IMG/VR virus record: IMGVR_UViG_3300045988_104520
Source of the DNA: a virus
Reading direction: 5' to 3' (one strand)
DNA: 64,000 nucleotides
Shown: in pieces, positions 1-64,000 of the stretch
Position numbering within the stretch: position 1 is the stretch's first letter
Layout of the letters: every line of letters starts with the position of its first letter
The notes under the pieces: generated by a model
Seen by the model: only the letters and a program-made list of their open reading frames with translations
Database searches by the model: none
What the model was told of the DNA's origin: nothing
Position numbers and translations under genes: made by a program

Positions 1-180
1 CAAAATAGGGCAATCTCTTCCCACCAAAATTAAGACTTACAGCGTTTTAAAACAGCATAATGTAGTTTCTTCCCACCAAATAGGGCAATCTCTTCCCCCA
101 AAATTAAGACTTACAGCGTTTTAAAATAGTTTCTTCCCCCAAAATTCAATAGATCAGAGCTTTAAAACAGCATAATGTAG
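1..180. repeat. Iterated direct repeats: two ~73-75-bp units, a 15-nt iteron (A/T)TCTTCCC(A)CC(A)AAAT x4, and CAGCATAATGTAG x2
   Basis: Read directly. AAATAGGGCAATCTCTTCCC..AAAATTAAGACTTACAGCGTTTTAAAA occurs at 4-53 and again at 79-126. CAGCATAATGTAG occurs at 54-66 and 168-180. Iteron copies lie near 15-31, 66-80, 90-105 and 130-146. Confidence 0.8.
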
Positions 181-284
181 GTAAGAGTTAAGGACTGCAT
201 TATGTGAGTATTTTTTTCAATCGGAATGTATAACAATTAAAACATAAACAACATGAACGTATATGACTTTGCGCCTGACTTAGA

Positions 285-475
285 TTTGAGTAAGGAGGGA
301 GAAGGTTCTATTTTTGGAGTGAAAGGAATAGAAGGTAGTGAATGGTATAGTATATGCTAAGGTAGTTAGCTGTGCAGAAGTTAAGGATTACAGTTGTGAT
401 AGGTGTATTTTTTATGATTGTTATAAGGATAAATGTTTGTTATTGCGTAGTGATAGTTGTATAGATAGGGACTGG
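285..475 (+). other. C-depleted (almost G/A/T-only) stretch with recurring AAGG(T)A and GTGATAG short motifs; candidate origin or regulatory region
   Basis: The plus strand has only a handful of C in ~190 nt. AAGGTAGT, AAGGATTA, AAGGATAA, GTGATAGG, GTAGTGATAG and GTATAGATAG were read directly. Confidence 0.45.
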
Positions 476-854
476 TGTTGAGGCTGCCATAGAGGGGGAG
501 TAGGCGGCGCCTTGGGCTAAGGCCTGCGGTTGTAGGTGGAACATAGGTCGGAGCAGAGCCAGGACAGTTTATTGTGGAACGTAAAAAGAAAAAAGATGGA
601 AAGGACAATACATTATATTTGGATAAATTGGGTATCTTCTACAGGTTCGGAAAGTAGTAGGCTAATAAGCAACAGGTCTATGCCGGTATCAGATGCCAAA
701 GAGATGATATTAAGAACGAGTGCTAAAGAATTGCTTAAATACAGAGACCGAGTTGGTTAAAGGACTGTGTTCGTATTAGTGTAAGTGTACAGGATATTAC
801 GACCGGAGAGATCCTGTATAGAAGAACTATAAACATAAAGAAGAAGGAGATAGC

Positions 855-935
855 GATATGAAAAAGGCATTTAAGATATTTTCTATTATGTTTGTCATAG
901 AAATAGTGCTGATAGCTATTTTAGATGCTATGGCG
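855..935 (+). CDS. Possible 26-aa hydrophobic micropeptide (MKKAFKIFSIMFVIEIVLIAILDAMA)
   Basis: ATG preceded by AAGGAGATAGCGAT; in-frame TAA; below the ORF-track size cutoff. Speculative. Confidence 0.25.
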
Positions 936-969
936 TAAGTGAGAAAAATTTCTTCATTAATTTTCTTAT

Positions 970-1085
970 GCCTTAAACAGAGTGCTCCCGTCTGCGAAGA
1001 TCGGAACACTTGCTTTATGGGATTCATGGTGCGGTAGGTCGGTTCGATTCCGGCGATCTCACACAACATTAAAAACAAAGGAGGA
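970..1085 (+). other. Structured leader element A: imperfect hairpin around a TCTGCGAAGA mini-loop, then a T-arm-like GTCGG-TTCGATT-CCGGC, then a conserved block ending ~7 nt before the ATG at 1092
   Basis: A ~40-nt block GGTTCGATTC(C/T)GG(C/G)(G/C)ATCTCACA(C/A)AACA(T)TAAAA(A)CAAA is shared with element B. No acceptor-stem pairing was found, so it is not called as a tRNA. Confidence 0.35.
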
Positions 1086-1091
1086 AAGAAA

Positions 1092-1433
1092 ATGAAAGAT
1101 GGCATTAAATTGCATCCAGAACACGGATTGAATCCGTCTATAGAAGTCTGCATGATATGTGGCGAAGAGATGGGGATTGCTTTATTAGGGAATAACATCA
1201 AGGGGCAGGCGCCGCATCATATATGCACGGGCGAAGTATGTGACAATTGCAAAAAGATAATAGATGATGGAGGTTGTTTTATTATCGAAGTCGAGGATGG
1301 ATCAGATCAAAAGAATCCGTATCGTACAGGAAGATATTGTGCGATAAAGAAAGAGGCGGCAAAGAAAATGTTTGGACAGGAGCATAATATTGTGTACATG
1401 GAAAAGTCTGCGTACAATCTAATAATACCATAA
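1092..1433 (+). CDS. Hypothetical Zn-ribbon protein (CxxC ... CxxC)
   Basis: Intact ORF with AGGAGG-like spacer. Cys pairs CMICGEEM and CDNCKK. Confidence 0.6.
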   Translation: MKDGIKLHPEHGLNPSIEVCMICGEEMGIALLGNNIKGQAPHHICTGEVCDNCKKIIDDGGCFIIEVEDGSDQKNPYRTGRYCAIKKEAAKKMFGQEHNIVYMEKSAYNLIIP

Positions 1434-1481
1434 AAATGAAGAGAGATATGTTTACAAAACATATGGAAAAAGGTATATGAG

Positions 1482-1748
1482 ATGATTGATAGGCAAGAGG
1501 ATGGGGAATACATATGTGTTGCGTTAAGAAATGTAGTGTTTATGTATTTCAAAAAACATAAAAATATCTATGGGTTTCGTTCAGACGAAATGGTGAGAAT
1601 ATATTTCCCGGAATTGGAGGAGAAGATAAGTATGGCCACAGAACCAGAGGAAACAAGAACGTTTTATGGGTGGTTTGGTTGTATTAGTCCAGAAACGAAG
1701 GAGGTAAGGCTGAATATTGTGAAAGATATTATAAAAGAATTAGAATAG
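1482..1748 (+). CDS. Hypothetical protein
   Basis: ORF tiling in the dense plus-strand block. Confidence 0.5.
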   Translation: MIDRQEDGEYICVALRNVVFMYFKKHKNIYGFRSDEMVRIYFPELEEKISMATEPEETRTFYGWFGCISPETKEVRLNIVKDIIKELE

Positions 1749-1794
1749 TATTTTTGTTAATCTATTTTATTCATCAAATTAAGTTTTGGGTTTT

Positions 1795-1920
1795 GGCATG
1801 TCGGTTCGTGAGGATAGGCATGCCTATTTCTGTATCATAGAGGGGATGACGCGGCGTGCCGGTATGTATGTGTCGGTTCTGGTTCGATTCTGGGCATCTC
1901 ACAAACAATAAAACAAAAGA
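1795..1920 (+). other. Structured leader element B: GTCGGTTCG x2, a 14-bp perfect palindrome ATAGGCATGCCTAT (1814-1827), a T-arm-like GGTTCGATTC, and the conserved block ending before the ATG at 1924
   Basis: Shares the ~40-nt block with element A (1881-1920 vs 1041-1085). Palindrome read directly. Confidence 0.35.
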
Positions 1921-1923
1921 GTT

Positions 1924-2154
1924 ATGAGAATATACAAGAATGATATTATAAAGGCGTCAGCGATAAGCACCGGCGCAGACAGAGGTGTGTTACTGTGTTC
2001 AATAATAGATTCGGGATTCACGTCTATAGCGGGAGTAATATCGGCTGTTAAGGATAAGTTACCAGGCAAAGATCATAAGAAGATGATTTTTGAAATACGG
2101 AATGATGGAAGAAACGAATATGGTAGATATAATAATTGCGGAGGAAAAATATGA
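1924..2154 (+). CDS. Hypothetical protein
   Basis: ORF immediately downstream of conserved element B. Confidence 0.45.
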   Translation: MRIYKNDIIKASAISTGADRGVLLCSIIDSGFTSIAGVISAVKDKLPGKDHKKMIFEIRNDGRNEYGRYNNCGGKI

Positions 2155-2363
2155 AATACAGAGGTCTGTTGCTCCCTATGATATTAGCTGCAATGTGCGG
2201 AGATGATGCCTTTGTGCTAAATACTAAAAGGGGAAAAGGAATGCAATCTACATATAGAAGAGAAAAGATTGTCAGAACAGAAAAAGAATTTGATATTAAT
2301 GGTACTAAAGTAATGGCATACTCAAGAAAGGATGCTATTAAAAGATTAAAACATAAGAAGTAG
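2136..2363 (+). CDS. Hypothetical protein
   Basis: Overlapping ORF tiling. Confidence 0.4.
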   Translation: MRRKNMKYRGLLLPMILAAMCGDDAFVLNTKRGKGMQSTYRREKIVRTEKEFDINGTKVMAYSRKDAIKRLKHKK

Positions 2364-2472
2364 AAAACGTATTTTTATGTTAATGTTAGTTTTTTCATTT
2401 TTATTGAAAGGAGCGCCGGCCTGTGAAGGTATGCGCTCTTTGTATTTATATAATGCATAAAACAATAATAAG

Positions 2473-2727
2473 ATGACAGATAATAACATAGATGTGAATA
2501 TCGTACCTGTAAAGAATGGTGCGAAACGTGTTGTGGTATCATATTACCATTATTCACGCAAGGACAAAAATCACATGAGTTCCCAAACGGATTACGTTTG
2601 GGAAACAAAGAATGAAGAAATGTTTAAATACTTTGAGGCCAGGAGGACAAAAGTATTTTATAGTCAGATTCGTGCCATGTGTAGATTCTATGGCAAGAAA
2701 AATGTACGTAAATACAAAAAGTTATGA
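2473..2727 (+). CDS. Hypothetical protein
   Basis: ORF; 4-nt stop/start overlap with the next gene. Confidence 0.5.
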   Translation: MTDNNIDVNIVPVKNGAKRVVVSYYHYSRKDKNHMSSQTDYVWETKNEEMFKYFEARRTKVFYSQIRAMCRFYGKKNVRKYKKL

Positions 2728-3533
2728 TATTAAAAACGACAACCAACGAGTTTTGTTTTATTAACGTAAGTTTCTATGAAACAATAGCAGATCCTCGATA
2801 TTTCTTTGAACAAGATTATGAAGAGATGCCGGAATATGAGGAGGAATTAGATTTTGATTTTGATTCTTATTGCAATAAGTTTATTCCTTTTGCACAGGAA
2901 TGGGCGGATAAGGTGGGCGAACGCCTTTATGAATATGGTGTGAATAACATAAAGGTAATATCGGTAGGACATCCAAAAGAGTACAATTATGGTACTGATT
3001 GGATGGATGTAAGGATAGAGTTTTGTGATGAATGGAGGCAAAAGATGTTATCTAACATTGGTAAGATTGTTAATGATGATAAATGCAAGAAGTATGCGGA
3101 GGCTAATTATCGGTCGGTACCAGGATACATCTTTTTAGGGCCTGAAGATTTAAAGGAATTTGAAAAGAGAATAATAGAAAGAAAGTCGGATTATGGATAT
3201 GATGTAACAATATTATTAAATATGTATCTAACTTTGGCTTTTGTAAAAGAATTTGGATTTAAGGCCGGAGAAGCGTGGAGTGAAATAACAGAATATGCTT
3301 ACGGATGTTTGTCGTATTCCAATTTTGCAACAACAGAGATGCTTATACCAGAAGGTTCGGAGCATTTATTCAAAGACATTTACACGGCAAAGGCCGACGA
3401 ATTATATCATCATGTCCTGGATAAATTCGGATGGGCGTGGCGTGATCCGAAATATAAGTCAGAAACAGAATTATGCGCAATGTTAAAATGGGCAAAAGAA
3501 AAAGGCTTGACCATTGAAGAGTTAAGTATTTAA
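2724..3533 (+). CDS. Hypothetical protein (269 aa)
   Basis: Long intact ORF; ATGA overlap with the upstream gene. Confidence 0.6.
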   Translation: MILKTTTNEFCFINVSFYETIADPRYFFEQDYEEMPEYEEELDFDFDSYCNKFIPFAQEWADKVGERLYEYGVNNIKVISVGHPKEYNYGTDWMDVRIEFCDEWRQKMLSNIGKIVNDDKCKKYAEANYRSVPGYIFLGPEDLKEFEKRIIERKSDYGYDVTILLNMYLTLAFVKEFGFKAGEAWSEITEYAYGCLSYSNFATTEMLIPEGSEHLFKDIYTAKADELYHHVLDKFGWAWRDPKYKSETELCAMLKWAKEKGLTIEELSI

Positions 3534-3560
3534 TTGTTAAACATAAGGCAGTAGTGGTGC

Positions 3561-3845
3561 GTGAGTATAGGTGCTGCCGTTAAAATATTTTATAAGATGA
3601 AAAAAGAAGAGATTCAAACTATTTTATACACAATCAAAGAAGGAGACAGTATTAAGATCAAAGTACAAGACAAAAGTGAAGAGATAAGACTGCGGGATCA
3701 TGTAAGAAGAACGCAGAAATACGGATACAGATTTTGTTTGTCTCATTTGCATGATGGAATTTTCTACTTGGAGAAGTTGGAAGAAGGGGATAAGGATAAA
3801 TACTATAGAGTAATAAACAGAGGAAATGGAAAGACCGGAGTATAA
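3561..3845 (+). CDS. Hypothetical protein (GTG start)
   Basis: ORF tiling. Confidence 0.45.
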   Translation: MSIGAAVKIFYKMKKEEIQTILYTIKEGDSIKIKVQDKSEEIRLRDHVRRTQKYGYRFCLSHLHDGIFYLEKLEEGDKDKYYRVINRGNGKTGV

Positions 3846-4119
3846 TAAGTTACGCAAAATGGCTAAGACTACTCCAGGTCTGATAGTGGACGAGGCGCAA
3901 AACATGATGCGTGTATCGCTATACGATAATGGGGAACTTAAGAAGGTGGTAGTAGTAATGAAATGCGATTCTTTTTTACAGTCAAAAAGTAACATAGAAA
4001 AGATAATGTTATTATCATCTTCTATAGAAGATAGAAAAAACAAAGAAAAAAATAAAACAAAATCAGAAAATGAACAGAATAACAAAAATAAGAGAAGAAA
4101 TAGGAGGAAAACAGGTTGA
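3826..4119 (+). CDS. Hypothetical protein with Lys/Asn/Arg-rich basic tail
   Basis: ORF; C-terminus KNKEKNKTKSENEQNNKNKRRNRRK. Confidence 0.45.
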   Translation: MERPEYNKLRKMAKTTPGLIVDEAQNMMRVSLYDNGELKKVVVVMKCDSFLQSKSNIEKIMLLSSSIEDRKNKEKNKTKSENEQNNKNKRRNRRKTG

Positions 4120-4453
4120 TTTGACCTTTTACGGGCGCTTTTGCAGCCTTATCGAAGGTGATAGAAAGATAATACTAAGGGCGATAAAAAACGGTCGTAA
4201 AAAAGGCGTAATCGGAGCCATTCAGCCTGGAAGACATGATAGAATTTGGACCACATGGTCTATTGCTTTTGATGATCTGGAGGTAGGGGATACGGTAGAG
4301 TTCACTACATCTGGAAAATACAATCCCGGATTTCATACTACGGAAACGTATGTAGGGTGTGTAGAATGGATAAAAGGATCGGAATGTGCGATAAAAACCG
4401 GTAAGGGAATAGCAGTAGTATTAATTAAACACGTAGAAAGGGTAGTAAAATGA
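4070..4453 (+). CDS. Hypothetical protein
   Basis: ORF tiling. Confidence 0.5.
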   Translation: MNRITKIREEIGGKQVDLTFYGRFCSLIEGDRKIILRAIKNGRKKGVIGAIQPGRHDRIWTTWSIAFDDLEVGDTVEFTTSGKYNPGFHTTETYVGCVEWIKGSECAIKTGKGIAVVLIKHVERVVK

Positions 4454-4734
4454 TGGGGTTGAGAGAATTTGTAGAACTTTTTGACAAGAATGAAGTAAAG
4501 AATTTGTTTAATGCATTGTCTTCATGTATAGAATACGTAAGGATAGATTTGCATGTATTTAATATAGGTGCTCATGTTGCGTGTCTGTACAGTAATGATC
4601 CTGAATTGCTTTCACAGGCAGAAGGTTGTAATGTGAATATGATAATAGAGGTGCCCTACTTGTTTGAAGCATTTATGGAATACGCTTCACCGGAACTGAA
4701 AGCTTATTATGATGAACTAACAAAAGAAGTATGA
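4450..4734 (+). CDS. Hypothetical protein
   Basis: ATGA start/stop overlap with the upstream gene. Confidence 0.55.
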   Translation: MMGLREFVELFDKNEVKNLFNALSSCIEYVRIDLHVFNIGAHVACLYSNDPELLSQAEGCNVNMIIEVPYLFEAFMEYASPELKAYYDELTKEV

Positions 4735-5213
4735 AAGAGGAAGTAGAACGGATAAAGAAGTTGGTAGGCATAGATCATAACAGATGGGAGCAACCTTGTA
4801 CATGTGATAAATGCAAGAACATGTGTAAGGTCCCTTGTATTGGTACGCCAAAAGACATAGAAGCTATCATAGATGCAGGATATGCTGACAGGCTAAAAGA
4901 GACAATGTGGATGGTGGGGTATCTTGCAGTGAAAGAAAAACCAATAGCGATGATCCAGCCAACAGAAAAAGACGGGTGGTGCGCATTCCGCCAGCCGGAC
5001 GGTCTCTGCGAGCTGCATGACCGCGGACTAAAGCCGACTGAAGGAGTTCTGGCTTCTTGCAAGGTGGTTGAAGAAGACGATATTCCAACATACGAGACAT
5101 CCGTACTTAGAGCGGTAGCCCACGAGTGGGTTAAGGTAGAGAACTTCGCAACTATAATGAGGGTCGTTTTTAAATACTTGCATTACAATGAACGTAGAGA
5201 ACAAGATAAATAA
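4731..5213 (+). CDS. Hypothetical Cys-rich protein
   Basis: CTCDKCKNMCKVPC cluster; ATGA overlap. Confidence 0.55.
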   Translation: MKEEVERIKKLVGIDHNRWEQPCTCDKCKNMCKVPCIGTPKDIEAIIDAGYADRLKETMWMVGYLAVKEKPIAMIQPTEKDGWCAFRQPDGLCELHDRGLKPTEGVLASCKVVEEDDIPTYETSVLRAVAHEWVKVENFATIMRVVFKYLHYNERREQDK

Positions 5214-5592
5214 GATAGCTAAGATCTTAAAAGAAAAAGGATTTATTGTGTATAAGAAAGGCGGAAAGGAACCAGGTGTGTTTTACGCCAAAGAAGGTGA
5301 CAGCCGGATAGGATTCGTTTATCCCAACAACGGATATATATACGACAGGATAAAGATGTGGTCTTTTTCAAGGATATATAAACCACATAAGAAAACCGGA
5401 TCTTCGTGTTTAATGTGTGTCAGCGACGAATTTACTATAGAAAATGCGATTAAGAACATAGGGGATAGACTGTGGGTAAATTATATAAAAGATGGTAACA
5501 GAAAACGACCAGAAGAATATAAAAATATAAGAGAATTTGTTGGTAGCTTCACTAAATTCTACAACTCTGTAGAATTAGTTGAGGTTAAGTAG
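5188..5592 (+). CDS. Hypothetical protein
   Basis: ORF; followed by a strong terminator. Confidence 0.55.
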   Translation: MNVENKINKIAKILKEKGFIVYKKGGKEPGVFYAKEGDSRIGFVYPNNGYIYDRIKMWSFSRIYKPHKKTGSSCLMCVSDEFTIENAIKNIGDRLWVNYIKDGNRKRPEEYKNIREFVGSFTKFYNSVELVEVK

Positions 5593-5613
5593 TTTTCCAT
5601 GTAAGTTAGTTAC

Positions 5614-5649
5614 CGGCACTGGTCTGCGAAGATAGGTGCCGTTTTTTTT
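5614..5649 (+). terminator. Rho-independent terminator (6-bp GC stem CGGCAC/GTGCCG, structured 16-nt loop containing TCTGCGAAGA, T8 tail)
   Basis: Read directly: CGGCAC TGGTCTGCGAAGATAG GTGCCG TTTTTTTT. Confidence 0.8.
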
Positions 5650-5670
5650 ATTCAAGAAAGGAGGACAAAG

Positions 5671-5922
5671 ATGGAGAAAAGAGACAAGAAGATACCTTAT
5701 GAGGTAGTCATACAGGAAAGAAAAAGGGTGGATTTATACGGTAACATAGTGTATTATATCCATTGGTTTGATAAATATGGGTACAATATCACAAAAGAAT
5801 GGAAATTTTGGAGCAAGGGCCCGAAAAAGAAATACGATAGAGTTAATCGTTATCTAACGGATAGTTGGCTGAAGGAATACTGTGGGAATAACAATTTAAA
5901 GATAAGTAGAATAAAGGAATGA
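5671..5922 (+). CDS. Hypothetical protein
   Basis: AGGAGG-like GAAAGGAGG upstream; ORF. Confidence 0.55.
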   Translation: MEKRDKKIPYEVVIQERKRVDLYGNIVYYIHWFDKYGYNITKEWKFWSKGPKKKYDRVNRYLTDSWLKEYCGNNNLKISRIKE

Positions 5923-6440
5923 AAACGATAAAAGTAGACAAAGTGATATTATATTACATGGATCGGGTAGACCCTGACGGGAACTTATACCGGTTCTATG
6001 TGTATAAAGGAATGGCATCTGAAATAGAATACTTTTGCACTGAAGAGGCAGGTAATATGACCATACCAATCGGAGAAGGAGAGTATGTCAAGATCGTACC
6101 AAAAGAAATAGAGAAAATACCGGTAAGGGGATATAGGAAGCTTGCTGGAATATGGAATTGTGAAACATGTAACGGGAAGGGATGGCATAGGCTTTTTAAT
6201 TATTTCAAATACAAGCCAGACATATGTTATATTAAAAACATAGGGCGTGATAAAAATGGAAACACAAGATATGAAGTATCATTATTTAATGCCACTATGA
6301 ATGTGACAAGGTATTTTAATCTGTGGAGAATGAAGCCAGGGATGCATGCTATGATAACAAACGAGTACGGAGTCTTGGATATTATAAAAGAAAAATTCGA
6401 TAACATAAATATAGTGGAATATAGTGGAATATGGATATAA
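5919..6440 (+). CDS. Hypothetical protein
   Basis: ATGA overlap; intact ORF. Confidence 0.55.
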   Translation: MKTIKVDKVILYYMDRVDPDGNLYRFYVYKGMASEIEYFCTEEAGNMTIPIGEGEYVKIVPKEIEKIPVRGYRKLAGIWNCETCNGKGWHRLFNYFKYKPDICYIKNIGRDKNGNTRYEVSLFNATMNVTRYFNLWRMKPGMHAMITNEYGVLDIIKEKFDNINIVEYSGIWI

Positions 6441-6628
6441 ATAAAAAGAGTAGAAAAGATTATGAGAAGTTTCTTAACTCAATATCTCCAGATAGAGACG
6501 ATGAGGCATGGATCATTGGAGGAAAGAACAGGTATTGCGGTAGAGAGAATTATGGCACTATGATCAAAAGGTATGATCCTATTGGTTTTAATGTAGGATA
6601 CAGGGAGTGGGTAGAACAGCCAGAGTAA
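6431..6628 (+). CDS. Hypothetical protein
   Basis: ORF tiling. Confidence 0.45.
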   Translation: MDINKKSRKDYEKFLNSISPDRDDEAWIIGGKNRYCGRENYGTMIKRYDPIGFNVGYREWVEQPE

Positions 6629-6873
6629 GGCGGCGCCCGTCCTGCCATGAGGCCAGCCTGGCTGTTCGTGGCCAGGGCCATACATTAATCAGATAGTGAA
6701 CGGCGAAAACAATACATAAAATGGGAAACGAATTAAAACTTAACAGCGCAGAAGAAGCAGAAGTAATTTTAAGAAATGGTGGCTGATTATAAAGGTCGCA
6801 TATATGAATATTACGAGTTCAAGAGAGAGGTCATTGATAAGATAAGATAATTATATACCTAAAATAATAGTTT

Positions 6874-7188
6874 ATGGCATTCAAAGAATTTATGAAAGAA
6901 GTGGGCTATAACCTACTGACTACCTTTTGGGAAGATTTTAGTATAGCCGACAAGTATGGTATAGTAAGTGTCAAAGATACCTACAGACGTGCGTTTAGCG
7001 AATGGAAAGACGATTATAAGTTCTTCACGGAATTAACGCTCGTATTGAATCATAAAATCTGGCAGCATTATGAAAGCAATCGTGAACTGGCTGCATTGTA
7101 TGACCGGTTGTGGCGAGAAGCTGACGAGTATGCCATGAGCAACTTTAAGGGAGAAGAACTTGATTATTATTACAGAATAACTGATTAG
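6874..7188 (+). CDS. Hypothetical protein
   Basis: ORF. Confidence 0.55.
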   Translation: MAFKEFMKEVGYNLLTTFWEDFSIADKYGIVSVKDTYRRAFSEWKDDYKFFTELTLVLNHKIWQHYESNRELAALYDRLWREADEYAMSNFKGEELDYYYRITD

Positions 7189-7379
7189 CTATGTTATACC
7201 CGTTTTCATTGACGCTTGACTTATATATACAAGCCGAATCGTTTGAAGAAGCCAAGAAATTAGCAGAAGCATACGTACAAGATGCTTCGTTAGATACAAC
7301 TGACTATCCGGAAATAGTACAGGATGTGTTGGAAGTGGCAGAGTATGGAATAATTGATGTAGAATAATAAATTAATATT

Positions 7380-7655
7380 ATGACAGCAGCAGAAAAATTG
7401 CGTATGGAAATAGCGCAAGAAGCACCATTTAGTAAGGACGAATTTATTAGTAAAATCTCTCGTCTAATTAAGGCGTATGGATATGCAAGTTTTATTTGCG
7501 ACAAGCATATTCGAGAAACCGATGTATCGCCTAACGGTAACACGATTCGTATGGTACATGAACAGATAGCAATTGATTTTGCTCGTTATGAGGGTTTCTT
7601 AGTATCATACAAACATAACAGTTATGGTGTTAGATATATAGTATTCACTCTTTGA
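7380..7655 (+). CDS. Hypothetical protein
   Basis: ORF; its stop overlaps the start of the 35-nt conserved repeat. Confidence 0.55.
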   Translation: MTAAEKLRMEIAQEAPFSKDEFISKISRLIKAYGYASFICDKHIRETDVSPNGNTIRMVHEQIAIDFARYEGFLVSYKHNSYGVRYIVFTL

Positions 7656-7685
7656 CATACTCCCATAGCTAAAGCAAACGGGATT
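7651..7685 (+). repeat. 35-nt conserved element TTTGACATACTCCCAT(A/C)GCTAAAGCAAA(C/T)GGGATT, copy 1
   Basis: 33/35 identical to 38763-38797, same orientation. Read directly. Confidence 0.75.
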
Positions 7686-7841
7686 AAAAGAATGTAGCAG
7701 GGAAGAGGCATTTGACATCATTCAAGGGTGGGATAAAGAGTTTGCAGAGGAATATGGGAATTGTGATTTTGATGGATCATACTATGATGAAATAGATGCA
7801 TTTATCGAAGAAAAATTAAGAACTATTTAAAATATAAAGAC

Positions 7842-8525
7842 ATGGAAGACGATCTTATTACAACAAAAGAAGTAGGCGATTATCGCATTAAAGTGTATTA
7901 TTGCCGTGATTCAGAATGTCCTATAACTAATTGGGGTTTGTTTGGGTCATTCTTTTTTGAATACTCAGATACACATCGATTACATGATGAATGCGATTGG
8001 AAAACTTTCTTCTACGATAACAAGCATGATCTTAGAGATGTTATTGATGCTATTGTAATGAAGCATATAGAACAGAAAGACATTGTAAAATATTTAAAGA
8101 AAGGGGAAGCGAATGGGATCTCATTCACATACAACAGAGGTGGCAATGTATGGGAGTTGAAACATAAGACAAGTCTATATATAGGTCAAGAGTTTTCACC
8201 AGGTGATTTGAAGGACTTTGATTGCAGAGGAGAATTAATAGAGGATCTGGATGATGAAGACCTGTTAGATATCATATCCAAATATGGAAAAGATGTGGTA
8301 GCTATAGAGTGGTCGACAAGGGGTTATAATCAAGGTGATTATATAAAAGGGATAGCATACGTTACAAAAGAAAAATATGATAATGAAGTCTGCAACAAAG
8401 AAGGAGACTGGAAAGAAGATTGTGCCAAGATTATAGATAATGAGGTAAAGTCCATAGGTATGTGGATGTGGGTCTATTCTGGTTGCATTCGGCGAAGAGA
8501 ATGCGGAAGCATTAAGATCTTCTAA
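7842..8525 (+). CDS. Hypothetical protein (227 aa)
   Basis: Intact ORF. Confidence 0.6.
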   Translation: MEDDLITTKEVGDYRIKVYYCRDSECPITNWGLFGSFFFEYSDTHRLHDECDWKTFFYDNKHDLRDVIDAIVMKHIEQKDIVKYLKKGEANGISFTYNRGGNVWELKHKTSLYIGQEFSPGDLKDFDCRGELIEDLDDEDLLDIISKYGKDVVAIEWSTRGYNQGDYIKGIAYVTKEKYDNEVCNKEGDWKEDCAKIIDNEVKSIGMWMWVYSGCIRRRECGSIKIF

Positions 8526-8890
8526 TATTGAAGGAAGATATATACAGGTCAATCAAGAACCGTGTAACACCCATGTAGATTGGGAACAACGTAGATACGA
8601 GATAGCAAAAACCATACTTCCTATCACATCCGTATCAGGACGTGGACCTCACGGTGAATTAATATTGGAAGCGTGTGATAAGGCGGCTGAATTAGCTGTA
8701 ATATATGCGGATGCTTTAATTAAAGAACTGAAATGAAATCAACAGTATATGTTCATCTTGAGAATGATTATAGATTTTATAGACTTCCTCTATTTAGAGC
8801 TACGGCTGTAAAATACGGATGGGATAATCCTATAGGGGAAGACAGCGGGAGAGAAAGAAAATATGATTCACAGTATTAAATGGGTATATC

Positions 8891-9745
8891 ATGAGCACAA
8901 GTAAAGAATGCAAGGCAGTAAGGAACTGTATATTAAATGAACTTCACCTTACCAAAGAAGATATAATCAAAAACATAGAGCCGTTATTGGAGAAACACGT
9001 AAAACGGTACATGGTTAATACATATGGAGGTGACAACCAGATAGAAAACTGGATCAGATGCATGGTGAATGATGAACTCAAACGAAGAGATCATGATTTT
9101 GTAAGAAAAGCGTGCGAGAGCGTCATCAGGGATCATGTATTAAATGAGTTGAATATAATCGTAAGATCCAAAAGTGAGAAATGTACATGTGAAAACAGAG
9201 TACCATCCGAAGAGGATAAGAAAGAGTCAACTGACGGACTGTATATAATCTACAAAGACGGACATGCAGAGCCGTTTACCGGCGATAACTCCAAAGATTG
9301 TGTACGATACATTGGGTTGAAGCACAGATACATGTCATTTGCAATCTCACTGACGGAGCATGATATCGTACAATTGCTTGACGATGATAGCCGTGAAGAA
9401 TCCGGAAGTGGGACATATTATGAACGTGAATGTGATGCGCTGTTTGACATTGACGGACGCGGCAATACGGAACGCCTTGTAGCCAGAAATCCAAAATTGA
9501 GAAATCTGCTGGAAGATGGCGAGTATATACCATCTCTTGGTCAATTAAATTTAATGGCCCATTATATGAACGAACTAAACAAAGCATTCGCTTATGTTTC
9601 GGCATCTCCCCTCTCCTCGACGTGGTATTGGTCCAGCACTGAGAGCAGCCAGGCCGTCGCGTGGTACGTGGTCTTCTCCAGTGGCCTCACGGGCACCGGC
9701 AACAAGCTCGTCGGAGACATGGTTCGGACGGTAATTGATTTTTAA
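8891..9745 (+). CDS. Hypothetical protein with DUF1566 / Fib_succ_major-like C-terminal motif (WYWSSTESS...AWYVVFSSG)
   Basis: The C-terminal ~50 aa resemble the YWSSTE signature of the DUF1566 (Lcl C-terminal / Fibrobacter paralogous) domain family. That segment is locally GC-rich. Confidence 0.5.
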   Translation: MSTSKECKAVRNCILNELHLTKEDIIKNIEPLLEKHVKRYMVNTYGGDNQIENWIRCMVNDELKRRDHDFVRKACESVIRDHVLNELNIIVRSKSEKCTCENRVPSEEDKKESTDGLYIIYKDGHAEPFTGDNSKDCVRYIGLKHRYMSFAISLTEHDIVQLLDDDSREESGSGTYYERECDALFDIDGRGNTERLVARNPKLRNLLEDGEYIPSLGQLNLMAHYMNELNKAFAYVSASPLSSTWYWSSTESSQAVAWYVVFSSGLTGTGNKLVGDMVRTVIDF

Positions 9746-9756
9746 AAAGGATTACA

Positions 9757-10554
9757 ATGATAACATCAGTAAAAATAAAAGACAATACAAAAACTCCTTT
9801 TGAATATGCTTCTGACATAGAAGCGTTTGAAAATAGTAGAGAATTTATTTTCAAGCCAGGAGTGAATGTAATTATAGGTAAAAACGGTAGTGGAAAATCA
9901 ACTTTGCTTAACATCATATCAATGTATGCGTTATGTGAGAAATCCATGTGCTCTGAAATACTGATCGAGGCACTGGATTTTCCACCTATATTTGATGATG
10001 ATGACAAGGTTCTTGATGGGATTGACATATCATCCGATTATGCAGGGAAAGTATTCCGTTTATTGCCATTGGCGGAGATGAATCGAGATAGCGTATTGAA
10101 AAACATCAGCAACTTAGATTTGTATGTGAATAATATTCGAAGATCTTATGGAGAGAAAGTGGTGTTATCATTGGAATCACTTTTCAATTTAATGTTCGGT
10201 CAAAAGGATTATACATTTCCAATACAAGATCTTGTAGAATACAAGAAAAAATCAAATGCGTTTTGGATTAAAAGAATTGATAACCTGTTGAAGTATTATG
10301 AAAAAAATCGCATAACATTAACAAAAAGCAGTTTTGAGTACACGGTTCTCATGGATGAGCCAGACAGAAATCTTGACATTGACAACATAATGCAAATTTA
10401 TAATGTATTGTCATTCCATAAACCACAAACACAAATTATAGCCATAGTACACAATCCGGCGTTGATTTACAAGTTAAGCAAATTAGATTGTGTGAATTTC
10501 ATAGAGATGACAGAAGGGTATCTTAATAAAACTTGTACATTTGTGTCTAATTGA
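9757..10554 (+). CDS. Standalone ABC-type ATPase (nucleotide-binding-domain-like, 265 aa)
   Basis: Walker A GKNGSGKSTLLNII; signature-like SYGEKVVLSL; Walker B/D-loop VLMDEPDRNLD; H-loop IVHNP. Confidence 0.8.
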   Translation: MITSVKIKDNTKTPFEYASDIEAFENSREFIFKPGVNVIIGKNGSGKSTLLNIISMYALCEKSMCSEILIEALDFPPIFDDDDKVLDGIDISSDYAGKVFRLLPLAEMNRDSVLKNISNLDLYVNNIRRSYGEKVVLSLESLFNLMFGQKDYTFPIQDLVEYKKKSNAFWIKRIDNLLKYYEKNRITLTKSSFEYTVLMDEPDRNLDIDNIMQIYNVLSFHKPQTQIIAIVHNPALIYKLSKLDCVNFIEMTEGYLNKTCTFVSN

Positions 10555-10625
10555 TCAAGGCATTTATATGCCATTTTAACACATTTTTTATAAATCAATT
10601 AATTATTCATTTTTAAGTCACAGTC

Positions 10626-10772
10626 ATGAAAACATTAAAAGAAAAAGACAAACAATCTTTTTTAGCAAGAAAAGAAGAAGTTTATTCCTTAATAATGGAA
10701 ATGGGATCATTATTGGCAGATTATGATCATCAATGGTCTAATGAGCTAAGAAGAAAATTTGAAAGGTTATGA
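10626..10772 (+). CDS. Possible 48-aa protein (MKTLKEKDKQSF...)
   Basis: ATG at 10626; its TGA overlaps the ATG of the next gene (ATGA coupling); below the track cutoff. Confidence 0.35.
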   Translation: MKTLKEKDKQSFLARKEEVYSLIMEMGSLLADYDHQWSNELRRKFERL

Positions 10773-10972
10773 CCGACAGAGAGCTTCTTGAAGAAAACAA
10801 TAAGATGTTAAAGGAAATTCTAAGTTTTGTGAGAAAAGTTGATTCTGCTGAATACAGGGATCATCAAGACTTTATGGAATTTCTTAGAAATGTGGCAGCC
10901 GATATATGGGTGGAATATACGGAGCCTGAACAAAGAAGTAAGTTGTTTAATCTAATAAATAAAGAAAAATGA
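10769..10972 (+). CDS. Hypothetical protein
   Basis: ORF. Confidence 0.5.
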   Translation: MTDRELLEENNKMLKEILSFVRKVDSAEYRDHQDFMEFLRNVAADIWVEYTEPEQRSKLFNLINKEK

Positions 10973-11643
10973 AAACAATTTTTGATTTAAGCAGAGATGA
11001 GATTGTGGAATTGACAGACGAAGACATAAGTCTGTATATAGACAAAGAGCTTGCTAATAAAGGTATTCCAATTGAAGCTAAAAACTGGAATATAAAGAAC
11101 AAAAAAGAAATCTCGTACCCCAAAACAGGAGTTCCATTATTTGTATTAAAAGATATCGGCATCGGTTTTAGAACCATAGAAGGTGCAACTGAGGTGGCTA
11201 ATTTGCTTGTCAAGTATAATGCATTTAAAACAGAATCGAGATATCTGGCAGGATCGTATGAACAGTTTTGGATCATGAAGGAGAGTGTTTGCCCGGCTGT
11301 TAAAGGAGAAACAGGATATAGCGAGGAAGAGTTTGATAAGATAGATGAGAAAAATAAAAACCCTGAATTGACAGGTATAAATACCTTCAATGACACCGTG
11401 AAAAAAGCCAATGAAATCAAAGATAGGGTATTGAAATACGTGTACAATATAAAACAAGAGCGTTCATATAACAATGACATGGTTGGCATCTTTGAGAGGT
11501 ATAAGGATATAGCAGATGGCGACATGGAGGTGGCTATGAATTTTATCAAGGAGGCCTATCCATTCAATGAAGAAACAGAGGTGTTTATCAGAAAAAAGTT
11601 CGACATGTTTATACCAGTTCCTATACCTGACGAATTAAAATAG
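10969..11643 (+). CDS. Hypothetical protein (224 aa)
   Basis: ATGA overlap; intact ORF. Confidence 0.55.
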   Translation: MKTIFDLSRDEIVELTDEDISLYIDKELANKGIPIEAKNWNIKNKKEISYPKTGVPLFVLKDIGIGFRTIEGATEVANLLVKYNAFKTESRYLAGSYEQFWIMKESVCPAVKGETGYSEEEFDKIDEKNKNPELTGINTFNDTVKKANEIKDRVLKYVYNIKQERSYNNDMVGIFERYKDIADGDMEVAMNFIKEAYPFNEETEVFIRKKFDMFIPVPIPDELK

Positions 11644-11667
11644 CAGCAATTAAGCTAAATTAAATCA

Positions 11668-11704
11668 TTTTGAATCTTTTTTATTATCGAAAGACATATC
11701 TTTG
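11668..11704 (+). promoter_or_regulatory. Bacteroides-type promoter candidate (-7 box TATCTTTG at 11697-11704; upstream TTTG at 11668-11671)
   Basis: TAnnTTTG match read directly, ~19 nt upstream of the ATG at 11724. The spacing to the upstream TTTG is longer than canonical. Confidence 0.35.
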
Positions 11705-11723
11705 TCCAAAAAAAACAAACATA

Positions 11724-11978
11724 ATGGAAGAAAAAGAGATAAAAGAAGCTATGATTGAAGCCCTGACGCACTTAGAGGGGTGTAAGTATTTCGTGGCTAC
11801 GATAGTAAATGAAGAGGAAAGAAGATTTGATATGAGCCAACGAATGTCACAGCATCAATTGGCGTTAGTTATAAAAGGTATCTTATCTAATAATGAGATG
11901 ATGATGATGGACGTTTTGCAGTGGTGTTCTGAAAGATTTAAAAACAGTATAGAGAAAGGAAAGAAATCAACTAATTAA
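11724..11978 (+). CDS. Hypothetical protein
   Basis: The track ORF begins at 11670 with a non-Met-like extension. The internal ATG at 11724 sits just downstream of the TATCTTTG box and is preferred. Confidence 0.5.
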   Translation: MEEKEIKEAMIEALTHLEGCKYFVATIVNEEERRFDMSQRMSQHQLALVIKGILSNNEMMMMDVLQWCSERFKNSIEKGKKSTN

Positions 11979-11989
11979 ATATTAATACA

Positions 11990-12460
11990 ATGAATCGCTG
12001 GTTTGAAATTACGGTAAAAGCCGAGATTGATAATATCGAGAACGGCAAAAAAAAGAAAGTAACTGAAAAGTATTTGGTGGATGCCTTGTCTTACACAGAG
12101 GCAGAATCAAGATCGTTGGAGATCTTCAAGGATTTGTACAATTCTTTCGAGGTTGTAAAAATTAATCCTATTAAAGTGTCGGAAATCTTCTTCAACGGAG
12201 AAGCTGAGTACTGGTATAAGTGTAAGGTGAATTACATTACACTGGATGAAAAGAAAGGTAAAGAAAAGAAAACGCCATGCTATATGTATGTCCAGGCCGG
12301 CAATCCGAAAGACGCTGAGGCTGTGTTAACTAAAGGTATGCAGGGCACGTTAGGAGACTGGAATTGCGAAGCTATTGCTGAAACGAAGATCATTGATGTA
12401 TTCAAATACGATCTTCAGAAGGGAGCTGAAAAATTAGGCGAGAAGAAGAGTGAAGAGTAA
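11990..12460 (+). CDS. Hypothetical protein
   Basis: ORF. Confidence 0.55.
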   Translation: MNRWFEITVKAEIDNIENGKKKKVTEKYLVDALSYTEAESRSLEIFKDLYNSFEVVKINPIKVSEIFFNGEAEYWYKCKVNYITLDEKKGKEKKTPCYMYVQAGNPKDAEAVLTKGMQGTLGDWNCEAIAETKIIDVFKYDLQKGAEKLGEKKSEE

Positions 12461-12689
12461 GGCTGATGTAGTTTCCAACATAGCGCTTGTTGTGGCGATA
12501 ATATCATTGCTTTCAGCAGGCGCTTTCCTTTTGATAGTGATTAAGACAGACGAGGTATCTAAATTATTAATGAACGTACCTTATCTACTGGCTTCAGCGG
12601 GATTGTTCTTTTCAATAATATCATTATTATTCGAATGGAAAGCAAGGAAAAGAAGCTATACGTCTGCGAACGATGCGGACGAAAAGTGA
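12450..12689 (+). CDS. Small two-TM membrane protein with charged C-tail (holin-like topology)
   Basis: IALVVAIISLLSAGAFLLIVI and LLASAGLFFSIISLLF hydrophobic helices; KARKRSYTSANDADEK tail. Confidence 0.5.
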   Translation: MKSKADVVSNIALVVAIISLLSAGAFLLIVIKTDEVSKLLMNVPYLLASAGLFFSIISLLFEWKARKRSYTSANDADEK

Positions 12690-13159
12690 TGATAAGAAGT
12701 CATGGCTTATGCCAGGCTTGTAGGAGCAAAGAGTTGACTCCGAAGAAAAAAAACAGAATTACATCCATTAAAAACAGCAGCAAGAAGAAAAAGTTAGAGA
12801 ACCCGGATTTATCTGGGTTTTTTCGTCTTATGTTGGAGGAGTTGGGTAGCATTCGAATGTCTATGACTGGTAAGGCTATTCATTTTCCTACAGTATGTAA
12901 CGTCTGTCACATACTTCCAAAAAGGATATATAAGTCGGTTGCCACTTGCAGAGATAATATAGTTTTTCTACATGAATCGGAGCATACGGTATTCGACATG
13001 TATCTTGACCGGATGGAATTTGATAAACTTGAAACAGAATTTCCTTTTGTATGGAAGTATGCGGTAAAGAAGGTGCTGGATATGGAAAGCAGGGGGATGA
13101 TTAAAGAAAGAGGTAGATTAATTATTGAAATAATTGACAGATATGAGAAAGCTTTATAA
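12635..13159 (+). CDS. HNH endonuclease-like protein
   Basis: CERCG...CQAC zinc knuckle; CHILPK...RDNIVFLHESEH fits the H-N-H pattern. Confidence 0.55.
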   Translation: MESKEKKLYVCERCGRKVMIRSHGLCQACRSKELTPKKKNRITSIKNSSKKKKLENPDLSGFFRLMLEELGSIRMSMTGKAIHFPTVCNVCHILPKRIYKSVATCRDNIVFLHESEHTVFDMYLDRMEFDKLETEFPFVWKYAVKKVLDMESRGMIKERGRLIIEIIDRYEKAL

Positions 13160-13319
13160 AATAAGAATAGAAGCTGACAATGAAACTATCTTTTATGCTC
13201 ACATACAAAGAGAGAGTTATGGCAAGGATATAGCTATCGCAGTGAAAGATAGAGATAAAGATGAAGTGGAAACAGTGTTACATTGTATTAAAGAAGAATT
13301 GATTAGAGGAAGATCATGA
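13134..13319 (+). CDS. Hypothetical protein
   Basis: Short ORF in the tiling. Confidence 0.4.
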   Translation: MTDMRKLYKIRIEADNETIFYAHIQRESYGKDIAIAVKDRDKDEVETVLHCIKEELIRGRS

Positions 13320-14632
13320 AAGAGAAGATAAAAATATTGACAGATTTAGGGTTTGCGCCTATGGTAGAAGGAGAAGGAAATACGTTGTTTAGAATGAACG
13401 ATGTTGTGATGTCGGTGTCAGATCCTAACCAAACACCAGAGCAGTTGAAGAAGGAGGTTATGTCTTTAATAAAGAACAGAGACATAGCAGAAAAAGGTGG
13501 ACAGGTTCCAGTAGTTGAAGAGCCGGCGCCTGAGCCAGAGCAGGCCCAGAAGGAGGAACCGGAAGCTCAGGCGGAGGAAGCCGCTCCTAACCCTGAAGAA
13601 GAAGATTCGAATCCGTTTATAGAAAATCAGGAAACATTAGAGCCATTTTATATCTGCGATGAGTTGAAGAAGATTGAGACTCCTAAATTCGTAAGATTGA
13701 CATTAGACGATAATCGTTTTTATGTAAGGAAGATGGATGATGGGACGGCCAAGATATATGCTTCGGTAACAACTTTAATCAAAGATGGGTATGTAGATGA
13801 TAAGACCGCACTTCAGGAATGGAAGCAAGAGATGAAGATGCTTGGTCGCAATCCGGAAGAGGTGGCACAGTATGAAGCTGATAAGGGAACGATCATGCAC
13901 TACTTATACGGATTGTACCTAACAGGTAGAGATATGGTCTTAAATCGAAGTTTTATAGTTAAGACAGTGCAAGAAGGTAAGCTGAAGATATCTAAGAAAA
14001 ATCTTGATCGGTTCTTTAACAGTATTGATGATCTTGATGATATGATTGTCAGAATTATGAGGTTTGCCAAATTTTGTTCGGAGTATAAGGTTAAGCCGAT
14101 GATGATTGAAAGAATATTGTCATTAGAAGACTATTTGGTAGCTACGCCGATAGATGCGATGGTTAAAATGACATTCAAGTACAAAGAAGAAGGTTATTTT
14201 GGAGCCGTGTATCAAAGGGCCACAGGGCAGTTCAAAAAAGGTGATCCGAAGAAGGAGGTAAGAGACGTGGAGAAGGAAGAAGTGGTTATTCTCGACTTTA
14301 AATCAGGGGGAATATGGGAATCATATGCATTTCAATTAGAAGCTGAAAGAAGAATGGTTAAAGCATGGTATGGGATTGATGCACGTATTATGAACTTTTC
14401 TCCAAAAAGCACGAGCAGCAAAGGATATACGCTGAAAGAATGGACAGAAGACAGTATAGCACTTGAAAAGGCGGACTGCGTGTTCCAACAAGGTATGTTG
14501 AATCACCTTAGAAAAGATAAGAAGTTCAAAGTGAGAAAAGGAGTGCTGAATATCAATAAGCCGTACAATGAAGAGGATCATACGGTCGTGTATGATATTG
14601 CAGAGGAAATGTCTAAAAGATTCATAATATGA
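13316..14632 (+). CDS. PD-(D/E)XK (RecB/Cas4-family-like) nuclease with acidic Pro/Glu-rich N-terminal linker
   Basis: Motif II-like TPIDAMV and motif III VVILDFKSGG (compare IVDYKTG); QxxxY-like FQLEAE; EEPAPEPEQAQKEEPEAQAEE low-complexity segment. Confidence 0.6.
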   Translation: MKEKIKILTDLGFAPMVEGEGNTLFRMNDVVMSVSDPNQTPEQLKKEVMSLIKNRDIAEKGGQVPVVEEPAPEPEQAQKEEPEAQAEEAAPNPEEEDSNPFIENQETLEPFYICDELKKIETPKFVRLTLDDNRFYVRKMDDGTAKIYASVTTLIKDGYVDDKTALQEWKQEMKMLGRNPEEVAQYEADKGTIMHYLYGLYLTGRDMVLNRSFIVKTVQEGKLKISKKNLDRFFNSIDDLDDMIVRIMRFAKFCSEYKVKPMMIERILSLEDYLVATPIDAMVKMTFKYKEEGYFGAVYQRATGQFKKGDPKKEVRDVEKEEVVILDFKSGGIWESYAFQLEAERRMVKAWYGIDARIMNFSPKSTSSKGYTLKEWTEDSIALEKADCVFQQGMLNHLRKDKKFKVRKGVLNINKPYNEEDHTVVYDIAEEMSKRFII

Positions 14633-14862
14633 ACGATATTGTTATTCCTGAAGGAGATTATATAGAAATCGTAAAACCGATATGCATCAATCCTTTTGGT
14701 GATTATTTTATTAACATCAAAAGGGGTTCAAGATTAAGATTATCGAAAGATTTGAAAATAGGAGATAAATATGCAATATGTGTACTTGCATCTCATAAGA
14801 AATATGGCAAGACCATCGAAATAATAATGCCTATATTGGTCAGAAATACAAGAAGAGTATGA
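14629..14862 (+). CDS. Hypothetical protein
   Basis: ATGA overlap. Confidence 0.5.
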   Translation: MNDIVIPEGDYIEIVKPICINPFGDYFINIKRGSRLRLSKDLKIGDKYAICVLASHKKYGKTIEIIMPILVRNTRRV

Positions 14863-15209
14863 AAAGAAAAATTAGAAGAACAGGAGAGATAATAGAAGTA
14901 ATCACTTTCAGTAGCTCAACTACAAGAAGCGACCATGACAGAATACAGTTCTATGATAATAATGGGAATGTGATAAGTGAGAGTTTAAATTTTTATCTCG
15001 ATACCCTTCCTGTAAATGACGAAAACAAAGATGTAGACTGGGAGCAACGTAGATTCGATCTTATTAAGGCTTATTCTATTGAGTTTGTTAAAGCACAAAA
15101 TAGAAAAGGTGAAATAGATTGCGGAGTATATGTACCAGATGTGGTGTCATGGTCTATAACTATAGCAGATAGAATCATAGAGGCGATGAGAGGAGTTAAA
15201 AATGCTTGA
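14859..15209 (+). CDS. Hypothetical protein
   Basis: ATGA overlap. Confidence 0.5.
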   Translation: MKRKIRRTGEIIEVITFSSSTTRSDHDRIQFYDNNGNVISESLNFYLDTLPVNDENKDVDWEQRRFDLIKAYSIEFVKAQNRKGEIDCGVYVPDVVSWSITIADRIIEAMRGVKNA

Positions 15210-16215
15210 TTTTAGAAAATACGAAAACGTACCCCGGTTTCAACTTGACCGCAGACCCGGCAGGAGCCGACTGAAGCTAACCTGCCCGGCCTGCGGGAAA
15301 GGCCGGTGCCTTACTCCTTATATTGATGTGGCAACAGGTCAGATTGTTGGAAACGAGTTCGGAAGATGCGATCATGAACGGACTTGCGGTTACGATAAAC
15401 GACCTACCGGCAAGGATGTAGGTGACAAAGATCTTTGGATTTCTGGGAATAAGTGTATAAGAGCTTATCGTCCTCCTGTAAACCCTGATGTTGTAAATTA
15501 CATACCTTTTAGCGAGTTTGAGAGGACTGTGGTTCCAGATGATAGAAATACTGTATTTAGATTTTTATCGTCTCTATGGGGAAAAGAAAGGGTATCTGAC
15601 GTATTTAGAAGATATCATGTCGGAACAATGGACTTATGGGGATGGAAAGGGTGTTGTATATTCTGGCAGATAGATAAGGACTTTGTATGTAGAACCGGCA
15701 AGATCATGGACTTTTATATAAAGACCGACAGCCAGGGGAATGAGATTGATGTAAAAAGAGTGAAAGAAAAAGACGGTGACAATGAGCGGCCTCATGTCAT
15801 GTTTTATCACTCGTTGCATGCAAGGGACTTCTTGTTTAGACAATGCCTGTTCGGAGAACATCTTCTAAGCCAGTATCCGGATAAGGTGGTTAATTTGGTG
15901 GAATCAGAAAAGACGGCTATTATATGCGCTGTGAATAAACCAGATGAGTTATTTGTCGCTACCGGTGGGTTGCAGAATCTAAGGCCGGAAGTGATAGATG
16001 TTTTAAAAGATAGAAAGACCGTAGCTTTTCCGGACAAAGGACAAGCATTTGAGACATGGAGTAAAAAGATAGATGGGATGATGATGAGATCAAGGATAAA
16101 AGTATCGGACTATCTTCAAAATGTTGAAAATGTAGGAGATGGAGATGATGTGGCAGATTTGATAATTAATAACAAGGTAAAAGAGAAATATCATGAGCCT
16201 GGATGTTTATATTAA
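15202..16215 (+). CDS. DnaG-type DNA primase (zinc-binding domain + TOPRIM)
   Basis: CPACGKGRC...CDHERTC zinc motif; TOPRIM-like VESEKTAIICAV ... VATGG ... AFPDKGQA. Confidence 0.7.
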   Translation: MLDFRKYENVPRFQLDRRPGRSRLKLTCPACGKGRCLTPYIDVATGQIVGNEFGRCDHERTCGYDKRPTGKDVGDKDLWISGNKCIRAYRPPVNPDVVNYIPFSEFERTVVPDDRNTVFRFLSSLWGKERVSDVFRRYHVGTMDLWGWKGCCIFWQIDKDFVCRTGKIMDFYIKTDSQGNEIDVKRVKEKDGDNERPHVMFYHSLHARDFLFRQCLFGEHLLSQYPDKVVNLVESEKTAIICAVNKPDELFVATGGLQNLRPEVIDVLKDRKTVAFPDKGQAFETWSKKIDGMMMRSRIKVSDYLQNVENVGDGDDVADLIINNKVKEKYHEPGCLY

Positions 16216-16543
16216 GAGTAAGAAGAAGGAAGATCGTGAATGGGTTGCAAACATCACCCATAACATGAACAAGATGGCACAAAAAATATTCGTATCAGAA
16301 AACAAAGAAACGCTGTACGATTATGTTTGGAGACCAGAAGAATTGTATAGAGAAATATATACCAATGAGATGAAGAATGTACTTACAAAAGGTATATGTA
16401 TTATGATCTCCAAGAGAAAAAGTCTTTTGAAATACGAGCCAGAAAATGGATGGGGGTCTTATGATTCATTTCTTAAGTTTCTTATCAAATACAAAGAGGC
16501 GTGTGAAGATCATCCGGGTTATATAATTGAAGCAAGTAGATAA
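16193..16543 (+). CDS. Hypothetical protein
   Basis: ORF. Confidence 0.5.
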   Translation: MSLDVYIKSKKKEDREWVANITHNMNKMAQKIFVSENKETLYDYVWRPEELYREIYTNEMKNVLTKGICIMISKRKSLLKYEPENGWGSYDSFLKFLIKYKEACEDHPGYIIEASR

Positions 16544-16805
16544 CAACATGGAAAATTATAAAAATACTTTAAATGAGGTAGTGGTGATCGAATCGTCACC
16601 AGAAACGTATTTTGTTTACGCTATTCGTAATGCTATTCGTATCTCTAAATGCGCGTATCCGACAGCCAAGAAAGTAATTTTCAAAAGAGAGGACGTAGAG
16701 GTAGAGATCTCGGAAATGGAAACTGAAAACAGTTTGTATGAAAAGTTTAAAGAAAAACAAAAGAATAGGGTATGGAACTTAATAAGCGCCAACAACGGGT
16801 TTTAA
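16527..16805 (+). CDS. Hypothetical protein
   Basis: ORF. Confidence 0.5.
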   Translation: MKQVDNNMENYKNTLNEVVVIESSPETYFVYAIRNAIRISKCAYPTAKKVIFKREDVEVEISEMETENSLYEKFKEKQKNRVWNLISANNGF

Positions 16806-17338
16806 GAGGCGAAATTTGTCCTTATTGCGGAAGAGAGACTGAGCTGGTAAATGCCGATAAAATATATAGCAGAAAAGGCTTAGGGATGGTTATGATGTGT
16901 AAACCATGCAACGCTTATGTCGGTGTTCATGAATCAGGGCCGAATAAGGGAAAAGCTAAAGGCCGGCTTGCGGGGCCATCACTGAGATCTCTTAAGATAA
17001 GAGTCCATGCCGAACTTGACAGACTATGGTCTACGCCGGAGGAACGGGAAAGGATGTATAAAGATTTATCTGAATTTCTCTCTATACCGGAAGAATACAC
17101 ACATATAGGTATGTTTGGCGAGAAGACGATGGGAAAAGTATTTCAATTCTGTCATGTAAACAAAGAGCGATCAGGTTCGAGAATAGAATGGCATAAACCT
17201 GGAGATAAGTGCCCTAATAAAAACAATCAAATAGTGTCAGGAAGTAGCGCATGTAGAGGATGTCCTGAGTATCTTCATGATGAGAAAGACGGGTATGTCT
17301 GGTGTGATCCTGATATGAGTTACGGCAGGTTGAAATAG
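16772..17338 (+). CDS. Zinc-ribbon protein (multiple CxxC)
   Basis: CPYCGRE...CKPCNAY and CRGCPEY...WCDPD. Confidence 0.55.
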   Translation: MELNKRQQRVLRGEICPYCGRETELVNADKIYSRKGLGMVMMCKPCNAYVGVHESGPNKGKAKGRLAGPSLRSLKIRVHAELDRLWSTPEERERMYKDLSEFLSIPEEYTHIGMFGEKTMGKVFQFCHVNKERSGSRIEWHKPGDKCPNKNNQIVSGSSACRGCPEYLHDEKDGYVWCDPDMSYGRLK

Positions 17339-17356
17339 GGCGAGAATTGCCTATCT

Positions 17357-17668
17357 TTGTGCTATTATCAATCAAAAAAATGTAAGAAGATGGGCAGATC
17401 AACAGAGTACTACAGGACTCATCCCGAAGCCAGGAAGAAAAAGGCTAAAAAAGACAAGGAGATAAATGCCAGACCGGAACAGAAAGCCAAACGCCGAGAG
17501 CTTGGTCGTAAAAACTACGAAACGGACAAGAAGAAGGGTAAGGGCTGGAGAAAAGGAAAGGATTGTTCTCATACCAAGAACGGTCTTAGGTATAAATCAG
17601 TAAAAGCTAATAGGGGATCCAAATCGGATACGAAAGGTGACAAAAATGCAAGAGGATCTGAAAAATAA
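17357..17668 (+). CDS. Highly basic Lys/Arg-rich protein (possible nucleic-acid-binding)
   Basis: KKKAKKDKEINARPEQKAKRRELGRKNYETDKKKGKGWRKGK. Confidence 0.45.
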   Translation: MCYYQSKKCKKMGRSTEYYRTHPEARKKKAKKDKEINARPEQKAKRRELGRKNYETDKKKGKGWRKGKDCSHTKNGLRYKSVKANRGSKSDTKGDKNARGSEK

Positions 17669-27075: not shown

Positions 27076-27792
27076 ATGATTTCTAAAGACAGGTTATTGT
27101 ATGGAGTGGTAATCAGACAGGACATTAAAACTTCCTTTATGTCATTAACTGGATTACAAGAGGCATATACAAGAAAAAGAGTGGAGATGGGGTGGAATGA
27201 TAAGAGAATAGAAAATATTCTTTCGAACAAGGAGAGTGCAGAAAGGATATTTTATATTCTTAGAAAACAGAAATACATAAAAAGTGAAACCTTGAAAGAG
27301 TTTATGGATATAGTGGAAAACAACTCTTTGATAAAAGTAATGAAGTGGTATAATGCCTATAAGACTACAGGAAGAGGAACAAACAGGAATGTCATGTGTG
27401 ATCCCTACATATGGGTATTAGTCGCTATAGAATTAAATCCTATGCTGTATGCAGAAGTCACTGGATGGTTAAATGATAAACTTATTTTGGATAGAATAGA
27501 GATAGGAGATAAATACAATACTCTTTCAAGGTCTGTATCAAAATTTGAAGATGTTGATTACATAGAAATGGCTGATAAATTAAACTGGATTGTATTCAAT
27601 AAACATAAATATGTTTTAGATAACAGAGCAACCCAAGAGCAGTTAAAAGAACTTGAAACGCTTCAATCTAATCTTGCATTTTGTATAGAAATGGGAACCA
27701 TATCCTCTTTTTCCGATTTAATGAACATGATGAGATCTATATATGTAAAGAAATGGGGAGAAGAGGCTGTAACTTCTAAAAACGTAAAATAA
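27076..27792 (+). CDS. Hypothetical protein (238 aa)
   Basis: Intact ORF directly after the long inverted repeat. Confidence 0.55.
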   Translation: MISKDRLLYGVVIRQDIKTSFMSLTGLQEAYTRKRVEMGWNDKRIENILSNKESAERIFYILRKQKYIKSETLKEFMDIVENNSLIKVMKWYNAYKTTGRGTNRNVMCDPYIWVLVAIELNPMLYAEVTGWLNDKLILDRIEIGDKYNTLSRSVSKFEDVDYIEMADKLNWIVFNKHKYVLDNRATQEQLKELETLQSNLAFCIEMGTISSFSDLMNMMRSIYVKKWGEEAVTSKNVK

Positions 27793-27793
27793 T

Positions 27794-28081
27794 ATGGGAG
27801 TAAAAGAAATAAGAGAACTACTTAGACTCTACAATCTCGAACATAGTGTCGTCCAGAACAAAAGCTCTGGGCGCTATTCTATTATTCTTCACAATAACAT
27901 CATAGGAACGAACGTAGATGGAGAGAAGGTAGTTGTATTCAGGACCATTCCGGAAGGAAGCAACACGTTCTCTATGGAACGAAATAGATTCTATGAGGAA
28001 TTTGTAGAGGTTTTTGATGACGATAAGGCGATTGAAGCCGTAAGACAATATTTTGAGAATAACAGGAATGATAGAGTGTAA
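27794..28081 (+). CDS. Hypothetical protein
   Basis: ORF. Confidence 0.5.
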   Translation: MGVKEIRELLRLYNLEHSVVQNKSSGRYSIILHNNIIGTNVDGEKVVVFRTIPEGSNTFSMERNRFYEEFVEVFDDDKAIEAVRQYFENNRNDRV

Positions 28082-28133
28082 GACGAAGATGGATTATATT
28101 ACTATAGAAATGAGGTAAAACAACGATAAAACA

Positions 28134-28691
28134 ATGGAAAAGATGGATGATAACACTAAAAATATCCTTTATCCAAAAGGATCTATTTTTCGCATATTGA
28201 AAGATGATATAATCAGTGCAGAATTTAAAATAGCCAAAGGAGCTATAGCGGAGGCAGTATCAGACATAGAAGTAAATGATAAATATGCTGAGGTTTGTTG
28301 TAATGGGGAGACGTTCGTCATAGAAACGGATATTATGGATATTATTCTTTCCAAAGACCCCGTAGAAAATAAATCGGTGAAAAATGACATCATTGACGAT
28401 AAACTACGATGGGATTTACTTCCAATGGAAGAGATTGAGGACATTGTAAAAGTCTATCATGCCGGCGCCAAGAAATATGGGCCTAATAATTGGCAGAATC
28501 TTGACAACGGCTTTGAACGGTACCGTGCGGCAATGTTTCGACACCTAATGGAATACATGAAAGGGGAAAGAGTGGATTCCGATACAGGATGTTTTCATCT
28601 TGCACAATGTGCATGGAACTGTATAGCTATGCTATGGTATGACAAGCACGGAAAAGGGTTAATGCTATTAAATAAGGAGGAAAAGAAATGA
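28134..28691 (+). CDS. Hypothetical protein with phage nucleotide-pyrophosphohydrolase-like segment (WDLLP...AGAKKYGPNNWQN...FRHLMEY...CFHLAQCAWN)
   Basis: Motif pattern recalled from phage MazG-like/dNTP diphosphohydrolase N-domains; unverified. Confidence 0.4.
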   Translation: MEKMDDNTKNILYPKGSIFRILKDDIISAEFKIAKGAIAEAVSDIEVNDKYAEVCCNGETFVIETDIMDIILSKDPVENKSVKNDIIDDKLRWDLLPMEEIEDIVKVYHAGAKKYGPNNWQNLDNGFERYRAAMFRHLMEYMKGERVDSDTGCFHLAQCAWNCIAMLWYDKHGKGLMLLNKEEKK

Positions 28692-28996
28692 CAAAAGAAC
28701 AAATGATTCAACTGTTAGACACAGAGCTTGATGCAATGAATAAACATAGAAGTAATATTGAAAGAATTAAAAAGGAATATTTCGATTCTGTTTATGGATT
28801 CAAGAAGGGAGATAAAGTGAACGTTCTTTACAAACGTTCGAAAGAACCTCTTGTTGGTTTCTTCAAGAGCGTTCAAATCATGGGTACTGGAACAGTTATA
28901 TTTACAATCCAGGAAGTTAATAAAGAAGAAAGACCTGGAAGAGGATCTTATTTGGTGTATGAAGGCGATTTGAGTGAAATCAAAAAAGTAGAATAA
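28688..28996 (+). CDS. Hypothetical protein
   Basis: ATGA overlap. Confidence 0.5.
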   Translation: MTKEQMIQLLDTELDAMNKHRSNIERIKKEYFDSVYGFKKGDKVNVLYKRSKEPLVGFFKSVQIMGTGTVIFTIQEVNKEERPGRGSYLVYEGDLSEIKKVE

Positions 28997-28997
28997 C

Positions 28998-29528
28998 ATG
29001 ATCAGAGCAAGATTTTATATTAGAAAAGATGACTGTGACAATGATTACCGTCCAGTCAAATGGCCCATAAAATATCCGTATTGGTGTAGTGCAGAATCCA
29101 GTAATTCATTTGTATTGGTGGCGTATGCTGAAGATGAAGACAGCATAAAAGAACTGTGGCCGGAAGCATATGATATTAATGTCTTAGAGAAAGATACCGA
29201 AATTAGATTCACATTAAGATTTCCTAAGCCGGAATGGTATGAATTGTACGAAAGGGAATTAGAAGAATGTGATAGATTTATATGGGTTACGGATGCGTGC
29301 CTGAGAGACGGTATAATAAGAAAAGTAAAAGCTAAAATAGAAGAGTATGGTGGTCTTTTGTTAGCTGACATTCCTGATAGGTTCACTCCTTATGAAATAG
29401 GAAGGGATGCTTTTGAGAGCAAAGAAGAAGCTTTAAAACATGCAGAGGAACGGAGAACGCACCTGATCGAATCTATTAAGAAACAATTGAATGAACTTGA
29501 AAATCTAAAATTTGAATGCGATGATTAA
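28998..29528 (+). CDS. Hypothetical protein
   Basis: ORF. Confidence 0.55.
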   Translation: MIRARFYIRKDDCDNDYRPVKWPIKYPYWCSAESSNSFVLVAYAEDEDSIKELWPEAYDINVLEKDTEIRFTLRFPKPEWYELYERELEECDRFIWVTDACLRDGIIRKVKAKIEEYGGLLLADIPDRFTPYEIGRDAFESKEEALKHAEERRTHLIESIKKQLNELENLKFECDD

Positions 29529-30234
29529 TTACGCAGCAAAAGCCAGAAAAGCTTATTTGATAAATAATTTCGATAAGATTCTTAACAGTCTTAACACGCT
29601 TCATTCAACGGTTGAGACCATGACATTGTTCGTAAACGACCAGGCTTATAATTACATTCTTAAGCTAAAGGAAGTAATTAAAACCAGTCCTATGTATAAG
29701 CACAATATCAAGCGTCTTTTAAATGACATGGACAAAGAGATAAAGAGGTACAATGCTTCTATCTACTACATAAATAAAGAGCGTAGTGAGGTTATAGCTG
29801 ATATAACACAAGCGATGGAAGATTGCCTCATGCCATACATAGACGACCTGGCCGGCGCTATAAGGGCAGCCGTGTGGTCGAGGGGTGTGTCCGAGGAGCG
29901 GACGGAAGCGGCGGTACTGTCCCTAATCGTATCCTCCTTGGCCATGACATCAGGCAGACTTATTTCAGGTGGATATCAGATCATGAAAGAAATGGGTGGT
30001 GGATGGGGTGGTAATCCATTTACGTTTATGAGCATTGATAAGATAAGACACTTATCTACATCATTATCTGATGCTATTACCGGTGGAGAAATAGCTCTTG
30101 AAGAAAAAGAAGCCAATGACATAACTAAGGCAATGGATGTTTTTATTGAGAAAATGTCTGATTCGGATATTGTCGATAAGGTGATCAACATACTCGAAGA
30201 GGCAGAATCTAAAAATAAGGAGGAGCAATCGTGA
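29512..30234 (+). CDS. Hypothetical protein (240 aa)
   Basis: ORF. Confidence 0.55.
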   Translation: MNAMINYAAKARKAYLINNFDKILNSLNTLHSTVETMTLFVNDQAYNYILKLKEVIKTSPMYKHNIKRLLNDMDKEIKRYNASIYYINKERSEVIADITQAMEDCLMPYIDDLAGAIRAAVWSRGVSEERTEAAVLSLIVSSLAMTSGRLISGGYQIMKEMGGGWGGNPFTFMSIDKIRHLSTSLSDAITGGEIALEEKEANDITKAMDVFIEKMSDSDIVDKVINILEEAESKNKEEQS

Positions 30235-30422
30235 ATTATTTGGATGGGTATGTAGAAGAAGTTCTTTCTGAGCCGTACTATGATGATTATGGCTCTGGGA
30301 TTTTTAGGTGGTGGGTGAAAGTATCTTACGTTTGTTGTGGCATAGGAGCTGTCACTACCTTAATGTTTGATACGAGAGAAGAAGCGGAAGCTGTAAAAAC
30401 AGGTTATAAATTTTTATGTTGA
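30231..30422 (+). CDS. Hypothetical small protein
   Basis: ORF. Confidence 0.4.
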   Translation: MNYLDGYVEEVLSEPYYDDYGSGIFRWWVKVSYVCCGIGAVTTLMFDTREEAEAVKTGYKFLC

Positions 30423-30429
30423 AAATAAT

Positions 30430-30666
30430 ATGAGGTATTTTATTTTATTGATGGCACTTGTGTTATCATCATGTTCGCATGATGATAGTCAGGTTAATAA
30501 CGGATGGGTTATATATGATCTACGTCCTTTAGAAGATGGATGTATAATGTATTATGGTGAAGACGAAAGAATTTCAATATTTTATAATAATAGGCTTATA
30601 AAATTCGTTGGATACCAAGGGGAATACAATATCGGAGATTCTGTTAAGATCGTAAAAGTTAAATAA
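30430..30666 (+). CDS. Small lipoprotein (signal peptide + lipobox LSSC, then acidic SHDDS)
   Basis: MRYFILLMALVLSSC|SHDDSQ; Asp-Asp shortly after the +1 Cys resembles the Bacteroidota lipoprotein export signal. Confidence 0.6.
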   Translation: MRYFILLMALVLSSCSHDDSQVNNGWVIYDLRPLEDGCIMYYGEDERISIFYNNRLIKFVGYQGEYNIGDSVKIVKVK

Positions 30667-30667
30667 T

Positions 30668-31156
30668 ATGGAAAAGAATTTAAAACTCATATGTCCAAAA
30701 TGTGGCACCCCTCACCAGCCTCATTCTCCGCACACGATGGATGCAGATGGATTTGAAAGGAGTGAGATAAGAACTGTCATGGAAGACAGGGGATGGTGCT
30801 ACGAATGCTCTTTTTGGCAAAACTTGTACGACAAGCACAAAGACGATCCTGGATGGGTTAGGATAGACGGTGTAAGCTGGGTGCTTAAGCCTATGGTGGA
30901 AAACGTACCGAGCGGATGGAACAGCCTTGGATGTGGTGGAAGAAAAATGTATATCAATATCGAAGGGAAAGGCATTGTTACATCAAATAACTGCTGGTGT
31001 CAAGGTGATGTTTCGGACGCATTCAAGGATCTTATGCCTGATAATGCTACTTGGGCTACGAAGGAGGAATTTGACAAAGCTCCTGTAGTAGGATATATTA
31101 TAGAAGGTGTTGGTTTGGTTTTCACAGATAGGGGAGGTCATGAAGTTAATGCTTAG
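30668..31156 (+). CDS. Hypothetical Zn-ribbon protein
   Basis: CPKCGTPHQPHSPH...CYEC. Confidence 0.55.
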   Translation: MEKNLKLICPKCGTPHQPHSPHTMDADGFERSEIRTVMEDRGWCYECSFWQNLYDKHKDDPGWVRIDGVSWVLKPMVENVPSGWNSLGCGGRKMYINIEGKGIVTSNNCWCQGDVSDAFKDLMPDNATWATKEEFDKAPVVGYIIEGVGLVFTDRGGHEVNA

Positions 31157-31197
31157 AAACTTAGGTAATTATATACCTTTTTTCATAACAAAAGAAA

Positions 31198-31229
31198 CCG
31201 GTTCTCTATCATCTCTGACTGAGGACCGG
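31198..31229 (-). terminator. Hairpin between the convergent blocks (9-bp stem CCGGTTCTC/GAGGACCGG); T-rich flank on the minus strand
   Basis: Read directly. The minus-strand flank is TTTCTTTTGTTATGAAAAAAGG; the plus-strand flank is A-rich. Confidence 0.5.
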
Positions 31230-31366
31230 TAAGAAAACAATTTCAGAAAAAATTTAACCTACATAATCTTTCAAGTAAGAACAAAAAACGTACAATCTAC
31301 TCTTTGACAATGCTAAGATAGTATATTGGGGTCATATCAAAACAATGCAAGCCCAATATTCTTCGT

Positions 31367-34300
31367 CTATTTATAACTTACATCATCATCCCCTTCCGAA
31401 TCAGGGGTGGCGCCGATGAAGAACATCATTGACTTATTGTTCGTCTGCTGCCACCAATTATAGGCGCGCGCTACGTCTTCCGGCGTCTTGATATTATACC
31501 ATTGTTTGATAAACGTCTGTTTGGTGAGTTGCCTAAATAACTTAGACTCTCCTTTGTATGTACCTGACGTCACCTTATCAAGTGAGTAGTTCCTAAGATC
31601 GGTAAGATCCTTAAGTTTCCGTCCCATAACAAATGGGTCGTTAATGATATCAACCACGTTAAGCTCCATAATAAATGGCATCTGTGAAGCTATTTCGTTT
31701 ATGGTTCTGAATCCGACGTAGGATCCGAATTGAGTAAGCCAACTTTCCTCGTTTTCATCATCATCACGCCACCCGGCAAGAAGCATAGATACGGCTTGCA
31801 TGATAAGGAACGTGCCGGCATAGACACTGAGACGTTTTAGATTGGTTTTCTCTACCTCATTCATATTGTCTTTATTTTCGTTCCAAGCATCTATGATGTT
31901 TTTCATACCAGACTCGGAAGCTAAGCTAAATGTTTTGGCTATCATATTCTTTAACGTAATTGACAGTCCTTCCTCTTCTTGCATTGTCTGGAAATTGAAG
32001 CCACGTCTTTTCCACAGACGTTGAGCCGCCAGCACCAACCATCCTCGGTGGGCGGTCATGAACCTGGCTATCCAGTTGCGTGATGCGGCAGTCCGATTTT
32101 CTTCATTCAAAGATCCGTTACATATCTGCGACAAGCTGCGAACTTGATTTCGAGTTATAGCCATCTGGGTTTCGACTTCCTCGGCAGTAACACCCGATCC
32201 AGGTTTTACGACCACCTTCCCATCCACAACATCTACCATACTCCATAAAGTACGATCTTTTAATGCATTCCATTCTCTTTTTATGGTACTCTGTTCTTTA
32301 TTTCGTTCTTTTTCCATCTTGAAATCTTGGAACGTGTAGAACCGGCCTTTATAGTATCGCACGTTATCCATAGTGGCAATCATAACCTGCGGGTCAAGAG
32401 GGTAGTTCAGGATTTCCATAAAAGCATACATCGGTGAACGCATTAAGGTCCTGGCCACTCTATTGTATCCGGCACCATACATACGATTTCGGATATTGAA
32501 TATCCCCATTCTCTCACCTATGACATATAATTTACTTTTTCTATCTATGTCTCCGGTTTCCGCTATACAAGATGGAGCAAGACGGGAAAACTCAGCCGAT
32601 GCGTATTTAAGGGAGTCTTTGCTTATATACTGTCCTACAGCTGATTCCATGATGAGGTTGATATGGCCGGTAAGGGCGCCGGTAGCTGCCACAAACGGAG
32701 ACAGTGCCAAGTTCATGACCGACATAAACCTTTCAATAGCCATCATAATTCTTGTAAGGTCTACTGTGTACCCACCGATGTTCACCGTAAGTTTTTTGGT
32801 GTTCATCCTAATGCCATAATAATGATCGTTGAAGAAGTCCCTGAACATCTGATATGCTTGGGTTGCTTCAGCCTTTTTCCCGCCTTCAAATTGCTTATTC
32901 AGCAACATCTGCTCCAGTCCTTGGGCGAGCTCTATAGACTTCTGCTTTTCGTTGTATAACGATGACTGCATCATAAGCATCGAATAAGAGTAACCAAAAT
33001 CGTGAGATACGTCATCTTGGTTCTCTAATTCATATATGTAGTATTTAGGTATGGACCGAACCCTATCTTCCGGATCATATACCTCACCCTGACGTGTTTT
33101 ACCATACAGGGAGTCATCTACGCGGTCAAGACATAAGTCGGATACGAAGTTCCTGACCGTACTTTTAAGGTTAATACCTAACCCTTCTATACGTTCTATA
33201 TCTTGTTTGGATATCTGTGGAATAGCATACAGATTAGGGCTCTGCTCTTTGTATAGATCAAGGGATTGTCTTTTTATTTCCTTGAGTTTTTGAATCATAT
33301 TCCACTGCTCTACGTTTTTAGTAGCAACTTCATTACCGTCAGCATCATACTTGATACCAAAGTCATTGAAATACGATTCATCACGATACAGGCTTTTCTT
33401 GGGCATACGATGACCATACCCATGATCTTTTACATAATCAGGGTTACGACCGCTATTTTCGGCTTCAGATTCAGCCACCCATGCCCTTGCAGGGTCGAAA
33501 GACAGGTACGATATGTCCATGCCATAATCTTGGGCGGATGTACCATTTTGTACGTCCTTAACCATCTGCGCCACATCTATCTCACCTCGACCGATTTTGT
33601 CGATCATGGCCGCATATCCGGTAGGCGCCATGCGTTTATAGTACGAAAAAACCTGGCTCCTGGCAAATTCATTAACAATAGCATTAGCTTCTTCTATGCC
33701 CGCTTTTATGTCAGCTTCTATACCCTCTTCTCTTGTATTATTTAAAAATAAGCTGGCCATCTTAGCATTAACAGCATTCCTGAAATCTCTACCGTCTAAT
33801 TCTTTGCTTATACCAAGCTTTTCTGACAGGTAGTTGGTTTCAGATACGGTAAACAGATATCGGTTATCAGCAGCCTTAAACAGCTTATCCCTTAAAGCCT
33901 GAATCCTTTTTGCTTTCTTCGCCGTAGTATGACGTTGTACGAACTTCCATTCCACTTCCTTGGAGTCAGCAAGAGCATTTAAATAAGACTGATTTACTTC
34001 GTTTTCAGCCTTACTGCTTTTAGTAAGGTACTTATCAATATCTTCAAGACCCACCATCTTAGCATAATCTATTAATATAGCGTAATCGGCTTCAATAGCT
34101 TCAGATGCGGCCCTAAAAGCATCTCTTTCAGATGAGGTAAATGTCGCTTCGTTAATTTCTCCGATATCAGCCACATCGCGATTGTTTCCGATTATTTCCT
34201 TGATAATGGCCTTATTTTTTTCTATATCTTTCACAATCGAATCCACGTCAGTCGCATCTCTATCACTTGTCGTAGAACTAATGATATCATGCGCCATTTT

Positions 34301-37300
34301 AAGATACGAAGCCTTGTTATTTGATTCGGTACGCGCCGACTGTTCCGATTCTACGTCATTCCAAAACCGATCGTTGAACGACAGATGACCACCCAACATA
34401 AGTGTCTTCAGCGCAGCTTCTCCTCCTGACTCGCTCTGAATCGTTCTCAATTTTTGCAAAAACGATTCTGATACGGCATTGGTAACATTATTTGATTCTT
34501 TTCTCCAAACTTCATTTATGGCTTGTATTTCTTTGGCCATCTTAAGTTGGTCGCCGGTTTTTTCCACTCTCCTGGTTCCTACATATATGTATTCTGAAGC
34601 CGCCTCCTTACGTTGTTTACGAAGCAGTCCTTCTTCTTCGTAATTGCTGCTTTTAAAATAGGAGGCCTCATCAAAATTACCACCGCTATCAATAAAAGGC
34701 TGCCTCAATATCCGTTTTTGCCGGGATAGGGCATTAAGGTATTCTTTGGTTGTTTGAGAAACCGGATGCCCTAATTCTTCTTCAGCCTTTTTGTATATGG
34801 ATTCCATTCTTGTGGCATAACTTTCGCTAAATTCCAGTTCCGAATTTTCAGCATCCCACTTTTCCATCTGTTCCGTATAGATCTTTTCCTGCTCGATGGT
34901 AAAAATATCGGTATTAACCCTATCAGACGATGGTTTGAATTTAGCGTTTTCAGTAACCGTATTTCCATCCTTGTCAATTACTTCTCTTTTAAATACGTAA
35001 TTACGGTTATTGTCAACCACATCACCAATTTCTTCTTCTGATATCTCTATGTTCATGGCAGTCGCAAACGCTCGCATCTGTGCCAACTTCTTATTACGAT
35101 CGTATTTAGCCATATCAAGGGCACTACGAAGGTAATTAGAAGTTTTGCCGTCTACTTTCTGAAGCAGTTTTTCAAATTCAGATTTGTTAAAACCATGCTT
35201 TTTCGCATATGCCAGGAAATCGGATATGGCGGGCTGGGCATTCACCATCGCATTGTAATTGTCTTTGGCAATCATAGCTCCAAGAGCGTTATTGAACGGA
35301 CTGGAAGAATGCTCTAATATACCAAACCACCTACTTATCCAAGAAACATCGTGTTGAACCTTGTCGAAAAATTCTTTTACTCTCTTTACCTTATCTGCCG
35401 GCACATGAAGTTCGTTCATTAACTTATCAAGCAACGTACTTTCATCAAGGTCTTGTACTGATTTAATATCAGACTGAATACCATTGATGTCGGCAATGAC
35501 GGTATTGATCCTATTTGTATAATCCTGCTTTTCACGTTCATCAAATTCGGTACTTCTGTTACGGATATATCCTCGAAGATCGTTCATGATCGGAAGAACC
35601 TGATTGTTGATAATATCTACGTTCTTTCGATCATTGGTATTGAAGTGAAGCTTACCGTCTTTGGTATCACCATGAAGGATAGTATTTACTACGTTGCTTA
35701 AGTATCTAACCTGAGCTTCGGCTGTGGAGATCATGCTGTTCATGGCGACCGCCATCTCATTCTTGTCTATTTCGGTCTCTACCTTATTTATCTTATCTTC
35801 TATGGTCTTAAGCTGCGCAAGGGTCATAGACGTAGTTACAGCCCTATCAGAGCTTATCTGACGTAAGTCTCTTAATGTTTTTCTTAGTGATCTGATCTTA
35901 GACTCAAGAAACTTGTTCTTGTTCATAGAAGAAAGGGAGTATAATGTAAAGTCATTATCCTTTAACAGAGAGGTGTCAAATCCTTTATCTATGTCAGTAA
36001 TGGCAAGATCACGAATGTTTTTAATAACGTTATTCAAATCTTGTCTTTGGGTTGATAAAGCTGATTTAAGCCAGCTTACGATTCCAGAGAGAAGCTGCCG
36101 GACGCGCCCCAGGAAGGAGGTGGGCTCTACCGGCGCCTGTGCTGTGCCGGTCTGCATCTCCCTGGCGAGGATCTTTCCAAGAATTTCTCTCCTAACAGCA
36201 TTATCAAGCTCAGCTCCTTCATATACCTTACCGTATGTATTATAATACTGACCTGCATACTGGTTCCACTCTTCCGTACCTTCTACATCTTGCAGAACAG
36301 CCTCAACAGCATTCTGGTCTCTGTATGCCTCTACAAGGAAGTGGGCTGTTTCTTCTACTAAATCAGATAAAGTAGCATCTTCACCAACTGCTATTACGTT
36401 ATTAGCAATATCCGCCAATGCCTTAGCAGAAGGTTCATGCCCGTATTTGGTTTGGTACTTCTCTATATAATCGGTCATACCTATGACACTAACGCCAAGC
36501 GTTTTCAGTATCTCGACAATAGAATTTCGTTGATCACGTTCCTGCCTGCTATAATCTGATACGATCTTAGCTTTAGTATCAGCATAAAGATCGTTGTCTT
36601 CTAATATGAATGAAACTACAAGCGCATCAAAATGATCGTACTTGGCGTCCAATTCATTGTATCTTCCTGACTTGAGATCGTTCTTTATCTGCTCTTTGCT
36701 AACCCTTTCCGTTCCTCCGGTAGCGAGCCTCATAGTTACCTTGCTATTATCCAACGAGCTTATGGTTATCATACCTTGGTCGTTCATGGAAACATCGGAA
36801 CCAAAATGATTACGGAGCTCGGTGTAGGATAATGCTGAATTGAAAAGTCTAATTTGTCCTGTATGTCCTTCTCCTGTAAGATAATAGCTTCTTGTTTCCG
36901 AATCGAATATCTTAGATCCGGACAAAAGACCTTTCTTTATAAGGTAGTTAATTATACCACCTTTTGTTGATAAAGAAGTAGAAGCAGAAGCGGTCATGAC
37001 CGGTATAAAAGACTTGGGATTATTAAGAACATACTTTCCAGCCTTGTAAGTAATGTCTGCCACGCCATCCACGGCAGATTCTTGAACGGTGCCGGATAAG
37101 AATCCTATTCTAATATCATTCCCGCCAGAGCGAAGAGCTTCTCCGTAATCTTCAAATAATTGATTACGATCGTTCATGAAAAACAAACGAGGCTCTCCGG
37201 TCTGATACGTTACACCCACAGGATTAGAATCTGTCTGTGGTAACTCTTCTGGGCTAAATATCTTAAGACCGTCTTTTATAACCATATAATTAACACCCTT

Positions 37301-37813
37301 ATCCTGTACCATAGATACGGGAGTGAAGTCCGAAGATATAGCATCTTGTAAATACTGCCCGGCGTCTATTCCAGGTCCTTCCGGTACGGAAATACTTGAC
37401 GGGACCATAGCATCTACCAACATAATATTATCACCCAGATCTTGGCTGTAAAATCCAAAGCCCGATTCTCGGATTTCATAAGGTGCATCTGATTTTGATA
37501 CAAGAACAGGATTACTCATCTTAGAAGCCTTATCCAGCACCCTTTCTCTATAAGCTTCCGGAATAAGATCGATGTTGGATTTCACCTTATTGTAGGCCTG
37601 TTTATTAACAGGCACTTTCTTTCTCCAGTCGCCAAAAGCCCTTAAGAACTTATTAGAAAATACGGTTTTAAAAACAGTAGTAGCCCGTTCCCTATTCTCC
37701 ATAAGGGGAATAGATGCTATTTTATCAAACAACATAGACCTCTCCCCTGATCTGGTAGAGACAGAAACAACTTTCTTTTTATTATCTCTTTTAATAATAC
37801 ACGTTGATGTCAT
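31367..37813 (-). CDS. Giant virion-associated protein (2148 aa), last gene of the minus-strand structural/ejection block
   Basis: 6.4-kb uninterrupted ORF with its own TACCTTTG box upstream. No canonical DxDGD RNA-polymerase motif was seen, so function is not assigned. Confidence 0.85.
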   Translation of the reverse strand: MTSTCIIKRDNKKKVVSVSTRSGERSMLFDKIASIPLMENRERATTVFKTVFSNKFLRAFGDWRKKVPVNKQAYNKVKSNIDLIPEAYRERVLDKASKMSNPVLVSKSDAPYEIRESGFGFYSQDLGDNIMLVDAMVPSSISVPEGPGIDAGQYLQDAISSDFTPVSMVQDKGVNYMVIKDGLKIFSPEELPQTDSNPVGVTYQTGEPRLFFMNDRNQLFEDYGEALRSGGNDIRIGFLSGTVQESAVDGVADITYKAGKYVLNNPKSFIPVMTASASTSLSTKGGIINYLIKKGLLSGSKIFDSETRSYYLTGEGHTGQIRLFNSALSYTELRNHFGSDVSMNDQGMITISSLDNSKVTMRLATGGTERVSKEQIKNDLKSGRYNELDAKYDHFDALVVSFILEDNDLYADTKAKIVSDYSRQERDQRNSIVEILKTLGVSVIGMTDYIEKYQTKYGHEPSAKALADIANNVIAVGEDATLSDLVEETAHFLVEAYRDQNAVEAVLQDVEGTEEWNQYAGQYYNTYGKVYEGAELDNAVRREILGKILAREMQTGTAQAPVEPTSFLGRVRQLLSGIVSWLKSALSTQRQDLNNVIKNIRDLAITDIDKGFDTSLLKDNDFTLYSLSSMNKNKFLESKIRSLRKTLRDLRQISSDRAVTTSMTLAQLKTIEDKINKVETEIDKNEMAVAMNSMISTAEAQVRYLSNVVNTILHGDTKDGKLHFNTNDRKNVDIINNQVLPIMNDLRGYIRNRSTEFDEREKQDYTNRINTVIADINGIQSDIKSVQDLDESTLLDKLMNELHVPADKVKRVKEFFDKVQHDVSWISRWFGILEHSSSPFNNALGAMIAKDNYNAMVNAQPAISDFLAYAKKHGFNKSEFEKLLQKVDGKTSNYLRSALDMAKYDRNKKLAQMRAFATAMNIEISEEEIGDVVDNNRNYVFKREVIDKDGNTVTENAKFKPSSDRVNTDIFTIEQEKIYTEQMEKWDAENSELEFSESYATRMESIYKKAEEELGHPVSQTTKEYLNALSRQKRILRQPFIDSGGNFDEASYFKSSNYEEEGLLRKQRKEAASEYIYVGTRRVEKTGDQLKMAKEIQAINEVWRKESNNVTNAVSESFLQKLRTIQSESGGEAALKTLMLGGHLSFNDRFWNDVESEQSARTESNNKASYLKMAHDIISSTTSDRDATDVDSIVKDIEKNKAIIKEIIGNNRDVADIGEINEATFTSSERDAFRAASEAIEADYAILIDYAKMVGLEDIDKYLTKSSKAENEVNQSYLNALADSKEVEWKFVQRHTTAKKAKRIQALRDKLFKAADNRYLFTVSETNYLSEKLGISKELDGRDFRNAVNAKMASLFLNNTREEGIEADIKAGIEEANAIVNEFARSQVFSYYKRMAPTGYAAMIDKIGRGEIDVAQMVKDVQNGTSAQDYGMDISYLSFDPARAWVAESEAENSGRNPDYVKDHGYGHRMPKKSLYRDESYFNDFGIKYDADGNEVATKNVEQWNMIQKLKEIKRQSLDLYKEQSPNLYAIPQISKQDIERIEGLGINLKSTVRNFVSDLCLDRVDDSLYGKTRQGEVYDPEDRVRSIPKYYIYELENQDDVSHDFGYSYSMLMMQSSLYNEKQKSIELAQGLEQMLLNKQFEGGKKAEATQAYQMFRDFFNDHYYGIRMNTKKLTVNIGGYTVDLTRIMMAIERFMSVMNLALSPFVAATGALTGHINLIMESAVGQYISKDSLKYASAEFSRLAPSCIAETGDIDRKSKLYVIGERMGIFNIRNRMYGAGYNRVARTLMRSPMYAFMEILNYPLDPQVMIATMDNVRYYKGRFYTFQDFKMEKERNKEQSTIKREWNALKDRTLWSMVDVVDGKVVVKPGSGVTAEEVETQMAITRNQVRSLSQICNGSLNEENRTAASRNWIARFMTAHRGWLVLAAQRLWKRRGFNFQTMQEEEGLSITLKNMIAKTFSLASESGMKNIIDAWNENKDNMNEVEKTNLKRLSVYAGTFLIMQAVSMLLAGWRDDDENEESWLTQFGSYVGFRTINEIASQMPFIMELNVVDIINDPFVMGRKLKDLTDLRNYSLDKVTSGTYKGESKLFRQLTKQTFIKQWYNIKTPEDVARAYNWWQQTNNKSMMFFIGATPDSEGDDDVSYK

Positions 37814-37836
37814 AGTAAAACATTTTTGTTATGAGA

Positions 37837-37844
37837 CAAAGGTA
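37837..37844 (-). promoter_or_regulatory. Bacteroides-type -7 box TACCTTTG (minus strand) ~23 nt upstream of the 2148-aa gene ATG
   Basis: Plus strand CAAAGGTA read directly. Confidence 0.4.
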
Positions 37845-37873
37845 GTTAAAAATCAAGCATATCATAAAAAATA

Positions 37874-37903
37874 AAGCCATCTAACTTCTCAGTCTGATGG
37901 CTT
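37874..37903 (-). terminator. Rho-independent terminator for the minus-strand small-gene cluster (8-bp stem AAGCCATC/GATGGCTT, T-tract on the minus strand)
   Basis: The plus strand shows an A-run 37862-37873 before the hairpin, which is a U-tract on the minus strand. Confidence 0.65.
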
Positions 37904-37955
37904 AAAAATAATATGAAAAAAAATTATAATCTGACGAAAAATCGTCAAGTTCAGC

Positions 37956-38279
37956 TTATATGTAATGCATGTACCCATCTCGGTGTATAAACCTTCCTGA
38001 TTCAAAGCGCTCAATATCTTCAGGGCAAATAGGGCCTGAATCCTCTCTCCTGGCTTCAAACCAAAGCCCCGGCTTACGAAGTCGGCAAGTTATGATATAG
38101 TTAAAGCAATTGTGCGTAAAATGGAAAACAGATCCTACAGGGAAATACCTATCAGCTTGAAATACGATTCTTTTTCGTTTAGTATCAAACGTGATATCTC
38201 CTACTATCTTAGCCACGTAATAGCTTCTGCCATTTAACGTTTCATCTGTCTGCGGTATCCAATAATAACCTCTTGCCAT
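37956..38279 (-). CDS. Hypothetical protein
   Basis: ORF in the minus block. Confidence 0.5.
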   Translation of the reverse strand: MARGYYWIPQTDETLNGRSYYVAKIVGDITFDTKRKRIVFQADRYFPVGSVFHFTHNCFNYIITCRLRKPGLWFEARREDSGPICPEDIERFESGRFIHRDGYMHYI

Positions 38280-38308
38280 GCCACAAATATAAAAAAAAGT
38301 CGGATAAC

Positions 38309-38629
38309 TTACGTACCCGACTTTATTATTTGTTTAAATAGACCAGTTCCGTCTATTATAATATGACCGTTTCTCATGCGGTCATTATTTGGGTTATAGA
38401 GAAAGTTAAGACCATCCACTTTCTCTTGTTTTTCAAAAGAGTTGATATCCTTTCCTCTACGGGCTCTTTCAAAAGCTTTCTTGAACAACTTGCCTCTAAA
38501 GGTCTTGACGAGGATCTTGGTAGCGTTATTGCCGGCTTTTACCATTGCTTTCCTTGCCTGGTCCTCCGAGACAAAACTGCTTCGGAAAATATACGATGCT
38601 GCTGCTTGTATGTCCTGCTTGGTAATCAT
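38309..38629 (-). CDS. Hypothetical protein
   Basis: ORF. Confidence 0.5.
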   Translation of the reverse strand: MITKQDIQAAASYIFRSSFVSEDQARKAMVKAGNNATKILVKTFRGKLFKKAFERARRGKDINSFEKQEKVDGLNFLYNPNNDRMRNGHIIIDGTGLFKQIIKSGT

Positions 38630-38762
38630 ATGATAAACATTTCTTTCAGAATACTGATCTTTATTCCGTATATCAATTTCATCTCATCTCTATCATATAC
38701 GTCAAAAAAGGATTCACTGGGGTCCTTTGAATCTTCGCTCAATTAAATTATGCAATTACCAG

Positions 38763-38797
38763 TTTGACATACTCCCATCGCTAAAGCAAATGGGATT
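38763..38797 (+). repeat. 35-nt conserved element, copy 2 (TTTGACATACTCCCATCGCTAAAGCAAATGGGATT)
   Basis: 33/35 identical to 7651-7685, same orientation; lies in an intergenic gap of the minus block. Confidence 0.75.
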
Positions 38798-38963
38798 CTT
38801 GGATACAAACGCAAGAAACCCCGATATTACTATCGCTGGAATTACTCTTGCTTTCCAATTCGGAAATGCCCTTCCGAAGAATATTTACTGGACCGTGAGG
38901 CTTGTTCTTGTGATCTTGAACCCATATAGCTGCACATACAACAATTTCCTTATCACACATAAT

Positions 38964-39239
38964 TTACATATTTAAAATACCGTTTTTACCAATATGCTTC
39001 TTTTCTTCTTCAGTAGGCCATTCTTTCTTGAACCTACCATGCCACGTTCCAGGAACCACCACCAGTTTATCATCCTTATCATATTCAATAGCGGCACATT
39101 CAGAACAAAGAGGCTTGCCTTCATATCCCTTTAGCGACTTATCGTAAATACGATTCTTACAAGGTCTTATAAGAGCCCAGTAATATGATGTGGCTGTATT
39201 ATCTATACAGCCACACTTTGAACATACAAACAAACTCAT
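38964..39239 (-). CDS. Zn-ribbon small protein
   Basis: CSKCGC...CSECA. Confidence 0.5.
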   Translation of the reverse strand: MSLFVCSKCGCIDNTATSYYWALIRPCKNRIYDKSLKGYEGKPLCSECAAIEYDKDDKLVVVPGTWHGRFKKEWPTEEEKKHIGKNGILNM

Positions 39240-40015
39240 CCCGCAATCTCCCAGTCATTAGACATAATATCATGTTCGGTTGGATTCCAATTTGATGCTA
39301 CTTTTTGACCTGTATCTATCATCAATATATTTACGTCAAACATACAGATATACTTTTTACCCCAATCGATTCTTTTTATCTTACGACCTAATTTAAGCCG
39401 TTCTAAAGCCTGTTCGAATGTCATGCCATGACGAGGCAGTTTGAGATACTTTTCAAGTCTGTCGGAGGCTTCATTTGGTGTATGGCCATCGTATTCGAAA
39501 GCGGTTTCTCTTTCAGGAACATCAAACAAATCCCAGTATTTGCTTTCATAGTGATTAGATACCTGACCGGTAGGTAGGATCGCCATCACAATAAACCAAT
39601 CATCAGAACCGAAGCATTTTTCTCCATCGCTGTGTCTCCTTGATTTGCAAACTTCAACCTGTCCGTTTCTGGCTAATAGATTAAAGAAGGCAGCGTTATA
39701 CAACATGCGATACCGATACAATTCATTGAAAGTGTGGTATCCGTCAGAGACTTCTCCCACGTCTACAGGCTTCTTGTTTTGAATACTACCCAAAATATTC
39801 TCTATATAGAGCTGTATTTTATACATACCCATTTCGGTGTGGCCGTATTTGTTCAAGATATTATTGACATCGTATTGTATATTAAAATCTTTTTCAAATT
39901 CTACTTCAGGATGATTAGGATAGTAGTAATCTACTGATGCTTCTAACACAGACTTGATATGCTCTACTATTCTCGTGGCATCATCATGTTTAAAAAAAAT
40001 GCTTAATTCCTTCAA
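39236..40015 (-). CDS. Two-domain protein with C-terminal DUF2829-like domain
   Basis: C-terminus MTFEQALERLKLGRKIKRIDWGKK...NPTEHDIMSNDWEI matches the DUF2829 pattern (M.F..AlE.LK.GkK..R..W ... DlL..DWEl). Confidence 0.55.
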   Translation of the reverse strand: MKELSIFFKHDDATRIVEHIKSVLEASVDYYYPNHPEVEFEKDFNIQYDVNNILNKYGHTEMGMYKIQLYIENILGSIQNKKPVDVGEVSDGYHTFNELYRYRMLYNAAFFNLLARNGQVEVCKSRRHSDGEKCFGSDDWFIVMAILPTGQVSNHYESKYWDLFDVPERETAFEYDGHTPNEASDRLEKYLKLPRHGMTFEQALERLKLGRKIKRIDWGKKYICMFDVNILMIDTGQKVASNWNPTEHDIMSNDWEIAG

Positions 40016-40126
40016 CGAATTTAATATCTTCGTTGATTGCTGATTCGAACTCTTCTTTTGTCATCACTCTAATTACATCTTTTTTAAAATCGTCTAATCC
40101 CATGATTTGTTTCAAATTAATTGTTA

Positions 40127-40762
40127 CTATACTTTCTTTATCCTACAATACAAACCCCATAAGAACTCAGCAGAAAAACCATCCCATACATTATTCTTCT
40201 GCCAAAGTTCTACTTTGTTAATAAACCAAGACCATGTGGGACCCTCATATGAAGAATCAGATGATGATCCCAATCCGATTTTCTCTATTTCATTCGCTAC
40301 ATCAGAATAAGGATCTAAATCGACTCCCCTAATCATATTAATAATATCATCCTTGTCTAACGTAAATTGAAACCGCTCCTTGTTAGTAGGCTGATCTTGA
40401 TTCAATTTACCAGTCGCAAGCCATTCTCCATCATGATACAATTCGGCAAGTTTCTTTACCTTATTTTTAAGAAAATAATACTCTTGTATGACTTCTATAA
40501 AATCAGCTTCGTTAGCTTTACCCTCTATGAAGATAACGGTTTTGCTTCCAGGTCTATGATCGTCTAAGCTTGCCGGGATTCCCAATATCGTCCATCCTTT
40601 AAACTCAGCTATCTTAAAACGCATGACATCAAACACCTTATAGAAATCATCACAATCTATAGATTCTATTACCTTAATATCCTCTTCCGTAAATTTACCT
40701 CGTATTGGAATAACGTGATGACCAGGACAGCCATCGGTTCCTAAATATGCGATTCTAACCAC
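40127..40762 (-). CDS. Hypothetical protein (211 aa)
   Basis: ORF. Confidence 0.55.
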   Translation of the reverse strand: MVRIAYLGTDGCPGHHVIPIRGKFTEEDIKVIESIDCDDFYKVFDVMRFKIAEFKGWTILGIPASLDDHRPGSKTVIFIEGKANEADFIEVIQEYYFLKNKVKKLAELYHDGEWLATGKLNQDQPTNKERFQFTLDKDDIINMIRGVDLDPYSDVANEIEKIGLGSSSDSSYEGPTWSWFINKVELWQKNNVWDGFSAEFLWGLYCRIKKV

Positions 40763-40782
40763 GATATTTACAATATTTTAAT

Positions 40783-40998
40783 TTATTTTGCTAAAACATT
40801 CATATAACATAGCACATCTACCACATCTCTTCTACGAAGTCCCTTATCAAAATAGGAAACCATATAAGTATTTTTACCTTCGTGATCAGGTCTGGGATCA
40901 AAGCATTCAAAAACGAATCTTGTTCTACCTTCAAGATGACCAAACATGAAAACAAATTCGCCACCGTATCTTTTATTAGCCAATTCTTCTACGGTCAT
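40783..40998 (-). CDS. Hypothetical protein
   Basis: ORF. Confidence 0.45.
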   Translation of the reverse strand: MTVEELANKRYGGEFVFMFGHLEGRTRFVFECFDPRPDHEGKNTYMVSYFDKGLRRRDVVDVLCYMNVLAK

Positions 40999-41222
40999 AA
41001 TCTGTCCCCTCCTAATCCTGAATTGATGCTAACATACTTGACACGGACATCATTTCCACGTCCAAGCTGACCCCAGCCGGGCGATGGCGTTCCCTTAGCC
41101 GGAGCAGGGACAGCCCTAAGCCGAGGCCAGTCCTGCTTTTGCCTCATGGCTTCAGCCTCTTTGTAATACTGGTTACACAGCTCTTGGTCTTCGTAACCAA
41201 TGTAATCTTCCTTATTTTCCAT
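40995..41222 (-). CDS. Hypothetical protein
   Basis: ATGA overlap. Confidence 0.4.
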   Translation of the reverse strand: MENKEDYIGYEDQELCNQYYKEAEAMRQKQDWPRLRAVPAPAKGTPSPGWGQLGRGNDVRVKYVSINSGLGGDRL

Positions 41223-41691
41223 ATAGAATAGTTTTTCAACAAATGTACGACATTAATGAATTAATTAGATTTAAAATAAAACAATATGAATTAAAATAAA
41301 AACCCGATACGTTAAAATCGCATCGGGCCTGGTATTGAAAAAAAATAGGTTCAGATCTTGGGTAAAGATTCGAGCCAATTTTTAACATCTTTATATTTAG
41401 GGTCTTTGTCTATTCTATCTTTCAGTTCATGCAATGCTGAGTCCATAACCGTATTCGGTACGCCAATCAACTCTCCTATTAAATACAAGGGGGTTTTATT
41501 CGATTTAGATTCGTGTGCTATATTCATGTCCAAAAAAAAGTTATGTGAAACAAACCGGCCACGGGTATTCTATTGCCCGCCGACCGGTATAACATTTTTA
41601 TTCCCTTTTTTCCAAACGGGAAAAACGGGAATGCGGGAATCATATTTTTTACTATGGCTCCCGCACCACCGGAAGGACCTGGGTCTGGATC

Positions 41692-41985
41692 TCAGGTCAG
41701 ATCCTTCCAGTTTATTTTTTCGCCGAGGTAATCTTGCACGGCAAGCCATCTTATAAAGGCTACTCCTTCGGGAGCATCCGGATCATCCAAATACATTAAC
41801 GTAGCTTTCACCAACTCGTTCTCACATTTGAAGACCTTCGGAAAACCATCCGAATAGTACATTGCAAAGACATATTGGACATCGCCCCATGTCGCTTTAT
41901 CCGGCTTCTTCGCTCCGCACTTTTCAAAAATATCTTTTATTTCCGGCTGCTTCCAGATCCTCTTGGATCCATCGACGTTGACCAT
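41692..41985 (-). CDS. Hypothetical protein
   Basis: ORF; nested inverted repeats at its 3' end (41595-41705). Confidence 0.5.
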   Translation of the reverse strand: MVNVDGSKRIWKQPEIKDIFEKCGAKKPDKATWGDVQYVFAMYYSDGFPKVFKCENELVKATLMYLDDPDAPEGVAFIRWLAVQDYLGEKINWKDLT

Positions 41986-42078
41986 CTTCTTTACCGCCTC
42001 ATCAGCGAGAGCATTAGAAAAATGGTAGCCGTAAGTATCTACATATTTCTGATAAGCTGGATCCTCTGCGTCTGCTCC

Positions 42079-42447
42079 TCAATAAGAACGACCTCTGCCA
42101 CGTCCGCGACCTCTACGCATCTGAGGTCCGTCACCGTAGTATCTGTCGTCTCCATAGTAATCGGTCGGGTAGGATTCGTAACCCATCCTCCGGTATTCCC
42201 GGTCCTCCATTTCATGACGACGTTCGCGCTCTTCGAGCCTTCTTTCCCTTTCTTCCAGCTCGTTTTCGCGCTCTTCCATTTCTTTCATCTTCTCATGCAT
42301 ACCGTAATGGTCGTAAATACCACCACCATACCCCATGTACGTCCCATCAGAACGCCGGCTTCTGCCTCTGCCTCCACCTCGTCTGTCTTCTATCTCGTCA
42401 TATCCAGGATATTCTCTGTGTCCTGAATTTAAATCATATACTATCAT
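42079..42447 (-). CDS. Low-complexity RGG/RG- and ER-repeat protein
   Basis: RRGGGRGRSRRSDG, EERENELEERERRLEERERRHEMEDREYRR and RRGRGRGRGRSY read from the translation. Confidence 0.4.
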   Translation of the reverse strand: MIVYDLNSGHREYPGYDEIEDRRGGGRGRSRRSDGTYMGYGGGIYDHYGMHEKMKEMEERENELEERERRLEERERRHEMEDREYRRMGYESYPTDYYGDDRYYGDGPQMRRGRGRGRGRSY

Positions 42448-42454
42448 ATTATAC

Positions 42455-42949
42455 TTATTTCAAACGTTCTACAATTAACTTCTTTAAATCTTCGAATGAA
42501 TCAGTAAGGTCATTCACCTTATTTTCTATACCAGCTATTTTACGATCCTGCTCTCTCGTTTGCTTGAATGCCGGATTGATATCTTCTAATATAGATTCAC
42601 AAGCCTCTATCTTGGCACGATGGGCATCTACGCTGTCTATTATTTCCTGACTGGTGCTTTTTATGGCATTCAGCTCGTTCATAATCGGATCTATACTGGT
42701 AGATAATGTTATGCCCATAGCCTTAGCCACATTCTGGGATTCCGGGACCGTATAGGTCTTGGTTTCGCCAGTGAGCTCTACCGTCAGATCCACCACGCGG
42801 GTCTGCATCGCCTGATACTGACCTGGCTGAGGAGGAAGATACCTGGGTTCGGATACGGCTACTACCTTTCCCAATTCGTATTTAGGTACTGTATTAGTAT
42901 CAAGGGTATGTACCTGAAACCCTTTCTTCAAATCTGAAAACATGATCAA
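42455..42949 (-). CDS. Hypothetical protein
   Basis: ORF. Confidence 0.55.
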   Translation of the reverse strand: MIMFSDLKKGFQVHTLDTNTVPKYELGKVVAVSEPRYLPPQPGQYQAMQTRVVDLTVELTGETKTYTVPESQNVAKAMGITLSTSIDPIMNELNAIKSTSQEIIDSVDAHRAKIEACESILEDINPAFKQTREQDRKIAGIENKVNDLTDSFEDLKKLIVERLK

Positions 42950-42999
42950 AATATTAGTTAGGTGAAAATAGGGTGATGATCTCCATCACCCTACTGAAA

Positions 43000-43386
43000 T
43001 CATTTACCTGCTTTAACTTCAGACGCCTGGGCTGCCGCTACTGGAACACAGCAATCCATTAATCTTAACACGCCACGAACTTTATTGAAGTACAGAAGGC
43101 GTTCTGTGCCATTTACCATAGCGGCACCCGTGACAGCTACGTTAATAGGGTTCACGACATTCACTCCCGTAACCGGGCAACAGGTGTCGGCTCCTACTGT
43201 TGAAACTGTGCTGTTTGCCGGGACCGCAATCTGTACCGGTAGAGCACTTCCGGCTGTGGGGACTACTTGCCTTATCTTAAGAAGGATAAGACCCTCACAC
43301 GGAAGGGCGATCCAAGCCCGTGGGTTAATACCGAAGACTGTATTTGTCGTACTGACAATAACATTCTTCGTAACCATCTCATACAA
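43000..43386 (-). CDS. Hypothetical Val/Thr-rich protein
   Basis: ORF; an antisense ORF of similar size exists, so the strand is uncertain. Confidence 0.35.
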   Translation of the reverse strand: MYEMVTKNVIVSTTNTVFGINPRAWIALPCEGLILLKIRQVVPTAGSALPVQIAVPANSTVSTVGADTCCPVTGVNVVNPINVAVTGAAMVNGTERLLYFNKVRGVLRLMDCCVPVAAAQASEVKAGK

Positions 43387-43391
43387 CGATC

Positions 43392-44261
43392 CTATTTTAG
43401 AAACACATTTTTGAGTTTTCCTTTTATACCATTTAAGGTCACTTCATATCCGGAGCCTGTCATGTATATGGTTTGTTGATTGATTCTATCACCAGAATAC
43501 TTATCTATGAAATAAGACCTATACACTCCATACCCTTTAACTACAACATTGCTATATAGCTCCCATTTGCCAAGACCGTTCCTAAACATGAATTTAGCTT
43601 CTTCAAGGAATGAGCGAAGATTCTTTTCAGCAATAATAACACCATTTTGCTCTAACTTCTTTGCAATATCACGAATCAGCCACATATTGTTATGGTCTAC
43701 TTTCCTAAAAGACTCGGCAAATTCTACATCGGGCTTGTGTTCTTCTATTGTTTTCAAAGCTTGTTGCTTCTCTGCCTCTGCCTGCGACTTTTCGGCTATA
43801 GCTTTTTGAGCAGCTTCATATTGATCAGCCCAGGCTCTTGCTGCATCTGCCGGATTAGAAAAGTCAGGGACCAAAATTCCCTTTCCACCGGAACTTGTTT
43901 TATATTCTCCTGTTTTACGAATAGAAGGAAGAACCTCAGATGTTACCCATTTCTTAAATCTCTTAGCAGACTCTAATTTTGAAGATAATATAAGAGAATA
44001 TAAACCAGATTCATTAATTATTCTTATACTATCTATATATCTGGTTTTCAATATAGATCGTTTTACGCCCCATTGATTATCAGATACTTGCAAAAGCATA
44101 GAATCATCATCATCTACATGTCTTTTTACCGCATCTTTAGCATTTATATATCCAAGAGATTTAGCCACATCTGACGCCACAAACCAAACATCTCCTTTTG
44201 GATCTACAATAATTCTAAGCTCTCCAAAATCCGAACTTTCAAAAACAGAAACTTTATCCAT
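43392..44261 (-). CDS. Bro-N domain protein (phage anti-repressor-like)
   Basis: FGELRIIVDPKGDVWFVASDVAKSLGY...INESGLYSLILSSKLESAKRFKKWVTSEVLPSIRKTGEY matches the Bro-N consensus closely. Confidence 0.8.
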   Translation of the reverse strand: MDKVSVFESSDFGELRIIVDPKGDVWFVASDVAKSLGYINAKDAVKRHVDDDDSMLLQVSDNQWGVKRSILKTRYIDSIRIINESGLYSLILSSKLESAKRFKKWVTSEVLPSIRKTGEYKTSSGGKGILVPDFSNPADAARAWADQYEAAQKAIAEKSQAEAEKQQALKTIEEHKPDVEFAESFRKVDHNNMWLIRDIAKKLEQNGVIIAEKNLRSFLEEAKFMFRNGLGKWELYSNVVVKGYGVYRSYFIDKYSGDRINQQTIYMTGSGYEVTLNGIKGKLKNVFLK

Positions 44262-44971
44262 GATAAAAAAAATAGGCCCAAAAGAGAATGTCAGATCCCA
44301 CTATGACAAACCCTAATGAGCCAAAAATATCTTTCAACATCAAACAACCAGAGGTGGGATCTCGTTGTTCATTGTTTCTGGAGCAAAGATAGGAACAGGA
44401 TTTTAAATAGCAAATATTTTAATACTTTTTAAATCAAACCAGGGCCCGCATCACTGCGAGCCCTGATCTACACTAATCTAAACTAATACCATGAAAAACT
44501 TAAATCTAAAAACTAAAGAACACACAAATGTAGGAAAATATATGCCTTTCACAAAGAATCTGTATCCTGTTCTTTTGTGTGATTCAAGACATGGGATATA
44601 GTTCTGATACTTAATCCGGTTTGATTTTGTATCAGATTATAAATATAGGATTTTGAAACTACAGTTCTTAATTGACCTAAATCATTCATAATGTTTTTAT
44701 ACATAAGATGAATGCTGTTGTTACGTTTGATGGTACTGATTCTCATTTCCTACTGTTATTAGTTACGTTCGGTTCTTACTTTTTCCTTATTTCCATAATC
44801 CCTTCCTGAAACTAATATCGCAAAATTAATAAAAATAATCCATAAACGACGAAAGTCTAACTTTTCTTGTATGTTATTGATATACGTGCATATGCAAGAA
44901 AAGTGAGACTTTCACGAGCCTCACTTTCCAAATCGTAATTATGAAAAAACTATATTATATATATACAAAAA

Positions 44972-47230
44972 TTACCTGCATTCCAATTTGTTAAGATCAT
45001 TCAATTCAGACTTGCTTACGGTCATGTCTTGCGTCAAGCCAGATCTGTTTTGGTATGGAGCGTAATCAGTTTCTACCGTCTTAGCCTTCTGAGTAGAATC
45101 GTATTTCACCTCCGATTCGGTTCCTGTCAGATTTTGGTAGATAGAGCCGGAACTACTCTCGCTTACTTTAGACCATATCTTATTACCTACTCTTATAAAA
45201 TTATCATAAATACCTTCTGCTGTTATAACACCATCTTGCTCTACGATATTAGAACCCGATTTTTCTTTTAACAAATACGGGTGCCTGGTGTAAAAATAGT
45301 GTTCAAAATCATTCCCAGCATACGAAGGGTCATACCTCTCCAAATAAAACAATTCTGATAAAGAAGGGTCGGTACTGGTCATGCTATAATCAAACAACAT
45401 CAACCTGTCTTTTCCAGATAAAGATAATTCTATTGATTTCAAAATATCAGGATCATCAGAAATAAGACCCAAAGATGGACCAGGTTTGAAGTCAAGATAC
45501 TTATAGGCATTATCATATAATTTTGTTTTATGGAGTTTGTTGTCAAGGTAAGATTGGTATAAATCGAATAAGGATAATGGGTTTTCGCTATCTTGTTTTT
45601 TGTTCATGTATCGACTATACTCCCGATCCACATCCACGTAAGGAACGTCAAGTACCGCAGGGTGCCCAAACGCCATCCTGGTCATTATCATGTCCTCTGT
45701 GTTCTGAGAATCCATGAACGATCTGACGTATTTTTTAATGGAAGCCATGAGCGTATTATCATCTACGTTCCGTACTTTCTCTTTATCCAAAACGCCGTTC
45801 TTAAAACAAGATTCAGGATATATTTTAGTAGAAAAATGAGTTAGGTTGTGCTTGGCTAATACTGTTGATATTTGATACATCTCGTTAAGATCATCTTTGC
45901 TGATCCTTTGATATAGATTATCTCCTACCTTAAGCAATGAATGTTTCTCAAATGCCTCTACTGGGTCTATATCGGATTCAGAATAAACGATATTCAAATT
46001 ATCCATATACTCCGGCAATAATCCAAAATAATAGTCTGTACTATCACCAAGAACATCATCTATAGAAGATGCCAGCGTTGGAGCATAATTTACATCATTA
46101 TGCCTGGCCACATAAATATCAAGATCCAGCATCAAATTATCTATCTTATTCAAAGATTCTTCTGTGCCATCATAAGTTTCCGATGTCCCTATTATATCTA
46201 TGCCAAACCACGTACAAGCCTCTTCTATATCCCATATCATGCTTCTTAAATCGGATTCGGTGTCGGCATTAGCCCTATGTAAATAAGCTGATATACGAGC
46301 TCTTAGGAACTCTATTTTGCCAGGATTGTAATAAGACAGATCTTGTAGCTTAGACAAAGATCTTCTCTTGCCTTCCACCACATCATCCCCTTCTATGTTT
46401 ATTACCGGAATCTTATTCGTAGATGAGAACTCATCAAACATAGATTCGGCAAATTCTTTATCAGAAACGAATTTCTCAACCAGTTCAGGATATGAATTTC
46501 TCAACGATTCAAAAGCAGATGAAAATTCAGAAAAGTTTTTTATGCCGGCTACTGTTTTACGCATAGCATAATAAAGCTCAGAAGGATTATATGGTACTTT
46601 TTTACCAAATTGGTTAAACACTCCCTCCTTGTAAACAATAGGACCATACTGATAGTCAATAGACATAAAATAATTATCTTTTTCCCTATCATGTTCGTTA
46701 ATAGAAGAATCTATTAACTTTCTCATGGAAGTCGAAACCTCGTTTAAAACAGAAGGATCGGATAAAATACGACTTATTTCTGTTTCATCATACAAACCGG
46801 ATCTCCTTAATTTCTGCTCATTCAGTATCAAACTGCCATCTACATAAAAATCGAAGAGGATAGCATTAGACAATGAAGACGCATTGAAAAAATAATGAGT
46901 AGACAAAAGGAAATCCCTTACATCCTTAATGTCCTGAGCCGTTAAAGGATCAGCAAAATAAGTCTGACGCTTCATATACGACAGCACGTCTTCTAAAAGA
47001 GGTTCGCCATTGGGATCGGTATTAAACATCTCCCCTGGAGCCGGGTTGTTCCAATGACCGTAATACGACAAAAAACCAGGAGTGTAAGCCTTAGCCCATA
47101 CCTGAAGGGCCCGCTCGCTGTTTCCTAATACTTTTAAAGCACTTTCGTAAAGAACGGAAGGCTCCCCGTTAGGAGCCTTAACCCGTTTTATTTCATTTTC
47201 CTTTTTTTCTATCTGACATTTGACACCCAT
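44972..47230 (-). CDS. Large virion-associated protein (752 aa)
   Basis: Intact ORF; TAACTTTG box upstream. Confidence 0.75.
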   Translation of the reverse strand: MGVKCQIEKKENEIKRVKAPNGEPSVLYESALKVLGNSERALQVWAKAYTPGFLSYYGHWNNPAPGEMFNTDPNGEPLLEDVLSYMKRQTYFADPLTAQDIKDVRDFLLSTHYFFNASSLSNAILFDFYVDGSLILNEQKLRRSGLYDETEISRILSDPSVLNEVSTSMRKLIDSSINEHDREKDNYFMSIDYQYGPIVYKEGVFNQFGKKVPYNPSELYYAMRKTVAGIKNFSEFSSAFESLRNSYPELVEKFVSDKEFAESMFDEFSSTNKIPVINIEGDDVVEGKRRSLSKLQDLSYYNPGKIEFLRARISAYLHRANADTESDLRSMIWDIEEACTWFGIDIIGTSETYDGTEESLNKIDNLMLDLDIYVARHNDVNYAPTLASSIDDVLGDSTDYYFGLLPEYMDNLNIVYSESDIDPVEAFEKHSLLKVGDNLYQRISKDDLNEMYQISTVLAKHNLTHFSTKIYPESCFKNGVLDKEKVRNVDDNTLMASIKKYVRSFMDSQNTEDMIMTRMAFGHPAVLDVPYVDVDREYSRYMNKKQDSENPLSLFDLYQSYLDNKLHKTKLYDNAYKYLDFKPGPSLGLISDDPDILKSIELSLSGKDRLMLFDYSMTSTDPSLSELFYLERYDPSYAGNDFEHYFYTRHPYLLKEKSGSNIVEQDGVITAEGIYDNFIRVGNKIWSKVSESSSGSIYQNLTGTESEVKYDSTQKAKTVETDYAPYQNRSGLTQDMTVSKSELNDLNKLECR

Positions 47231-47247
47231 TGTAATTAACTTTTTTG

Positions 47248-47255
47248 CAAAGTTA
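47248..47255 (-). promoter_or_regulatory. Bacteroides-type -7 box TAACTTTG (minus strand) upstream of the 752-aa gene
   Basis: Plus strand CAAAGTTA read directly. Confidence 0.35.
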
Positions 47256-47256
47256 A

Positions 47257-47796
47257 TTATAAAACCGACTTATACAATGACGGATCCCAAATTCCTTCTA
47301 TATAAATCTCCGGAAAACTCAAACTGCCATCACGAAGAGTGGTGACTTCCAAGCTGGGAATGTTGAAAACAGTACTGGTATCACTAAACTCACCATTCAA
47401 CTTGATAGCATTTCCGCTGTTATTAGCCTCATAATAAAAATAACAATAATTTTCATTAATGCTTGGATCATATTCGTACCAATATGTTAGATCTTGTATA
47501 TGATCTTCTATGTTACCAATTTTGTTTTCACCTAATATAAAAATACCATTATTGCTATGATTATAAACCATAGATTCATAACCACCATAATTCCAATTAC
47601 TATTAAACATTATGTAACTAACATCAGAATCATGATCTTTTAATACAGGTCCTATATGTATATGAATTTTATTAAACTGACATACATAAGGTCTTTTCCC
47701 TCCAAGCCTTTTTATATCCTCATTAGATAACTTATTATAACATCCTCCCACGAAATTATCCGCAGCATTAAAAAATCTCCTTCTCATACTCAACAC
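47257..47796 (-). CDS. Hypothetical Asn/Tyr-rich beta-rich protein (179 aa)
   Basis: ORF; 7-nt overlap with the upstream giant gene. Confidence 0.6.
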   Translation of the reverse strand: MLSMRRRFFNAADNFVGGCYNKLSNEDIKRLGGKRPYVCQFNKIHIHIGPVLKDHDSDVSYIMFNSNWNYGGYESMVYNHSNNGIFILGENKIGNIEDHIQDLTYWYEYDPSINENYCYFYYEANNSGNAIKLNGEFSDTSTVFNIPSLEVTTLRDGSLSFPEIYIEGIWDPSLYKSVL

Positions 47797-50700
47797 TCCT
47801 TGTTTAACTCATTTATCGAATCCGAATTATCAGAACCTTCTACGAGATTCTTATTCCTATCTATCTCTTCCTGACTCATGTTACTCATCATATTTTGTAT
47901 TTTTCTACCAGATTGAGATAAAGAGCGGATGAATGCACTGGAACTTATCTTAACTCCAAGATCCGGTTTTGCCCTAAACGCTTCACCGGTACTGATATTA
48001 TACAAATCATACACACCTGAGTTCATATAGAATTTATATATCCAGTTTCCACCAGCTTTTTTGTACCCTAATTTGGTTAACTCGACTACACTCATACCAA
48101 ATTTAATGCCATTACGACCCATTATCTTCTCCGGTATAGGTTCTACCTTAGCCGGAACAGATGTATATGCTTCATCGCCGCCGTACAGGAAATAAGGGGT
48201 TGTCACCCTTGATATGTGAGTAAGCGGTTCTTCGGATATACGAGGCTCGTCTTTCGCAGCCTTATATTCTTCCCTTGGATTGGATATCCTAATAAAAGGA
48301 TCGTATGTCAAAAAGGTTAAGCCGTATTCTACTTTATAACCTGATACGCCGTTAAGATCCCTTATAGCCTTAGTCGTATGCGAGTGATTGATGGTGTCTA
48401 TACCATACCTTGATTCCATATCGGTCATAATACTATTAACCTCATCTCCCTCTACATAAACCTCTTCTCCTTCCGGGATAGAGGTTATGCCGGCAGCCCT
48501 TCTAAGTAGCCATAAAGTGACTTCAGCAATGTCAGAGAACTTATCTCCGTTCTTCCTATAGTTATCTACTCTTCCTTCTTCATATCCAGGTAATTCGACA
48601 TTTCCTTTAACTTCGACATTTGTTCTGGATTGTCCTTTGCCTTCTCCATCTCCCTTTTTATCGCCATCTTCCTCAGTGCGTACTGCACCGCCTTCTGCAC
48701 TTCCTTCTTTTCCATCATTTAAAATATTATCTGATTCTGACTCTATAGACTCCACGACAGCATCATACTCTGGTATGCCGCTAAGGAAATCTGCTACGTT
48801 ATTCAAAAACTCTATTTTTTCCTCGTTTGTCATATCAAGGCTTTCCACGGGCTCCCATATGGCAGGCAAGTTGTTTGATTTTATTGCAGTAGAAACATCT
48901 TCTACAGTTTTATTATCCACCGTAGGCAAAACTTTAGAAACCAAACTATTGATATCAGATTCCATTTTTTCTACTTCCTCTTTTGTGCCATATTCTTTTA
49001 GGGTATCCATGCCATTGACTCTAAGAGAATAATTCAAAGCCTTACTCGGAACAAAATTAATATATTTCAAAAAGTTTTTCAACTCTGATATAATTTGTTC
49101 GTCAGATCTTGGCCCAACATAATCAACCACCACCTGATCTGTTTGAGAACGAAGCCAAGAAACGTATTCATTTAAGGTCTTACCACCTTTACTGGAAGGA
49201 GTGGATATTTTATCACCTACTGTTCCTTTAGGTTCTAATCCCATTTCCTCCTTAAGACTTTTAGGATTACCTCTCTCACGAAGAAACCTCAAGTCACCTC
49301 CTACAATCTTCCTTGCTATAAAATCAAAAATATTAGCATAAGGCGGCAATCCTTCTTTTTCTATATGAGATTCTATTTCGTTTAACATAAGAGAGAAGTT
49401 TTTCCTGGAGGTACGCTTCTTGCCAGGTAAAGACTGCATAGCTTGTGCCGCAGGAGCCGGCTGAGCTAATGGCGCCGGCTGAGTCCCCCTGACAGCTCCT
49501 TCCTCTGGCATTTCCTCTTCATAAACATCCACGTATTCTTTAGAAGTAACGGTCTTACCCTCATCAGAGAAAGGAAGATCATCCTCTATAAGTGATTTTG
49601 ATCTGGAAGATGATTTACCAAATTGAATCCTGATCTTAGGAGCGACAAACATCTCACCTTCGAAATCTATTCCAGATTCTACTTCAGATGTCACAATGTC
49701 TTTAACGCTCCTACTTCCATCTTCTACCCACTTAACAACATCAGGAACCGTAGATAATTTTTCTATAGCCTCACGAGCTTTTATAAGCCCTGAAATAGGA
49801 TTCAAATACGATACTTGATACGAAGCCGGATCAAGACCTAACTTGGTCAGATACGCATTAAGATCTTGTATGTCATCTTGACCCATCTGCAACAATTCAG
49901 AGTCACCGGATTCAAGCAGCATATCTATAAAAGAAATCCATTTCTTTCCTTCCTCTGATTCTACAGAACGTAGACTAACAGGGAAAAGATAATTAAGACC
50001 GTTTTTACCTTTGATGACAACTACCGGAACTCTTACATTTTTGTAATTATTCCCCTTGTCATTTAATATAGAATAAGCAAATGGGAAGCCTGTGTATTTA
50101 GAGCCGTTCTTAAGCACGACTTTGCCATTTAATACATATCCGACATCAGATACTTTTTCAGCACCTTTTTCGGTAATAGGGAGATTTTCTACCTGGCCAT
50201 ATCCTTGACCGTTCACCCTCATGTTAAATACCGGTCTTCCGGGAAGAGTCTGGGCAACAACATGCGTGCCGACGCTGATGGTAGCCGACCGGCCGGCGTC
50301 CTTCTTCCACTTGTTAAAAGCCGTTCTTCTTATCTTACTTATACCATCTATGCCTCCTGTGTCAGCTTTTACAACAGAAACGAATCTGTTTCCACTCATG
50401 ACCTTGATAACCATATTGGACACCAGTTTATTCTCAGCAGATTCTATTCTTTTTTTATCGCCGGACTGAACAGCGTCATTGTATTCGGCAAAAAGAGACT
50501 GATTATAAGTATCATTTACATCTATTTCGAGATTAACCTTATCTCCTTTTTTCAAAGAAGATAATGCTTCCTGATCTATTTTATCTACTTCATTCTCTCC
50601 GAATCCGACACCTGTTCTGTACGGAACCAACTCATCTGAATCAAGACGCTTATAAACCAAAGAATATGAATTACCCACGTCCTGAATAGACACGTCTGTG

Positions 50701-53700
50701 TAGCGATTAAGAACACGAGCCGATTCTTTGTCTATAGACCATCTTGCATGATAAGGCAGTTCTATCACGGTAGCCGTTTCTCCACCTATGTTAAGAGAAT
50801 ACCTTTTAGTGCCATTAGCGTTCGTTTCAGAGCTTATTTGAATAGGAACCAATGATTTTATAGAAGATATAAATTTATCGGCTCTAAGACCTGCAATTTC
50901 ATACCTTTCGTTGCCATCGTTGGATATTCTTCTAACCATCAACGTCTCTGGATTCTGGGCGCTATCTATGTTAGCTCCAGGCGTATTATCGGATTCATCT
51001 AACTCATTTACAAGAGAATCTATATTGGTATCATCCTCCCCAAAATTACTTAACGTAGATTCGGAAATACGACCTTTATCAATAATCCTGTTTTGTTCGA
51101 TATAAGGAAGGAGATCCGTGATGTTTCCAACCTGGCCAAGATCTTCTATGGTAAATACCGAATCGGCAAGCTTATCTTCGTCAACTTTCTCCCCTTTGTC
51201 CCGTCTGTTCATTATATCAACATACAAAGAAATAGCATCATCAAGTTCCTTCCTTTGATCTGGTTCCAAATTGGATTTAGCCATATCAATAATAGCTTTA
51301 TTATCCTCATACACAGATCGAGGCTCAGTAAGTCTCCTAACTTTATCTGATAAATCTTTTATCATCTTAGCCGGACTGTCTCCAAGAAATGATATGTAAT
51401 CATCAATATCCTGCTTGTATTTATCATATATCTCCTTCTCTCTTGGAGATAAAAGATCTTGATTACCTGTATATATCTTGTCTACTATACGTTCTCTAAC
51501 CTCTATAGGTGCAGACAAAAGATCTTCCATAGCCAACTCATAATCAAAATCAGACAATATATCCTCTTTCGGTTTCTGAGTTATACCATCATTTAAATGA
51601 CCAAATACTTTCATTGTAAATGCCTCATCTGAATCTATTTCACCATTGTTCAGGAGTTCATTTATTTTTTCATCTAAACTGATATTGTCTCCTTCCTGGT
51701 TCTGATAAAAACGCTCACTTTCTATAGGCTTGGTATCAGATGACACCATATCATTTAAGAACTTAGAGAATAAAGAAAAATCGTGTCTCATAAATTTCTT
51801 ATCCTGCATGGAGTTCATGAATGACCGTAGAACCTTATATTGGGTAATAGCTTGCTGGTATTTTACCACCATCTTTCTTAAATCCTCTGCTTCTTTCTTC
51901 CCCTTATTGTTCTCGATATAAGTGCTTAAAGAAGCAACAGAATCATAAGCTTTTAATATATCTTCAGCAGTTATTGTTTCGGATTTAAACAACTCAAGAG
52001 CTGATACTCCAGGATCAAAAGAATAAAATACTTCTTTATAACTACTAAGAAGATCTTCTGACAACCTTCTATATTCCTTATTAAGATTATCGTATTTAAT
52101 AGTTTTTTGTTTTATAGCCTCTGCTTCGGTATCATTGCCATCCTCTACTCTTCTTGGAGTTGTAGCCAACCTTTCTATTTCAGCATTCAGATCATTGATC
52201 TCATTACGCAATTCCCTTAACTGATTAGCTGTATCAAAAGCTTGACTTGATAATGAATAAAACGTATTTATATCATCAAACAAATTATTGTCATTTACAT
52301 AATCAGCAATATCATTTGATGCTTCCATTGCCATATCCTCTGCATCCAACCCCTTAAACACAGCATTAGCAACATTAGATCGATAAAGATCAGATGAAGT
52401 CTCAGCAGTAATAGCCTCAGCAAAAGAAGAAGCTTTTTTATAATTGGCTAACTTCTTATCAAAATCTTTTATAATATCTTCCTTGTATTTTTTAACAGTT
52501 TCTTCATCTACTTTCATTTCAGAAGCCAACTCACTTTCGTCAAGGCTTTTAACCATTGACCTGAAATTGTTAGCCGTATCCTCTAACATTCCCATTCTGT
52601 CAGATAATTCAAATTTAGAATAATAATCTGATTCAGGATCATTCATTTGAGCATTAAATTCGGCTAAATTTCGCATAGAGTCTTTTACAGATTGAGAAGT
52701 AAAAGCATTATTACTATTAAATTTCTCAACATCAGTATTAATAGTACGCTCTTTATTTCTCCTTTCATATAAACCAAAAGCACCATTTCTGGCTCCAAAT
52801 AAACCACCAATCAGGGCTCCTATGCCAATCTCTTTCAATCCTTCTTTGGTTGTAAATTGTTCAGCTATGGCCTTAGAAAAAGAATCAACTATAGAAGACG
52901 TAGCATCAAGATACGTCTTATCATATCTTGATCTAATAAAATCTTCCCCCATGCGCTGAGCAACACCTTGCATGCCTTCCTCCCATACACCTTCAGATAT
53001 GGGTCTTTTAGATACATTCCAAACAGTAGCTAAGGATTTCTGGAATAAATTTGCTTTTACCGTCTGTAATCTTCCAGCATCACCCGCTACCTTCTTAGTC
53101 CCTAATCCAAACAAATAGCGATCTACAAAACTCTTTGATCCCCTATATGTGTTTGATACACCCTTTAATCCAGGTATGTATTTAGAAGCAAAACCAGTGT
53201 CTACTCCAAGATATTTTCCCAGAAGAAGATAATTGGATAATCCAACTATACCCATATTAGCTAAAAATATGCTGTTTGCTGTATCGGAAATAGAACTCTT
53301 AAATTCAGCCATCTCAGACTGATTAGGATTCCGACCATACATATTTTTAAAATATTCCTTGTATTTACTTTCAGAGTCTTTCATGAAGGACTGAGCCTCC
53401 ACGGCAGACTCCCAGCCGGCGCCCACGAACGTATTTACTCCTACCTTGGCCATATTGCCTATGGCCCTGCCGTACATCGCTCCTGCCCTATACGCTCCAA
53501 AAGCTGATTTTACAGCACTTGCCGCAATCTTAGACGCCGCCATCTTTCCGGCCACTCTCATCCCTACTTTAGCGCCAACAGCTCCAAGACTTGACACGCC
53601 CATCCCACCTGTAAGGTAGGCAGACAGAATAGCTCCTGTCGTAAACGATAGACCATTTCCAATAACATCATTAAAAATAAAATTTGCAGTTCCAAGACTC

Positions 53701-54509
53701 TGCAAAAATCCCATATCACGCTCTTCTCTTGTATAATAATGAGGAAGAGAGTGGTTTATCCTTTCATCTATATCATTTATGGCCCGTGTAAAATCATTGT
53801 CAAATGCAGAAGATAACGTACCAGTCTTTATAAGATTATACGCAGCCGGGATAATACCTACTACTCCTGATACACCATATAATGCTGTTTTTGTGACAAG
53901 TTTTCCTATACCATTAACAGCCTTATTCCAAGTAGTTTGCCTTCTTCCGTAATAATCTTCATTATCCCTTCCTGGCATATAACTTTTAAACTTTGCAAGA
54001 CCGATGTTCCCATCGGATAAAAAGTCATATGCTTCATCTAACTTAATAGTTCTTCCTTTACCAAATACACCAAAATCAACAGCAGATGACTGTTGATTAC
54101 CAGCTATAACCTCACCATAAGACGTTTGTTTACCAGAATAAGTATTCCTTGATTTATCTTGAATAGATTTTATCATGGAATTTAACTTATTATAAGACTC
54201 CTCTTTCTTCTTTCTTGGATCATCTCCACCATTCAGAGCCGATTTTAGTCCAGAAAAAGATGTGTCTACATCAAAAGAAGTATCTATTCCGCTAATATCA
54301 GACCCTTTTTCTGAATCATCATCAGGATTTATGGCTGATACCGGGGGAGTATATGAACCTACTTTCATCCTCTCCATCTCTCTTTTTGCTCCCTCAATAA
54401 GAGAAGATTCTTCTTCATATCGCGTAGGAACTACGGCATTATACCCTCTTAATCCAGTAGATGGTAAGAAACCTGATTTCTCTACCAATGTCTGTTCCTT
54501 ATTTTCCAT
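47790..54509 (-). CDS. Giant virion-associated protein (2239 aa) with Gly/Ala-rich hydrophobic segments and Pro/Ala-rich linker
   Basis: 6.7-kb uninterrupted ORF; GVSGVVGIIPAAY... and GAVGAKVGMRVAGKMAASKIAASAVKSAFGAYRAGAMYG segments. Confidence 0.85.
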   Translation of the reverse strand: MENKEQTLVEKSGFLPSTGLRGYNAVVPTRYEEESSLIEGAKREMERMKVGSYTPPVSAINPDDDSEKGSDISGIDTSFDVDTSFSGLKSALNGGDDPRKKKEESYNKLNSMIKSIQDKSRNTYSGKQTSYGEVIAGNQQSSAVDFGVFGKGRTIKLDEAYDFLSDGNIGLAKFKSYMPGRDNEDYYGRRQTTWNKAVNGIGKLVTKTALYGVSGVVGIIPAAYNLIKTGTLSSAFDNDFTRAINDIDERINHSLPHYYTREERDMGFLQSLGTANFIFNDVIGNGLSFTTGAILSAYLTGGMGVSSLGAVGAKVGMRVAGKMAASKIAASAVKSAFGAYRAGAMYGRAIGNMAKVGVNTFVGAGWESAVEAQSFMKDSESKYKEYFKNMYGRNPNQSEMAEFKSSISDTANSIFLANMGIVGLSNYLLLGKYLGVDTGFASKYIPGLKGVSNTYRGSKSFVDRYLFGLGTKKVAGDAGRLQTVKANLFQKSLATVWNVSKRPISEGVWEEGMQGVAQRMGEDFIRSRYDKTYLDATSSIVDSFSKAIAEQFTTKEGLKEIGIGALIGGLFGARNGAFGLYERRNKERTINTDVEKFNSNNAFTSQSVKDSMRNLAEFNAQMNDPESDYYSKFELSDRMGMLEDTANNFRSMVKSLDESELASEMKVDEETVKKYKEDIIKDFDKKLANYKKASSFAEAITAETSSDLYRSNVANAVFKGLDAEDMAMEASNDIADYVNDNNLFDDINTFYSLSSQAFDTANQLRELRNEINDLNAEIERLATTPRRVEDGNDTEAEAIKQKTIKYDNLNKEYRRLSEDLLSSYKEVFYSFDPGVSALELFKSETITAEDILKAYDSVASLSTYIENNKGKKEAEDLRKMVVKYQQAITQYKVLRSFMNSMQDKKFMRHDFSLFSKFLNDMVSSDTKPIESERFYQNQEGDNISLDEKINELLNNGEIDSDEAFTMKVFGHLNDGITQKPKEDILSDFDYELAMEDLLSAPIEVRERIVDKIYTGNQDLLSPREKEIYDKYKQDIDDYISFLGDSPAKMIKDLSDKVRRLTEPRSVYEDNKAIIDMAKSNLEPDQRKELDDAISLYVDIMNRRDKGEKVDEDKLADSVFTIEDLGQVGNITDLLPYIEQNRIIDKGRISESTLSNFGEDDTNIDSLVNELDESDNTPGANIDSAQNPETLMVRRISNDGNERYEIAGLRADKFISSIKSLVPIQISSETNANGTKRYSLNIGGETATVIELPYHARWSIDKESARVLNRYTDVSIQDVGNSYSLVYKRLDSDELVPYRTGVGFGENEVDKIDQEALSSLKKGDKVNLEIDVNDTYNQSLFAEYNDAVQSGDKKRIESAENKLVSNMVIKVMSGNRFVSVVKADTGGIDGISKIRRTAFNKWKKDAGRSATISVGTHVVAQTLPGRPVFNMRVNGQGYGQVENLPITEKGAEKVSDVGYVLNGKVVLKNGSKYTGFPFAYSILNDKGNNYKNVRVPVVVIKGKNGLNYLFPVSLRSVESEEGKKWISFIDMLLESGDSELLQMGQDDIQDLNAYLTKLGLDPASYQVSYLNPISGLIKAREAIEKLSTVPDVVKWVEDGSRSVKDIVTSEVESGIDFEGEMFVAPKIRIQFGKSSSRSKSLIEDDLPFSDEGKTVTSKEYVDVYEEEMPEEGAVRGTQPAPLAQPAPAAQAMQSLPGKKRTSRKNFSLMLNEIESHIEKEGLPPYANIFDFIARKIVGGDLRFLRERGNPKSLKEEMGLEPKGTVGDKISTPSSKGGKTLNEYVSWLRSQTDQVVVDYVGPRSDEQIISELKNFLKYINFVPSKALNYSLRVNGMDTLKEYGTKEEVEKMESDINSLVSKVLPTVDNKTVEDVSTAIKSNNLPAIWEPVESLDMTNEEKIEFLNNVADFLSGIPEYDAVVESIESESDNILNDGKEGSAEGGAVRTEEDGDKKGDGEGKGQSRTNVEVKGNVELPGYEEGRVDNYRKNGDKFSDIAEVTLWLLRRAAGITSIPEGEEVYVEGDEVNSIMTDMESRYGIDTINHSHTTKAIRDLNGVSGYKVEYGLTFLTYDPFIRISNPREEYKAAKDEPRISEEPLTHISRVTTPYFLYGGDEAYTSVPAKVEPIPEKIMGRNGIKFGMSVVELTKLGYKKAGGNWIYKFYMNSGVYDLYNISTGEAFRAKPDLGVKISSSAFIRSLSQSGRKIQNMMSNMSQEEIDRNKNLVEGSDNSDSINELNKEC

Positions 54510-54512
54510 ATA

Positions 54513-57500
54513 TTATTCCCTATTTACACTATTCAACAACTTCATCAACTTGCCGTTTTTATTCAAAGACGCAGGTAAATTACCTCCTTCTTTTGCCGCC
54601 ACCATATCCTTAATCTCCTCTGTTATGGCTGCCACAACAAAATCAACTATTTTTTTCTGAGGCGCAACAGCAAGTTCTTTAGACACATTATCCGCAAACC
54701 ATACATTAGGAGTATCAAACGAATCTATTAACTCAGGTTTACCATTCTCCATAAGATAAAGCCTTGTCTCATATCCATAACCGTAACTTGTCTTAGGATC
54801 ATAACCTTCAACCTTTACACCAAGCTTTCCACTGTTATCCAATATATCTTTAGCTGCATTAAGAAGCCAAACCTTTTGTTCTGGCATATCATCTAAATTA
54901 TTACCAGATTCATTTATCATATCTGATAACACTTTCATCATTGAAGATACAGAAGCATAAGCGGGTGATATATCTGAATTTTCAAGCATCTTCGGATACC
55001 ACATATTGGTATCACTTCCAAATGTAGGTCTTATAATACCACTTTCATATCCACCTATATCGACGGAAGGAGTATTAATACCAGGATCTATGCCATTATT
55101 TATCAACTCTGTTTCAGATACCTCAACAATATCTATTTCCTCTCTTTCACCAGTATGATTAGCAACCAAACTGTAAGTCTTCTCTCCATTGTCGGCTATT
55201 CCCGATTCTGTCAAAGAAAATGATTCAATAGTTGCCGATGATGATTTAGATTTACCAACAGGATGCTCTGCCATTTTTTTAGTAAATAGATCCCTGAGAA
55301 CACCCATCTCTCTATAACCAGCCTCCTTGGAGGTTAATTTGGTTGAATACGTTACTGTGTTAGGTGAATACAGTTCGAGATATTCTTTACGTATCTCATT
55401 TATACCATCATCTTGAACCTTAGTTATTTGATTGGCTATATTAATATCGCTTACTACATCACCTCCAACGCTCTCCATTCCGCTAATAGAATACAGTGTA
55501 TTAAAAAACACCTTTTCTTCACCATCCGAGAAACTATTTTTTACATCATCGTATTTTTTTAAGAAATACCTGCCACTTTTGCTATCCCTCTCAAATACTT
55601 TAGATAAATCAATGCCATCATTTTTCACCCTCTTTCTTATAGTAGCTATATCAGCAGGCGAGAATCCTTTTTCATAATATCTTACTCCAGATTCTACATC
55701 GCCGACTGTACCTCTATTTTTTCTTAAAATATCATTAAGGGATAACGCTGTAGCATAGGCTATATATTCTTCGGGTTTACCTCCTTCCTTCTGCGCGATC
55801 GCATTTGCTATTTCAGATACAATATTATCATAAATCTTATTCTCCTTCTTAATTCTATCATTCTCTATATCCATCTTGTCTACAGCGCTATTAAGCTGCA
55901 TATAAGCATCTGTGGCAGCTTTTCTCTCTGCCACAGGTAGCTTGTCAAACATATCATTAGAGAGACCTCCATTGTCCTTTATATACTTAAGAAGTTTTTC
56001 TTCATCCATAAGATACTTGTATCCTGATGTTTCATCCGTCATATTTCTTGATATGGCAGCTTGAATATTTTTCATGTTTTCAGCACCAAGGGCTGTAGAT
56101 AGTCTACTTCCGGATGTTACAAGATCTGTATATGCCTTATTAAACTTCTTATGAGTTTCTTCTGATATGCTAATATTTTTAGTTTCGATAGGATTAGCTG
56201 AAATAGTTCCACCAGAGTTTGTGCCAACGCCCACCTGCATGGCTCGGCTTCCAGCTCTGCCGCCTGCCGCTCCTGCACCAGAGGACATAAGTTTTGCTAT
56301 TCTGGCTTCATTAAGCCTATTCTGCATCTTCAGACGTTCTTCGTCTAATCCAAATCTGGCTTCATCCTTATTCTTACCATATTCAAACTCTGCAATATCC
56401 CTATTTCTTTCATATTCAAATTCTATCTTCCATTTTTCGAAATTCAAATTAGCTAATCTTTCCCTCTGATTATATTCTTTGGTTTTCCAGTAAAGCTCGT
56501 CGGCTTTGATTATGAAAGACGAATTATCATAAGCATATGAAGCAGCAGCATTATTAATAAAATTATTTTCAATAACCCTCATCGCTCCAAGATACGGATC
56601 GTAAGCCCTTTCATCCATTCTGCTAAATTCAGATTTCATGGAAGCTATTTCAGATTTGGCTCTCTTTATTTCATTTTCAACCATTTCTTTCTTTGCAGGA
56701 TCAGAACCCAAACCGGAAAGATCGGCAGTAAGAGCATCAACATACCTCTGCTTATCACTTATCTGCTTATTCATAAAACCAAGAACAGAATCATACGAAT
56801 ATAAAGAGGGATTAGAGTCTACCATGTAAATAGCCTCCACCTGCATCTGCTGCCTTGCTTTATCTGATAACCCTGACAATGCAAAAGAAGCTATCTGTTC
56901 AGGAGTAAGCATATCCTTAGTTACTTCTTGTACTGCCCCGGTAGGATGACCATCCTTGTCAAGAATAGGAATCTGAACTTTAGCTCCTTTATGAAGCTTG
57001 CTTATAAAATCTATCCTATCTTTTAATTCCTTATTATAATCAGTATAAGGAGTATATTGAAGAGGAGCAAGACGGGAACCAGCCTTTCCATCATTCACCC
57101 ATTCATTATACGGCTTTAAAGCCGCATAAGCATTCGCAGCAGAATAAAGTTCTGGATTATTTATTTGTAAATCAGATAGCATTTTATGCATTCTCCTGCC
57201 TTCTTTTGTGCCGGCAATCGCGTTAATGACCGTATCATCCAACACCGAACTGATCTCTCCTTGTATGGCTCTCGTAACACCATCAGAAGAAAGATCCACG
57301 CCTTTAAATTTTTGATTGATGTTAGCAATCACACCTGACATCTTATCTTCCATATAAGCGCGGGCTTCAGGCTTATCTATCTCTTGACCAATAAGATAAT
57401 CTACCTGGGTATAAATCTTTTCACGAGCAGCATCAACCTTCTGCTGTTTGTACATCATGACGTCCTTAACAAGATCTATGTTGTAAGGACTAACATACGG

Positions 57501-57536
57501 GGCATATTGCCTTAAAATACTATACTGTGAAGCCAC
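54513..57536 (-). CDS. Large virion-associated protein (1007 aa; GTG start in the track)
   Basis: 3-kb ORF; coiled-coil-rich; abuts the neighbouring genes. Confidence 0.8.
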   Translation of the reverse strand: MASQYSILRQYAPYVSPYNIDLVKDVMMYKQQKVDAAREKIYTQVDYLIGQEIDKPEARAYMEDKMSGVIANINQKFKGVDLSSDGVTRAIQGEISSVLDDTVINAIAGTKEGRRMHKMLSDLQINNPELYSAANAYAALKPYNEWVNDGKAGSRLAPLQYTPYTDYNKELKDRIDFISKLHKGAKVQIPILDKDGHPTGAVQEVTKDMLTPEQIASFALSGLSDKARQQMQVEAIYMVDSNPSLYSYDSVLGFMNKQISDKQRYVDALTADLSGLGSDPAKKEMVENEIKRAKSEIASMKSEFSRMDERAYDPYLGAMRVIENNFINNAAASYAYDNSSFIIKADELYWKTKEYNQRERLANLNFEKWKIEFEYERNRDIAEFEYGKNKDEARFGLDEERLKMQNRLNEARIAKLMSSGAGAAGGRAGSRAMQVGVGTNSGGTISANPIETKNISISEETHKKFNKAYTDLVTSGSRLSTALGAENMKNIQAAISRNMTDETSGYKYLMDEEKLLKYIKDNGGLSNDMFDKLPVAERKAATDAYMQLNSAVDKMDIENDRIKKENKIYDNIVSEIANAIAQKEGGKPEEYIAYATALSLNDILRKNRGTVGDVESGVRYYEKGFSPADIATIRKRVKNDGIDLSKVFERDSKSGRYFLKKYDDVKNSFSDGEEKVFFNTLYSISGMESVGGDVVSDINIANQITKVQDDGINEIRKEYLELYSPNTVTYSTKLTSKEAGYREMGVLRDLFTKKMAEHPVGKSKSSSATIESFSLTESGIADNGEKTYSLVANHTGEREEIDIVEVSETELINNGIDPGINTPSVDIGGYESGIIRPTFGSDTNMWYPKMLENSDISPAYASVSSMMKVLSDMINESGNNLDDMPEQKVWLLNAAKDILDNSGKLGVKVEGYDPKTSYGYGYETRLYLMENGKPELIDSFDTPNVWFADNVSKELAVAPQKKIVDFVVAAITEEIKDMVAAKEGGNLPASLNKNGKLMKLLNSVNRE

Positions 57537-60352
57537 TATTTGGTCCTCCTTCTTCTTTTATTTTCGTCATCTTCTTCATTTAAACTTCTCAAGTAAGGTG
57601 TAGAATAATCACCCATATTCATCACATCCTGATTACCTTGAACGTAAATAATTTGACCACTTGGAAGCATTCTCATATTCGGAGCTATGGAAGCTATGGT
57701 ATTCAACGATGTACGAACATTAAACTTATTCTGTATCTCACTGTTTATGCTGTCATAATAACGAGCAAGATTTTCATCCCTTATAGCCATAGCCTTCAAT
57801 AACCCAGATTCATAACGTTGCCTTTCCGCTATGTTCTTATCGTCTGTCTGAACATAAGCCATTTCATTGAATCTATCAGCTTCGTTTATTTGCCTTGCGT
57901 TATTGAAATTTACTTCGTTAATGTACTTGGCTATATTGCTTCCGGCTATGGCGTTCATATTAGCCAGAATAGCGGAGCGCTGGGAGTCGGGCACGTCACC
58001 TACTGCGTCCAACTGAGCCGATGTCGCGCGGTTGAGCTCGTTGATATACTGATCAGCAGATTGAAGAACCGGGTCTATTCTCGGAGCCTGATGCCTTTCC
58101 AGACCTTCTATCTCCAAGCCTGTATCGAGCGTTCTCAGCATCTCCGGGAAAATAGGACCGAACGCCGCCGGTCTGCCCTGTCCTTTAGGTCCGTTGTCTT
58201 CAACCACCTCCTCTGTATCGGTGTCGGTTGCAGTCGTAGGCGTACTTGCTTTCGGTTTTACCTCTATCCTTCCAGTAGATCCAATCTTAGGCGGTGTAAG
58301 GCCTGGTGCTATGGGACCGGCCTCAATAGGCTTCATTTCTGGTTTAACAGACTCAAGAACGAAGTCTATTTCCGGCATTAACCCACTATCTCTTAAAGCA
58401 ACAAACTTATTATAATCGGAGCCCAGAATCTTCTTAGCGGCATCAGATTTATCACCAAATAAGTCAACATAATTCTTTATCCCTTTTTCGTTTAACAATC
58501 TTTTTTGCTCTGCCGAAACAACGTCCAACCCATAATAAGAACGAGTAGCTGTTGTCTGACCAAACTTATCATCTACGGCAAATGAATTATAAGCCTGATT
58601 CCCTCCGTAGCTTCCGGCGTCCTGGCCCCAGAATCCGTATTCATCTCTGAATTTCTTGGCTGCATCAGCATTCGTAATAGCGCCTACATCAGCTAACGCC
58701 CACAATGCATTTAATTGCCTGTTGTATCCTTTCTGGAAACCTTCTGTATCAAAATCACCATCCGTATTGTACTTGTTAGCCCATCGGTTTATGTCGAGCA
58801 AATTAGATACCGCCTTATCATTTACCCTGCCGTATCCTAAATTGCTTCTATGTTGGAGATTCTGGTTGGCATTGACACTGGAATCAGGATTAAGAATCTG
58901 CTCACGACCACTAACATCAGATACAGTCATATTAAGAGTTCGTCCAAATAACTGATTGATAAGCTTATTGTAGCCGATAGCATTCTTTCTAAGTTCCTCC
59001 AGCTCCTTCTGAGTAGGTCCACCTTCAGCCATTTTCCTGGTTTGCTTAACATACTCGTCATATATCCAGTTCTTGGCATCTGATTCTGCAATATTAAAAG
59101 CCTTGGCTTGTTTCTTTACCTGATTCAGATCAACAACCCCGCCATACCTGAAGAAAGCATCCATCTTCTCGTTACGCTTAGATTCTTCCTGTTTGCCATA
59201 AACGATTTCAGCGAAAGAACGAAATTGTACTTCAAGCTCGTCTATCTCTTTCTGGTTTTCATTGACGTACTTGGAAAGAATAGAAGCATTAAGATTAGAT
59301 GTATTTTTATCTTTTACATCTTCATTTTTCTCTAATCTCTTATATACACGCTCCTGATCTTCATACTTATCAGACAAACCGATCTTCTTCTTATATCGAT
59401 CAAGGAGTGTAGCATACGTATCTTTAGACGTTGCCTTAATACCGTAGTTTTCTCTAACGTAAGAGGCGAACTCATCATCTATCTTACGATAATCGGAAAC
59501 AATATAAGCTTCCGGTAAATCAACTGGCGTGCCTCCATTCTCATGCCTGTTTCCTTTAGCTTCCATAGGCCCCACTGAATCAGGCGTCAGCACATACTCG
59601 CCTTTCTCTATCTCTACGTTAGCATTATCCTCCATAGATTTAGGAAGAGGATAAATATATTCGCCGGTCATATCAGACGTATCCATCTTCTGACCGTTAC
59701 CTAAATTCACGCCACCACCTTCACGTTCCCACTTGATGAATTGCTGACGACGCTCCTTGGCAAGTTTTTCCCTTGCAGCCTGCTCGTCTCTGCTGGCAGC
59801 ATATGCAGCAGATGAAGCTCCCATGATATTACGGGTAAGACCTAATCCTAAACTAACACCAGATAAGGCAGCTTGAGCCACGTTAGCGCCCACCTTATTA
59901 CCAGCTCGTATCCTGCCAAGGCTGGATCCGAACATCTGAGCTCTGCTGGTTAGGTCGGGTGAGTAATATGGGATAGTCATAGGATCGAGAGGATTTCCAT
60001 CCTGTGATCGCTTTTCTTTTGATTGATTTTCTTCTTTATCAACACTAACAATAGTTCCTTTGGGCATAGACTTAGGATCGAACGTATTGTTATTACTTAC
60101 ATTCATAGTCGGAATAGAAGGTTCTTGCATTTTTATAGTAGAATAGTCAGGACCTATAATATTGTCAAATCCTGCCTCCATCATGTCTATTTCCGAATTT
60201 ATCTCACTCATACCAGGAACATTGGACATATCCATATCAATATAAGGATTAGATGTCGTATCAGCCTGTTGTGTAACATCCTGAACACTACCACCAGGAG
60301 CGAATACCGGACGATTTTTTATGATTCGTAATCTCATATCATCTTTTTTCAC
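57536..60352 (-). CDS. Large virion-associated protein (938 aa). The track start is GTG; an in-frame ATG 15 nt downstream (about 60337) may be the true start.
   Basis: 2.8-kb ORF; a TATCTTTG box overlaps the GTG. Confidence 0.8.
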   Translation of the reverse strand: MKKDDMRLRIIKNRPVFAPGGSVQDVTQQADTTSNPYIDMDMSNVPGMSEINSEIDMMEAGFDNIIGPDYSTIKMQEPSIPTMNVSNNNTFDPKSMPKGTIVSVDKEENQSKEKRSQDGNPLDPMTIPYYSPDLTSRAQMFGSSLGRIRAGNKVGANVAQAALSGVSLGLGLTRNIMGASSAAYAASRDEQAAREKLAKERRQQFIKWEREGGGVNLGNGQKMDTSDMTGEYIYPLPKSMEDNANVEIEKGEYVLTPDSVGPMEAKGNRHENGGTPVDLPEAYIVSDYRKIDDEFASYVRENYGIKATSKDTYATLLDRYKKKIGLSDKYEDQERVYKRLEKNEDVKDKNTSNLNASILSKYVNENQKEIDELEVQFRSFAEIVYGKQEESKRNEKMDAFFRYGGVVDLNQVKKQAKAFNIAESDAKNWIYDEYVKQTRKMAEGGPTQKELEELRKNAIGYNKLINQLFGRTLNMTVSDVSGREQILNPDSSVNANQNLQHRSNLGYGRVNDKAVSNLLDINRWANKYNTDGDFDTEGFQKGYNRQLNALWALADVGAITNADAAKKFRDEYGFWGQDAGSYGGNQAYNSFAVDDKFGQTTATRSYYGLDVVSAEQKRLLNEKGIKNYVDLFGDKSDAAKKILGSDYNKFVALRDSGLMPEIDFVLESVKPEMKPIEAGPIAPGLTPPKIGSTGRIEVKPKASTPTTATDTDTEEVVEDNGPKGQGRPAAFGPIFPEMLRTLDTGLEIEGLERHQAPRIDPVLQSADQYINELNRATSAQLDAVGDVPDSQRSAILANMNAIAGSNIAKYINEVNFNNARQINEADRFNEMAYVQTDDKNIAERQRYESGLLKAMAIRDENLARYYDSINSEIQNKFNVRTSLNTIASIAPNMRMLPSGQIIYVQGNQDVMNMGDYSTPYLRSLNEEDDENKRRRRTK

Positions 60353-60405
60353 AAAGATAAGAGAAACGAACGAGAAAATCCAACGTTATGGGATACGTTT
60401 AAAAA

Positions 60406-61425
60406 TCAATCATGTACGGAAGACAAACCACCCGAATCAGGGTCGTACTTAAGACCGCATGCCATGCGATAGTTCTTAAGCGCTCTCTTGTACAAAAACA
60501 GCACCGTCTTGGAAACTATTTTCTTCATAGATTTGGTTAAAACCTCTTCTGTTGAAACAGACATCAGACAGCTATTCAAGAACGACCTGACATTAGAACC
60601 GAACAAGGTCTTCACCATTTTTCTAAACGTTCTAAAAATATATGATGCAGAAAGAGACTTTAACCCATTGCGAGCCAGTCTCTTATTAATATAATTAATG
60701 GCTTTTTCAGATAGACAAAGCCTGCTCTTTCCTTGACTGTCCACCTCTGACGAGAACCACGAATACAAGGTGGTAGGATGTTTCTTGAGATGATTGATGA
60801 AGGAAGTCATTATCCCTTCTTTCAAAGTCCTTTTGTGGGCTACACATGCAGCAATCTTCTCTTCTCTTTTTAAAGAGCTGTCAAGGCACCTAAACACCGT
60901 CCTATCGTCTCCAATAAAATACTGAGGACGTTCTTCTTTAAACTTAGCCCGATAAGCGGCATATCCTTCCTTACGGAGCATATCTATCTGAGACCGGATA
61001 TAGAACCTTACACACTTTTCTTCGGCTTCTTGCACGCTTTTAAGATAAGGAACTGACTTTCTCCCATATCGAAGATAGTCATAAACCATAGCCTCTATGA
61101 AGTCATTGTATGGGAAGAATCTTCCAAAACCAAAGTTCCAAACTATGAAACATCGCACTCTATCTTTCCAGTAATCAGATATAAGAAAGTTACTACAATA
61201 TCTCAACTTCCTGTCTTTCTGATAGAAATGATGAGTATGTTTGTCGTAAAATAGATTAAAATATCTCAAATTGCCTAAACACTGACCGGATGGACGGCGT
61301 ACTACATTATACCCTAAGTTGCTGAAGCTATTGTATATAACTTCTATCGGAGAGACCGGCTCTTTCTTAAAGAGCTTGTCGTGTAACTTGTGAGGATCTG
61401 TTATTTCTTTTAACTTTGTGTCCAT
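60406..61425 (-). CDS. Hypothetical protein (339 aa), basic, Tyr/Phe-rich
   Basis: Intact ORF with a canonical -33 TTTG / -7 TATCTTTG promoter upstream. Confidence 0.65.
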   Translation of the reverse strand: MDTKLKEITDPHKLHDKLFKKEPVSPIEVIYNSFSNLGYNVVRRPSGQCLGNLRYFNLFYDKHTHHFYQKDRKLRYCSNFLISDYWKDRVRCFIVWNFGFGRFFPYNDFIEAMVYDYLRYGRKSVPYLKSVQEAEEKCVRFYIRSQIDMLRKEGYAAYRAKFKEERPQYFIGDDRTVFRCLDSSLKREEKIAACVAHKRTLKEGIMTSFINHLKKHPTTLYSWFSSEVDSQGKSRLCLSEKAINYINKRLARNGLKSLSASYIFRTFRKMVKTLFGSNVRSFLNSCLMSVSTEEVLTKSMKKIVSKTVLFLYKRALKNYRMACGLKYDPDSGGLSSVHD

Positions 61426-61443
61426 ATTGATATTCTTTTAGTG

Positions 61444-61474
61444 CAAAGATATGGTTTTTTATCATACGCTCAAA
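61444..61474 (-). promoter_or_regulatory. Canonical Bacteroides-type promoter (minus strand): -33 TTTG, 19-nt spacer, -7 TATCTTTG, ~23 nt to the ATG at 61425
   Basis: Plus strand CAAAGATA (61444-61451) and CAAA (61471-61474) read directly. Confidence 0.5.
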
Positions 61475-61489
61475 GAAGAAAATGCACGG

Positions 61490-61531
61490 CCTTGTATCCG
61501 GTTTGAGAGAAATAGGATACAAGGTTTTTTT
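61490..61531. terminator. Strong intrinsic terminator hairpin (10-bp perfect stem CCTTGTATCC/GGATACAAGG, 15-nt loop, T7 on plus; T-rich flank also on minus)
   Basis: Read directly; sits immediately upstream (minus sense) of the promoter above. Confidence 0.75.
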
Positions 61532-61748
61532 GTTTTATGACGGTTTGGATAAGAGACGGGAAAACGGTTCTGAACGTAACTGACTGACTGTCAGGGGTGG
61601 GACAACAAATCTTGAATTAAAACTACGCCTATTAATAGTCTCCGTTTTCCTTAATATTAAGACCATTTTCAATGATCTTACCCATTATATCATTTATATT
61701 ATTTTATATACTTTAATATTTATTCATATAATTGTTTACAGTGAATGA

Positions 61749-61924
61749 ACTTAACGACCGAAGGGAGTTAAGTGAGTGAACAGATTAACAAATTACTTTT
61801 TCCGTCTATTGTATTGTTTGCCTAATTGTGTTAAAGGATTGAGTATCGTGACCGAAGGGAACGATGCGAAAGAACATATAACATTTAAAAAACGACTGAA
61901 CCTATCGACTGAAAGGAGATAGGT
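61749..61924 (+). promoter_or_regulatory. Three hairpins (61749-61773, 61843-61867, 61900-61924) with 7-bp covarying stems and a conserved 11-nt loop GAC(C/T)GAA(G/A)GGA
   Basis: Stems ACTTAAC/GTTAAGT, GTATCGT/ACGATGC and ACCTATC/GATAGGT. The loop change C to T is compensated by G to A, preserving an inner 2-bp stem around a GAA triloop with flanking tandem G/A. Confidence 0.6.
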
Positions 61925-62184
61925 GATGGAGTGACGTTAATAGTTATATTAGGTAGCCAGTGGAGAATTAGGCAGGCTGGTAGGCGAGACGGGCTCCCAT
62001 GCCCGTCAGGACAGTGGAGGTACGTAGGTCTGTTCTGTTAAACCAAGGCGATGATAGTTCCATCCTTCACGAAATCGCACAAAAAAGCCGGATTATCTTG
62101 ATATCGTTCTTCAACCTTCGGTATCCGCATAACGAGTCTCAAATCCGGCTTCGCTTTATTAATATGATAAATAAAATAATTGTT

Positions 62185-63975
62185 CTAATTGTCAGTGACG
62201 CCTTTAATGCGAAGCTGAATATTGGGAAGCACGGCATTAATCAAAGCCATTTTCTTATCCTCTTCGCTTTCTTTTTGATTCTGTCTATACATCATATTAT
62301 AATCACTGTCATCACCATCCTTTTTCCCGTCTAACGTCAGTAAATGATTTATGATGTCCTTACCATACGTTTCAGTCCATGTACGGAATCTCTCTTCCTC
62401 GGACTGTCCCTCCTGGGACGGGGCTTCCGGGTTAGGGAGGGCGGCTGCCACTTCTACCTCTGGAAGTGTTACCGATGCTGCTATTTCACCATCATCTCCG
62501 AATCCCATTTGGCCATACGAAGATACGGAATTGGAATTTTCTTCAATTTCCAAACCAAGATTTTTAGCAACTTCCATAGCATAGTTATAACGGTCATCAT
62601 TTCTTATAACACTTTTATGAGGACGTCCTGCTCCTTGGTTCCAAGCTACTACAGCATCTTTAAGGTTATCGGCGTTCATAAAATCCTGCCGGCTATAGTT
62701 GTAATACCCTGGTCCTTCTTTTCCTTTTCTTGTGTATAAGAAATTAGAATATCCGGTTTTCCCTTCGTATTCGTCAGCTAAGAACTCAAGTTGGTCTTTG
62801 AATGTGGGTGTAGAATGACCTTTCTTTTTGGCATGCTTGAATAACTTATCCATGCGTTCATTATGCCATTGCTGTATGCCGTATGATGTTCTATTGTCTC
62901 CATATATGTCATCTTTAAGACCGGATTCAGCCATGAGATTACCTATGATGGCAAGCGCCTGTATCTTGGACATACCCCTCTTATTAGTAAAGTAATCATA
63001 TGCTTCACGCTGTTTTCCAACCACTCCACCTTCTTTCATCTTACTTACATCATCTACTACACCTAATGTTGATATAATAGGATTTGCAATATCAAGTACA
63101 TCATCTACCCTATTCCCATATCTTCCCATAAAAGACATATTCCTTATCACATTCGTTCCTCCTATTGCCTCGGCGGCTCCACCAAGTATGCCGGCGTAGT
63201 TAAAAGTATTATCTCCTTCTGGATCTAAGGCAATCTGGCTTCCGTCAACACCCACATTAGACAATCCAGCTATGGTTTGTATTTTGCTACTTTCTGCTAT
63301 TGTCTTAAGAATCGGCATCAACCTTAATCCCATTTTGTTATATAATCTGAGCATTCCTGGTGTAGAAGAAGCAACGTCCGCAAGTGTAAGCAAAGATTCG
63401 GCCATTAACTTATAAGGGTAAGCATCCTCCCTGCTCTTGTTCTCCCTCTCTTCTTTAGCATCATCAATTCCCTCTTTTACCTTATCTATATCTATAGAAT
63501 CTAAAAGATTATTTATAATAGCTCCTATTTCTTCCCCGTTTCCATCTTTGGATATTATCAAATTTCCTATTTCACTATTTGAAAACCCGGCTATTCTTCT
63601 AAATTCGTCCTCATCAATTTCACCTTTTTCAAGATCTGAATGAGCTTGTTCAAGTAATCTCCTCCTCTTTTCTTGCCACTCCCCATTGTCATCTTGTCTT
63701 TTTATAACCTCATCTCTCTTGTCTGGATTGCTCCACCAATACTTAGCTTCTCCACCTTCTTCGTATTTCCTTACAAACCTTTTAGGTAAAGCCTTGTCAT
63801 TATTTCGAAGCACACTACCTTTCTTAGGATCGTATTTGATACGTTCCCTTATTCTAAGAGGGACATCCCTTTCCGGTATGATGTCTTCCGCTATCTTCTT
63901 TCGACTAAAATCATAATCATCCTTCACATCTAACATACCGGCATCAGGATCCCATCTTACACTGAAATTCTTCAA
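62185..63975 (-). CDS. Virion/tail-associated peptidoglycan hydrolase (phage tail lysozyme-like domain)
   Basis: ALAIIGNLMAESGLKDD...YGIQQWHNERMDKL matches the tail-lysozyme pattern (GN..ES ... G.QW). Confidence 0.75.
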   Translation of the reverse strand: MKNFSVRWDPDAGMLDVKDDYDFSRKKIAEDIIPERDVPLRIRERIKYDPKKGSVLRNNDKALPKRFVRKYEEGGEAKYWWSNPDKRDEVIKRQDDNGEWQEKRRRLLEQAHSDLEKGEIDEDEFRRIAGFSNSEIGNLIISKDGNGEEIGAIINNLLDSIDIDKVKEGIDDAKEERENKSREDAYPYKLMAESLLTLADVASSTPGMLRLYNKMGLRLMPILKTIAESSKIQTIAGLSNVGVDGSQIALDPEGDNTFNYAGILGGAAEAIGGTNVIRNMSFMGRYGNRVDDVLDIANPIISTLGVVDDVSKMKEGGVVGKQREAYDYFTNKRGMSKIQALAIIGNLMAESGLKDDIYGDNRTSYGIQQWHNERMDKLFKHAKKKGHSTPTFKDQLEFLADEYEGKTGYSNFLYTRKGKEGPGYYNYSRQDFMNADNLKDAVVAWNQGAGRPHKSVIRNDDRYNYAMEVAKNLGLEIEENSNSVSSYGQMGFGDDGEIAASVTLPEVEVAAALPNPEAPSQEGQSEEERFRTWTETYGKDIINHLLTLDGKKDGDDSDYNMMYRQNQKESEEDKKMALINAVLPNIQLRIKGVTDN

Positions 63976-64000
63976 CGCACCTAATCCGGAAGCTTCGTTT

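What the first reader, a model, noticed from the sequence alone, without database searches (positions are those of the whole stretch)
1..480. Iteron-like repeats followed by a C-depleted AAGG(T)A-rich tract at the window start
- Positions 1-180 carry two ~73-bp direct repeats, containing a 15-nt TCTTCCC(A)CC(A)AAAT iteron four times and CAGCATAATGTAG twice.
- Positions ~285-475 are almost devoid of C on the plus strand and are full of AAGG(T)A and GTGATAG-like short repeats.
- Coding starts only at ~1.1 kb.

This is typical of a replication origin, a packaging/terminal-repeat region or an early regulatory region. It could be the physical genome end. ORFs called here (381-608, 536-760) look spurious.
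Basis: seen in the sequence. Interest (0 to 1): 0.5.

Follow-up and report, generated by a model that had tools for sequence, protein, structure and literature searches.

The report
Variable repeat array before phage early genes
The window opens inside a tandem-repeat array of variable copy number that every relative of this gut crAss-like phage carries just upstream of its first early gene; the repeats look like reiterated protein-binding or control sites, their function is untested, and the "C-poor tract" next to them is a small conserved gene that is broken in this strain.

Summary
The repeats and the C-depleted tract are both real. The window comes from an epsilon crAss-like phage, 91% identical to crAssE-Sib.

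**The array.** Positions 1-180 are the right-hand part of a tandem array, cut off by the window start.
- More than 150 related contigs carry it.
- The unit is about 51 nt and has two conserved blocks and two dyad symmetries.
- Assembled arrays hold 1-10 units, plus sub-unit expansions of 17-44 nt.
- It occurs once per genome, always in the same orientation, 45-95 nt upstream of ORF1. ORF1 is the first gene of the 31-40 kb rightward block.

**Genome end and origin.** In crAssE-Sib the PhageTerm-derived genome start lies about 640 nt further upstream. Long contigs read through both that site and the array, and about 40 contigs break inside the array at random phases. The window start is therefore an assembly break, not the genome end. 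The cumulative GC-skew extremes lie at the gene-strand switches, not at the array.

**The C-poor tract.** Positions 253-503 are ORF1, an 86-aa Cys-rich protein. Here it is disrupted by a +1 insertion and an 11-nt deletion.

**Best reading (about 0.4).** The array is a set of reiterated promoter/operator-type binding modules that control early transcription. Replication iterons, packaging or partition sites, and a neutral minisatellite remain open.

The parts
1..180 (+). Right-hand part of the tandem array, cut off by the window start. Layout: unit 13-65; partial unit plus a repeated left-boundary motif (AAATAGGGCAATC) 66-87; unit lacking CAGCATAATG 88-129; unit 130-180. Family consensus of the unit: TTCTTCCAACAAAATT-[6-8 variable]-CAGnG(T/C)TTTAAAACAG(C/T)ATnnTGTAGG.
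   Evidence: window; relatives; single locus per genome
16..30 (+). Here it reads TCTTCCCACCAAAAT; further copies lie at 68-81, 91-104 and 132-145. The family core is CAACAAAATT. In relatives this block is often amplified on its own with periods of 17-24 nt.
42..65 (+). Block 2 of the unit (GCGTTTTAAAACAGCATAATGTAG; second full copy at 157-180). It contains the perfect 10-bp palindrome GTTTTAAAAC. Its 3' part (AT..TGTAGG) is an imperfect inverted repeat of block 1 of the next unit.
181..252 (+). Degenerate last unit (GTAAGAGTTAAGGACTGCATTATGTGAG), a T7 run at 211-217 whose length varies among relatives, and an A+T-rich leader running up to the ORF1 start codon. There is no Shine-Dalgarno-like sequence before ORF1.
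253..503 (+). ORF1, which accounts for the C-depleted tract. In relatives it is an 86-aa Cys-rich protein (MNVYDFAPDLDLSKE...CRYEQAAIEGE). In this strain an extra A at 341/342 gives a stop at 358-360, and an 11-nt deletion after 480 also disrupts it. The C-terminal part continues in another frame as ORF 338-481.
   Evidence: the same lesions occur in an independent ENA scaffold

Best explanation
The window begins inside a lineage-wide tandem array of variable copy number. The array forms the core of the phage's main non-coding control region.

Each unit of about 51 bp carries two dyad-symmetric elements:
- the perfect palindrome GTTTTAAAAC;
- a hyphenated inverted repeat, ATTCTGTAGG-N4-5-CCnACAAAAT, that spans the junction between units.

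I read the units as reiterated binding modules for a dimeric DNA-binding protein, coupled to the promoter of the early operon. The array would act as a promoter/operator cluster that sets or gates transcription of ORF1 and the 31-40 kb rightward block. This block is the first to be expressed from the genome end that lies about 0.65 kb upstream.

**Shown:** the anatomy, uniqueness, position, orientation, conservation and hypervariability of the array.

**Inferred:** protein binding, promoter activity, and that this genome end enters the cell first.

The adjacent C-poor tract is simply ORF1, the first gene of that operon.
For: - **One locus per genome**.
- **Position and orientation.** The array is always co-oriented with ORF1 and lies 45-95 nt upstream of it, in more than 150 contigs.
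- **A promoter is needed here.** The upstream gene block ends in terminator-like hairpins before the array, so the downstream block needs its own promoter in this interval.
- **The ORF1-proximal unit is the most conserved.** It is identical in 32 loci, while internal units come and go. At least one unit is always kept.
- **Conservation is blockwise.** There is a contiguous block of about 23 nt ending in TGTAGG.
- **Dyad symmetry.** Two dyads occur per unit; 70% of cells in the junction dyad are Watson-Crick pairs, with variants such as TGTAGG/CCTACA and TGTGGA/TCCACA.
- **No RNA structure.** A single unit does not fold better than shuffled sequence, so a DNA-level site is favoured.
- **Genome start nearby.** The PhageTerm genome start of crAssE-Sib is about 640 nt upstream.
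- **Known parallels (from established knowledge, not tested here).** T7 has three tandem early promoters 500-750 bp from the end that enters first. Lambda has triple operators at PR and PL.
- **Candidate regulators.** Epsilonunoviruses encode a repressor and antirepressors.
Against: - No sigma-70-type promoter lies on the + strand in or after the array, and no Bacteroidetes-type -33/-7 promoter lies within it or in the leader; the only + strand match sits inside ORF1.
- The motif does not recur before any other gene, which is unusual for a promoter family.
- No DNA-binding protein could be tied to it. ORF1 and its neighbours have no Pfam or PHROG function.
- Sub-unit expansions have many different periods (17-44 nt), so there is no fixed helical phasing. 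Slippage without selection would also give this pattern.
- The dyad is imperfect in most units: the commonest block-1 variant, CCAACA, gives an A-A mismatch.
- There are no expression or binding data.
- Copy numbers come from short-read assemblies, which can collapse repeats.
Confidence: 0.4

Rival explanations
1. Replication origin. The units, and especially the block-1 sub-repeats of 17-24 nt, would be iterons bound by a phage initiator. The A+T-rich leader downstream would be the unwinding element. Epsilon phages lack their own DNA polymerase and must recruit the host replisome.
For: - Direct repeats in one orientation; sub-arrays with periods of 21-22 nt (up to 10 copies) or 28 nt (up to 12 copies) contain CAACAAAATT.
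- A G-rich tract, the repeats and a 68-78% A+T stretch lie in that order.
- The locus is unique in the genome.
- The epsilon group encodes only a minimal replication set and no DNA polymerase.
- In the prototypic crAssphage, predicted origins, termini and the start of the forward gene block lie together.
Against: - The cumulative GC-skew extremes are at 17.7 and 110.7 kb, not at the array. Skew here follows gene orientation, so this is weak evidence.
- There is no DnaA-box cluster.
- No recognisable initiator lies adjacent. The replication genes lie 13-18 kb away.
- Some genomes assemble with a single unit.
- Repeat periods vary from 17 to 52 nt instead of being fixed.
Confidence: 0.2
2. Packaging or terminus-associated element. 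The array would be a terminase recognition (pac/cos-type) site, or reiterations that arise next to a recombinogenic genome end, as with the reiterated DR arrays in herpesvirus 'a' sequences.
For: - PhageTerm placed the crAssE-Sib genome start about 640 nt from the array (p = 1.5e-22 as reported).
- The region is hypervariable and rich in unusual DNA: a polypurine, G4-like microsatellite and A-tracts.
Against: - The array is 640-800 nt from the reported start and separated from it by a 61-codon ORF. Two 18-nt direct repeats (ATTGGTCTAAAACGAAAC), 20-120 nt from that start, are better candidates for terminase recognition.
- The record has no terminal repeat.
- Contigs from many samples read through both sites, and their ends are scattered.
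- Contigs that do end in the array stop at random phases, as expected from assembly breaks.
Confidence: 0.12
3. Centromere-like or episome-maintenance site. Tandem dyad-symmetric sites would be bound by a partition or tethering protein, as in F sopC (12 x 43 bp) or the EBV oriP family of repeats. This would support a plasmid-like carrier state.
For: - Tandem repeats each carry inverted repeats.
- Published suggestions exist that crAss-like phages, including epsilon phages, may persist as episomes.
Against: - No ParA/ParB-type protein was found among the roughly 20 nearby proteins scanned. The only P-loop protein hits SMC_N/AAA_21-type models.
- The array motif was not found as an array in any of 185,579 bacterial and archaeal genomes. 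There were 14 single matches, and I estimate about 9 by chance.
- Copy number can fall as low as one unit.
Confidence: 0.06
4. Largely neutral minisatellite. One ancestral functional site, whatever it does, lies in a slippage-prone leader, and the extra copies have no function of their own.
For: - Unit number, period and boundaries vary widely between close relatives: 17, 20, 21, 22, 24, 28, 44, 50-52 and about 75 nt.
- Some sub-arrays lack block 1 (L015 and L073).
- One-unit genomes exist.
- The flanking (GGGAGA)n tract is itself a variable microsatellite.
Against: - The array is present in every relative examined.
- The whole control region is nearly identical even where a neighbouring protein has diverged to 71% identity.
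- Most independent expansions include the same CAACAAAATT core: 156 of 208 TRF rows.
Confidence: 0.15
5. The array encodes an RNA product: a small-RNA array, a CRISPR-like repeat/spacer array, or a repeat-derived decoy.
For: - Adjacent units can pair through the palindromic core (z = -4.4 for a dimer).
- G-U-compatible mismatches in the junction dyad are more frequent on the minus strand (49 against 18).
- In phi14:2, early intergenic regions give abundant non-coding RNAs.
Against: - A single unit does not fold better than shuffled sequence (z = -0.8).
- The dimer fold is a trivial consequence of the palindrome.
- There is no repeat/spacer architecture, because the whole unit is conserved.
- No Rfam family matches.
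- The phi14:2 intergenic regions hold no comparable array.
- The wobble asymmetry rests on two positions and on sequences that are not independent.
Confidence: 0.05

Closest known systems
Tandem early promoter or operator clusters at the entering end of phage genomes (T7 A1/A2/A3 at about 500-750 bp from the left end; lambda OR1-3 and OL1-3)
   Same: - A cluster of similar modules in one orientation.
- A few hundred bp from a genome end.
- Directly upstream of the early operon.
- Dyad-symmetric sites, as in lambdoid operators.
   Different: - The units are true tandem repeats of 51 bp whose copy number varies between strains.
- No recognisable host promoter consensus.
- Binding protein and transcription starts are unknown.
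- The comparison rests on general knowledge, not on a test here.
Iteron-type replication origins and copy-control arrays (lambda ori, P1 oriR/incA, F, R6K, RK2)
   Same: - Direct repeats in one orientation.
- Periods of 17-24 nt in the block-1 sub-arrays.
- An A+T-rich stretch nearby.
- A single locus per replicon.
   Different: - The main period is 51 bp.
- The period is not fixed.
- No initiator gene lies adjacent or overlapping.
- No DnaA boxes.
- The array is not at a skew extreme.
Centromere or maintenance repeat arrays (F sopC, 12 x 43 bp; EBV oriP family of repeats, 20 x 30 bp)
   Same: Tandem units of tens of bp, each containing an inverted repeat.
   Different: - No partition genes were recognised.
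- Copy number can be as low as 1-3.
- The array sits in the leader of an operon of small early genes.
Virion-RNA-polymerase early promoters of N4-like and crAss-like phages
   Same: - Expected to be confined to the first DNA that enters the cell.
- These phages package an RNA polymerase.
- The motif is unique to one end-proximal locus.
   Different: - N4 promoters are hairpins of 5-7 bp with 3-nt loops. The only hairpin here (ACAG/CTGT) is 4 bp and is not maintained by covariation.
- For phi14:2 no common early motif was found.
Reiterated DR arrays next to herpesvirus genome termini ('a' sequence)
   Same: Hypervariable short tandem reiterations close to a packaging or cleavage site, in a virus with an HK97-fold capsid and a terminase.
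   Different: - The distance to the reported terminus is 640 nt.
- No terminal redundancy has been demonstrated.
- This is an analogy from general knowledge only.

Membership tests
Iteron-type replication origin | Several direct repeats of about 17-22 bp at a regular spacing | tested here: inconclusive
   The main unit is 50-52 bp. Sub-arrays of 17, 20, 21, 22, 24 and 28 nt occur in relatives but the period is not fixed. The window itself has four block-1 copies at irregular spacing.
Iteron-type replication origin | Initiator gene adjacent to or overlapping the repeats | tested here: not met
   The neighbouring ORFs have no Pfam or PHROG function. The replication genes (primase, DnaB-like helicase, 438-aa 'replication factor') lie 13-18 kb downstream, and no Rep-type domain was found.
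Iteron-type replication origin | Host-factor sites (DnaA boxes) and an A+T-rich unwinding element | tested here: not met
   No DnaA box with one mismatch or fewer occurs within 1.5 kb in crAssE-Sib, and one chance-level match occurs in the window. A+T is 68-78% after the array, only modestly above the genome average of about 62%.
   The minimum is at 17,716 and the maximum at 110,658 in the 151,256-bp relative; the array is at about 150,460-150,620.
Iteron-type replication origin | Replication starts there and the initiator binds the repeats | not testable with these tools
   This needs marker-frequency analysis, 2D gels or binding assays.
Physical genome terminus, terminal repeat or pac site | Virion DNA ends at this position | tested here: not met
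   The PhageTerm-derived start of crAssE-Sib is about 640 nt upstream of the array. Contigs begin in the array at random phases. Many contigs read through the array and the reported start.
Physical genome terminus, terminal repeat or pac site | The same sequence at both genome ends (direct terminal repeat), or doubled coverage | tested here: inconclusive
   The ends of the crAssE-Sib record share no repeat. Two IMG/VR contigs carry array units at both ends, as expected when a circular assembly is cut in a repeat. Coverage cannot be examined here.
Bacterial promoter (sigma-70 type, or Bacteroidetes -33/-7 type) | Consensus hexamers or TAnnTTTG at the correct spacing on the transcribed strand | tested here: not met
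   No + strand sigma-70-like site occurs in window 1-1239. The only bipartite TTTG-N-TAnnTTTG match on the + strand lies inside ORF1. A -7-like TAATTTTG exists only on the minus strand of some units, read directly from the sequence.
Operator array for a dimeric repressor | Dyad-symmetric sites overlapping or adjoining a promoter | tested here: inconclusive
   There are two dyads per unit: GTTTTAAAAC is perfect, and the junction dyad has 385 of 550 cells as Watson-Crick pairs. The promoter and the binding protein are unidentified.
CRISPR array or solitary repeat unit | Conserved repeats alternating with unrelated spacers | tested here: not met
   The entire unit is conserved and there are no spacers.
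Structured non-coding RNA family (Rfam) | Match to a curated covariance model, or a fold better than shuffled sequence | tested here: not met
   No Rfam match at the gathering threshold in 64 kb, and none relevant at E<=10 in 1-1500. A single unit gives z = -0.8.

The most novel reading that the evidence does not exclude
The array is the cis-acting heart of the epsilon crAss-like life cycle. Either it is the first identified promoter cluster for a crAss-type virion RNA polymerase, or it is a combined origin and maintenance element (iterons plus dyad sites) that lets these phages, which have no DNA polymerase of their own, persist as episomes. In both cases strain-to-strain differences in copy number would tune early expression or genome copy number.
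Probability: 0.15. Interest if true: 0.7.

Novelty: new member of a known kind. Interest (0 to 1): 0.4.

Why it matters
Epsilon crAss-like phages are abundant in the human gut, have never been cultured, and none of their cis-acting sites is known.

- **A candidate control element.** A unique, universally retained but hypervariable repeat array sits at the head of the early genes and next to the reported genome end. It is the obvious candidate for their early promoter/operator or origin. That gives a concrete target for binding assays, reporter constructs and transcript mapping.
- **Assembly consequences.** The array breaks short-read assemblies. This explains where many contigs of this family start and why genome starts in databases are arbitrary.
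- **Strain typing.** Its copy number could serve as a strain marker.
- **Annotation.** The work corrects the local annotation. ORF1 and a 26-codon ORF are likely genes, and ORF1 is a pseudogene in this strain.

Tried and rejected
- **Coding repeat.** 51 and 21 are multiples of 3, and two + strand frames of one unit type are open. But there is no start codon, other unit types carry stops, and arrays with periods of 50 and 52 nt shift the frame.
- **N4-type hairpin promoter.** The only hairpin (ACAG-loop-CTGT) has 4 bp, and the partner of invariant G40 varies freely.
- **CRISPR-like or Cas12a-handle resemblance.** There are no spacers and no CTAC...GTAG stem.
- **IHF sites.** ATCAGcgttTTA is one mismatch from the E. 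coli core consensus in one unit type only. No exact match lies in the array.
- **Terminator after the array.** The hairpin at window 171-204 (I14) is specific to this strain's last unit. It is not conserved and not called by the scan.
- **Minus-strand 'terminators' in L019.** This is the junction dyad. It is strong only in some unit variants.
- **Host identification through bacterial genomes.** Only chance-level single matches were found.
- **Equivalent array in phi14:2 early intergenic regions.** None was found. The search in phi17:2 was started and then abandoned, because that phage is too distant: TerL is 33% identical.
- **Resemblance of block 2 to the T7 class III promoter.** In register from -17 to +2, about 12 of 19 positions match. 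I compared these by eye from memory. No T7-like RNA polymerase is known in this phage, so this is kept only as a lead.
- **RNA structure in the GC-rich segments that flank the array and ORF1.** The z-scores are about 0.
- **Contig L018 starting near the PhageTerm site.** It starts 8 nt away from it, so it is not convincing independent evidence for a terminus.
Full report
**What the window is**

The first 3 kb are 91% identical to the end of OR575929.1, phage crAssE-Sib. That is a 151,256-bp epsilon crAss-like phage from human gut, genus 'Epsilonunovirus' (paper PMC11054128).

In the window, genes run on the + strand with strongly positive GC skew up to about 31 kb. After that they run on the minus strand. 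ARAGORN and Rfam find nothing at their thresholds.

**Checking the observation**

The repeats are real and not due to chance.
- Positions 3-55 recur at 78-129 with 51 of 53 identical.
- The 15-nt motif occurs four times within 16-145.
- The 20-mer TTTAAAACAGCATAATGTAG occurs at 46-65 and 161-180, against 0.02 expected, and nowhere else in 64 kb.

The C-poor tract is also real. It holds 7 C in 191 nt and is the lowest such stretch in the first 31 kb.

The third statement, that coding starts only at about 1.1 kb, is wrong (see ORF1 below).

**The array in relatives**

A degenerate 20-mer from the unit found 90 stretches in IMG/VR, nearly all on contigs of 80-170 kb. Exact-protein look-ups added ENA and Logan contigs.

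All of them show the same architecture, in this order:
1. a variable polypurine tract, (GGGAGA)n...GGGCAC;
2. often a run of sub-repeats made of the first part of the unit;
3. one to ten units of 50-52 nt;
4. a degenerate unit;
5. a T-run and an A+T-rich leader;
6. the ATG of ORF1.

From 148 distinct units the consensus is TTCTTCCAACAAAATT-[variable 6-8]-CAGnG(T/C)TTTAAAACAG(C/T)ATnnTGTAGG. It has two conserved blocks and a bimodal middle, AAGACTTA-like or CAACAGAT-like.

Among 48 arrays assembled between both boundaries, the median was 3 units (range 1-9 for block 2 and 1-10 for block 1). One-unit genomes exist: L053 and L173.

TRF on 143 loci gives periods of 17, 20, 21, 22, 24, 28, 44, 50-52, about 75-80 nt and multiples of these. 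In 156 of 208 rows the consensus contains CAAAATT. A few sub-arrays lack it (L015 and L073).

The window's own arrangement, a period of about 75 nt that includes the left-boundary motif AGGGCAATC, is one such variant. L036 has a similar one.

These copy numbers come from short-read assemblies, which can collapse repeats, so they are indicative only.

A profile of the unit hits only this locus in the window and in the complete crAssE-Sib genome. The array is therefore a unique cis element, not a dispersed motif.

**Is the window start a genome end?**

No.
- About 40 IMG/VR contigs begin inside the array, and they begin at arbitrary phases of the unit.
- One ENA contig ends in the array coming from the left (L183).
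- An ENA scaffold of the same strain as the window extends 216 nt further left, with more repeats and a run of N inside the array (L182).
- Many long contigs run straight through the array.

These are the marks of a repeat that short reads cannot resolve.

The authors of crAssE-Sib state that their 'pseudo-circular' assembly was opened at a start point predicted by PhageTerm, with p = 1.5e-22. In window orientation that point lies about 640 nt to the left of the array. The two ends of the record share no repeat. Their junction reproduces the contiguous sequence seen in other contigs.

Between that start point and the array, relatives carry the following features:
- two 18-nt direct repeats, ATTGGTCTAAAACGAAAC;
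- a terminator-like hairpin;
- a sigma-70-like TTGATT-17-TATAAT;
- a 61-codon membrane-type ORF;
- GC-rich spacers.

**Skew**

In the complete relative, the cumulative GC-skew minimum (17,716) and maximum (110,658) coincide with the divergent and convergent gene-strand switches. The array, at about 150.5 kb, lies in the middle of a co-oriented block. The argument is weak, because skew here simply follows gene orientation.

**The C-poor tract is ORF1**

In relatives an ATG corresponding to window 253 opens an 86-codon ORF: MNVYDFAPDLDLSKE.EGSIFGVKGIEGSDGIVYAKVVSC...CRYEQAAIEGE. It has seven or eight cysteines and is intact in 53 of 84 loci.
- In the first 40 codons, variability by codon position is 0.04, 0.09 and 0.27. 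This is the signature of purifying selection on a protein.
- In the C-terminal half, variation is equal at all three positions. That half is evolving fast or is under relaxed constraint.
- Gene callers in ENA and Logan also call the 86-aa product.
- It has no Pfam or PHROG match.

In the window the gene is broken twice:
- an extra A at 341/342 gives a stop at 358-360;
- an 11-nt deletion follows position 480.

A third indel, +AG at 743-744, breaks an 87-88-codon ORF that starts at 596. That ORF lies on a segment of about 240 nt that only about a quarter of relatives carry. All three lesions recur in the independent scaffold L182, so they belong to the strain and are not errors in this window alone.

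The 'GTGATAG-like repeats' are the codons for S-C-D-R-C-I and S-D-S-C-I (family D8).

Why ORF1 is so extremely C-poor, beyond its amino-acid and codon usage on an already G-over-C-skewed strand, remains unexplained.

**How the array might work**

Facts that bear on mechanism:
- **Uniqueness, position and orientation.** The array is unique, sits directly upstream of ORF1 and has a fixed orientation.
- **A promoter is needed.** The upstream block ends in terminator-like hairpins, so a promoter for ORF1 and the following 31-40 kb must lie between them and ORF1.
- **No standard promoter.** No sigma-70-type consensus lies on the + strand in or after the array, and the only Bacteroidetes-type match sits inside ORF1.
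- **Stable proximal unit.** The unit nearest ORF1 is the most stable across genomes, identical in 32 loci.
- **Two dyads per unit.** One is the perfect palindrome GTTTTAAAAC. The other is a junction-spanning inverted repeat, ATTCTGTAGG-N4-5-CCnACAAAAT. In the second, 385 of 550 cells are Watson-Crick pairs, mismatches concentrate at four positions, and variants such as TGTAGG/CCTACA and TGTGGA/TCCACA keep the pairing.
- **No RNA fold.** One unit does not fold better than shuffled sequence. The strong fold of a dimer is just the palindromes pairing.
- **Conserved control region.** The control region is almost unchanged even where the neighbouring PNK protein is only 71% identical.

I therefore favour reiterated DNA sites for a dimeric protein, coupled to the early promoter, that is, a promoter/operator cluster. 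I put this at about 0.4.

Two things fit this reading. The geometry resembles T7, which has three early promoters 500-750 bp from the entering end (general knowledge, not tested here). Epsilonunoviruses also encode a repressor and antirepressors.

Against this reading:
- there is no recognisable promoter;
- no binding protein has been identified;
- the variety of repeat periods is what slippage without selection would also produce.

**Rivals**

| Rival | Confidence | For | Against |
|---|---|---|---|
| Iteron origin | 0.2 | 17-24-nt sub-arrays; the G-tract / repeats / A+T-rich order; the group has no DNA polymerase of its own | no adjacent initiator, no DnaA boxes, irregular periods, one-unit genomes |
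| Packaging or terminus-associated | 0.12 | lies near the PhageTerm start | 640 nt away; better candidate repeats lie closer to that start |
| Neutral minisatellite around one functional site | 0.15 | see the rival explanations | see the rival explanations |
| Centromere-like | 0.06 | see the rival explanations | no Par proteins seen among about 20 proteins scanned; no trace in bacterial genomes |
| RNA product | 0.05 | see the rival explanations | |

**Comparison with what is known**

Neither the paper on crAssE-Sib nor the Yutin et al. description of the epsilon group mentions these repeats. Literature searches gave nothing specific.

For phi14:2, the only crAss-like phage with mapped early transcription, no common early motif was found. 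Its highly transcribed early intergenic regions contain no comparable array.

The element is thus an undescribed example of a familiar kind of thing, a reiterated cis-acting site in a phage control region. It has unusual plasticity and its function is unassigned.

**Verdict**

The array is a real control-region element near a reported genome end. It is not the physical end and not a skew-defined origin, and the C-poor tract is a gene.
- Interest is moderate, at 0.4.

Noticed in passing
window 966-1071 (+): A conserved structured RNA lies between the 26-codon ORF and the 113-codon ORF. It consists of a long hairpin followed by an acceptor-like stem that encloses a canonical T-arm (GGTTCGATTCC at 1041-1051). 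Two pairs in the hairpin show compensatory changes (AU to GC in 6 of 15 sequences). ARAGORN and Rfam do not call it. The related phage encodes a CCA-adding enzyme, PNK, a phosphodiesterase and a Ro60-like protein, so it may be a tRNA-like or Y-RNA-like substrate.
   Followed up: partly
L183 12960-13075; same element in many first-set loci: A second element carrying a T-arm (...GCGTTCGGTTCGAGTCCGGAGCAACC...) sits about 400 nt upstream of the PhageTerm start in relatives. tRNA-like elements therefore flank the control region on both sides. It is not in the window.
   Followed up: no
window 341-342, 480/481, 743-744: Three indels relative to the nearest relatives (+A, an 11-nt deletion, +AG) each break a conserved ORF: ORF1 twice and an 87-88-codon accessory ORF once. 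The same lesions occur in an independent ENA scaffold (L182), so they are features of the strain.
   Followed up: yes
window 408-413 (T6 run inside ORF1): In 10 of 84 relatives ORF1 ends after 54 codons (most end ...CIFL) just after this T-run, as a one-T slip would give. This could be slippage-based on/off variation, programmed frameshifting or sequencing error.
   Followed up: partly
window 858-938 (+): A 26-codon hydrophobic ORF (MKKAFKIFSIMFVIEIVLIAILDAMA) follows a strong AAGGAG ribosome-binding site. It is intact in 138 of 141 relatives and is probably a real small membrane peptide.
   Followed up: partly
window ~590-830: A segment of about 240 nt carrying the accessory ORF is present in only about 21 of the first 85 or so related loci. 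It is absent from crAssE-Sib and so is an insertion/deletion polymorphism in the early leader.
   Followed up: partly
L001 20-120 and 600-636; L019 9290-9915 (relatives, left of the window start): Near the PhageTerm start lie two 18-nt direct repeats, ATTGGTCTAAAACGAAAC, 80 nt apart. Immediately left of the array lies a variable (GGGAGA)n polypurine tract with four or more G-runs, which could form a G-quadruplex or triplex.
   Followed up: partly
window 1-180 versus 253-481: Local strand composition flips sharply. The array is C-rich and G-poor on the + strand (C 23%, G 12%), against the genome-wide G-over-C skew. ORF1 is almost free of C (6%).
   Followed up: partly
window ~31,000-31,400: GC skew and AT skew change sign where the + strand genes meet the minus-strand block of large structural genes (convergent transcription). 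This corresponds to the cumulative-skew maximum at 110.7 kb in crAssE-Sib.
   Followed up: partly
L176 6709-7932: In one relative an IS605-type OrfB/TnpB gene is inserted just after the second early gene. The early region therefore tolerates insertion of mobile elements.
   Followed up: no

What the first reader, a model, noticed from the sequence alone, without database searches (positions are those of the whole stretch)
960..1920. Two tRNA-T-arm-like conserved leader elements upstream of consecutive early ORFs
Both 1038-1085 and 1871-1920 contain GGTTCGATTC, a textbook tRNA T-loop. In both it is followed by a shared block: (C/T)GG..ATCTCACA.AACA.TAAAA.CAAA. That block runs up to a few nt before the ATGs at 1092 and 1924.
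- In element A the T-stem GTCGG/CCGGC is good and a 7-nt acceptor-like GATCTCA follows, but no complementary 5' acceptor strand exists within 130 nt.
- Element B additionally has GTCGGTTCG twice and a perfect 14-bp palindrome ATAGGCATGCCTAT.

Possible interpretations:
- degenerate tRNA 3' halves;
- tRNA-like processing signals (RNase P/Z entry sites) punctuating an early polycistronic transcript;
- a phage-specific promoter/leader;
- remnants of attachment-site-like sequence.
Basis: seen in the sequence. Interest (0 to 1): 0.5.

Follow-up and report, generated by a model that had tools for sequence, protein, structure and literature searches.

The report
tRNA-like leaders before phage early genes
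Two short stretches just upstream of consecutive early genes of a human-gut crAss-like phage fold into stripped-down tRNA look-alikes (acceptor stem plus T arm, no anticodon), and they most likely tell the host's tRNA-trimming enzymes where to cut the phage's messenger RNAs.

Summary
GGTTCGATTC plus a shared downstream block occurs at 1041-1063 and 1881-1903 and nowhere else in the window (0 expected). One sub-claim is wrong: element A does have a 5' acceptor strand, UGGGAUU at 1018-1024.

Both elements are reduced tRNA-like structures:
- a 6-7 bp acceptor-type helix stacked on a 5-bp T stem;
- an invariant UUCGAUU loop;
- no D arm and no anticodon.

ARAGORN and Rfam find nothing. More than 119 related gut-phage contigs carry them, including GenBank csAssE-Sib, along with a third paralogue (C) about 1.9 kb upstream of the window.

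Evidence for a sense-strand RNA:
- Stems keep pairing through G·U wobbles and compensatory changes. Six of 12 pairs differ compensatorily between paralogues.
- The loop and acceptor strands show zero diversity, against 0.097 at synonymous sites.

Each element lies between a GNRA-capped, terminator-like hairpin and an A-rich leader 21-29 nt before the ATG. The phage's real, CCA-less tRNAs sit before an ORF in the same way.

Best reading (about 0.45, cleavage not shown): "t-element"-like punctuation cut by RNase P and RNase Z. It is a new variant of a known kind and moderately interesting.

The parts
980..1011 (+). Upstream hairpin A. It has 13 bp with an internal C/C mismatch and a GCGA (GNRA) loop at 994-997, followed by the U-rich GCUUUA. 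Terminator-like, or a 3'-stabiliser for the upstream message.
   Evidence: MFE fold. In 35 distinct haplotypes, 98% of cells are paired and 3 pairs show compensatory double changes.
1018..1062 (+). tRNA-like element A.
- Acceptor 5' strand 1018-1024 (UGGGAUU).
- 13-nt linker 1025-1037.
- T stem 1038-1042 / 1050-1054.
- T loop 1043-1049 (UUCGAUU).
- Acceptor 3' strand 1055-1061 (GAUCUCA).
- Discriminator-position C1062.
- No CCA is encoded.
   Evidence: Sequence and geometry scan. 100% of cells are paired in 10-35 haplotypes, and T-stem changes all preserve pairing. Nucleotide diversity is 0 in the acceptor strands and T loop, 0.078 in the linker and 0.097 at ORF third positions.
1063..1091 (+). 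A-rich, unstructured leader A with GGAGG, running up to ATG 1092 of a 113-aa ORF.
   Evidence: Diversity is 0.007. In some relatives an extra 134-aa ORF is inserted right after ...CAUUAAAA.
1795..1824 (+). Upstream hairpin B. The outer stem is 8 bp (GGCAUGUC/GGCAUGCC), the inner stem 4 bp, and the loop is GUGA (GNRA). UAUUUCUGU follows.
   Evidence: MFE and alifold. Sub-threshold resemblance to terminator hairpins of Bacteroides sRNAs. Missing in two relatives that still keep element B (L001, L106).
1842..1902 (+). tRNA-like element B.
- Acceptor 5' strand 1842-1848. G1842 is unpaired opposite A1901; 1843-1848 (GGGAUG) pairs with 1895-1900 (CAUCUC).
- Mini-hairpin 1849-1857.
- 8-bp arm with a GUAU loop, 1858-1877. 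This arm is deleted in some relatives.
- T stem 1878-1882 / 1890-1894.
- T loop 1883-1889.
- Acceptor 3' strand 1895-1901.
- C1902.
   Evidence: 94% of cells are paired in 24 haplotypes, against 25-53% when the partner is slid. G3·U70 to A-U, G-C to G·U and T-stem U·G to U-A changes all preserve pairing. The arm deletion occurs in L016, L079, L133 and L166.
1903..1923 (+). A-rich leader B, running up to ATG 1924 of a 76-aa ORF.
   Evidence: Relatives carry a different first ORF directly after ...CAAUAAA.

Best explanation
**What it is.** Each element is a transcribed, minimal tRNA mimic. A 6-7 bp acceptor-type helix stacks on a 5-bp T stem with the invariant loop UUCGAUU. A short linker joins them, and there is no D arm and no anticodon.

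**Where it sits.** It lies in sense-strand intergenic RNA, directly after a GNRA-capped, weakly U-tailed hairpin and 21-29 nt before the next start codon.

**Proposed mechanism.** The host tRNA-maturation endonucleases treat it as a pre-tRNA.
- RNase P cuts at its 5' edge, before 1018 in A and before 1842/1843 in B.
- RNase Z cuts after the discriminator position, C1062 in A and C1902 in B. No CCA is encoded, which is the RNase Z-type situation.
- Excision separates the upstream message, now ending in its protective hairpin, from the downstream message.
- The downstream message then starts with an unstructured A-rich leader suited to ribosome loading.

This is tRNA punctuation of the kind done by t-elements in plant mitochondria.

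**Shown:** sequence, geometry, conservation, strand-specific pair-preserving variation and genomic placement.

**Inferred:** transcription through the elements and both cleavages.
For: 1. **tRNA geometry.** A 5-bp stem, the 7-nt loop UUCGAUU and a 5-bp stem are directly followed by the 3' acceptor strand, with a matching 5' strand.

2. **Paralogues.** Three paralogues (A, B and C, the last lying upstream of the window) were aligned on the 12-bp acceptor/T helix:
   - 92% of cells are paired, against 78.4% in shuffles (0 of 500 reach it) and at most 60% with slid partners.
   - 6 of 12 pairs carry changes on both sides.

3. **Within each class**, almost all stem changes are pair-preserving wobble transitions. 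Many pairs are G·U, so only the + strand can fold.

4. **Constraint.** Diversity is 0 in the T loop and both acceptor strands and 0.007 in the leader. It is 0.078 in the linker and 0.097 at third codon positions.

5. **Alternative fold disfavoured.** The alternative MFE pairing of the A linker with the 3' strand is broken by the linker variants seen in relatives. The linker is therefore unpaired, as the model requires.

6. **The element is positional.** The first ORF downstream is swapped or inserted in relatives while the element stays in place.

7. **The same phage lineage already uses this layout with real tRNAs.** tRNA-Met, Gln, Arg and Cys have the same UUCGAUU/C loops and no encoded CCA. 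They end 17 nt before the next ATG, with an A-rich spacer.

8. **Precedent.**
   - Plant mitochondrial t-elements were found with the same GGTTCRANYCC motif. Those upstream of cox1, rps4 and ccmFN1 define mRNA 5' ends via RNase Z, and those downstream define 3' ends via RNase P (PMC1920247).
   - A 7-bp acceptor stem is a major RNase P determinant, and a tRNA-like Y RNA is cut by RNase P and receives CCA (PMC4201824).
Against: - There are no transcript data, so neither transcription through the elements nor any cleavage is shown.
- The acceptor helix of A never varies, which gives no within-class covariation.
- Position 1:72 is unpaired in B and in most of C, so the helix is often only 6 bp.
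- I picked the 5' strand because it is complementary. A 6-bp match within about 60 nt has roughly a 0.17 chance per element (own estimate), so the between-class covariation of the acceptor part carries ascertainment bias.
- Folding energies are no better than shuffles, with z from +0.4 to -1.4. In the window's own copy of B the MFE does not form the T arm.
- The next intergenic region (2364-2472) has a hairpin and an A-rich leader but no tRNA-like element. Distant homologues of the downstream ORF also lack it. The device is therefore not a general requirement.
- Whether Bacteroidales RNase P and RNase Z accept substrates this reduced has not been tested.
Confidence: 0.45

Rival explanations
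1. The product matters, not the cut. The excised 45-65 nt minihelices, perhaps CCA-tailed, are stable small RNAs that act in trans. They could be decoys or sponges for host factors that recognise the tRNA elbow or acceptor end, such as tRNA-directed defence nucleases, modification enzymes or EF-Tu. They could also be alanine-accepting minihelices, since A and most B copies carry G3·U70.
For: - The T loop and acceptor sequences are invariant, not merely their structure.
- A and B share the same acceptor sequence GGGAU/AUCUC although their linkers differ completely.
- G3·U70 is present in all A haplotypes and in 21 of 24 B haplotypes.
- The lineage invests heavily in tRNA and RNA biology. It carries six tRNAs, polynucleotide kinase/phosphatase, a Ro60 homologue with a weak YrlA-like RNA, and a nucleotidyltransferase annotated as a CCA-adding enzyme.
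Against: - G3·U70 becomes A-U in some B copies and is G-C in C.
- The discriminator position is C, not the A73 of tRNA-Ala.
- No anticodon arm is available to decoy anticodon nucleases.
- The strict placement 21-29 nt before a start codon, directly after a hairpin, is not needed for a trans-acting RNA.
- The annotated nucleotidyltransferase is absent from this window and matches no NCBIfam model.
Confidence: 0.2
2. A cis-acting leader structure that is not cleaved. The tRNA-like fold stays on the mRNA and either protects its 5' end from exonucleases or helps ribosome or factor recruitment to the adjacent A-rich initiation region.
For: - The distance to the ATG is fixed and short, and the leader is very strongly conserved with diversity 0.007.
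- The element always sits at the head of a gene cassette.
Against: - A plain hairpin would serve as a 5' stabiliser. This reading does not explain why the exact tRNA T loop and the 7/5 stacking geometry are kept in three paralogues.
- No promoter that would place the element at a 5' end was found.
Confidence: 0.15
3. A DNA-level signal. It could be a structured or hairpin promoter for the phage's virion RNA polymerase, or a recombination site. On this reading the RNA fold is incidental.
For: - crAss-like virion RNA polymerase prefers single-stranded DNA, and its early promoters have no known motif (bioRxiv 10.1101/2020.03.07.982082).
- Homology between relatives breaks just downstream of the elements.
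- One contig carries an A-5'/B-3' chimera that deletes the genes between them (L192).
Against: - The stems depend on G·U pairs, 2-3 of 5 in the B T stem. On the template strand these become A·C mismatches.
- The 7-nt loop and 12-bp stacked geometry are tRNA features. By my recollection they differ from phage N4 hairpin promoters, which have a 3-nt loop.
- No integrase is annotated in the related complete genome.
- The chimera is what ordinary homologous recombination between two repeats would produce.
Confidence: 0.07
4. Functionless relics: decaying pseudo-tRNA fragments left by duplication of the phage's own tRNA genes.
For: - The phage lineage has tRNA genes with the same UUCGAUU loop a few kb upstream in the same orientation.
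- tRNA finders and Rfam do not recognise the elements.
Against: - Diversity in the core is zero across 48 contigs, while synonymous sites reach 0.097.
- Substitutions preserve pairing.
- Three paralogues with different sequences keep the same geometry.
- The elements persist in more than 119 contigs.
Confidence: 0.08

Closest known systems
t-elements of plant mitochondria (tRNA-like processing signals in mRNA UTRs). By my recollection, analogous tRNA-like elements exist in Haloferax.
   Same: - Non-canonical tRNA-like folds that keep a textbook T arm (GGTTCRANYCC) and an acceptor-type stem.
- They lie next to coding regions.
- Those upstream of a gene give the mRNA 5' end through RNase Z, and those downstream give the 3' end through RNase P.
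- The excised element can receive non-templated C/CCA (PMC1920247).
   Different: - The host system is a bacteriophage, probably of Bacteroidales, not an organelle.
- These elements are more reduced, because A has no arm at all between the acceptor and the T arm.
- They are paired with a GNRA hairpin and placed only 21-29 nt from the ATG.
- Cleavage has not been shown here.
tRNA-mRNA co-transcripts (tRNA punctuation), including the real tRNA cluster of this phage lineage
   Same: A tRNA-shaped module sits immediately upstream of an ORF with an A-rich spacer and no encoded CCA. In csAssE-Sib, tRNA-Cys ends 17 nt before the next ATG.
   Different: The elements here cannot decode. They have no anticodon arm and no D arm, and tRNA finders miss them.
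mascRNA / MALAT1-type tRNA-like 3'-end processing signals (from my own knowledge)
   Same: A tRNA-like structure embedded in a longer transcript. RNase P and RNase Z cut it out, which defines the end of the flanking RNA and yields a small CCA-tailed by-product.
   Different: Those are eukaryotic, fold as a full cloverleaf and lie at the 3' end of a long non-coding RNA. There is no sequence relationship.
YrlA (bacterial and phage Y RNA-like, Rfam RF02553)
   Same: A tRNA mimic with a conserved T arm. Phages encode them, and one member is cut by RNase P and gets CCA (PMC4201824). The related genome csAssE-Sib encodes Ro60 with a weak YrlA-like hit beside it.
   Different: - The topology differs. 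In YrlA the acceptor-like stem is a closed hairpin between the T and D arms, and the ends form the Ro60-binding stem.
- There is no RF02553 match to A or B even at E<=10.
- The elements are not adjacent to the Ro60 gene.
tRNA-like domain of tmRNA (from my own knowledge)
   Same: An acceptor stem with G3·U70, a T arm and a reduced D-loop substitute, with no anticodon.
   Different: Here the two acceptor strands are only 13-46 nt apart. There is no tag reading frame and there are no pseudoknots. ARAGORN and Rfam find no tmRNA.
PeSL 'promoter-early stem-loop' cassettes of T4-type phages (from my own knowledge)
   Same: A repeated regulatory sequence sits at the head of small early genes in a hyperplastic region. 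Repeats flank swapped or deleted ORFs, and recombination between repeats removes the genes in between.
   Different: PeSLs are a promoter plus a simple stem-loop. These are tRNA mimics, and no recognisable promoter was found.

Membership tests
canonical tRNA gene | Cloverleaf with a D arm and an anticodon arm (7-nt loop, conserved anticodon), recognisable by tRNA finders or Rfam RF00005 | tested here: not met
   - ARAGORN finds 0 genes in the window and in related loci.
- There is no RF00005 hit at E<=10, even on 150-170 nt slices.
- The arm of B has a 4-nt loop and is deleted in some relatives.
- The loop triplet of C is not conserved.
canonical tRNA gene | T arm (5-bp stem, 7-nt loop GTTCRANYC) abutting a 7-nt 3' acceptor strand that pairs with a 5' strand | tested here: met
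   Caveat: position 1:72 is unpaired in B and in most of C.
t-element (tRNA-like mRNA processing signal) | GGTTCRANYCC T-arm motif outside any canonical tRNA | tested here: met
   GGTTCGATTCC at 1041-1051 and GGTTCGATTCT at 1881-1891. The last base of B is U, which forms G·U in the stem. The motif definition comes from PMC1920247.
t-element (tRNA-like mRNA processing signal) | Folds into a non-canonical tRNA-like structure with an acceptor-type stem | tested here: met
   Comparative pair counts. MFE or centroid folds recover the acceptor helix in A (centroid), B and C. Support for the acceptor helix is moderate, because it is invariant in A.
t-element (tRNA-like mRNA processing signal) | Lies within an mRNA leader, trailer or intergenic transcript | tested here: inconclusive
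   The position fits: sense strand, between a stop codon plus hairpin and the next ATG. Transcription could not be examined.
t-element (tRNA-like mRNA processing signal) | Element ends coincide with mapped RNA ends, with cleavage by RNase P and RNase Z | not testable with these tools
   No transcript-end data are available.
YrlA / Y RNA-like (RF02553) | Covariance-model match, with a T arm, a closed acceptor-like hairpin and a D arm inserted in a Ro60-binding stem, encoded next to rsr | tested here: not met
   There is no hit on A or B at E<=10. The acceptor helix is open-ended. In csAssE-Sib the Ro60 gene and its own weak YrlA-like hit lie at record position 72.6-74.7 kb, far from the elements.
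tmRNA | tRNA-like domain plus a tag reading frame and pseudoknots, detected by ARAGORN or Rfam | tested here: not met
hairpin (single-stranded DNA) promoter of N4-type virion RNA polymerase | Short DNA hairpin with Watson-Crick pairs and a 3-nt loop, upstream of the start site | tested here: not met
   The loop is 7 nt. Stems contain 1-3 G·U pairs, which are mismatches on the complementary strand. The N4 features are recalled from memory and were not re-derived.
PeSL-like mobile regulatory cassette | Repeated early promoter plus stem-loop flanking interchangeable ORFs | tested here: inconclusive
   The repeats flank variable ORFs, and one recombinant deletes the interval between them. No promoter was recognised, but only sigma-70 and TAnnTTTG patterns were scanned and neither was enriched.

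The most novel reading that the evidence does not exclude
The elements are genes for a new class of phage small RNA. These would be anticodon-less tRNA minihelices of about 45-65 nt, excised from early mRNA by RNase P and RNase Z and CCA-tailed. They would act on the host tRNA machinery. For example, A and B could be alanylated through G3·U70, or the minihelices could soak up acceptor/elbow-binding defence or modification factors. The mRNA cutting would then be a by-product.
Probability: 0.12. Interest if true: 0.8.

Novelty: new variant of a known kind. Interest (0 to 1): 0.55.

Why it matters
crAss-like phages are among the most abundant viruses of the human gut, and their early gene expression is poorly understood. 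In the phi14:2 model phage no common early-promoter motif was found.

If these elements are cut by RNase P and RNase Z, they would be, to my knowledge, a bacteriophage example of t-element-type mRNA punctuation. That would show that a phage can define the ends of its early messages with the host's tRNA-maturation enzymes instead of dedicated promoters and terminators.

The elements are short, sharply defined and present in three paralogous versions with natural variants: arm deletion, loss of the upstream hairpin, and an A/B chimera. The hypothesis is therefore directly testable.

They are also a conserved structured RNA absent from Rfam, and tRNA finders miss them, which is useful for annotation.

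Tried and rejected
- **tRNA or tmRNA gene, including odd boundaries.** ARAGORN finds none.
- **Any Rfam family.** No match at gathering thresholds on the window. The only hits at E<=10 on 3 kb and on 150-170 nt slices were unrelated and below threshold.
- **Host tRNA 3' half, as an attP-like core.** An exact-pattern scan of one genome per species gave 6 hits. One is the phage itself in a Veillonella-labelled MAG contig. The other five are unrelated sequence in loci where ARAGORN finds no tRNA.
- **More copies in the window or in the related genome.** A T-arm plus acceptor geometry scan found only A and B in the window, at background rate otherwise. Across csAssE-Sib pieces and 213 loci it found only A, B, C and real tRNAs.
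- **Alternative fold of A** (linker paired with the 3' strand, the MFE). Rejected because linker variants break it.
- **Long-range pairing of GUGAGA (939-944) with UCUCAC (1058-1063).** Rejected because the 5' partner is lost in some relatives.
- **Coding explanation** for the mechanical ORFs 939-1037, 982-1095 and 1786-1911. Rejected because relatives carry a 1-nt indel and a 14-nt deletion inside B, and A loses its stop codon.
- **Deeper relatives** for stronger covariation. Homologues of the downstream ORF at 57%, 44% and 32% identity have no such element. The family is confined to one phage clade.
- **Promoter scans.** Neither sigma-70 nor TAnnTTTG patterns were above chance.
- **Literature.** Nothing was found on csAssE or on tRNA-like leaders in crAss-like phages. 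No supplementary files are held for the phage structured-RNA catalogue.
- **Phage CCA-adding enzyme in the window.** The ORF at 7842-8525 is not a homologue, and tblastn finds none in the window.
Full report
**Context**

The window is part of a large gut phage.
- Its first 4 kb are 93% identical to GenBank OR575929.1, 'phage csAssE-Sib' (human gut, 151 kb).
- That record's annotation marks it as crAss-like: portal, ring, muzzle and BACON-domain proteins.
- Small + strand ORFs fill 1-31 kb. Large virion-type ORFs on the - strand fill the rest.

**Checking the observation**

- GGTTCGATTC is at 1041-1050 and 1881-1890.
- The 10-mer with one mismatch allowed is not above chance: 3 found against 3.67 expected.
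- The 23-nt shared pattern GGTTCGATTCYGGNNATCTCACA occurs only at these two places, even with three mismatches allowed. Shuffles give 0.00.
- The similarity continues through an A-rich stretch to just before the ATGs at 1092 and 1924.
- The palindrome at 1814-1827 is present.

Two details are wrong.
- GTCGGTTCG occurs once, not twice, in B.
- Element A does have a 5' acceptor strand. UGGGAUU (1018-1024) pairs with GAUCUCA (1055-1061) over 7 bp, two of them G·U. A 13-nt linker separates it from the T arm.

**Anatomy**

Element A (1018-1062):
- acceptor 5' strand;
- 13-nt linker;
- T stem GUCGG;
- loop UUCGAUU;
- T stem CCGGC;
- acceptor 3' strand;
- C at the discriminator position.

Element B (1842-1902):
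- It has the same acceptor core, GGGAU(G)/(C)AUCUC.
- Position 1 is unpaired.
- Between the acceptor and the T arm it carries a 3-bp mini-hairpin and an 8-bp arm with a 4-nt loop.

Neither element encodes CCA.

Each is preceded by a stable hairpin with a GNRA loop and an imperfect U-rich tail (980-1011 and 1795-1824). Each is followed by an A-rich leader of 29 or 21 nt.

ARAGORN finds no tRNA or tmRNA. Rfam finds nothing relevant, even at E<=10 on 150-170 nt slices.

**Relatives**

- Homologues of the ORF at 1092 recovered 80 IMG/VR loci, all at least 90% identical in protein. Every one carries the elements.
- Loci with enough upstream sequence show a third paralogue, C, about 1.9 kb upstream of A. 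That is before the window starts, at about position 525 (minus strand) of the csAssE-Sib record.
- C has the same T loop but a different acceptor helix, GGUUGU/GCAACC, and its own internal arm.
- Across 213 fetched loci, only classes A, B and C and genuine tRNAs have this T-arm geometry.
- More distant homologues of the ORF (57%, 44% and 32% identity) have no such element. The family is confined to one phage clade.

**Is it an RNA structure?**

Within classes the sequences are about 95% identical, so statistical power is low. Even so, stem substitutions are nearly all pair-preserving.
- A: 100% of cells are paired. T-stem U·G/C-G becomes C-G/U·G, U-A or G·U.
- B: 94% are paired, against 25-53% when partners are slid. 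G3·U70 becomes A-U, G4-C69 becomes G·U, and T-stem U·G becomes U-A.
- C: 94% are paired, with two pairs changed on both sides.
- The hairpin upstream of A has three compensatory pairs.

Between paralogues, I aligned the 12-bp acceptor/T helix with the linkers removed by me.
- 92% of cells are paired, against 78.4% in shuffles (0 of 500 reach it).
- The covariation score is 0.543 against 0.266.
- 6 of 12 pairs carry changes on both sides.

Caveat: I chose the 5' strands for complementarity, so the acceptor part of this comparison is biased. My estimate of the chance of a 6-bp match within 60 nt is about 0.17 per element.

Independent support:
- A and B share GGGAU at exactly the start of the element although their linkers are unrelated.
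- The variable linker positions of A break the competing MFE fold.
- Constraint is strong. Diversity over 48 contigs is 0 in the T loop and both acceptor strands and 0.007 in the leader. It is 0.078 in the linker and 0.097 at third codon positions of the downstream ORF.

The many G·U pairs make the fold specific to the + strand, the sense strand for the ORFs. This argues for RNA rather than a duplex-DNA or template-strand signal.

Thermodynamic stability alone is unremarkable, with z from +0.4 to -1.4.

**Placement and plasticity**

- The element stays while the first downstream gene changes. Some relatives insert a 134-aa ORF right after ...CAUUAAAA of A (L018).
- B is followed by either of two unrelated ORFs.
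- Natural variants:
  - B without its internal arm (L016, L079, L133, L166);
  - B without the upstream hairpin (L001, L106);
  - one A-5'/B-3' chimera that deletes everything between the two elements (L192).
- The next intergenic region (2364-2472) has a GUGA-looped hairpin, a U-rich tail and an A-rich leader, but no tRNA-like element. The element is an addition to a common hairpin-plus-leader layout.

**Mechanism**

The features conserved here are what tRNA end-maturation enzymes read: the stacked acceptor/T helix and the T loop.
- From established knowledge, bacterial RNase P cuts acceptor/T-arm minihelices.
- RNase Z processes CCA-less precursors after the discriminator and needs mainly the acceptor and T arms.
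- PMC4201824 states that a 7-bp acceptor stem is a major RNase P determinant. [quoted passage not shown]

The same phage lineage places real, CCA-less tRNAs with the same loop 17 nt upstream of an ORF, with an A-rich spacer.

Plant mitochondrial t-elements were found with the same GGTTCRANYCC motif. They generate mRNA 5' ends by RNase Z and 3' ends by RNase P (PMC1920247).

I therefore propose that read-through or long early transcripts are cut on both sides of each element.
- The upstream message is left ending in its hairpin.
- The downstream message is left starting with a short unstructured leader.

Structure, conservation and placement are shown. Transcription and cleavage are inferred (confidence about 0.45).

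**Rivals**

- A trans-acting excised minihelix, as a decoy or an alanine acceptor through G3·U70. G3·U70 is lost in some B copies and in C. Confidence 0.2.
- An uncleaved cis stabiliser or translation aid. Confidence 0.15.
- A DNA-level promoter or recombination site. This is disfavoured by the wobble pairs, by the lack of an annotated integrase and by the absence of a matching host tRNA. It is not excluded, because crAss-like virion RNA polymerase promoters are unknown. Confidence 0.07.
- Neutral pseudo-tRNA relics. Disfavoured by the constraint data. Confidence 0.08.

**Comparison and novelty**

The elements work most like t-elements, tRNA punctuation and mascRNA-type signals. They are not members of tRNA, tmRNA or YrlA by the tests above.

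I found no description of such leaders in crAss-like or other phages. A large catalogue of phage structured RNAs exists whose sequences I could not inspect.

I rate the finding as a new variant of a known kind. It is restricted to one abundant gut-phage clade and moderately interesting (0.55), because the prediction is sharp and testable.

Noticed in passing
window 1-180: A cluster of direct repeats: three copies of a roughly 45-nt unit (CCACCAAAATTAAGACTTACAGCGTTTTAAAACAGCATAATGTAG) and four nearby copies of a 17-nt unit (AATCTCTTCCCACCAAA). Many IMG/VR contigs of this phage end 700-1600 nt upstream of the ORF at 1092, which is around this region. It could be iterons, promoters or a genome-end or assembly-break region.
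   Followed up: no
window 2364-2472: The third intergenic region has a GC-rich hairpin with a GUGA loop (about 2410-2437), a U-rich tail and an A-rich leader (AUAAAACAAUAAUAAGAUG) resembling leader B. It has no tRNA-like element, which makes it a natural control. Folding z is -2.55.
   Followed up: partly
L089 22601-22705 and 23091-24725 (OR575929.1 72.6-74.7 kb; outside the window): The related phage csAssE-Sib encodes a Ro60 (Rsr) homologue. Just upstream lie tRNA-Tyr, tRNA-Lys and a weak YrlA (Y RNA-like) match of 28.5 bits, E 0.0035, below the gathering score of 69. This could be a phage Ro60/Y-RNA module in a crAss-like genome.
   Followed up: partly
L192 (IMG/VR contig), minus strand around 7736: A chimeric element joins the 5' half of A to the 3' half of B through the shared GGTTCGATTCC core. 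It deletes the genes between them and leaves a mismatched T stem (GUCGG/CCAGG). This is either natural recombination between the repeats or an assembly chimera.
   Followed up: partly
L018 2600-3004; window 6106-8759: The early region is hyperplastic. A 134-aa ORF is inserted between element A and the 113-aa ORF in many relatives. The window and csAssE-Sib share no detectable similarity over about 6.1-8.8 kb of the window.
   Followed up: partly
L214 42063-42725 (OR575929.1 137063-137725; absent from the window): csAssE-Sib has a 220-aa protein annotated as 'polyA polymerase / CCA-adding enzyme', with a GG...DID nucleotidyltransferase-like motif. It matches no NCBIfam model and has no homologue in this window. 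The same genome also encodes polynucleotide kinase/3'-phosphatase and an NrnA-like phosphodiesterase upstream of element C.
   Followed up: partly
window 31367-37813 (-) and 47790-54509 (-): Two giant ORFs of 2148 and 2239 aa have no significant Pfam match. In a crAss-like genome one of them may be the virion RNA polymerase. I did not examine them.
   Followed up: no
window 858-938: A 26-codon hydrophobic ORF (MKKAFKIFSIMFVIEIVLIAILDAMA) with a GGAG ribosome-binding site ends about 40 nt before hairpin A. Its 3' end is conserved in relatives.
   Followed up: no
L086 (NZ_DXLG01000138.1, 3.9-kb contig of a 'Veillonella sp.' MAG): A fragment of this phage, containing element A and the 113-aa ORF, is binned in a human-gut Veillonella MAG. 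A contig this short is weak evidence for the host. The crAss-like and BACON-domain annotations point to Bacteroidales instead.
   Followed up: no

Follow-up and report, generated by a model that had tools for sequence, protein, structure and literature searches.

The window analysed here, a stretch of viral DNA of ~64 kb, carries a block of giant genes that can with good confidence be regarded as the module for the virion cargo, or ejected proteins, of an epsilon crAss-like gut phage, gene-for-gene orthologous to the classical 'transcription block' and lacking an RNA polymerase (RNAP). The block consists of five minus-strand giants of 2148, 752, 2239, 1007 and 938 aa (p2148, p752, p2239, p1007 and p938) and a 179-aa gene, and all six open reading frames (ORFs) listed in a preliminary description of this DNA were confirmed (Table 1).

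With crAssE-Sib, a published epsilon crAss-like phage with a genome of ~151 kb (positions 1–151,256), the window shares ~95–97% identity. Protein identity between p2148 and its ortholog there (OR575929) was 97.4%, and DNA identity to crAssE-Sib was 94.6%. Relatives were found on contigs of 140–158 kb, and a locus search with the p752 alignment returned solely relatives at 94–100% identity, a set too uniform to represent diverse families. By its close identity to recognized members, a genome size of ~150 kb among relatives, orthology to the phi4:1 block and the lack of a DxDxD RNAP, the phage is a member of the Epsilon group of crAss-like phages (Yutin et al., 2021), which is called 'Epsilonunovirus' by Babkin and colleagues (2024). 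The gene order of the block is matched in Cellulophaga phage phi4:1 and in a distant 128-kb contig, and the block is collinear with g067-g066-g065 of phi14:2 and the Gp47/50/49 cargo block of ΦcrAss001. The GC skew of the window flips sign at ~31.2 kb, consistent with the strand switch.

The block had been placed downstream of a tail-lysozyme gene, and this was borne out by a Phage_lysozyme2 domain in the upstream neighbour. The homolog of that gene in phi4:1 is gp041, annotated as a 'tail protein' (E=3e-11). The crAssE-Sib ortholog is 806 aa, and the real start of the gene probably lies beyond the end of the window. No Pfam or PHROG match was found for the adjoining 339-aa gene product, which has nine Cys and is therefore not Cys-depleted. 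Similarly, no family match was found for the 179-aa protein, whose gene shares its first 7 nt with the end of the p2239 gene. The giants had been described as occupying ~29 kb. Their ORFs do span that distance but not as an uninterrupted series of giant genes, since ~7 kb (37.9–44.7 kb) consists of ~15 small accessory genes. Stop-codon recoding or tRNAs were considered as the cause of the fragmented appearance of 37.8–45 kb and rejected; there are no tRNAs, and the small genes are real, annotated in crAssE-Sib and provided with Pfam domains. Both phi4:1 and L088 have compact blocks without this island.

Table 1. Features of the cargo block and its borders (window coordinates; all on the minus strand).
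Feature	Position	Residues	Strand	Basis or remark
Tail-lysozyme protein, C-terminal 596 aa	62185..63975		-	Upstream border of cargo block; cut by window end
Phage_lysozyme2 (PF18013)	62560-63012	322-472 of lysozyme protein	-	E=2e-21
339-aa gene	60406..61425		-	Between lysozyme gene and cargo genes; TAnnTTTG element upstream
p938, Cys-free virion protein, probable cargo	57536..60352		-	phrog_36695, phi4:1 gp040; 0 Cys
p938 partly conserved patch EKGEY..KG..HE.GG	59498-59605		-	Alignment
p938 non-conserved DGDFD	58748-58762		-	Motif scan
p1007, Cys-free virion protein, probable cargo	54513..57536		-	phi4:1 gp039 homology; 0 Cys
p2239, gp67-type giant, first of linked trio	47790..54509		-	Homology to gp67/Gp47
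p2239 conserved region with Gly/Ala-zipper-like hydrophobic segments	52749-53960	184-587	-	Homology and hydropathy
p2239 sole Cys	47793-47795	Final residue	-	Cys count
179-aa gene	47257..47796		-	Between p2239 and p752
p752, in RNAP slot, not a polymerase	44972..47230		-	Synteny and partial gp66 homology
p752 gp66-homologous part	46538-47221	4-231	-	Aligns to gp66 residues 1-217
p752 terminal cysteines	47216-47218; 44978-44980	Cys5; Cys751	-	Cys scan
Accessory island of small genes	37889..44746		-	Inserted between p752 and p2148; outside cargo machinery
Bro-N/KilAC antirepressor	43392-44261		-	Pfam; in accessory island
DUF7841 protein	41692-41985		-	Pfam; in accessory island
WDGH+Tad2-like protein	39236-40015		-	Pfam; in accessory island
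p2148, gp65-type giant, last of trio	31367..37813		-	Homology to gp65/Gp49
p2148 N-terminal module	37613-37813	1-67	-	hhalign vs p752: 96.9%, E=1.8e-10
p2148 N-terminal cysteine	37799-37801	Cys5	-
p2148 invariant EE..HF patch	36329-36433	461-495	-	Alignment
p2148 gp65-like C-terminal region	31514-33235	1527-2100	-	hhalign
p2148 single TM-like helix	31775-31831	1995-2013	-	Hydropathy

The earlier assignment of the block to the giant virion or ejected proteins of crAss-like phages is upheld by homology of p2239 to gp67/Gp47 and of p2148 to gp65/Gp49, and by phi4:1 orthologs for every large gene; gp035 and gp037–gp041 of that phage are virion proteins according to an annotation from experimental MS/MS. 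p2239 matches phi14:2 gp67 (E=1.4e-8), ΦcrAss001 Gp47 (E=1.4e-14) and phi4:1 gp038 (E=2e-60), and its residues 181–320 match 'RNA-polymerase subunit' genes of IAS virus, cr85_1, cr112_1 and cr128_1. It has both features of the gp67/Gp47 type: it comes first in the trio, and near its N-terminus is a conserved region containing Gly-rich hydrophobic segments. The Gly/Ala-zipper-like segments noticed previously are present at residues ~204–230, 277–311, 406–431 and 561–579 and are moderately hydrophobic; hydropathy analysis at KD >= 1.6 revealed no strong transmembrane helices. Membrane insertion of p2239 is plausible because these segments belong to the part of the protein that is also conserved in proteins of the gp67 type.

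The C-terminus of p2148 aligns to residues 787–1398 of gp65 (hhalign probability of 98.4%, E=5.5e-15), so that p2148 has the conserved C-terminal region of ~600 aa that marks the gp65/Gp49 type. Matches were also obtained to Gp49 of ΦcrAss001 (E=3e-19 and 3.5e-7), phi4:1 gp035 (E=1.5e-80), phrog_37651 (E=1e-76) and cr52_1 gp35 (E=5e-30). An AF2 model of residues 180–1379 was mostly helical and had no significant PDB fold match. A zincin-like HExxH metallopeptidase motif has been reported for gp65 orthologs. p2148 contains no HExxH and has an invariant EETAH (EE..H) instead, which is also found in Gp49, IAS virus, cr85_1, phi4:1 and L088, while phi14:2 gp65 has HEIMH. A weak BLAST match of residues 1075–1106 beside the DFDID of gp66 was dismissed as noise, as the motif is absent and profile support is lacking.

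Two further giants are also related to virion proteins of phi4:1 detected by MS/MS. p1007 matches gp039 (E=1e-14) and a 996-aa protein of L088 (E=9e-17), and p938 matches gp040 (E=1.5e-30) and phrog_36695, a 'virion structural protein' (E=1.9e-38). Neither has detectable similarity to Gp45/Gp46 of ΦcrAss001. The string GNRHENGG in p938 was located at residues 267–274. Its suggested role as a peptidase- or lysozyme-like site found no support: a partial core, KG..HE.GG, is all that is conserved in phi4:1 gp040, Pfam and PDB sequence searches gave no match, and the PHROG is annotated only as above.

The occupant of the RNAP slot, p752, was compared with the vRNAP gp66 of phi14:2 by deep profile–profile alignment (hhalign). 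Residues 4–231 aligned to gp66 residues 1–217 with a probability of 96% (E=4.9e-9, 205 columns), and no other region aligned. Thus, p752 contains the N-terminal region of the gp66 family (residues 1 to ~217), and approximately the first 220–280 residues are shown to be common to both proteins. The rest of p752 forms a helical body, that of a carrier family with a wide distribution: the p752 profile matched 801 cluster representatives, and 266 IMG/VR stretches encode a relative. Members of the family stand alone, carry C-terminal extensions or have inserts after a 65-residue N-terminal module (N-module), and their extra domains include ART-PolyVal, LPD23 and eCIS_core. The proteins of slots 2 and 3 both carry this N-module of ~65 residues, M..C.I...G..S.L(F/Y)...F..(F/Y)G(D/H)W, which was not found at the start of the gp67-type proteins examined. 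No Pfam model matches the N-terminal module or the body of p752, and when family profiles of p752 and p2148 were searched against the PDB, the outcome was coiled-coil noise or no match.

Babkin and colleagues (2024) reported an HHpred match of the 752-aa protein of crAssE-Sib (ORF98) to gp66 (95% probability, 46% coverage, E=3e-3) and called this protein, published as 'DNA-dependent RNA polymerase', a virion RNAP. The gene does lie in the syntenic RNAP slot, and the only significant PDB match of the p752 model in Foldseek is 6vr4_A. Nevertheless, it is extremely improbable that p752 is a highly divergent yet functional polymerase. Stand-alone vRNAPs are ~2,100–2,400 aa, and the p752 model is mostly helical. 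The D(F/Y)DxD motif is kept in 35 of 37 gp66-family proteins, yet no DxDxD occurs in p752, nor in p2148, p2239 or p1007. Homology is limited to gp66 1–217 even with deep profiles, whereas gp66 has its catalytic elements at residues ~1000–1640 (preprint of the gp66 paper; Drobysheva et al., 2020/2021); neither HMM searches nor deep hhalign detected homology in p752 to the two-DPBB core, connector, bridge helix or trigger loop. Furthermore, the larger members of the p752 family bear ART and LPD domains and no polymerase cores. A gp66-type vRNAP encoded elsewhere in the genome might be supposed, as the window covers ~64 kb of ~151 kb. Rearrangements do occur, since the RNAP gene and the gp67-type gene lie on opposite strands in IAS virus, cr85_1 and ΦcrAss001. 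This explanation is highly improbable as well. Run with --max on ORFs from all six frames of the window and of the crAssE-Sib genome, which four loci covered in full, a gp66-family HMM found no catalytic core; it matched the N-terminal module only, in p752 (E=2e-4, HMM positions 12–78) and at the N-terminus of the crAssE-Sib p2148 ortholog (E=1e-3). As a positive control, recoded fragments of the distant phage cr52_1 matched the core at E=1e-62. No other RNAP is annotated in the crAssE-Sib record, the HMM had no significant match among gp035–gp041 of phi4:1, and Yutin and colleagues (2021) reached the same conclusion for the entire Epsilon group, in which they noted no DxDxD protein. The preliminary description was right that the giants have no polymerase signature: a motif scan found neither DxDGD nor DFDxD in any of the five. 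The two reasons it offered, an RNAP too divergent for recognition by eye or located outside the window, do not hold.

A polymerase of a different or unrecognizable fold (T7/N4-like single-subunit or PhiKZ-like split multisubunit) might also be hidden in p1007, p938 or p2239 beyond residue 600. Structure-level comparison covered p752 and p2148 180–1379, while p2239, p1007, p938 and p2148 1380–1526, together ~4,300 residues to which no fold or function is assigned, were covered by sequence methods. Phage RNAPs can diverge extremely, and p938 contains the string DGDFD. It is the only DxDxD in p2239, p1007 and p938; with DHDSD in p179 it makes up all such strings found, which is approximately the chance level. 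As a cryptic catalytic site it was rejected: the segment is missing from the phi4:1 ortholog, and DGDFD is therefore not conserved. In addition, Pfam searches with all giants returned no polymerase domain and nothing relevant, PHROG matches were uncharacterized or 'virion structural protein', single-sequence PDB searches with the five giants gave nothing significant, and the alignments examined showed no polymerase-like conserved acidic motifs in p1007 and p938. A hidden polymerase is accordingly considered unlikely. Finally, the giants could remain outside on the particle as fibres or tail components; they are labelled in GenBank and PHROG only as 'structural protein', and ejection in this phage is argued from homology. 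That reading is very unlikely: Gp47 and Gp49, the homologs of p2239 and p2148, were placed in the capsid cargo zone of ΦcrAss001 (Bayfield et al., 2023), p752 and p2148 have the vRNAP N-terminal module, and relatives bear injected-effector domains typical of polyvalent proteins. The giants are also extremely Cys-depleted compared with the true external proteins of the phage; their Cys content is 0.13%, against 1.85% in the remaining proteome.

The interpretation of the block as a polymerase-free cargo module implies that all five giants would be packaged inside the capsid, as inferred from their orthologs in phi4:1, phi14:2 and ΦcrAss001. They may be extruded partly unfolded through the tail, before or along with the DNA. 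The glycine-zipper-like region of p2239 and the C-terminal hydrophobic region of p2148 would help to form a trans-envelope conduit, and p752 would act as the middle carrier of a three-protein set, the payload of which in other lineages may be the RNAP core, as in classical crassviruses, or consist of polyvalent domains such as ART.

Proteins of this set are almost Cys-free yet have conserved cysteines at particular termini across the Crassvirales examined: the C-terminus of the gp67-type protein, both ends of the RNAP-slot protein and the N-terminus of the gp65-type protein. An N-terminal Cys is present in 88/94 and a C-terminal Cys in 93/94 members of the p752 family; in the gp66 family the counts are 31/36 and 32/36, respectively. 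Among module-bearing proteins longer than 1 kaa the corresponding counts are 60/61 and 61/61, regardless of the last domain. In the gp65/p2148 family the N-terminal Cys is present in 116 of 119 proteins and the C-terminal Cys in none (0/119). All eight stand-alone gp67-type proteins end with a Cys, which is the sole one in seven (IAS gp058 has one more). The N-module accompanies the N-terminal Cys among the proteins examined, and gp67-type proteins have neither. The 517-aa gp037 of phi4:1 has no HMM-recognizable N-module, yet it keeps the Cys and starts with MASC; a p752-proximal segment is found at the C-terminus of phi4:1 gp038, and the gene boundary is therefore shifted. In some lineages the trio proteins are naturally fused into one polypeptide, and disulfides have been seen in ΦcrAss001 virions. 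In ΦcrAss001 the terminal cysteines are C2339 of Gp47, C5 and C2404 of Gp50 and C5 of Gp49, and the study of that phage included samples with and without reduction. A literature search for descriptions of cysteines in cargo proteins found nothing, and the ΦcrAss001 atlas never uses the word 'cysteine'.

From this layout, and with the Cys depletion, the natural fusions and the virion disulfides as further support, it may tentatively be proposed, as one possible arrangement, that the trio is joined head-to-tail in the virion through the terminal cysteines. At each junction the Cys-bearing C-terminal tail of one protein would be docked on the Cys-bearing N-module of the next, probably with a disulfide between them, and the RNAP slot would be a general payload slot. 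The coupled trio could then thread N-to-C through the tail in gene order as a single 'train' and dissociate in the reducing cytoplasm. Such a payload slot would contain the RNAP core in classical crassviruses, ART and other effectors in relatives, and the helical body alone in this phage. On this head-to-tail proposal, epsilon phages without a polymerase would have kept p752 as the obligatory link in the middle.

The block closely resembles that of classical crassviruses (phi14:2 g067-g066-g065 and ΦcrAss001 Gp47/Gp50/Gp49; Drobysheva et al., 2020/2021; Bayfield et al., 2023). In both, it lies downstream of tail-lysozyme or muzzle genes, the first giant is of the gp67 type with a conserved Gly-rich hydrophobic region, and the last is of the gp65 type with the ~600-aa conserved C-terminal region and an EE..H/HE..H patch. 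The N-terminal module occurs in the proteins of slots 2 and 3, the layout of terminal cysteines is identical, and the upstream cargo genes are Cys-free or almost so. In contrast, the middle protein of classical blocks is ~2,200–2,400 aa, whereas p752 has 752 aa and is without the two DPBB domains, bridge helix, trigger loop and DFDxD. Two further differences are the absence of detectable similarity of p938 and p1007 to Gp45/Gp46 or to phi14:2 gp68/gp69 (only sub-threshold blastp matches were obtained) and the 7-kb accessory island that splits the block here. Cellulophaga phages phi4:1 and phi17:2 are cultured Epsilon members. In phi4:1 (gp035–gp041; annotation of Holmfeldt et al., 2013; Yutin et al., 2021) gene order is the same, all six large genes are homologous pair by pair, the vRNAP core is likewise absent and the terminal-Cys layout is identical; it differs in having a marine host and no accessory island, in addition to the N-terminus of gp037.

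Polyvalent proteins (Iyer, Burroughs, Anand, de Souza and Aravind, 2017) are likewise giant and proposed to be co-injected with DNA, and relatives of p752, p2148 and gp66 bear ART-PolyVal, LPD23, DUF6782 metallopeptidase and methyltransferase domains. However, that class is defined by at least two disparate enzymatic domains in a single injected polypeptide, and in p752 and p2148 Pfam recognized none, such domains being limited to their larger relatives. Neither crAss nor Cellulophaga nor LPD23 was found in a search of the text of Iyer and colleagues (2017). A functional analogy may be drawn with T7 gp14/15/16, P22 gp7/16/20 and the N4 gp50 vRNAP with its partners, internal capsid proteins that are extruded partly unfolded and build a conduit; in N4, a polymerase is delivered. 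No sequence or fold similarity to these ejection proteins was found, and the proteins described here are much larger. We know of no report of a terminal-cysteine pattern in the T7, P22 or N4 proteins.

With the virion RNAP missing, early transcription in epsilon phages probably depends on the host RNA polymerase. The element TAnnTTTG was found upstream of 8/24 minus-strand genes, including p752 and p2148 (~1.8 expected), and of 0/37 plus-strand genes; the -7 element alone showed no overall enrichment. The full Bacteroidota promoter, TTTG-N19-21-TAnnTTTG, gave four matches vs 1.1 expected, and 3 of 100 shuffles also reached four, a signal too weak to be retained.

These results correct the record, as the protein published as the virion RNAP of an epsilon crAss-like phage is no polymerase, and the Epsilon group, said to be without the 'transcription block', does possess it, minus its catalytic core. 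Epsilon phages accounted for 13–18% of crAss-like reads in a gut virome survey (Yutin et al., 2021). Infection that starts with the host RNAP, unlike that of their relatives, would have consequences for host range, for sensitivity to rifampicin and for a possible temperate-like regulation. Two functions of crassvirus giants appear separable, cargo delivery (N-module and terminal tags) and polymerase activity, and the protein in the RNAP slot resembles a modular carrier. The structure of ΦcrAss001 raised the question of what determines the order in which cargo proteins are ejected and the continuity of this process. The terminal-cysteine code, conserved from marine Cellulophaga phages to ΦcrAss001, provides a hypothesis for cargo ejection and may offer a candidate answer.

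All six ORFs that the preliminary description had named in the giant-gene region were confirmed on the minus strand, with identical coordinates (see table). The 29-kb block that they were said to form does contain these ORFs but is not continuous, as the 752-aa and 2148-aa genes are separated by approximately 7 kb (37.9-44.7 kb) with some 15 small genes. The GC skew changes sign at about 31.2 kb, and the tail-lysozyme gene upstream of the block, which is cut by the window end, encodes a Phage_lysozyme2 domain (E=2e-21). The 2148-aa protein (p2148; the other giants are named likewise) shares 97.4% identity, and the DNA 94.6%, with crAssE-Sib (OR575929, 151 kb, human gut), an epsilon crAss-like phage (Babkin et al. 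2024, PMC11054128). p938 is 89% identical to its crAssE-Sib ortholog and p2239 only 66.5% (OR575929 85649-92023), which could be due to local mosaicism or fast evolution of this protein. In the deposited crAssE-Sib record, the p2148 ortholog (OR575929 103085-109487, L001 25086-31488) is divided into two overlapping CDSs of 846 nt and 5,658 nt, whereas the window has a single intact ORF; the split probably reflects a frameshift, or an artefact of assembly or annotation.

Features of the giant-gene region and its surroundings in the window
Feature	Position	Strand	Remark
p2148 gene	31367-37813	minus	gp65-type slot
EE..HF patch of p2148	36329-36433	minus	residues 461-495
p2148 terminal Cys codon	37799-37801	minus	C5
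Accessory island	37889-44746	minus	7 kb between p752 and p2148
WDGH + Tad2-like (Thoeris anti-defence 2) protein	39236-40015	minus	accessory island
DUF7841 protein	41692-41985	minus	accessory island
Bro-N/KilAC antirepressor	43392-44261	minus	accessory island
65-aa ORF	44549-44746	minus	position of crAssE-Sib 'repressor'
p752 gene	44972-47230	minus	RNAP slot
p752 terminal Cys codons	44978-44980, 47216-47218	minus	C751, C5
179-aa gene	47257-47796	minus	between p2239 and p752; start overlaps p2239 end by 7 nt; 3 Cys
p2239 gene	47790-54509	minus	gp67-type slot
p2239 terminal Cys codon	47793-47795	minus	C2239
p1007 gene	54513-57536	minus	
p938 gene	57536-60352	minus	
Tail-lysozyme gene	62185-63975	minus	cut by window end
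Gene starts preceded by TAnnTTTG	37813, 38279, 39239, 41222, 44261, 44746, 47230, 61425	minus	

Comparison with other crassviruses shows that this is their cargo block, with a middle gene that encodes no RNAP. In phi14:2 the order is g067, g066 (the virion RNA polymerase, vRNAP) and g065; p2239 residues 184-587 match gp67 (E=1.4e-8), and the p2148 family matches gp65 787-1398 (98.4% probability, E=5.5e-15). In ΦcrAss001 the counterparts are Gp47 for p2239 (E=1.4e-14) and Gp49 for p2148, the latter with two matching segments (E=3e-19 and 3.5e-7). Residues 181-320 of p2239 additionally match genes labelled "RNA-polymerase subunit" in IAS virus, cr85_1, cr112_1 and cr128_1. The order is the same in phi4:1, a cultured phage of the Epsilon group: gp041 (tail), gp040, gp039, gp038, gp037, gp036 and gp035. 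Matches were obtained for the 596-aa C-terminal part of the tail-lysozyme protein with gp041 (3e-11), p938 with gp040 (1.5e-30), p1007 with gp039 (1e-14), p2239 with gp038 (2e-60), the p752 HMM with gp037 (5e-33) and p2148 with gp035 (1.5e-80). The large phi4:1 block proteins are all annotated as virion proteins from experimental MS/MS (phi4:1 record). A distant 128-kb contig (L088) carries a compact block of 996-2148-730-133-1935 aa. Given these matches to phi14:2, ΦcrAss001 and phi4:1, the earlier designation "giant ejected or cargo proteins" is supported by orthology. Gp47, Gp49 and Gp50 of ΦcrAss001 have been placed in the cargo zone of the capsid, and their extrusion in a partly unfolded state is considered likely (PMC10172136); by orthology, the giants of the window would be packaged and ejected.

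Gene boundaries within the block shift between lineages, since the p752 profile is split over two phi4:1 genes: positions 94-174 correspond to residues 1872-1952 at the C-terminal end of gp038, the p2239 ortholog, and positions 202-707 to gp037. The 179-aa gene of the window matched no family; small genes of 119-133 aa occur in phi4:1 and L088 at another junction, between the slot-2 and slot-3 genes. In IAS virus, gp055 ('molybdenum carrier', 37477-39990, 837 aa) lies directly upstream of the RNAP gene and overlaps it. Its sequence begins with MSLYC and includes a Cys close to the C-terminus, and the annotated IAS RNAP is without an N-terminal Cys. gp055 looks like a detached N-terminal part of the RNAP, or the result of a sequencing frameshift, the latter because the IAS record contains X residues.

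The preliminary description had found no canonical polymerase motif by eye, and indeed DxDGD and DFDxD are absent from all five giants. Only two DxDxD strings occur in the six ORFs, DGDFD (p938) and DHDSD (179-aa gene), about as many as expected by chance. A gp66-family alignment of 16 sequences was built, together with a wider set of 37, of which 35 keep D(F/Y)DxD, the exceptions being one truncated protein and one sharing only the N-terminus. At maximum sensitivity, the gp66-family HMM was applied to every six-frame ORF of the window and of the complete genome of crAssE-Sib, a phage 95-97% identical to that of the window but not the same one. Matches were confined to profile positions 12-78, with p752 at E=2e-4 and the N-terminal end of the crAssE-Sib p2148 ortholog at E=1e-3, and no match to the RNAP core was found in either set of ORFs. 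In the control cr52_1 (Suoliviridae), the core was matched at E=1e-62 even by fragments broken by recoded stops. For the giants, no polymerase family was matched in Pfam, the PHROGs hits were all to uncharacterised families or to "virion structural protein" families, and sequence searches of the PDB had no significant result. Structure models covered p752 and p2148 residues 180-1379; p2239, p1007, p938 and p2148 1380-1526 were covered by sequence methods only. The two options offered earlier, an RNAP too divergent to be seen or one lying outside the window, therefore both fail, as this HMM detects no core in the window or the crAssE-Sib genome.

Babkin et al. (2024) annotated ORF98, the p752 ortholog, as "DNA-dependent RNA polymerase" from an HHpred match to phi14:2 gp66 (95% probability, 46% coverage, E=3e-3) (PMC11054128); the crAssE-Sib GenBank record labels ORF98 hypothetical. 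An AF2 model of p752 from the family alignment (pLDDT 81.8, pTM 0.72) is mostly helical, and its sole significant Foldseek match in the PDB is gp66 (6vr4_A, E=6e-5). Shallow profile-profile comparison aligned the N-terminus only (59-67 columns), and deep profiles (118 and 35 sequences) aligned p752 4-231 with gp66 1-217 (96% probability, E=4.9e-9) and nothing else. The catalytic elements of gp66 lie well beyond this region: connector 1095-1238, DFDID 1361-1365, bridge helix 1529-1559 and trigger loop 1598-1636 (gp66 preprint). The relationship of p752 to the vRNAP is therefore limited to the N-terminal region, and the published polymerase label is not supported.

Relatives of p752 are encoded by 266 stretches in IMG/VR, and an exhaustive HMMER search recovered 801 cluster representatives of its module. 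The module occurs as a stand-alone protein of ~750 aa, with long C-terminal extensions, or interrupted directly behind residue 65 by inserts of 300-1,900 aa. The gp66 HMM matches none of the larger proteins. Their extra domains include ART-PolyVal, LPD23, eCIS_core and DUF3293, which are hallmarks of "polyvalent proteins" (Iyer et al. 2017, PMC5512222).

The first 65-100 residues of p2148 are a module common to p752 (96.9% probability, E=1.8e-10) and gp66 (86.6%). The model of residues 180-1379 (pLDDT 70.8) consists of long helices and one small beta domain and has no significant PDB match, the best (E=0.14) being nucleoporin-like solenoids. An invariant patch, PSA.ALAD...EE..HF, is conserved in the gp65-type proteins of ΦcrAss001, IAS, cr85_1, phi4:1 and L088, and phi14:2 gp65 has a canonical HEIMH at about the same place. 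The patch may represent a modified form of the zincin-like site described in gp65, in which Glu takes the place of the first His. The only strongly hydrophobic helix of the block (p2148 residues 1995-2013) lies in the C-terminal gp65-like region. Relatives of p2148 carry LPD23, DUF6782 metallopeptidase or methyltransferase inserts.

The Gly/Ala-zipper-like segments noted earlier in p2239 are moderately hydrophobic (residues ~204-230, 277-311, 406-431 and 561-579) and fall in the region conserved with gp67-type proteins; membrane insertion is plausible. GNRHENGG is present in p938 and partly conserved, the core common to phi4:1 gp040 being EKGEY..KG..HE.GG, and this region, earlier suggested as a possible peptidase- or lysozyme-like site, matched no known catalytic family.

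Cysteine is scarce in the five giants, with 9 among 7,084 residues (0.13%); in this phage, replication proteins and virion proteins other than cargo, 15,870 residues in all, contain 1.85% (binomial P about 1e-44). No Cys occurs in p938 or p1007, and the upstream cargo genes of the other phages examined are also free of it, apart from Gp45 of ΦcrAss001 with two. Four of the nine lie at extreme termini: the last residue of p2239, C5 and C751 of p752, and C5 of p2148. This pattern is conserved and follows slot order. Among eight stand-alone gp67-type proteins (p2239, phi14:2 gp67, phi4:1 gp038, L088, L090, IAS gp058, cr85_1 gp056 and ΦcrAss001 Gp47), all have a C-terminal Cys, which is the sole Cys in 7/8, IAS gp058 having one more. 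Proteins of the RNAP slot have Cys at both ends: gp66 has exactly two (C3 and C2179 of 2180), and ΦcrAss001 Gp50 has C5 and C2404 of 2412. N- and C-terminal Cys are found in 31/36 and 32/36 of the gp66 family, 88/94 and 93/94 of the p752 family, and 60/61 and 61/61 of module proteins >1 kaa, whichever domain is last. In the gp65-type slot the Cys is N-terminal (116/119) and never C-terminal (0/119), and it is the sole Cys in gp65, Gp49, cr85_1 gp054, phi4:1 gp035 and the L088 protein. In cr52_1 the gp67-type and RNAP proteins are fused, with NNCKGK at the end of the fusion and MAKGIC at the start of the following gene. The N-terminal module accompanies the N-terminal Cys, and gp67-type proteins have neither, among the proteins examined; in phi4:1 gp037 the Cys is retained but no module can be recognised. 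The two terminal Cys of p752 fall in lower-confidence parts of the model (mean pLDDT 62 for the first 10 residues, below 50 for the last 7). The pattern extends across Steigviridae, Suoliviridae and the Epsilon group (window; loci L003, L087, L088, L090, L091, L092, L093 and L002).

We tentatively propose, as a possibility that we would not call probable, that terminal Cys and N-terminal module couple the three proteins head-to-tail. The resulting chain would thread through the tail in gene order, with p752 as its obligatory middle link and the RNAP slot as a general payload slot. Natural fusions of slot proteins in some lineages fit a covalently continuous functional state. The ΦcrAss001 atlas documents inter-protein disulfides in the virion and proposes that the order in which cargo proteins are extruded depends on their interactions with one another; it does not mention cysteines in cargo proteins (PMC10172136), nor is the terminal pattern mentioned in the literature examined. 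Alternatively, the terminal cysteines could serve metal bridging or intramolecular closure of the middle protein, or act as a processing signal.

With no vRNAP, we infer that early transcription depends on host RNAP. TAnnTTTG, a Bacteroidota-type -7 element, lies 10-120 nt upstream of 8/24 minus-strand genes (about 1.8 expected), those of p752 and p2148 included, which hints at host-RNAP promoters inside the cargo block. It precedes none of the 37 plus-strand genes, so it is not decisive evidence for host-RNAP transcription of early genes. Unlike the window, the compact blocks of phi4:1 and L088 are without the accessory island. In locus L090, a KilA-N/ANT gene and a TnpB gene lie on either side of the p752 homolog. 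These genes and the island suggest that the junctions around the p752 gene are hot spots for insertion.

Both the phage and the lack of an RNAP had been published before, Yutin et al. (2021) having noted that the Epsilon group is without the DxDxD protein. This analysis adds that the block is orthologous to the classical "transcription" block, that the published RNAP label of the 752-aa protein is refuted, that this protein belongs to a large modular carrier family, and that a terminal-cysteine code is conserved.

Follow-up and report, generated by a model that had tools for sequence, protein, structure and literature searches.

Phages are known to counter Thoeris, CBASS and Pycsar chiefly with sponges and signal-cleaving enzymes, and looking at the fusion partners of known sponges has recently led to new families. 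According to the literature, the DUF2829 protein Tad2 sequesters 1''-3' gcADPR, so the sequence-only reading of the present locus, which named Tad2 as a DUF2829 signal sponge, was right. The founding DUF2829 sponge for this molecule is SPO1 Tad2 (gp34.65; PDB 8SME/8SMF/8SMG, 8WJE). Its gcADPR pocket lies between non-dimeric protomers interlocking along helix α1, receives contributions from the β1-β2 loop, β3-β4 and the region of α3, and has the ligand residues W25, N26, W73, D79, T78, I63 and T65, and an insertion between β2 and β3 carrying α2 forms the V-shaped dimer interface. HgmTad2, also known as AcrIIA7 (PDB 8KBI-8KBM, 8WJC), originates from Bacteroides phages of the human gut, the hosts of which rely on cGG-CBASS with TIR-STING, and it binds both gcADPR and cGG/cGAMP. 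The ligand residues are W21, N22, G23, W87, S90, T92 and D93, the W21A/N22A double mutant shows a markedly reduced gcADPR binding, and a 41-residue insertion (32-72) builds the cyclic-dinucleotide pocket. ModTad2 (PDB 9EIB; 8V3E), a stand-alone protein with the W-N-G-K motif, binds His-ADPR as well as cUMP/cCMP. The ligands of the family are thus diverse (3'cADPR, His-ADPR, N7-cADPR, cUMP/cCMP and cyclic dinucleotides), and because its members bind very different signals, a divergent Tad2 pocket can still be a sponge. Sponge domains also work as fusions, as in Acb4-Tad2 (Pasteurella phage Pm86) and Sequestin-Tad2 (Tal et al. 2025 preprint, PMC12265669), Sequestin being a proven 3'cADPR sponge.

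The gene compared here with those systems belongs to a stretch of 64,000 nucleotides from a viral record (IMGVR_UViG_3300045988_104520), referred to as the window. It is called as an ORF of 259 aa on the minus strand (39236-40015), exactly where it had been claimed, with a TTG start and a TGA stop at 39236-39238, and no fewer than 10 independent metagenome contigs carry an ORF call with the identical product. The ORF is composed of a helical leader, a WDGH domain and a minimal Tad2-like domain. The sequence-only reading had described the first ~190 aa as one domain of no known role; the region consists of the leader (aa 1-86; 39758-40015) plus the catalogued, uncharacterised WDGH domain (aa 87-189; 39449-39757, minus strand). 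The leader had no family match in the Pfam scan and is predicted, with low confidence (pLDDT 36-87), to form helices at residues 10-26, 46-57 and 61-79. It includes a lineage-specific 41-aa insertion (KDFNIQYD...SIQNKK, aa 42-82; 39770-39892) which, in protein alignments, is missing in phage csAssE-Sib and many other alleles. Regarding the surroundings, giant ORFs of 2148 and 2239 aa, the first matching a 'virion structural protein' PHROG, lie on both flanks, and the gene sits within an island of small accessory genes inside this virion-gene block, as had been proposed; the Bro-N/ANT gene (43392-44261) shares the island, but it is 3.4 kb away and not adjacent as had been stated. PADLOC and NCBIfam gave no matches for the gene or its two neighbours.

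The assignment of the last ~65 aa to DUF2829 is borne out by both profile and fold. Residues 198-257 match PF11195 ('Thoeris anti-defense 2-like domain') at E 6.1e-11 and 43.1 bits, above the gathering score of 25, covering profile positions 1-72 of 73, and the domain extends over aa 198-259 (39239-39424, minus strand). When the 64-aa C-terminus was searched by sequence against the PDB, the best match was SPO1 Tad2 (8sme, E 2.5e-5), and Tad2 8v3e, ModTad2 9eib, HgmTad2/AcrIIA7 8kbi and SptTad2 8wjd were also matched. The predicted structure has the topology α1-β1-β2-β3-β4-α3-β5, so that the Tad2 core fold (α1, antiparallel β-sheet, α3 and β5) is contained in the C-terminal 62 residues, including all elements that form the gcADPR pocket in SPO1 Tad2: helix α1, the β1-β2 loop, β3-β4 and the α3 region. 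Nevertheless, it is not a short stand-alone protein of about 90-105 aa, such as the 89-aa SPO1 Tad2, but the end of a fusion of 259 aa, or 288 aa in its intact form. Likewise, a two-residue turn (D227-V228) joins β2 to β3 in place of the usual insertion of 24-41 residues, which corresponds to residues 36-59, with α2, in SPO1 Tad2, to residues 32-72 in HgmTad2 and to ~24 residues in ModTad2, the latter sharing 27% identity with the domain described here.

Concerning the ligand residues, SPO1 W25, W73, D79, I63 and T65 correspond to W218, W243, D249, I233 and T235; taken together, the ligand residues of SPO1 Tad2 and HgmTad2 align with positions W218, G219, W243, D249, H248, I233 and T235. The Trp-Trp-Asp core, which in both of these proteins clamps signals derived from ADP-ribose, is conserved among 68 distinct WDGH-linked copies (W218 in 67/68, W243 in 63/66 and D249 in 66/66). 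However, the phosphate-binding asparagine (SPO1 N26, HgmTad2 N22), part of the G-W-N-G-K sequence present in all the solved Tad2 proteins matched, is replaced by G219 in the window (W218-G219-K220), and SPO1 T78, D67 and H71 are replaced by H248, Gln and Ser, respectively. In the WDGH-linked copies the residue at this position is most often N (26 copies), followed by G (22) and K (13). The loss of both the asparagine and the insertion points to an altered specificity rather than to cyclic-dinucleotide binding of the HgmTad2 type, and cGG binding in particular is not expected because the 41-residue insertion is missing. The family membership, the link of that family to signal sponging and the conservation of the clamp residues all hold, and a sponge role for the module is plausible, so that the sequence-only reading is supported in part.

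The central domain matches PF25311 over its full length and with a high score (E 4.1e-36, 123.6 bits, cut-off 27). It is modelled confidently (pLDDT 95) as an α+β fold with a long helix, a three-stranded sheet and a C-terminal helix, and it possesses all the invariant residues of the family: D91, G92, H94, T95, F96, E98, L99, Y100, R103, S125, H128, D130, G131, G150, H155, D176 and H178. These are arranged in the motifs SDGYHTFxELYxxR and KSxxHxDG, a histidine in the third β-strand (SNHY in this clade) and WDGH. Members of PF25311 include Listeria phage A511 gp21, P100 gp128, Salmonella phage c341 gene 6, Bacillus phage Nate gp134 and a protein of Lactococcus phage P092, and the residues D91, H94, E98, R103, S125, H128, D130, H155, D176 and H178 are common to A511 gp21, c341 gene 6 and Nate gp134. 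The family is large, clustering at 50% identity giving over 3,700 representatives, and its members are usually stand-alone proteins of ~110-150 aa encoded by phages and prophages across many phyla. Identity stays at 50-74% between sequences from Bacteroidota, Bacilli, Actinomycetota and Vibrio, and extends even to a Methanobrevibacter MAG. Most members stand alone or carry other extensions, in contrast to the leader and Tad2-like flank seen here. A 2H-phosphoesterase was considered for WDGH due to the His-Thr pairs H94-T95 and H178-T179, and rejected, since 2H enzymes have the motif H-x-T/S and the fold searches gave no match. Neither a sequence relative nor a similar solved fold was found for WDGH in the PDB, including the solved signal-degrading or signal-sequestering anti-defence folds other than Tad2, and profile and fold searches matched no metabolic enzyme family. 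Literature searches for the domain, PF25311 and its sequence motifs, as well as for csAssE-Sib, retrieved nothing relevant.

As seen in a Pfam scan of 146 WDGH representatives, a Tad2-like domain is present in only two, and the partner regions are almost all unannotated. In other gut phages WDGH is also joined to Sequestin and a long Tad2, and relatives carrying WDGH-Sequestin-Tad2 resemble the known Sequestin-Tad2 fusions. The gene of the window likewise resembles Acb4-Tad2 and Sequestin-Tad2 in having a Tad2 domain and another small phage domain in one polypeptide, differing in that the partner is WDGH, a candidate sponge or enzyme. Besides, WDGH is α+β, whereas Sequestin is all-α, and it is far more conserved than the known sponges. 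In cultured phages and prophages WDGH genes are placed in accessory or early regions, and a census of neighbour domains at 80 bacterial WDGH loci revealed no recurrent partner, the neighbours being generic prophage early/replication genes (Lsr2, HNH, PNKP, D5_N/VapE and YopX).

The two domains differ in their evolution. WDGH has a dN/dS of 0.04-0.11, compared to 0.19-0.22 for the Tad2-like module, which is under purifying selection yet diverges rapidly. Close relatives have gained, lost and swapped this module as a cassette, the behaviour to be expected of arms-race cargo. Relatives with nonsense or deletion alleles retain WDGH and lose the Tad2-like part, and sequence comparison shows that WDGH, and not the Tad2-like module, is the conserved core of the gene.

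Taken as a whole, we consider the product to be a modular accessory protein (leader, WDGH, minimal Tad2-like) for which counter-defence is the most likely role, and a candidate sponge, although this is proposed tentatively, with a little under an even chance of being correct. In such a protein, the Tad2-like modules of different protomers would pair through helix α1 (present in the model, which is of a single chain), and this pairing would form inter-protomer pockets sequestering a nucleotide-derived immune signal, so that the host effector is kept off. An ADPR-type molecule would be the most likely ligand. WDGH would then act as a second, independent module in the same conflict, possibly destroying what the sponge captures or hitting another pathway. 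The composition of its invariant cluster (four His, three Asp, one Glu) suggests that WDGH either catalyses a metal-dependent reaction or binds a universal nucleotide metabolite tightly. Several features count against this proposal: the Tad2-like module is devoid of the β2-β3 insertion and of the diphosphate-binding asparagine, few WDGH representatives carry a Tad2-like domain, WDGH resembles no solved sponge or signal-degrading enzyme in fold or sequence, the natural nonsense and deletion alleles show that the Tad2-like module is dispensable, and the gene is located in the late-strand virion block with no obvious early operon.

A bolder extension of this proposal, which we regard as possible but doubtful, is that WDGH represents a large unrecognised family of phage counter-defence proteins, acting on a universal nucleotide-derived immune signal, or on the precursor of one, as a metal-dependent enzyme or as a sponge, with a fold that is new relative to solved structures, the gene being then a two-headed inhibitor. 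Its fusions to Tad2-like domains and to Sequestin would be the same guilt-by-fusion signature that revealed Sequestin, and the domain suits that search logic, being small, phage-borne and fused to two proven sponge families; however, the argument relies on a small fraction of the family, as only 2/146 representatives carry a Tad2-like domain. An action on immune signals would place WDGH among the most widespread counter-defence modules. The minimal Tad2-like module, in turn, raises the questions of what minimum of the Tad2 fold is needed to make a ligand pocket and of the ligand preferred by a W-G compared to a W-N pocket.

The strongest alternative assigns the main job to WDGH and separates it from signal interception: the domain would participate in nucleotide or RNA metabolism, or in the takeover of a universally conserved host component, and the minimal Tad2-like module would be an exchangeable tuner for oligomerisation or ligand sensing. 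It accounts for the low dN/dS of WDGH, its high identity from Bacteroidota to the Methanobrevibacter MAG, its mostly stand-alone occurrence (144/146 representatives without a Tad2-like domain), the early/replication character of its neighbours, the absence of both insertion and asparagine from the Tad2-like module, and the relatives that keep WDGH and lose that module. On the other hand, a module that keeps a Trp-Trp-Asp core invariant or nearly so under purifying selection is hard to explain as a mere spacer, the fusion to Sequestin links WDGH to a second proven sponge, and WDGH matches no metabolic enzyme family. This alternative is judged rather unlikely, though worth serious consideration. 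Should WDGH prove unrelated to defence, the result comes down to an ordinary DUF2829 annotation within a modular accessory gene.

A further matter is whether the allele of the window is expressed at all. DNA alignment with csAssE-Sib locates a homopolymer of eight T (39992-39999, minus strand; A8 on the plus strand) in which one extra T, compared to the in-frame T7, splits the gene, the 259-aa ORF being its 3' part. In csAssE-Sib and many metagenomic alleles the tract is T7 and continues in frame into a 37-aa N-terminal extension. In the window, this extension is an upstream 37-aa ORF, MGLDDFKKDVIRVMTKEEFESAINEDIKFVEGIKHFF followed by a stop (39990-40102, minus strand; given in the ORF list as 41 aa from a TTG at 40115), which overlaps the 259-aa ORF by 26 nt, corresponds to the N-terminus of the intact 288-aa product in the alignment to the csAssE-Sib protein WOZ57315.1, and appears among the gene calls of sister contigs with the same length of 37 aa. 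The first eight residues of the leader (MKELSIFF) are thus in a shifted frame compared to intact alleles. Among 42 fetched loci with the motif, the tract was T7 in 24, T8 in 15 and T6 in three, though 10 of the 15 T8 loci were fetched via T8 products themselves; IMG/VR relatives alone gave T7 in 23, T8 in five and T6 in three. T8 also occurs in a second, diverged lineage, indexed in 52 blocks of the collection, and the upstream ORF (33-37 aa) remains open in both T8 lineages. A programmed +1 frameshift at UUU_UAA was considered, since a slip would restore ...KHFFKHDD... and T8 occurs in two lineages; it was set aside because T6 alleles also occur, ordinary variation in homopolymer length being the simpler reading.

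From these data it could be argued that in the genome of the window the gene is decaying or phase-OFF, its native start lost by the frameshift and little or no functional protein made. The T8 tract itself, the variation in tract length among relatives, the TTG as start of the shifted ORF and the nonsense and deletion alleles of the Tad2-like part agree with this, as do variants in which the whole gene is deleted and its N-terminus joined to a Y16D-like gene, or in which the Bro-N gene is joined to the Y16D-like gene. However, the 259-aa ORF is fully open and still encodes both domains intact, in-frame ATGs (M62 and M64) precede WDGH, and no fewer than 10 contigs from different samples, as well as the second lineage, retain the split allele. 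Expression could also be restored by reinitiation, ribosomal +1 slippage on UUU_UAA or transcriptional slippage, and we consider loss of function improbable. Least credible, to the point of being very improbable, is an AcrIIA7-like anti-CRISPR activity, suggested by AcrIIA7 being a human-gut-metagenome DUF2829 protein, as only the DUF2829 fold is held in common, Cas9 binding was never shown, and later work failed to see Cas9 inhibited by HgmTad2 or by further Tad2 homologues, whether in vitro or in vivo, and placed the family among the signal sponges instead.

Immediately downstream, a Cys-rich gene of 91 aa (38964-39239, minus strand; phrog_11861, function not assigned) has its ATG overlapping the TGA of the 259-aa ORF (ATGA), and it is probably translationally coupled to it. 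This small gene accompanies the WDGH-Tad2-like gene in relatives, its position being kept in csAssE-Sib and in metagenome contigs.

The target gene (39236..40015, minus strand) is a 259-aa ORF starting from TTG. It encodes a WDGH domain (PF25311) at residues 87-189 (Pfam E 4.1e-36, 123.6 bits), followed at residues 198-257 by a Tad2-like domain (PF11195, the renamed DUF2829; E 6.1e-11, 43.1 bits, relative to a gathering score of 25). The latter match bears out the sequence-only reading that the last ~65 aa fit DUF2829, and the primary paper confirms its further statement that the gcADPR sponge Tad2 belongs to DUF2829. Recognizing this domain is routine, because the record of the phage csAssE-Sib already bears the label. 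The same reading had assigned a ~190-aa N-terminal domain of unknown function; residues 87-189 of this part belong unambiguously to WDGH, a family with no known function, and residues 1-86 have no family match, being modelled as low-confidence helices in the structure prediction. The PHROGs matches of the protein are to 'unknown function' families only, and PADLOC and NCBIfam searches found nothing. As a whole, the earlier observation was correct, and its interpretation as an anti-defence sponge was sustained in part.

Both its profile match and its fold place the Tad2-like module firmly in the family, though as a minimal, divergent variant rather than a typical Tad2, because two tested features of the characterized sponges, the insertion and the Asn, are absent from it. 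The ligand contacts published for SPO1 Tad2 (W25, N26, W73, D79, T78, I63 and T65, with D67, H71 and S76 as water ligands) and HgmTad2 (W21, N22, G23, W87, S90, T92 and D93) were mapped onto the window protein via HMMER alignments. Thus, W25, I63, T65, W73 and D79 of SPO1 Tad2 are kept as W218, I233, T235, W243 and D249, respectively, and S76 is conservatively replaced by T246; N26 is lost (G219), and D67, H71 and T78 are changed to Q237, S241 and H248. Among 68 distinct WDGH-linked Tad2-like domains, F200, G210, R215, W218, W243, P245, D249, D254 and W255 vary little or not at all, and the first Trp is followed by N in 26 of them, by G in 22 and by K in 13. In contrast to SPO1 Tad2 and HgmTad2, which possess β2-β3 insertions of 24 and 41 residues, respectively, the window module is internally truncated, its β2-β3 link being D227-V228 alone. 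In SPO1 Tad2, the V-shaped dimer takes its helix α2 from this insertion, and in HgmTad2 the insertion makes up the entire cyclic-dinucleotide pocket. The gcADPR pocket is located between non-dimeric protomers interlocking along α1, and is built from the β1-β2 loop, β3-β4 and the α3 region; all of these elements, including α1, are found in the window module.

Pfam and UniProt list the WDGH domain by name ('WDGH domain-containing protein'), and literature searches found no paper mentioning it. A domain-only model built on 69 diverse sequences is highly confident (pLDDT 95.4, pTM 0.85) and combines a three-stranded sheet, which has short bridges, with one long helix and another at the C-terminus. 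A profile search against PDB sequences gave no match, and BFVD returned only other uncharacterized WDGH phage proteins. The family comprises 3,726 cluster representatives at 50% identity and E <= 1e-3, with 417 at E <= 1e-30. The domain is 60-78% identical among proteins of 140-638 aa whose flanks are unrelated, and 50-74% identical to copies in genome contigs (L099-L178) of Vibrio, Bifidobacterium, Nocardia, Streptomyces, Bacteroidota, Bacilli, Saccharimonadales and a Methanobrevibacter MAG; such high conservation across phyla is unusual in a small accessory protein of phages, and may mean that its target or substrate is universal. Even distant phage members share D91, G92, H94, T95, F96, E98, L99, Y100, R103, S125, H128, D130, G131, G150, H155, D176 and H178 as invariant residues; with four His, three Asp and one Glu among them in a stretch of ~100 residues, the domain may bind a metal for catalysis or for structure.

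In those genome contigs, WDGH mostly forms an ORF by itself, of 106-160 aa, adjoining generic prophage early or replication genes. Its carriers among cultured phages include Listeria A511 (gp21) and P100 (gp128), Bacillus Tsamsa-like phages (among them Nate) and Lactococcus P092; in Salmonella P22-like phages, its gene is an insertion that separates the coat-gene terminator from the gene for the gp4-like head-tail adaptor. In Bacillus phage Nate (L007), the WDGH gene gp134 (3348..3803) overlaps the start of the NADAR-family gp135 (3748..4548) by 56 nt, which could reflect a functional tie to ADP-ribose chemistry or a coincidence.

Comparing the window gene with diverged alleles of the same phage group, both domains are under purifying selection, with dN/dS of 0.04-0.11 for WDGH and 0.19-0.22 for the Tad2 module, reaching about 0.5 for the most different cassettes. 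The dS is also 3-4 times higher in the Tad2 part (about 1.2 vs 0.3-0.44 in WDGH), and this higher divergence, dS included, therefore indicates that the C-terminal module is swapped by recombination, leaving WDGH in place. The C-terminal tails of 80 IMG/VR relatives fall into several cassette types: the window type, 'IVES' (+4 aa), 'WGGKYIQMF', 'WKNEHL' with a longer insertion, WDGH-Sequestin-long-Tad2 and, at 16 loci, WDGH without any Tad2. Five close relatives from IMG/VR (L030, L034, L046, L050 and L068) carry a GAA→TAA nonsense change at the codon equivalent to E201 of the window protein (about 39413..39415 in the window), where the Tad2-like domain begins and directly following 'MTF'; unrelated sequence replaces the downstream frame with a different breakpoint in each, so that the Tad2 module is gone and WDGH is intact, L034 also losing the following genes. 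Tad2 thus acts as the cassette and WDGH as the core.

Sequestin (PF21825, formerly 'crAss001_48'), discovered through its fusion to Tad2 and Acb4, has been proven by experiment to sponge 3'cADPR (Tal et al. 2025, preprint, PMC12265669). WDGH is fused both with Tad2-like domains and with Sequestin, and is therefore physically linked to two sponge families, in a small minority of representatives (2/146 and 1/146, respectively, by Pfam scan). The explanation that best joins these data, and which we hold tentatively, is that the Tad2-like module sponges an immune signal and WDGH provides a second activity. The module would assemble via α1 into at least dimers, whose inter-protomer pockets may capture a nucleotide immune signal, of the ADPR type or another, with a specificity expected to differ from those of SPO1 Tad2 and HgmTad2, and WDGH would act independently within the same conflict. 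The main alternative, rather unlikely in our estimate, is that WDGH has a function unrelated to immune signals and carries the exchangeable Tad2 module as a tuning or oligomerization appendage. That WDGH represents a major unrecognized anti-signalling family is likewise doubtful. The literature searchable here contains neither the WDGH-Tad2 architecture, nor an insertion-less Tad2 core, nor an argument that WDGH is a candidate for counter-defence whose fold is new to solved structures.

The integrity of the gene bears on a minor alternative. The closest record, the human-gut phage csAssE-Sib (OR575929.1; 94.7% nucleotide identity over the aligned part), encodes a homologue annotated 'DUF2829' of 251 aa starting with MGLDDFKK. 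In the window, DNA alignment shows a T8 run (39992..39999, minus strand) that is T7 in csAssE-Sib, because of which the csAssE-Sib-type N-terminus lies on a separate 37-aa ORF (39990..40102, minus strand). In-frame alleles are abundant (the metagenomic proteins P0001 and P0003 have 812 and 2,378 member sequences), and the split allele is recurrent, its identical 259-aa product being called in different samples, on 10 contigs or more. A second, diverged lineage has the same T8, its 224-aa product (P0045) being indexed in 52 collection blocks, and in both lineages the ORF of 33-37 aa upstream is open. Among IMG/VR relatives with the motif, 23 have T7, which is in frame, 5 have T8 and 3 have T6. 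The polymorphism, followed over loci L009-L018 and L019-L079, reads as ordinary homopolymer length variation, possibly serving as an ON/OFF or long/short switch; slippage is a less simple but possible reading, as a tRNA-Phe +1 slip on UUU_UAA, or a slip in transcription, would recreate the exact intact ...KHFFKHDD... sequence. That the gene is decayed or phase-OFF in the window genome is improbable; both recognizable domains lie wholly within the 259-aa ORF, where in-frame ATGs (M62 and M64) precede WDGH. An AcrIIA7-like anti-CRISPR role is highly improbable, as the AcrIIA7 activity itself was published as not reproducible.

The window belongs to a ~150-kb-class gut phage, with a plus-strand replication block (helicases and exonuclease) and a minus-strand virion block that includes proteins of 2148 aa, matching a virion-structural PHROG, and 2239 aa. 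Between these two genes, on the late-gene strand, the target occupies an island of small minus-strand ORFs, proposed earlier to be accessory cargo, as its plastic gene content among relatives corroborates. Immediately upstream, co-oriented and with a 24-nt gap, is a 211-aa ORF (40127..40762) with no match in Pfam, PHROGs, PADLOC or NCBIfam, which is absent from csAssE-Sib and present in all sister contigs with the split allele. Immediately downstream, a 91-aa Cys-rich ORF overlaps the target by ATGA, and the island also holds, on the same strand, a DUF7841 ORF and, 3.4 kb from the target, a Bro-N/ANT antirepressor-like gene. A minus-strand ORF of 122 aa (42079..42447) without a family match has a high content of Arg, Glu, Gly and Tyr; its tail reads RGRGRGRGRS, and its core resembles an ERE/RRL repeat. 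In sister contigs L009-L013 (about 4056-5612), a 101-aa PF26092 (T4_Y16D) gene and then an IS605-type OrfB/TnpB follow 3' of the 91-aa gene; the window retains a 59-aa remnant ORF of the T4_Y16D gene (38781..38960, minus strand; MCDKEIVVCAAIWVQD...) and no TnpB, suggesting a transposon-associated rearrangement. The island is recombinationally very plastic.

Some metagenomic relatives (P0007, P0058, P0097, P0076 and P0106) look like natural deletion-fusion variants: P0007 joins the N-terminal part of the Bro-N/ANT gene directly to the target gene, and P0076 and P0106, from which WDGH, Tad2 and the 91-aa gene are deleted, join the target's leader to a Y16D-like domain. Many metagenomic WDGH proteins (P0125-P0266) are mosaics of unannotated modules with recurring linker motifs ('...WLEKQGEQKP...' and '...IDSLQQEQPEVDLEKE...'), resembling polyvalent, shuffled phage proteins, and 69/131 of the N-terminal extensions of metagenomic WDGH proteins fall in one similarity cluster.
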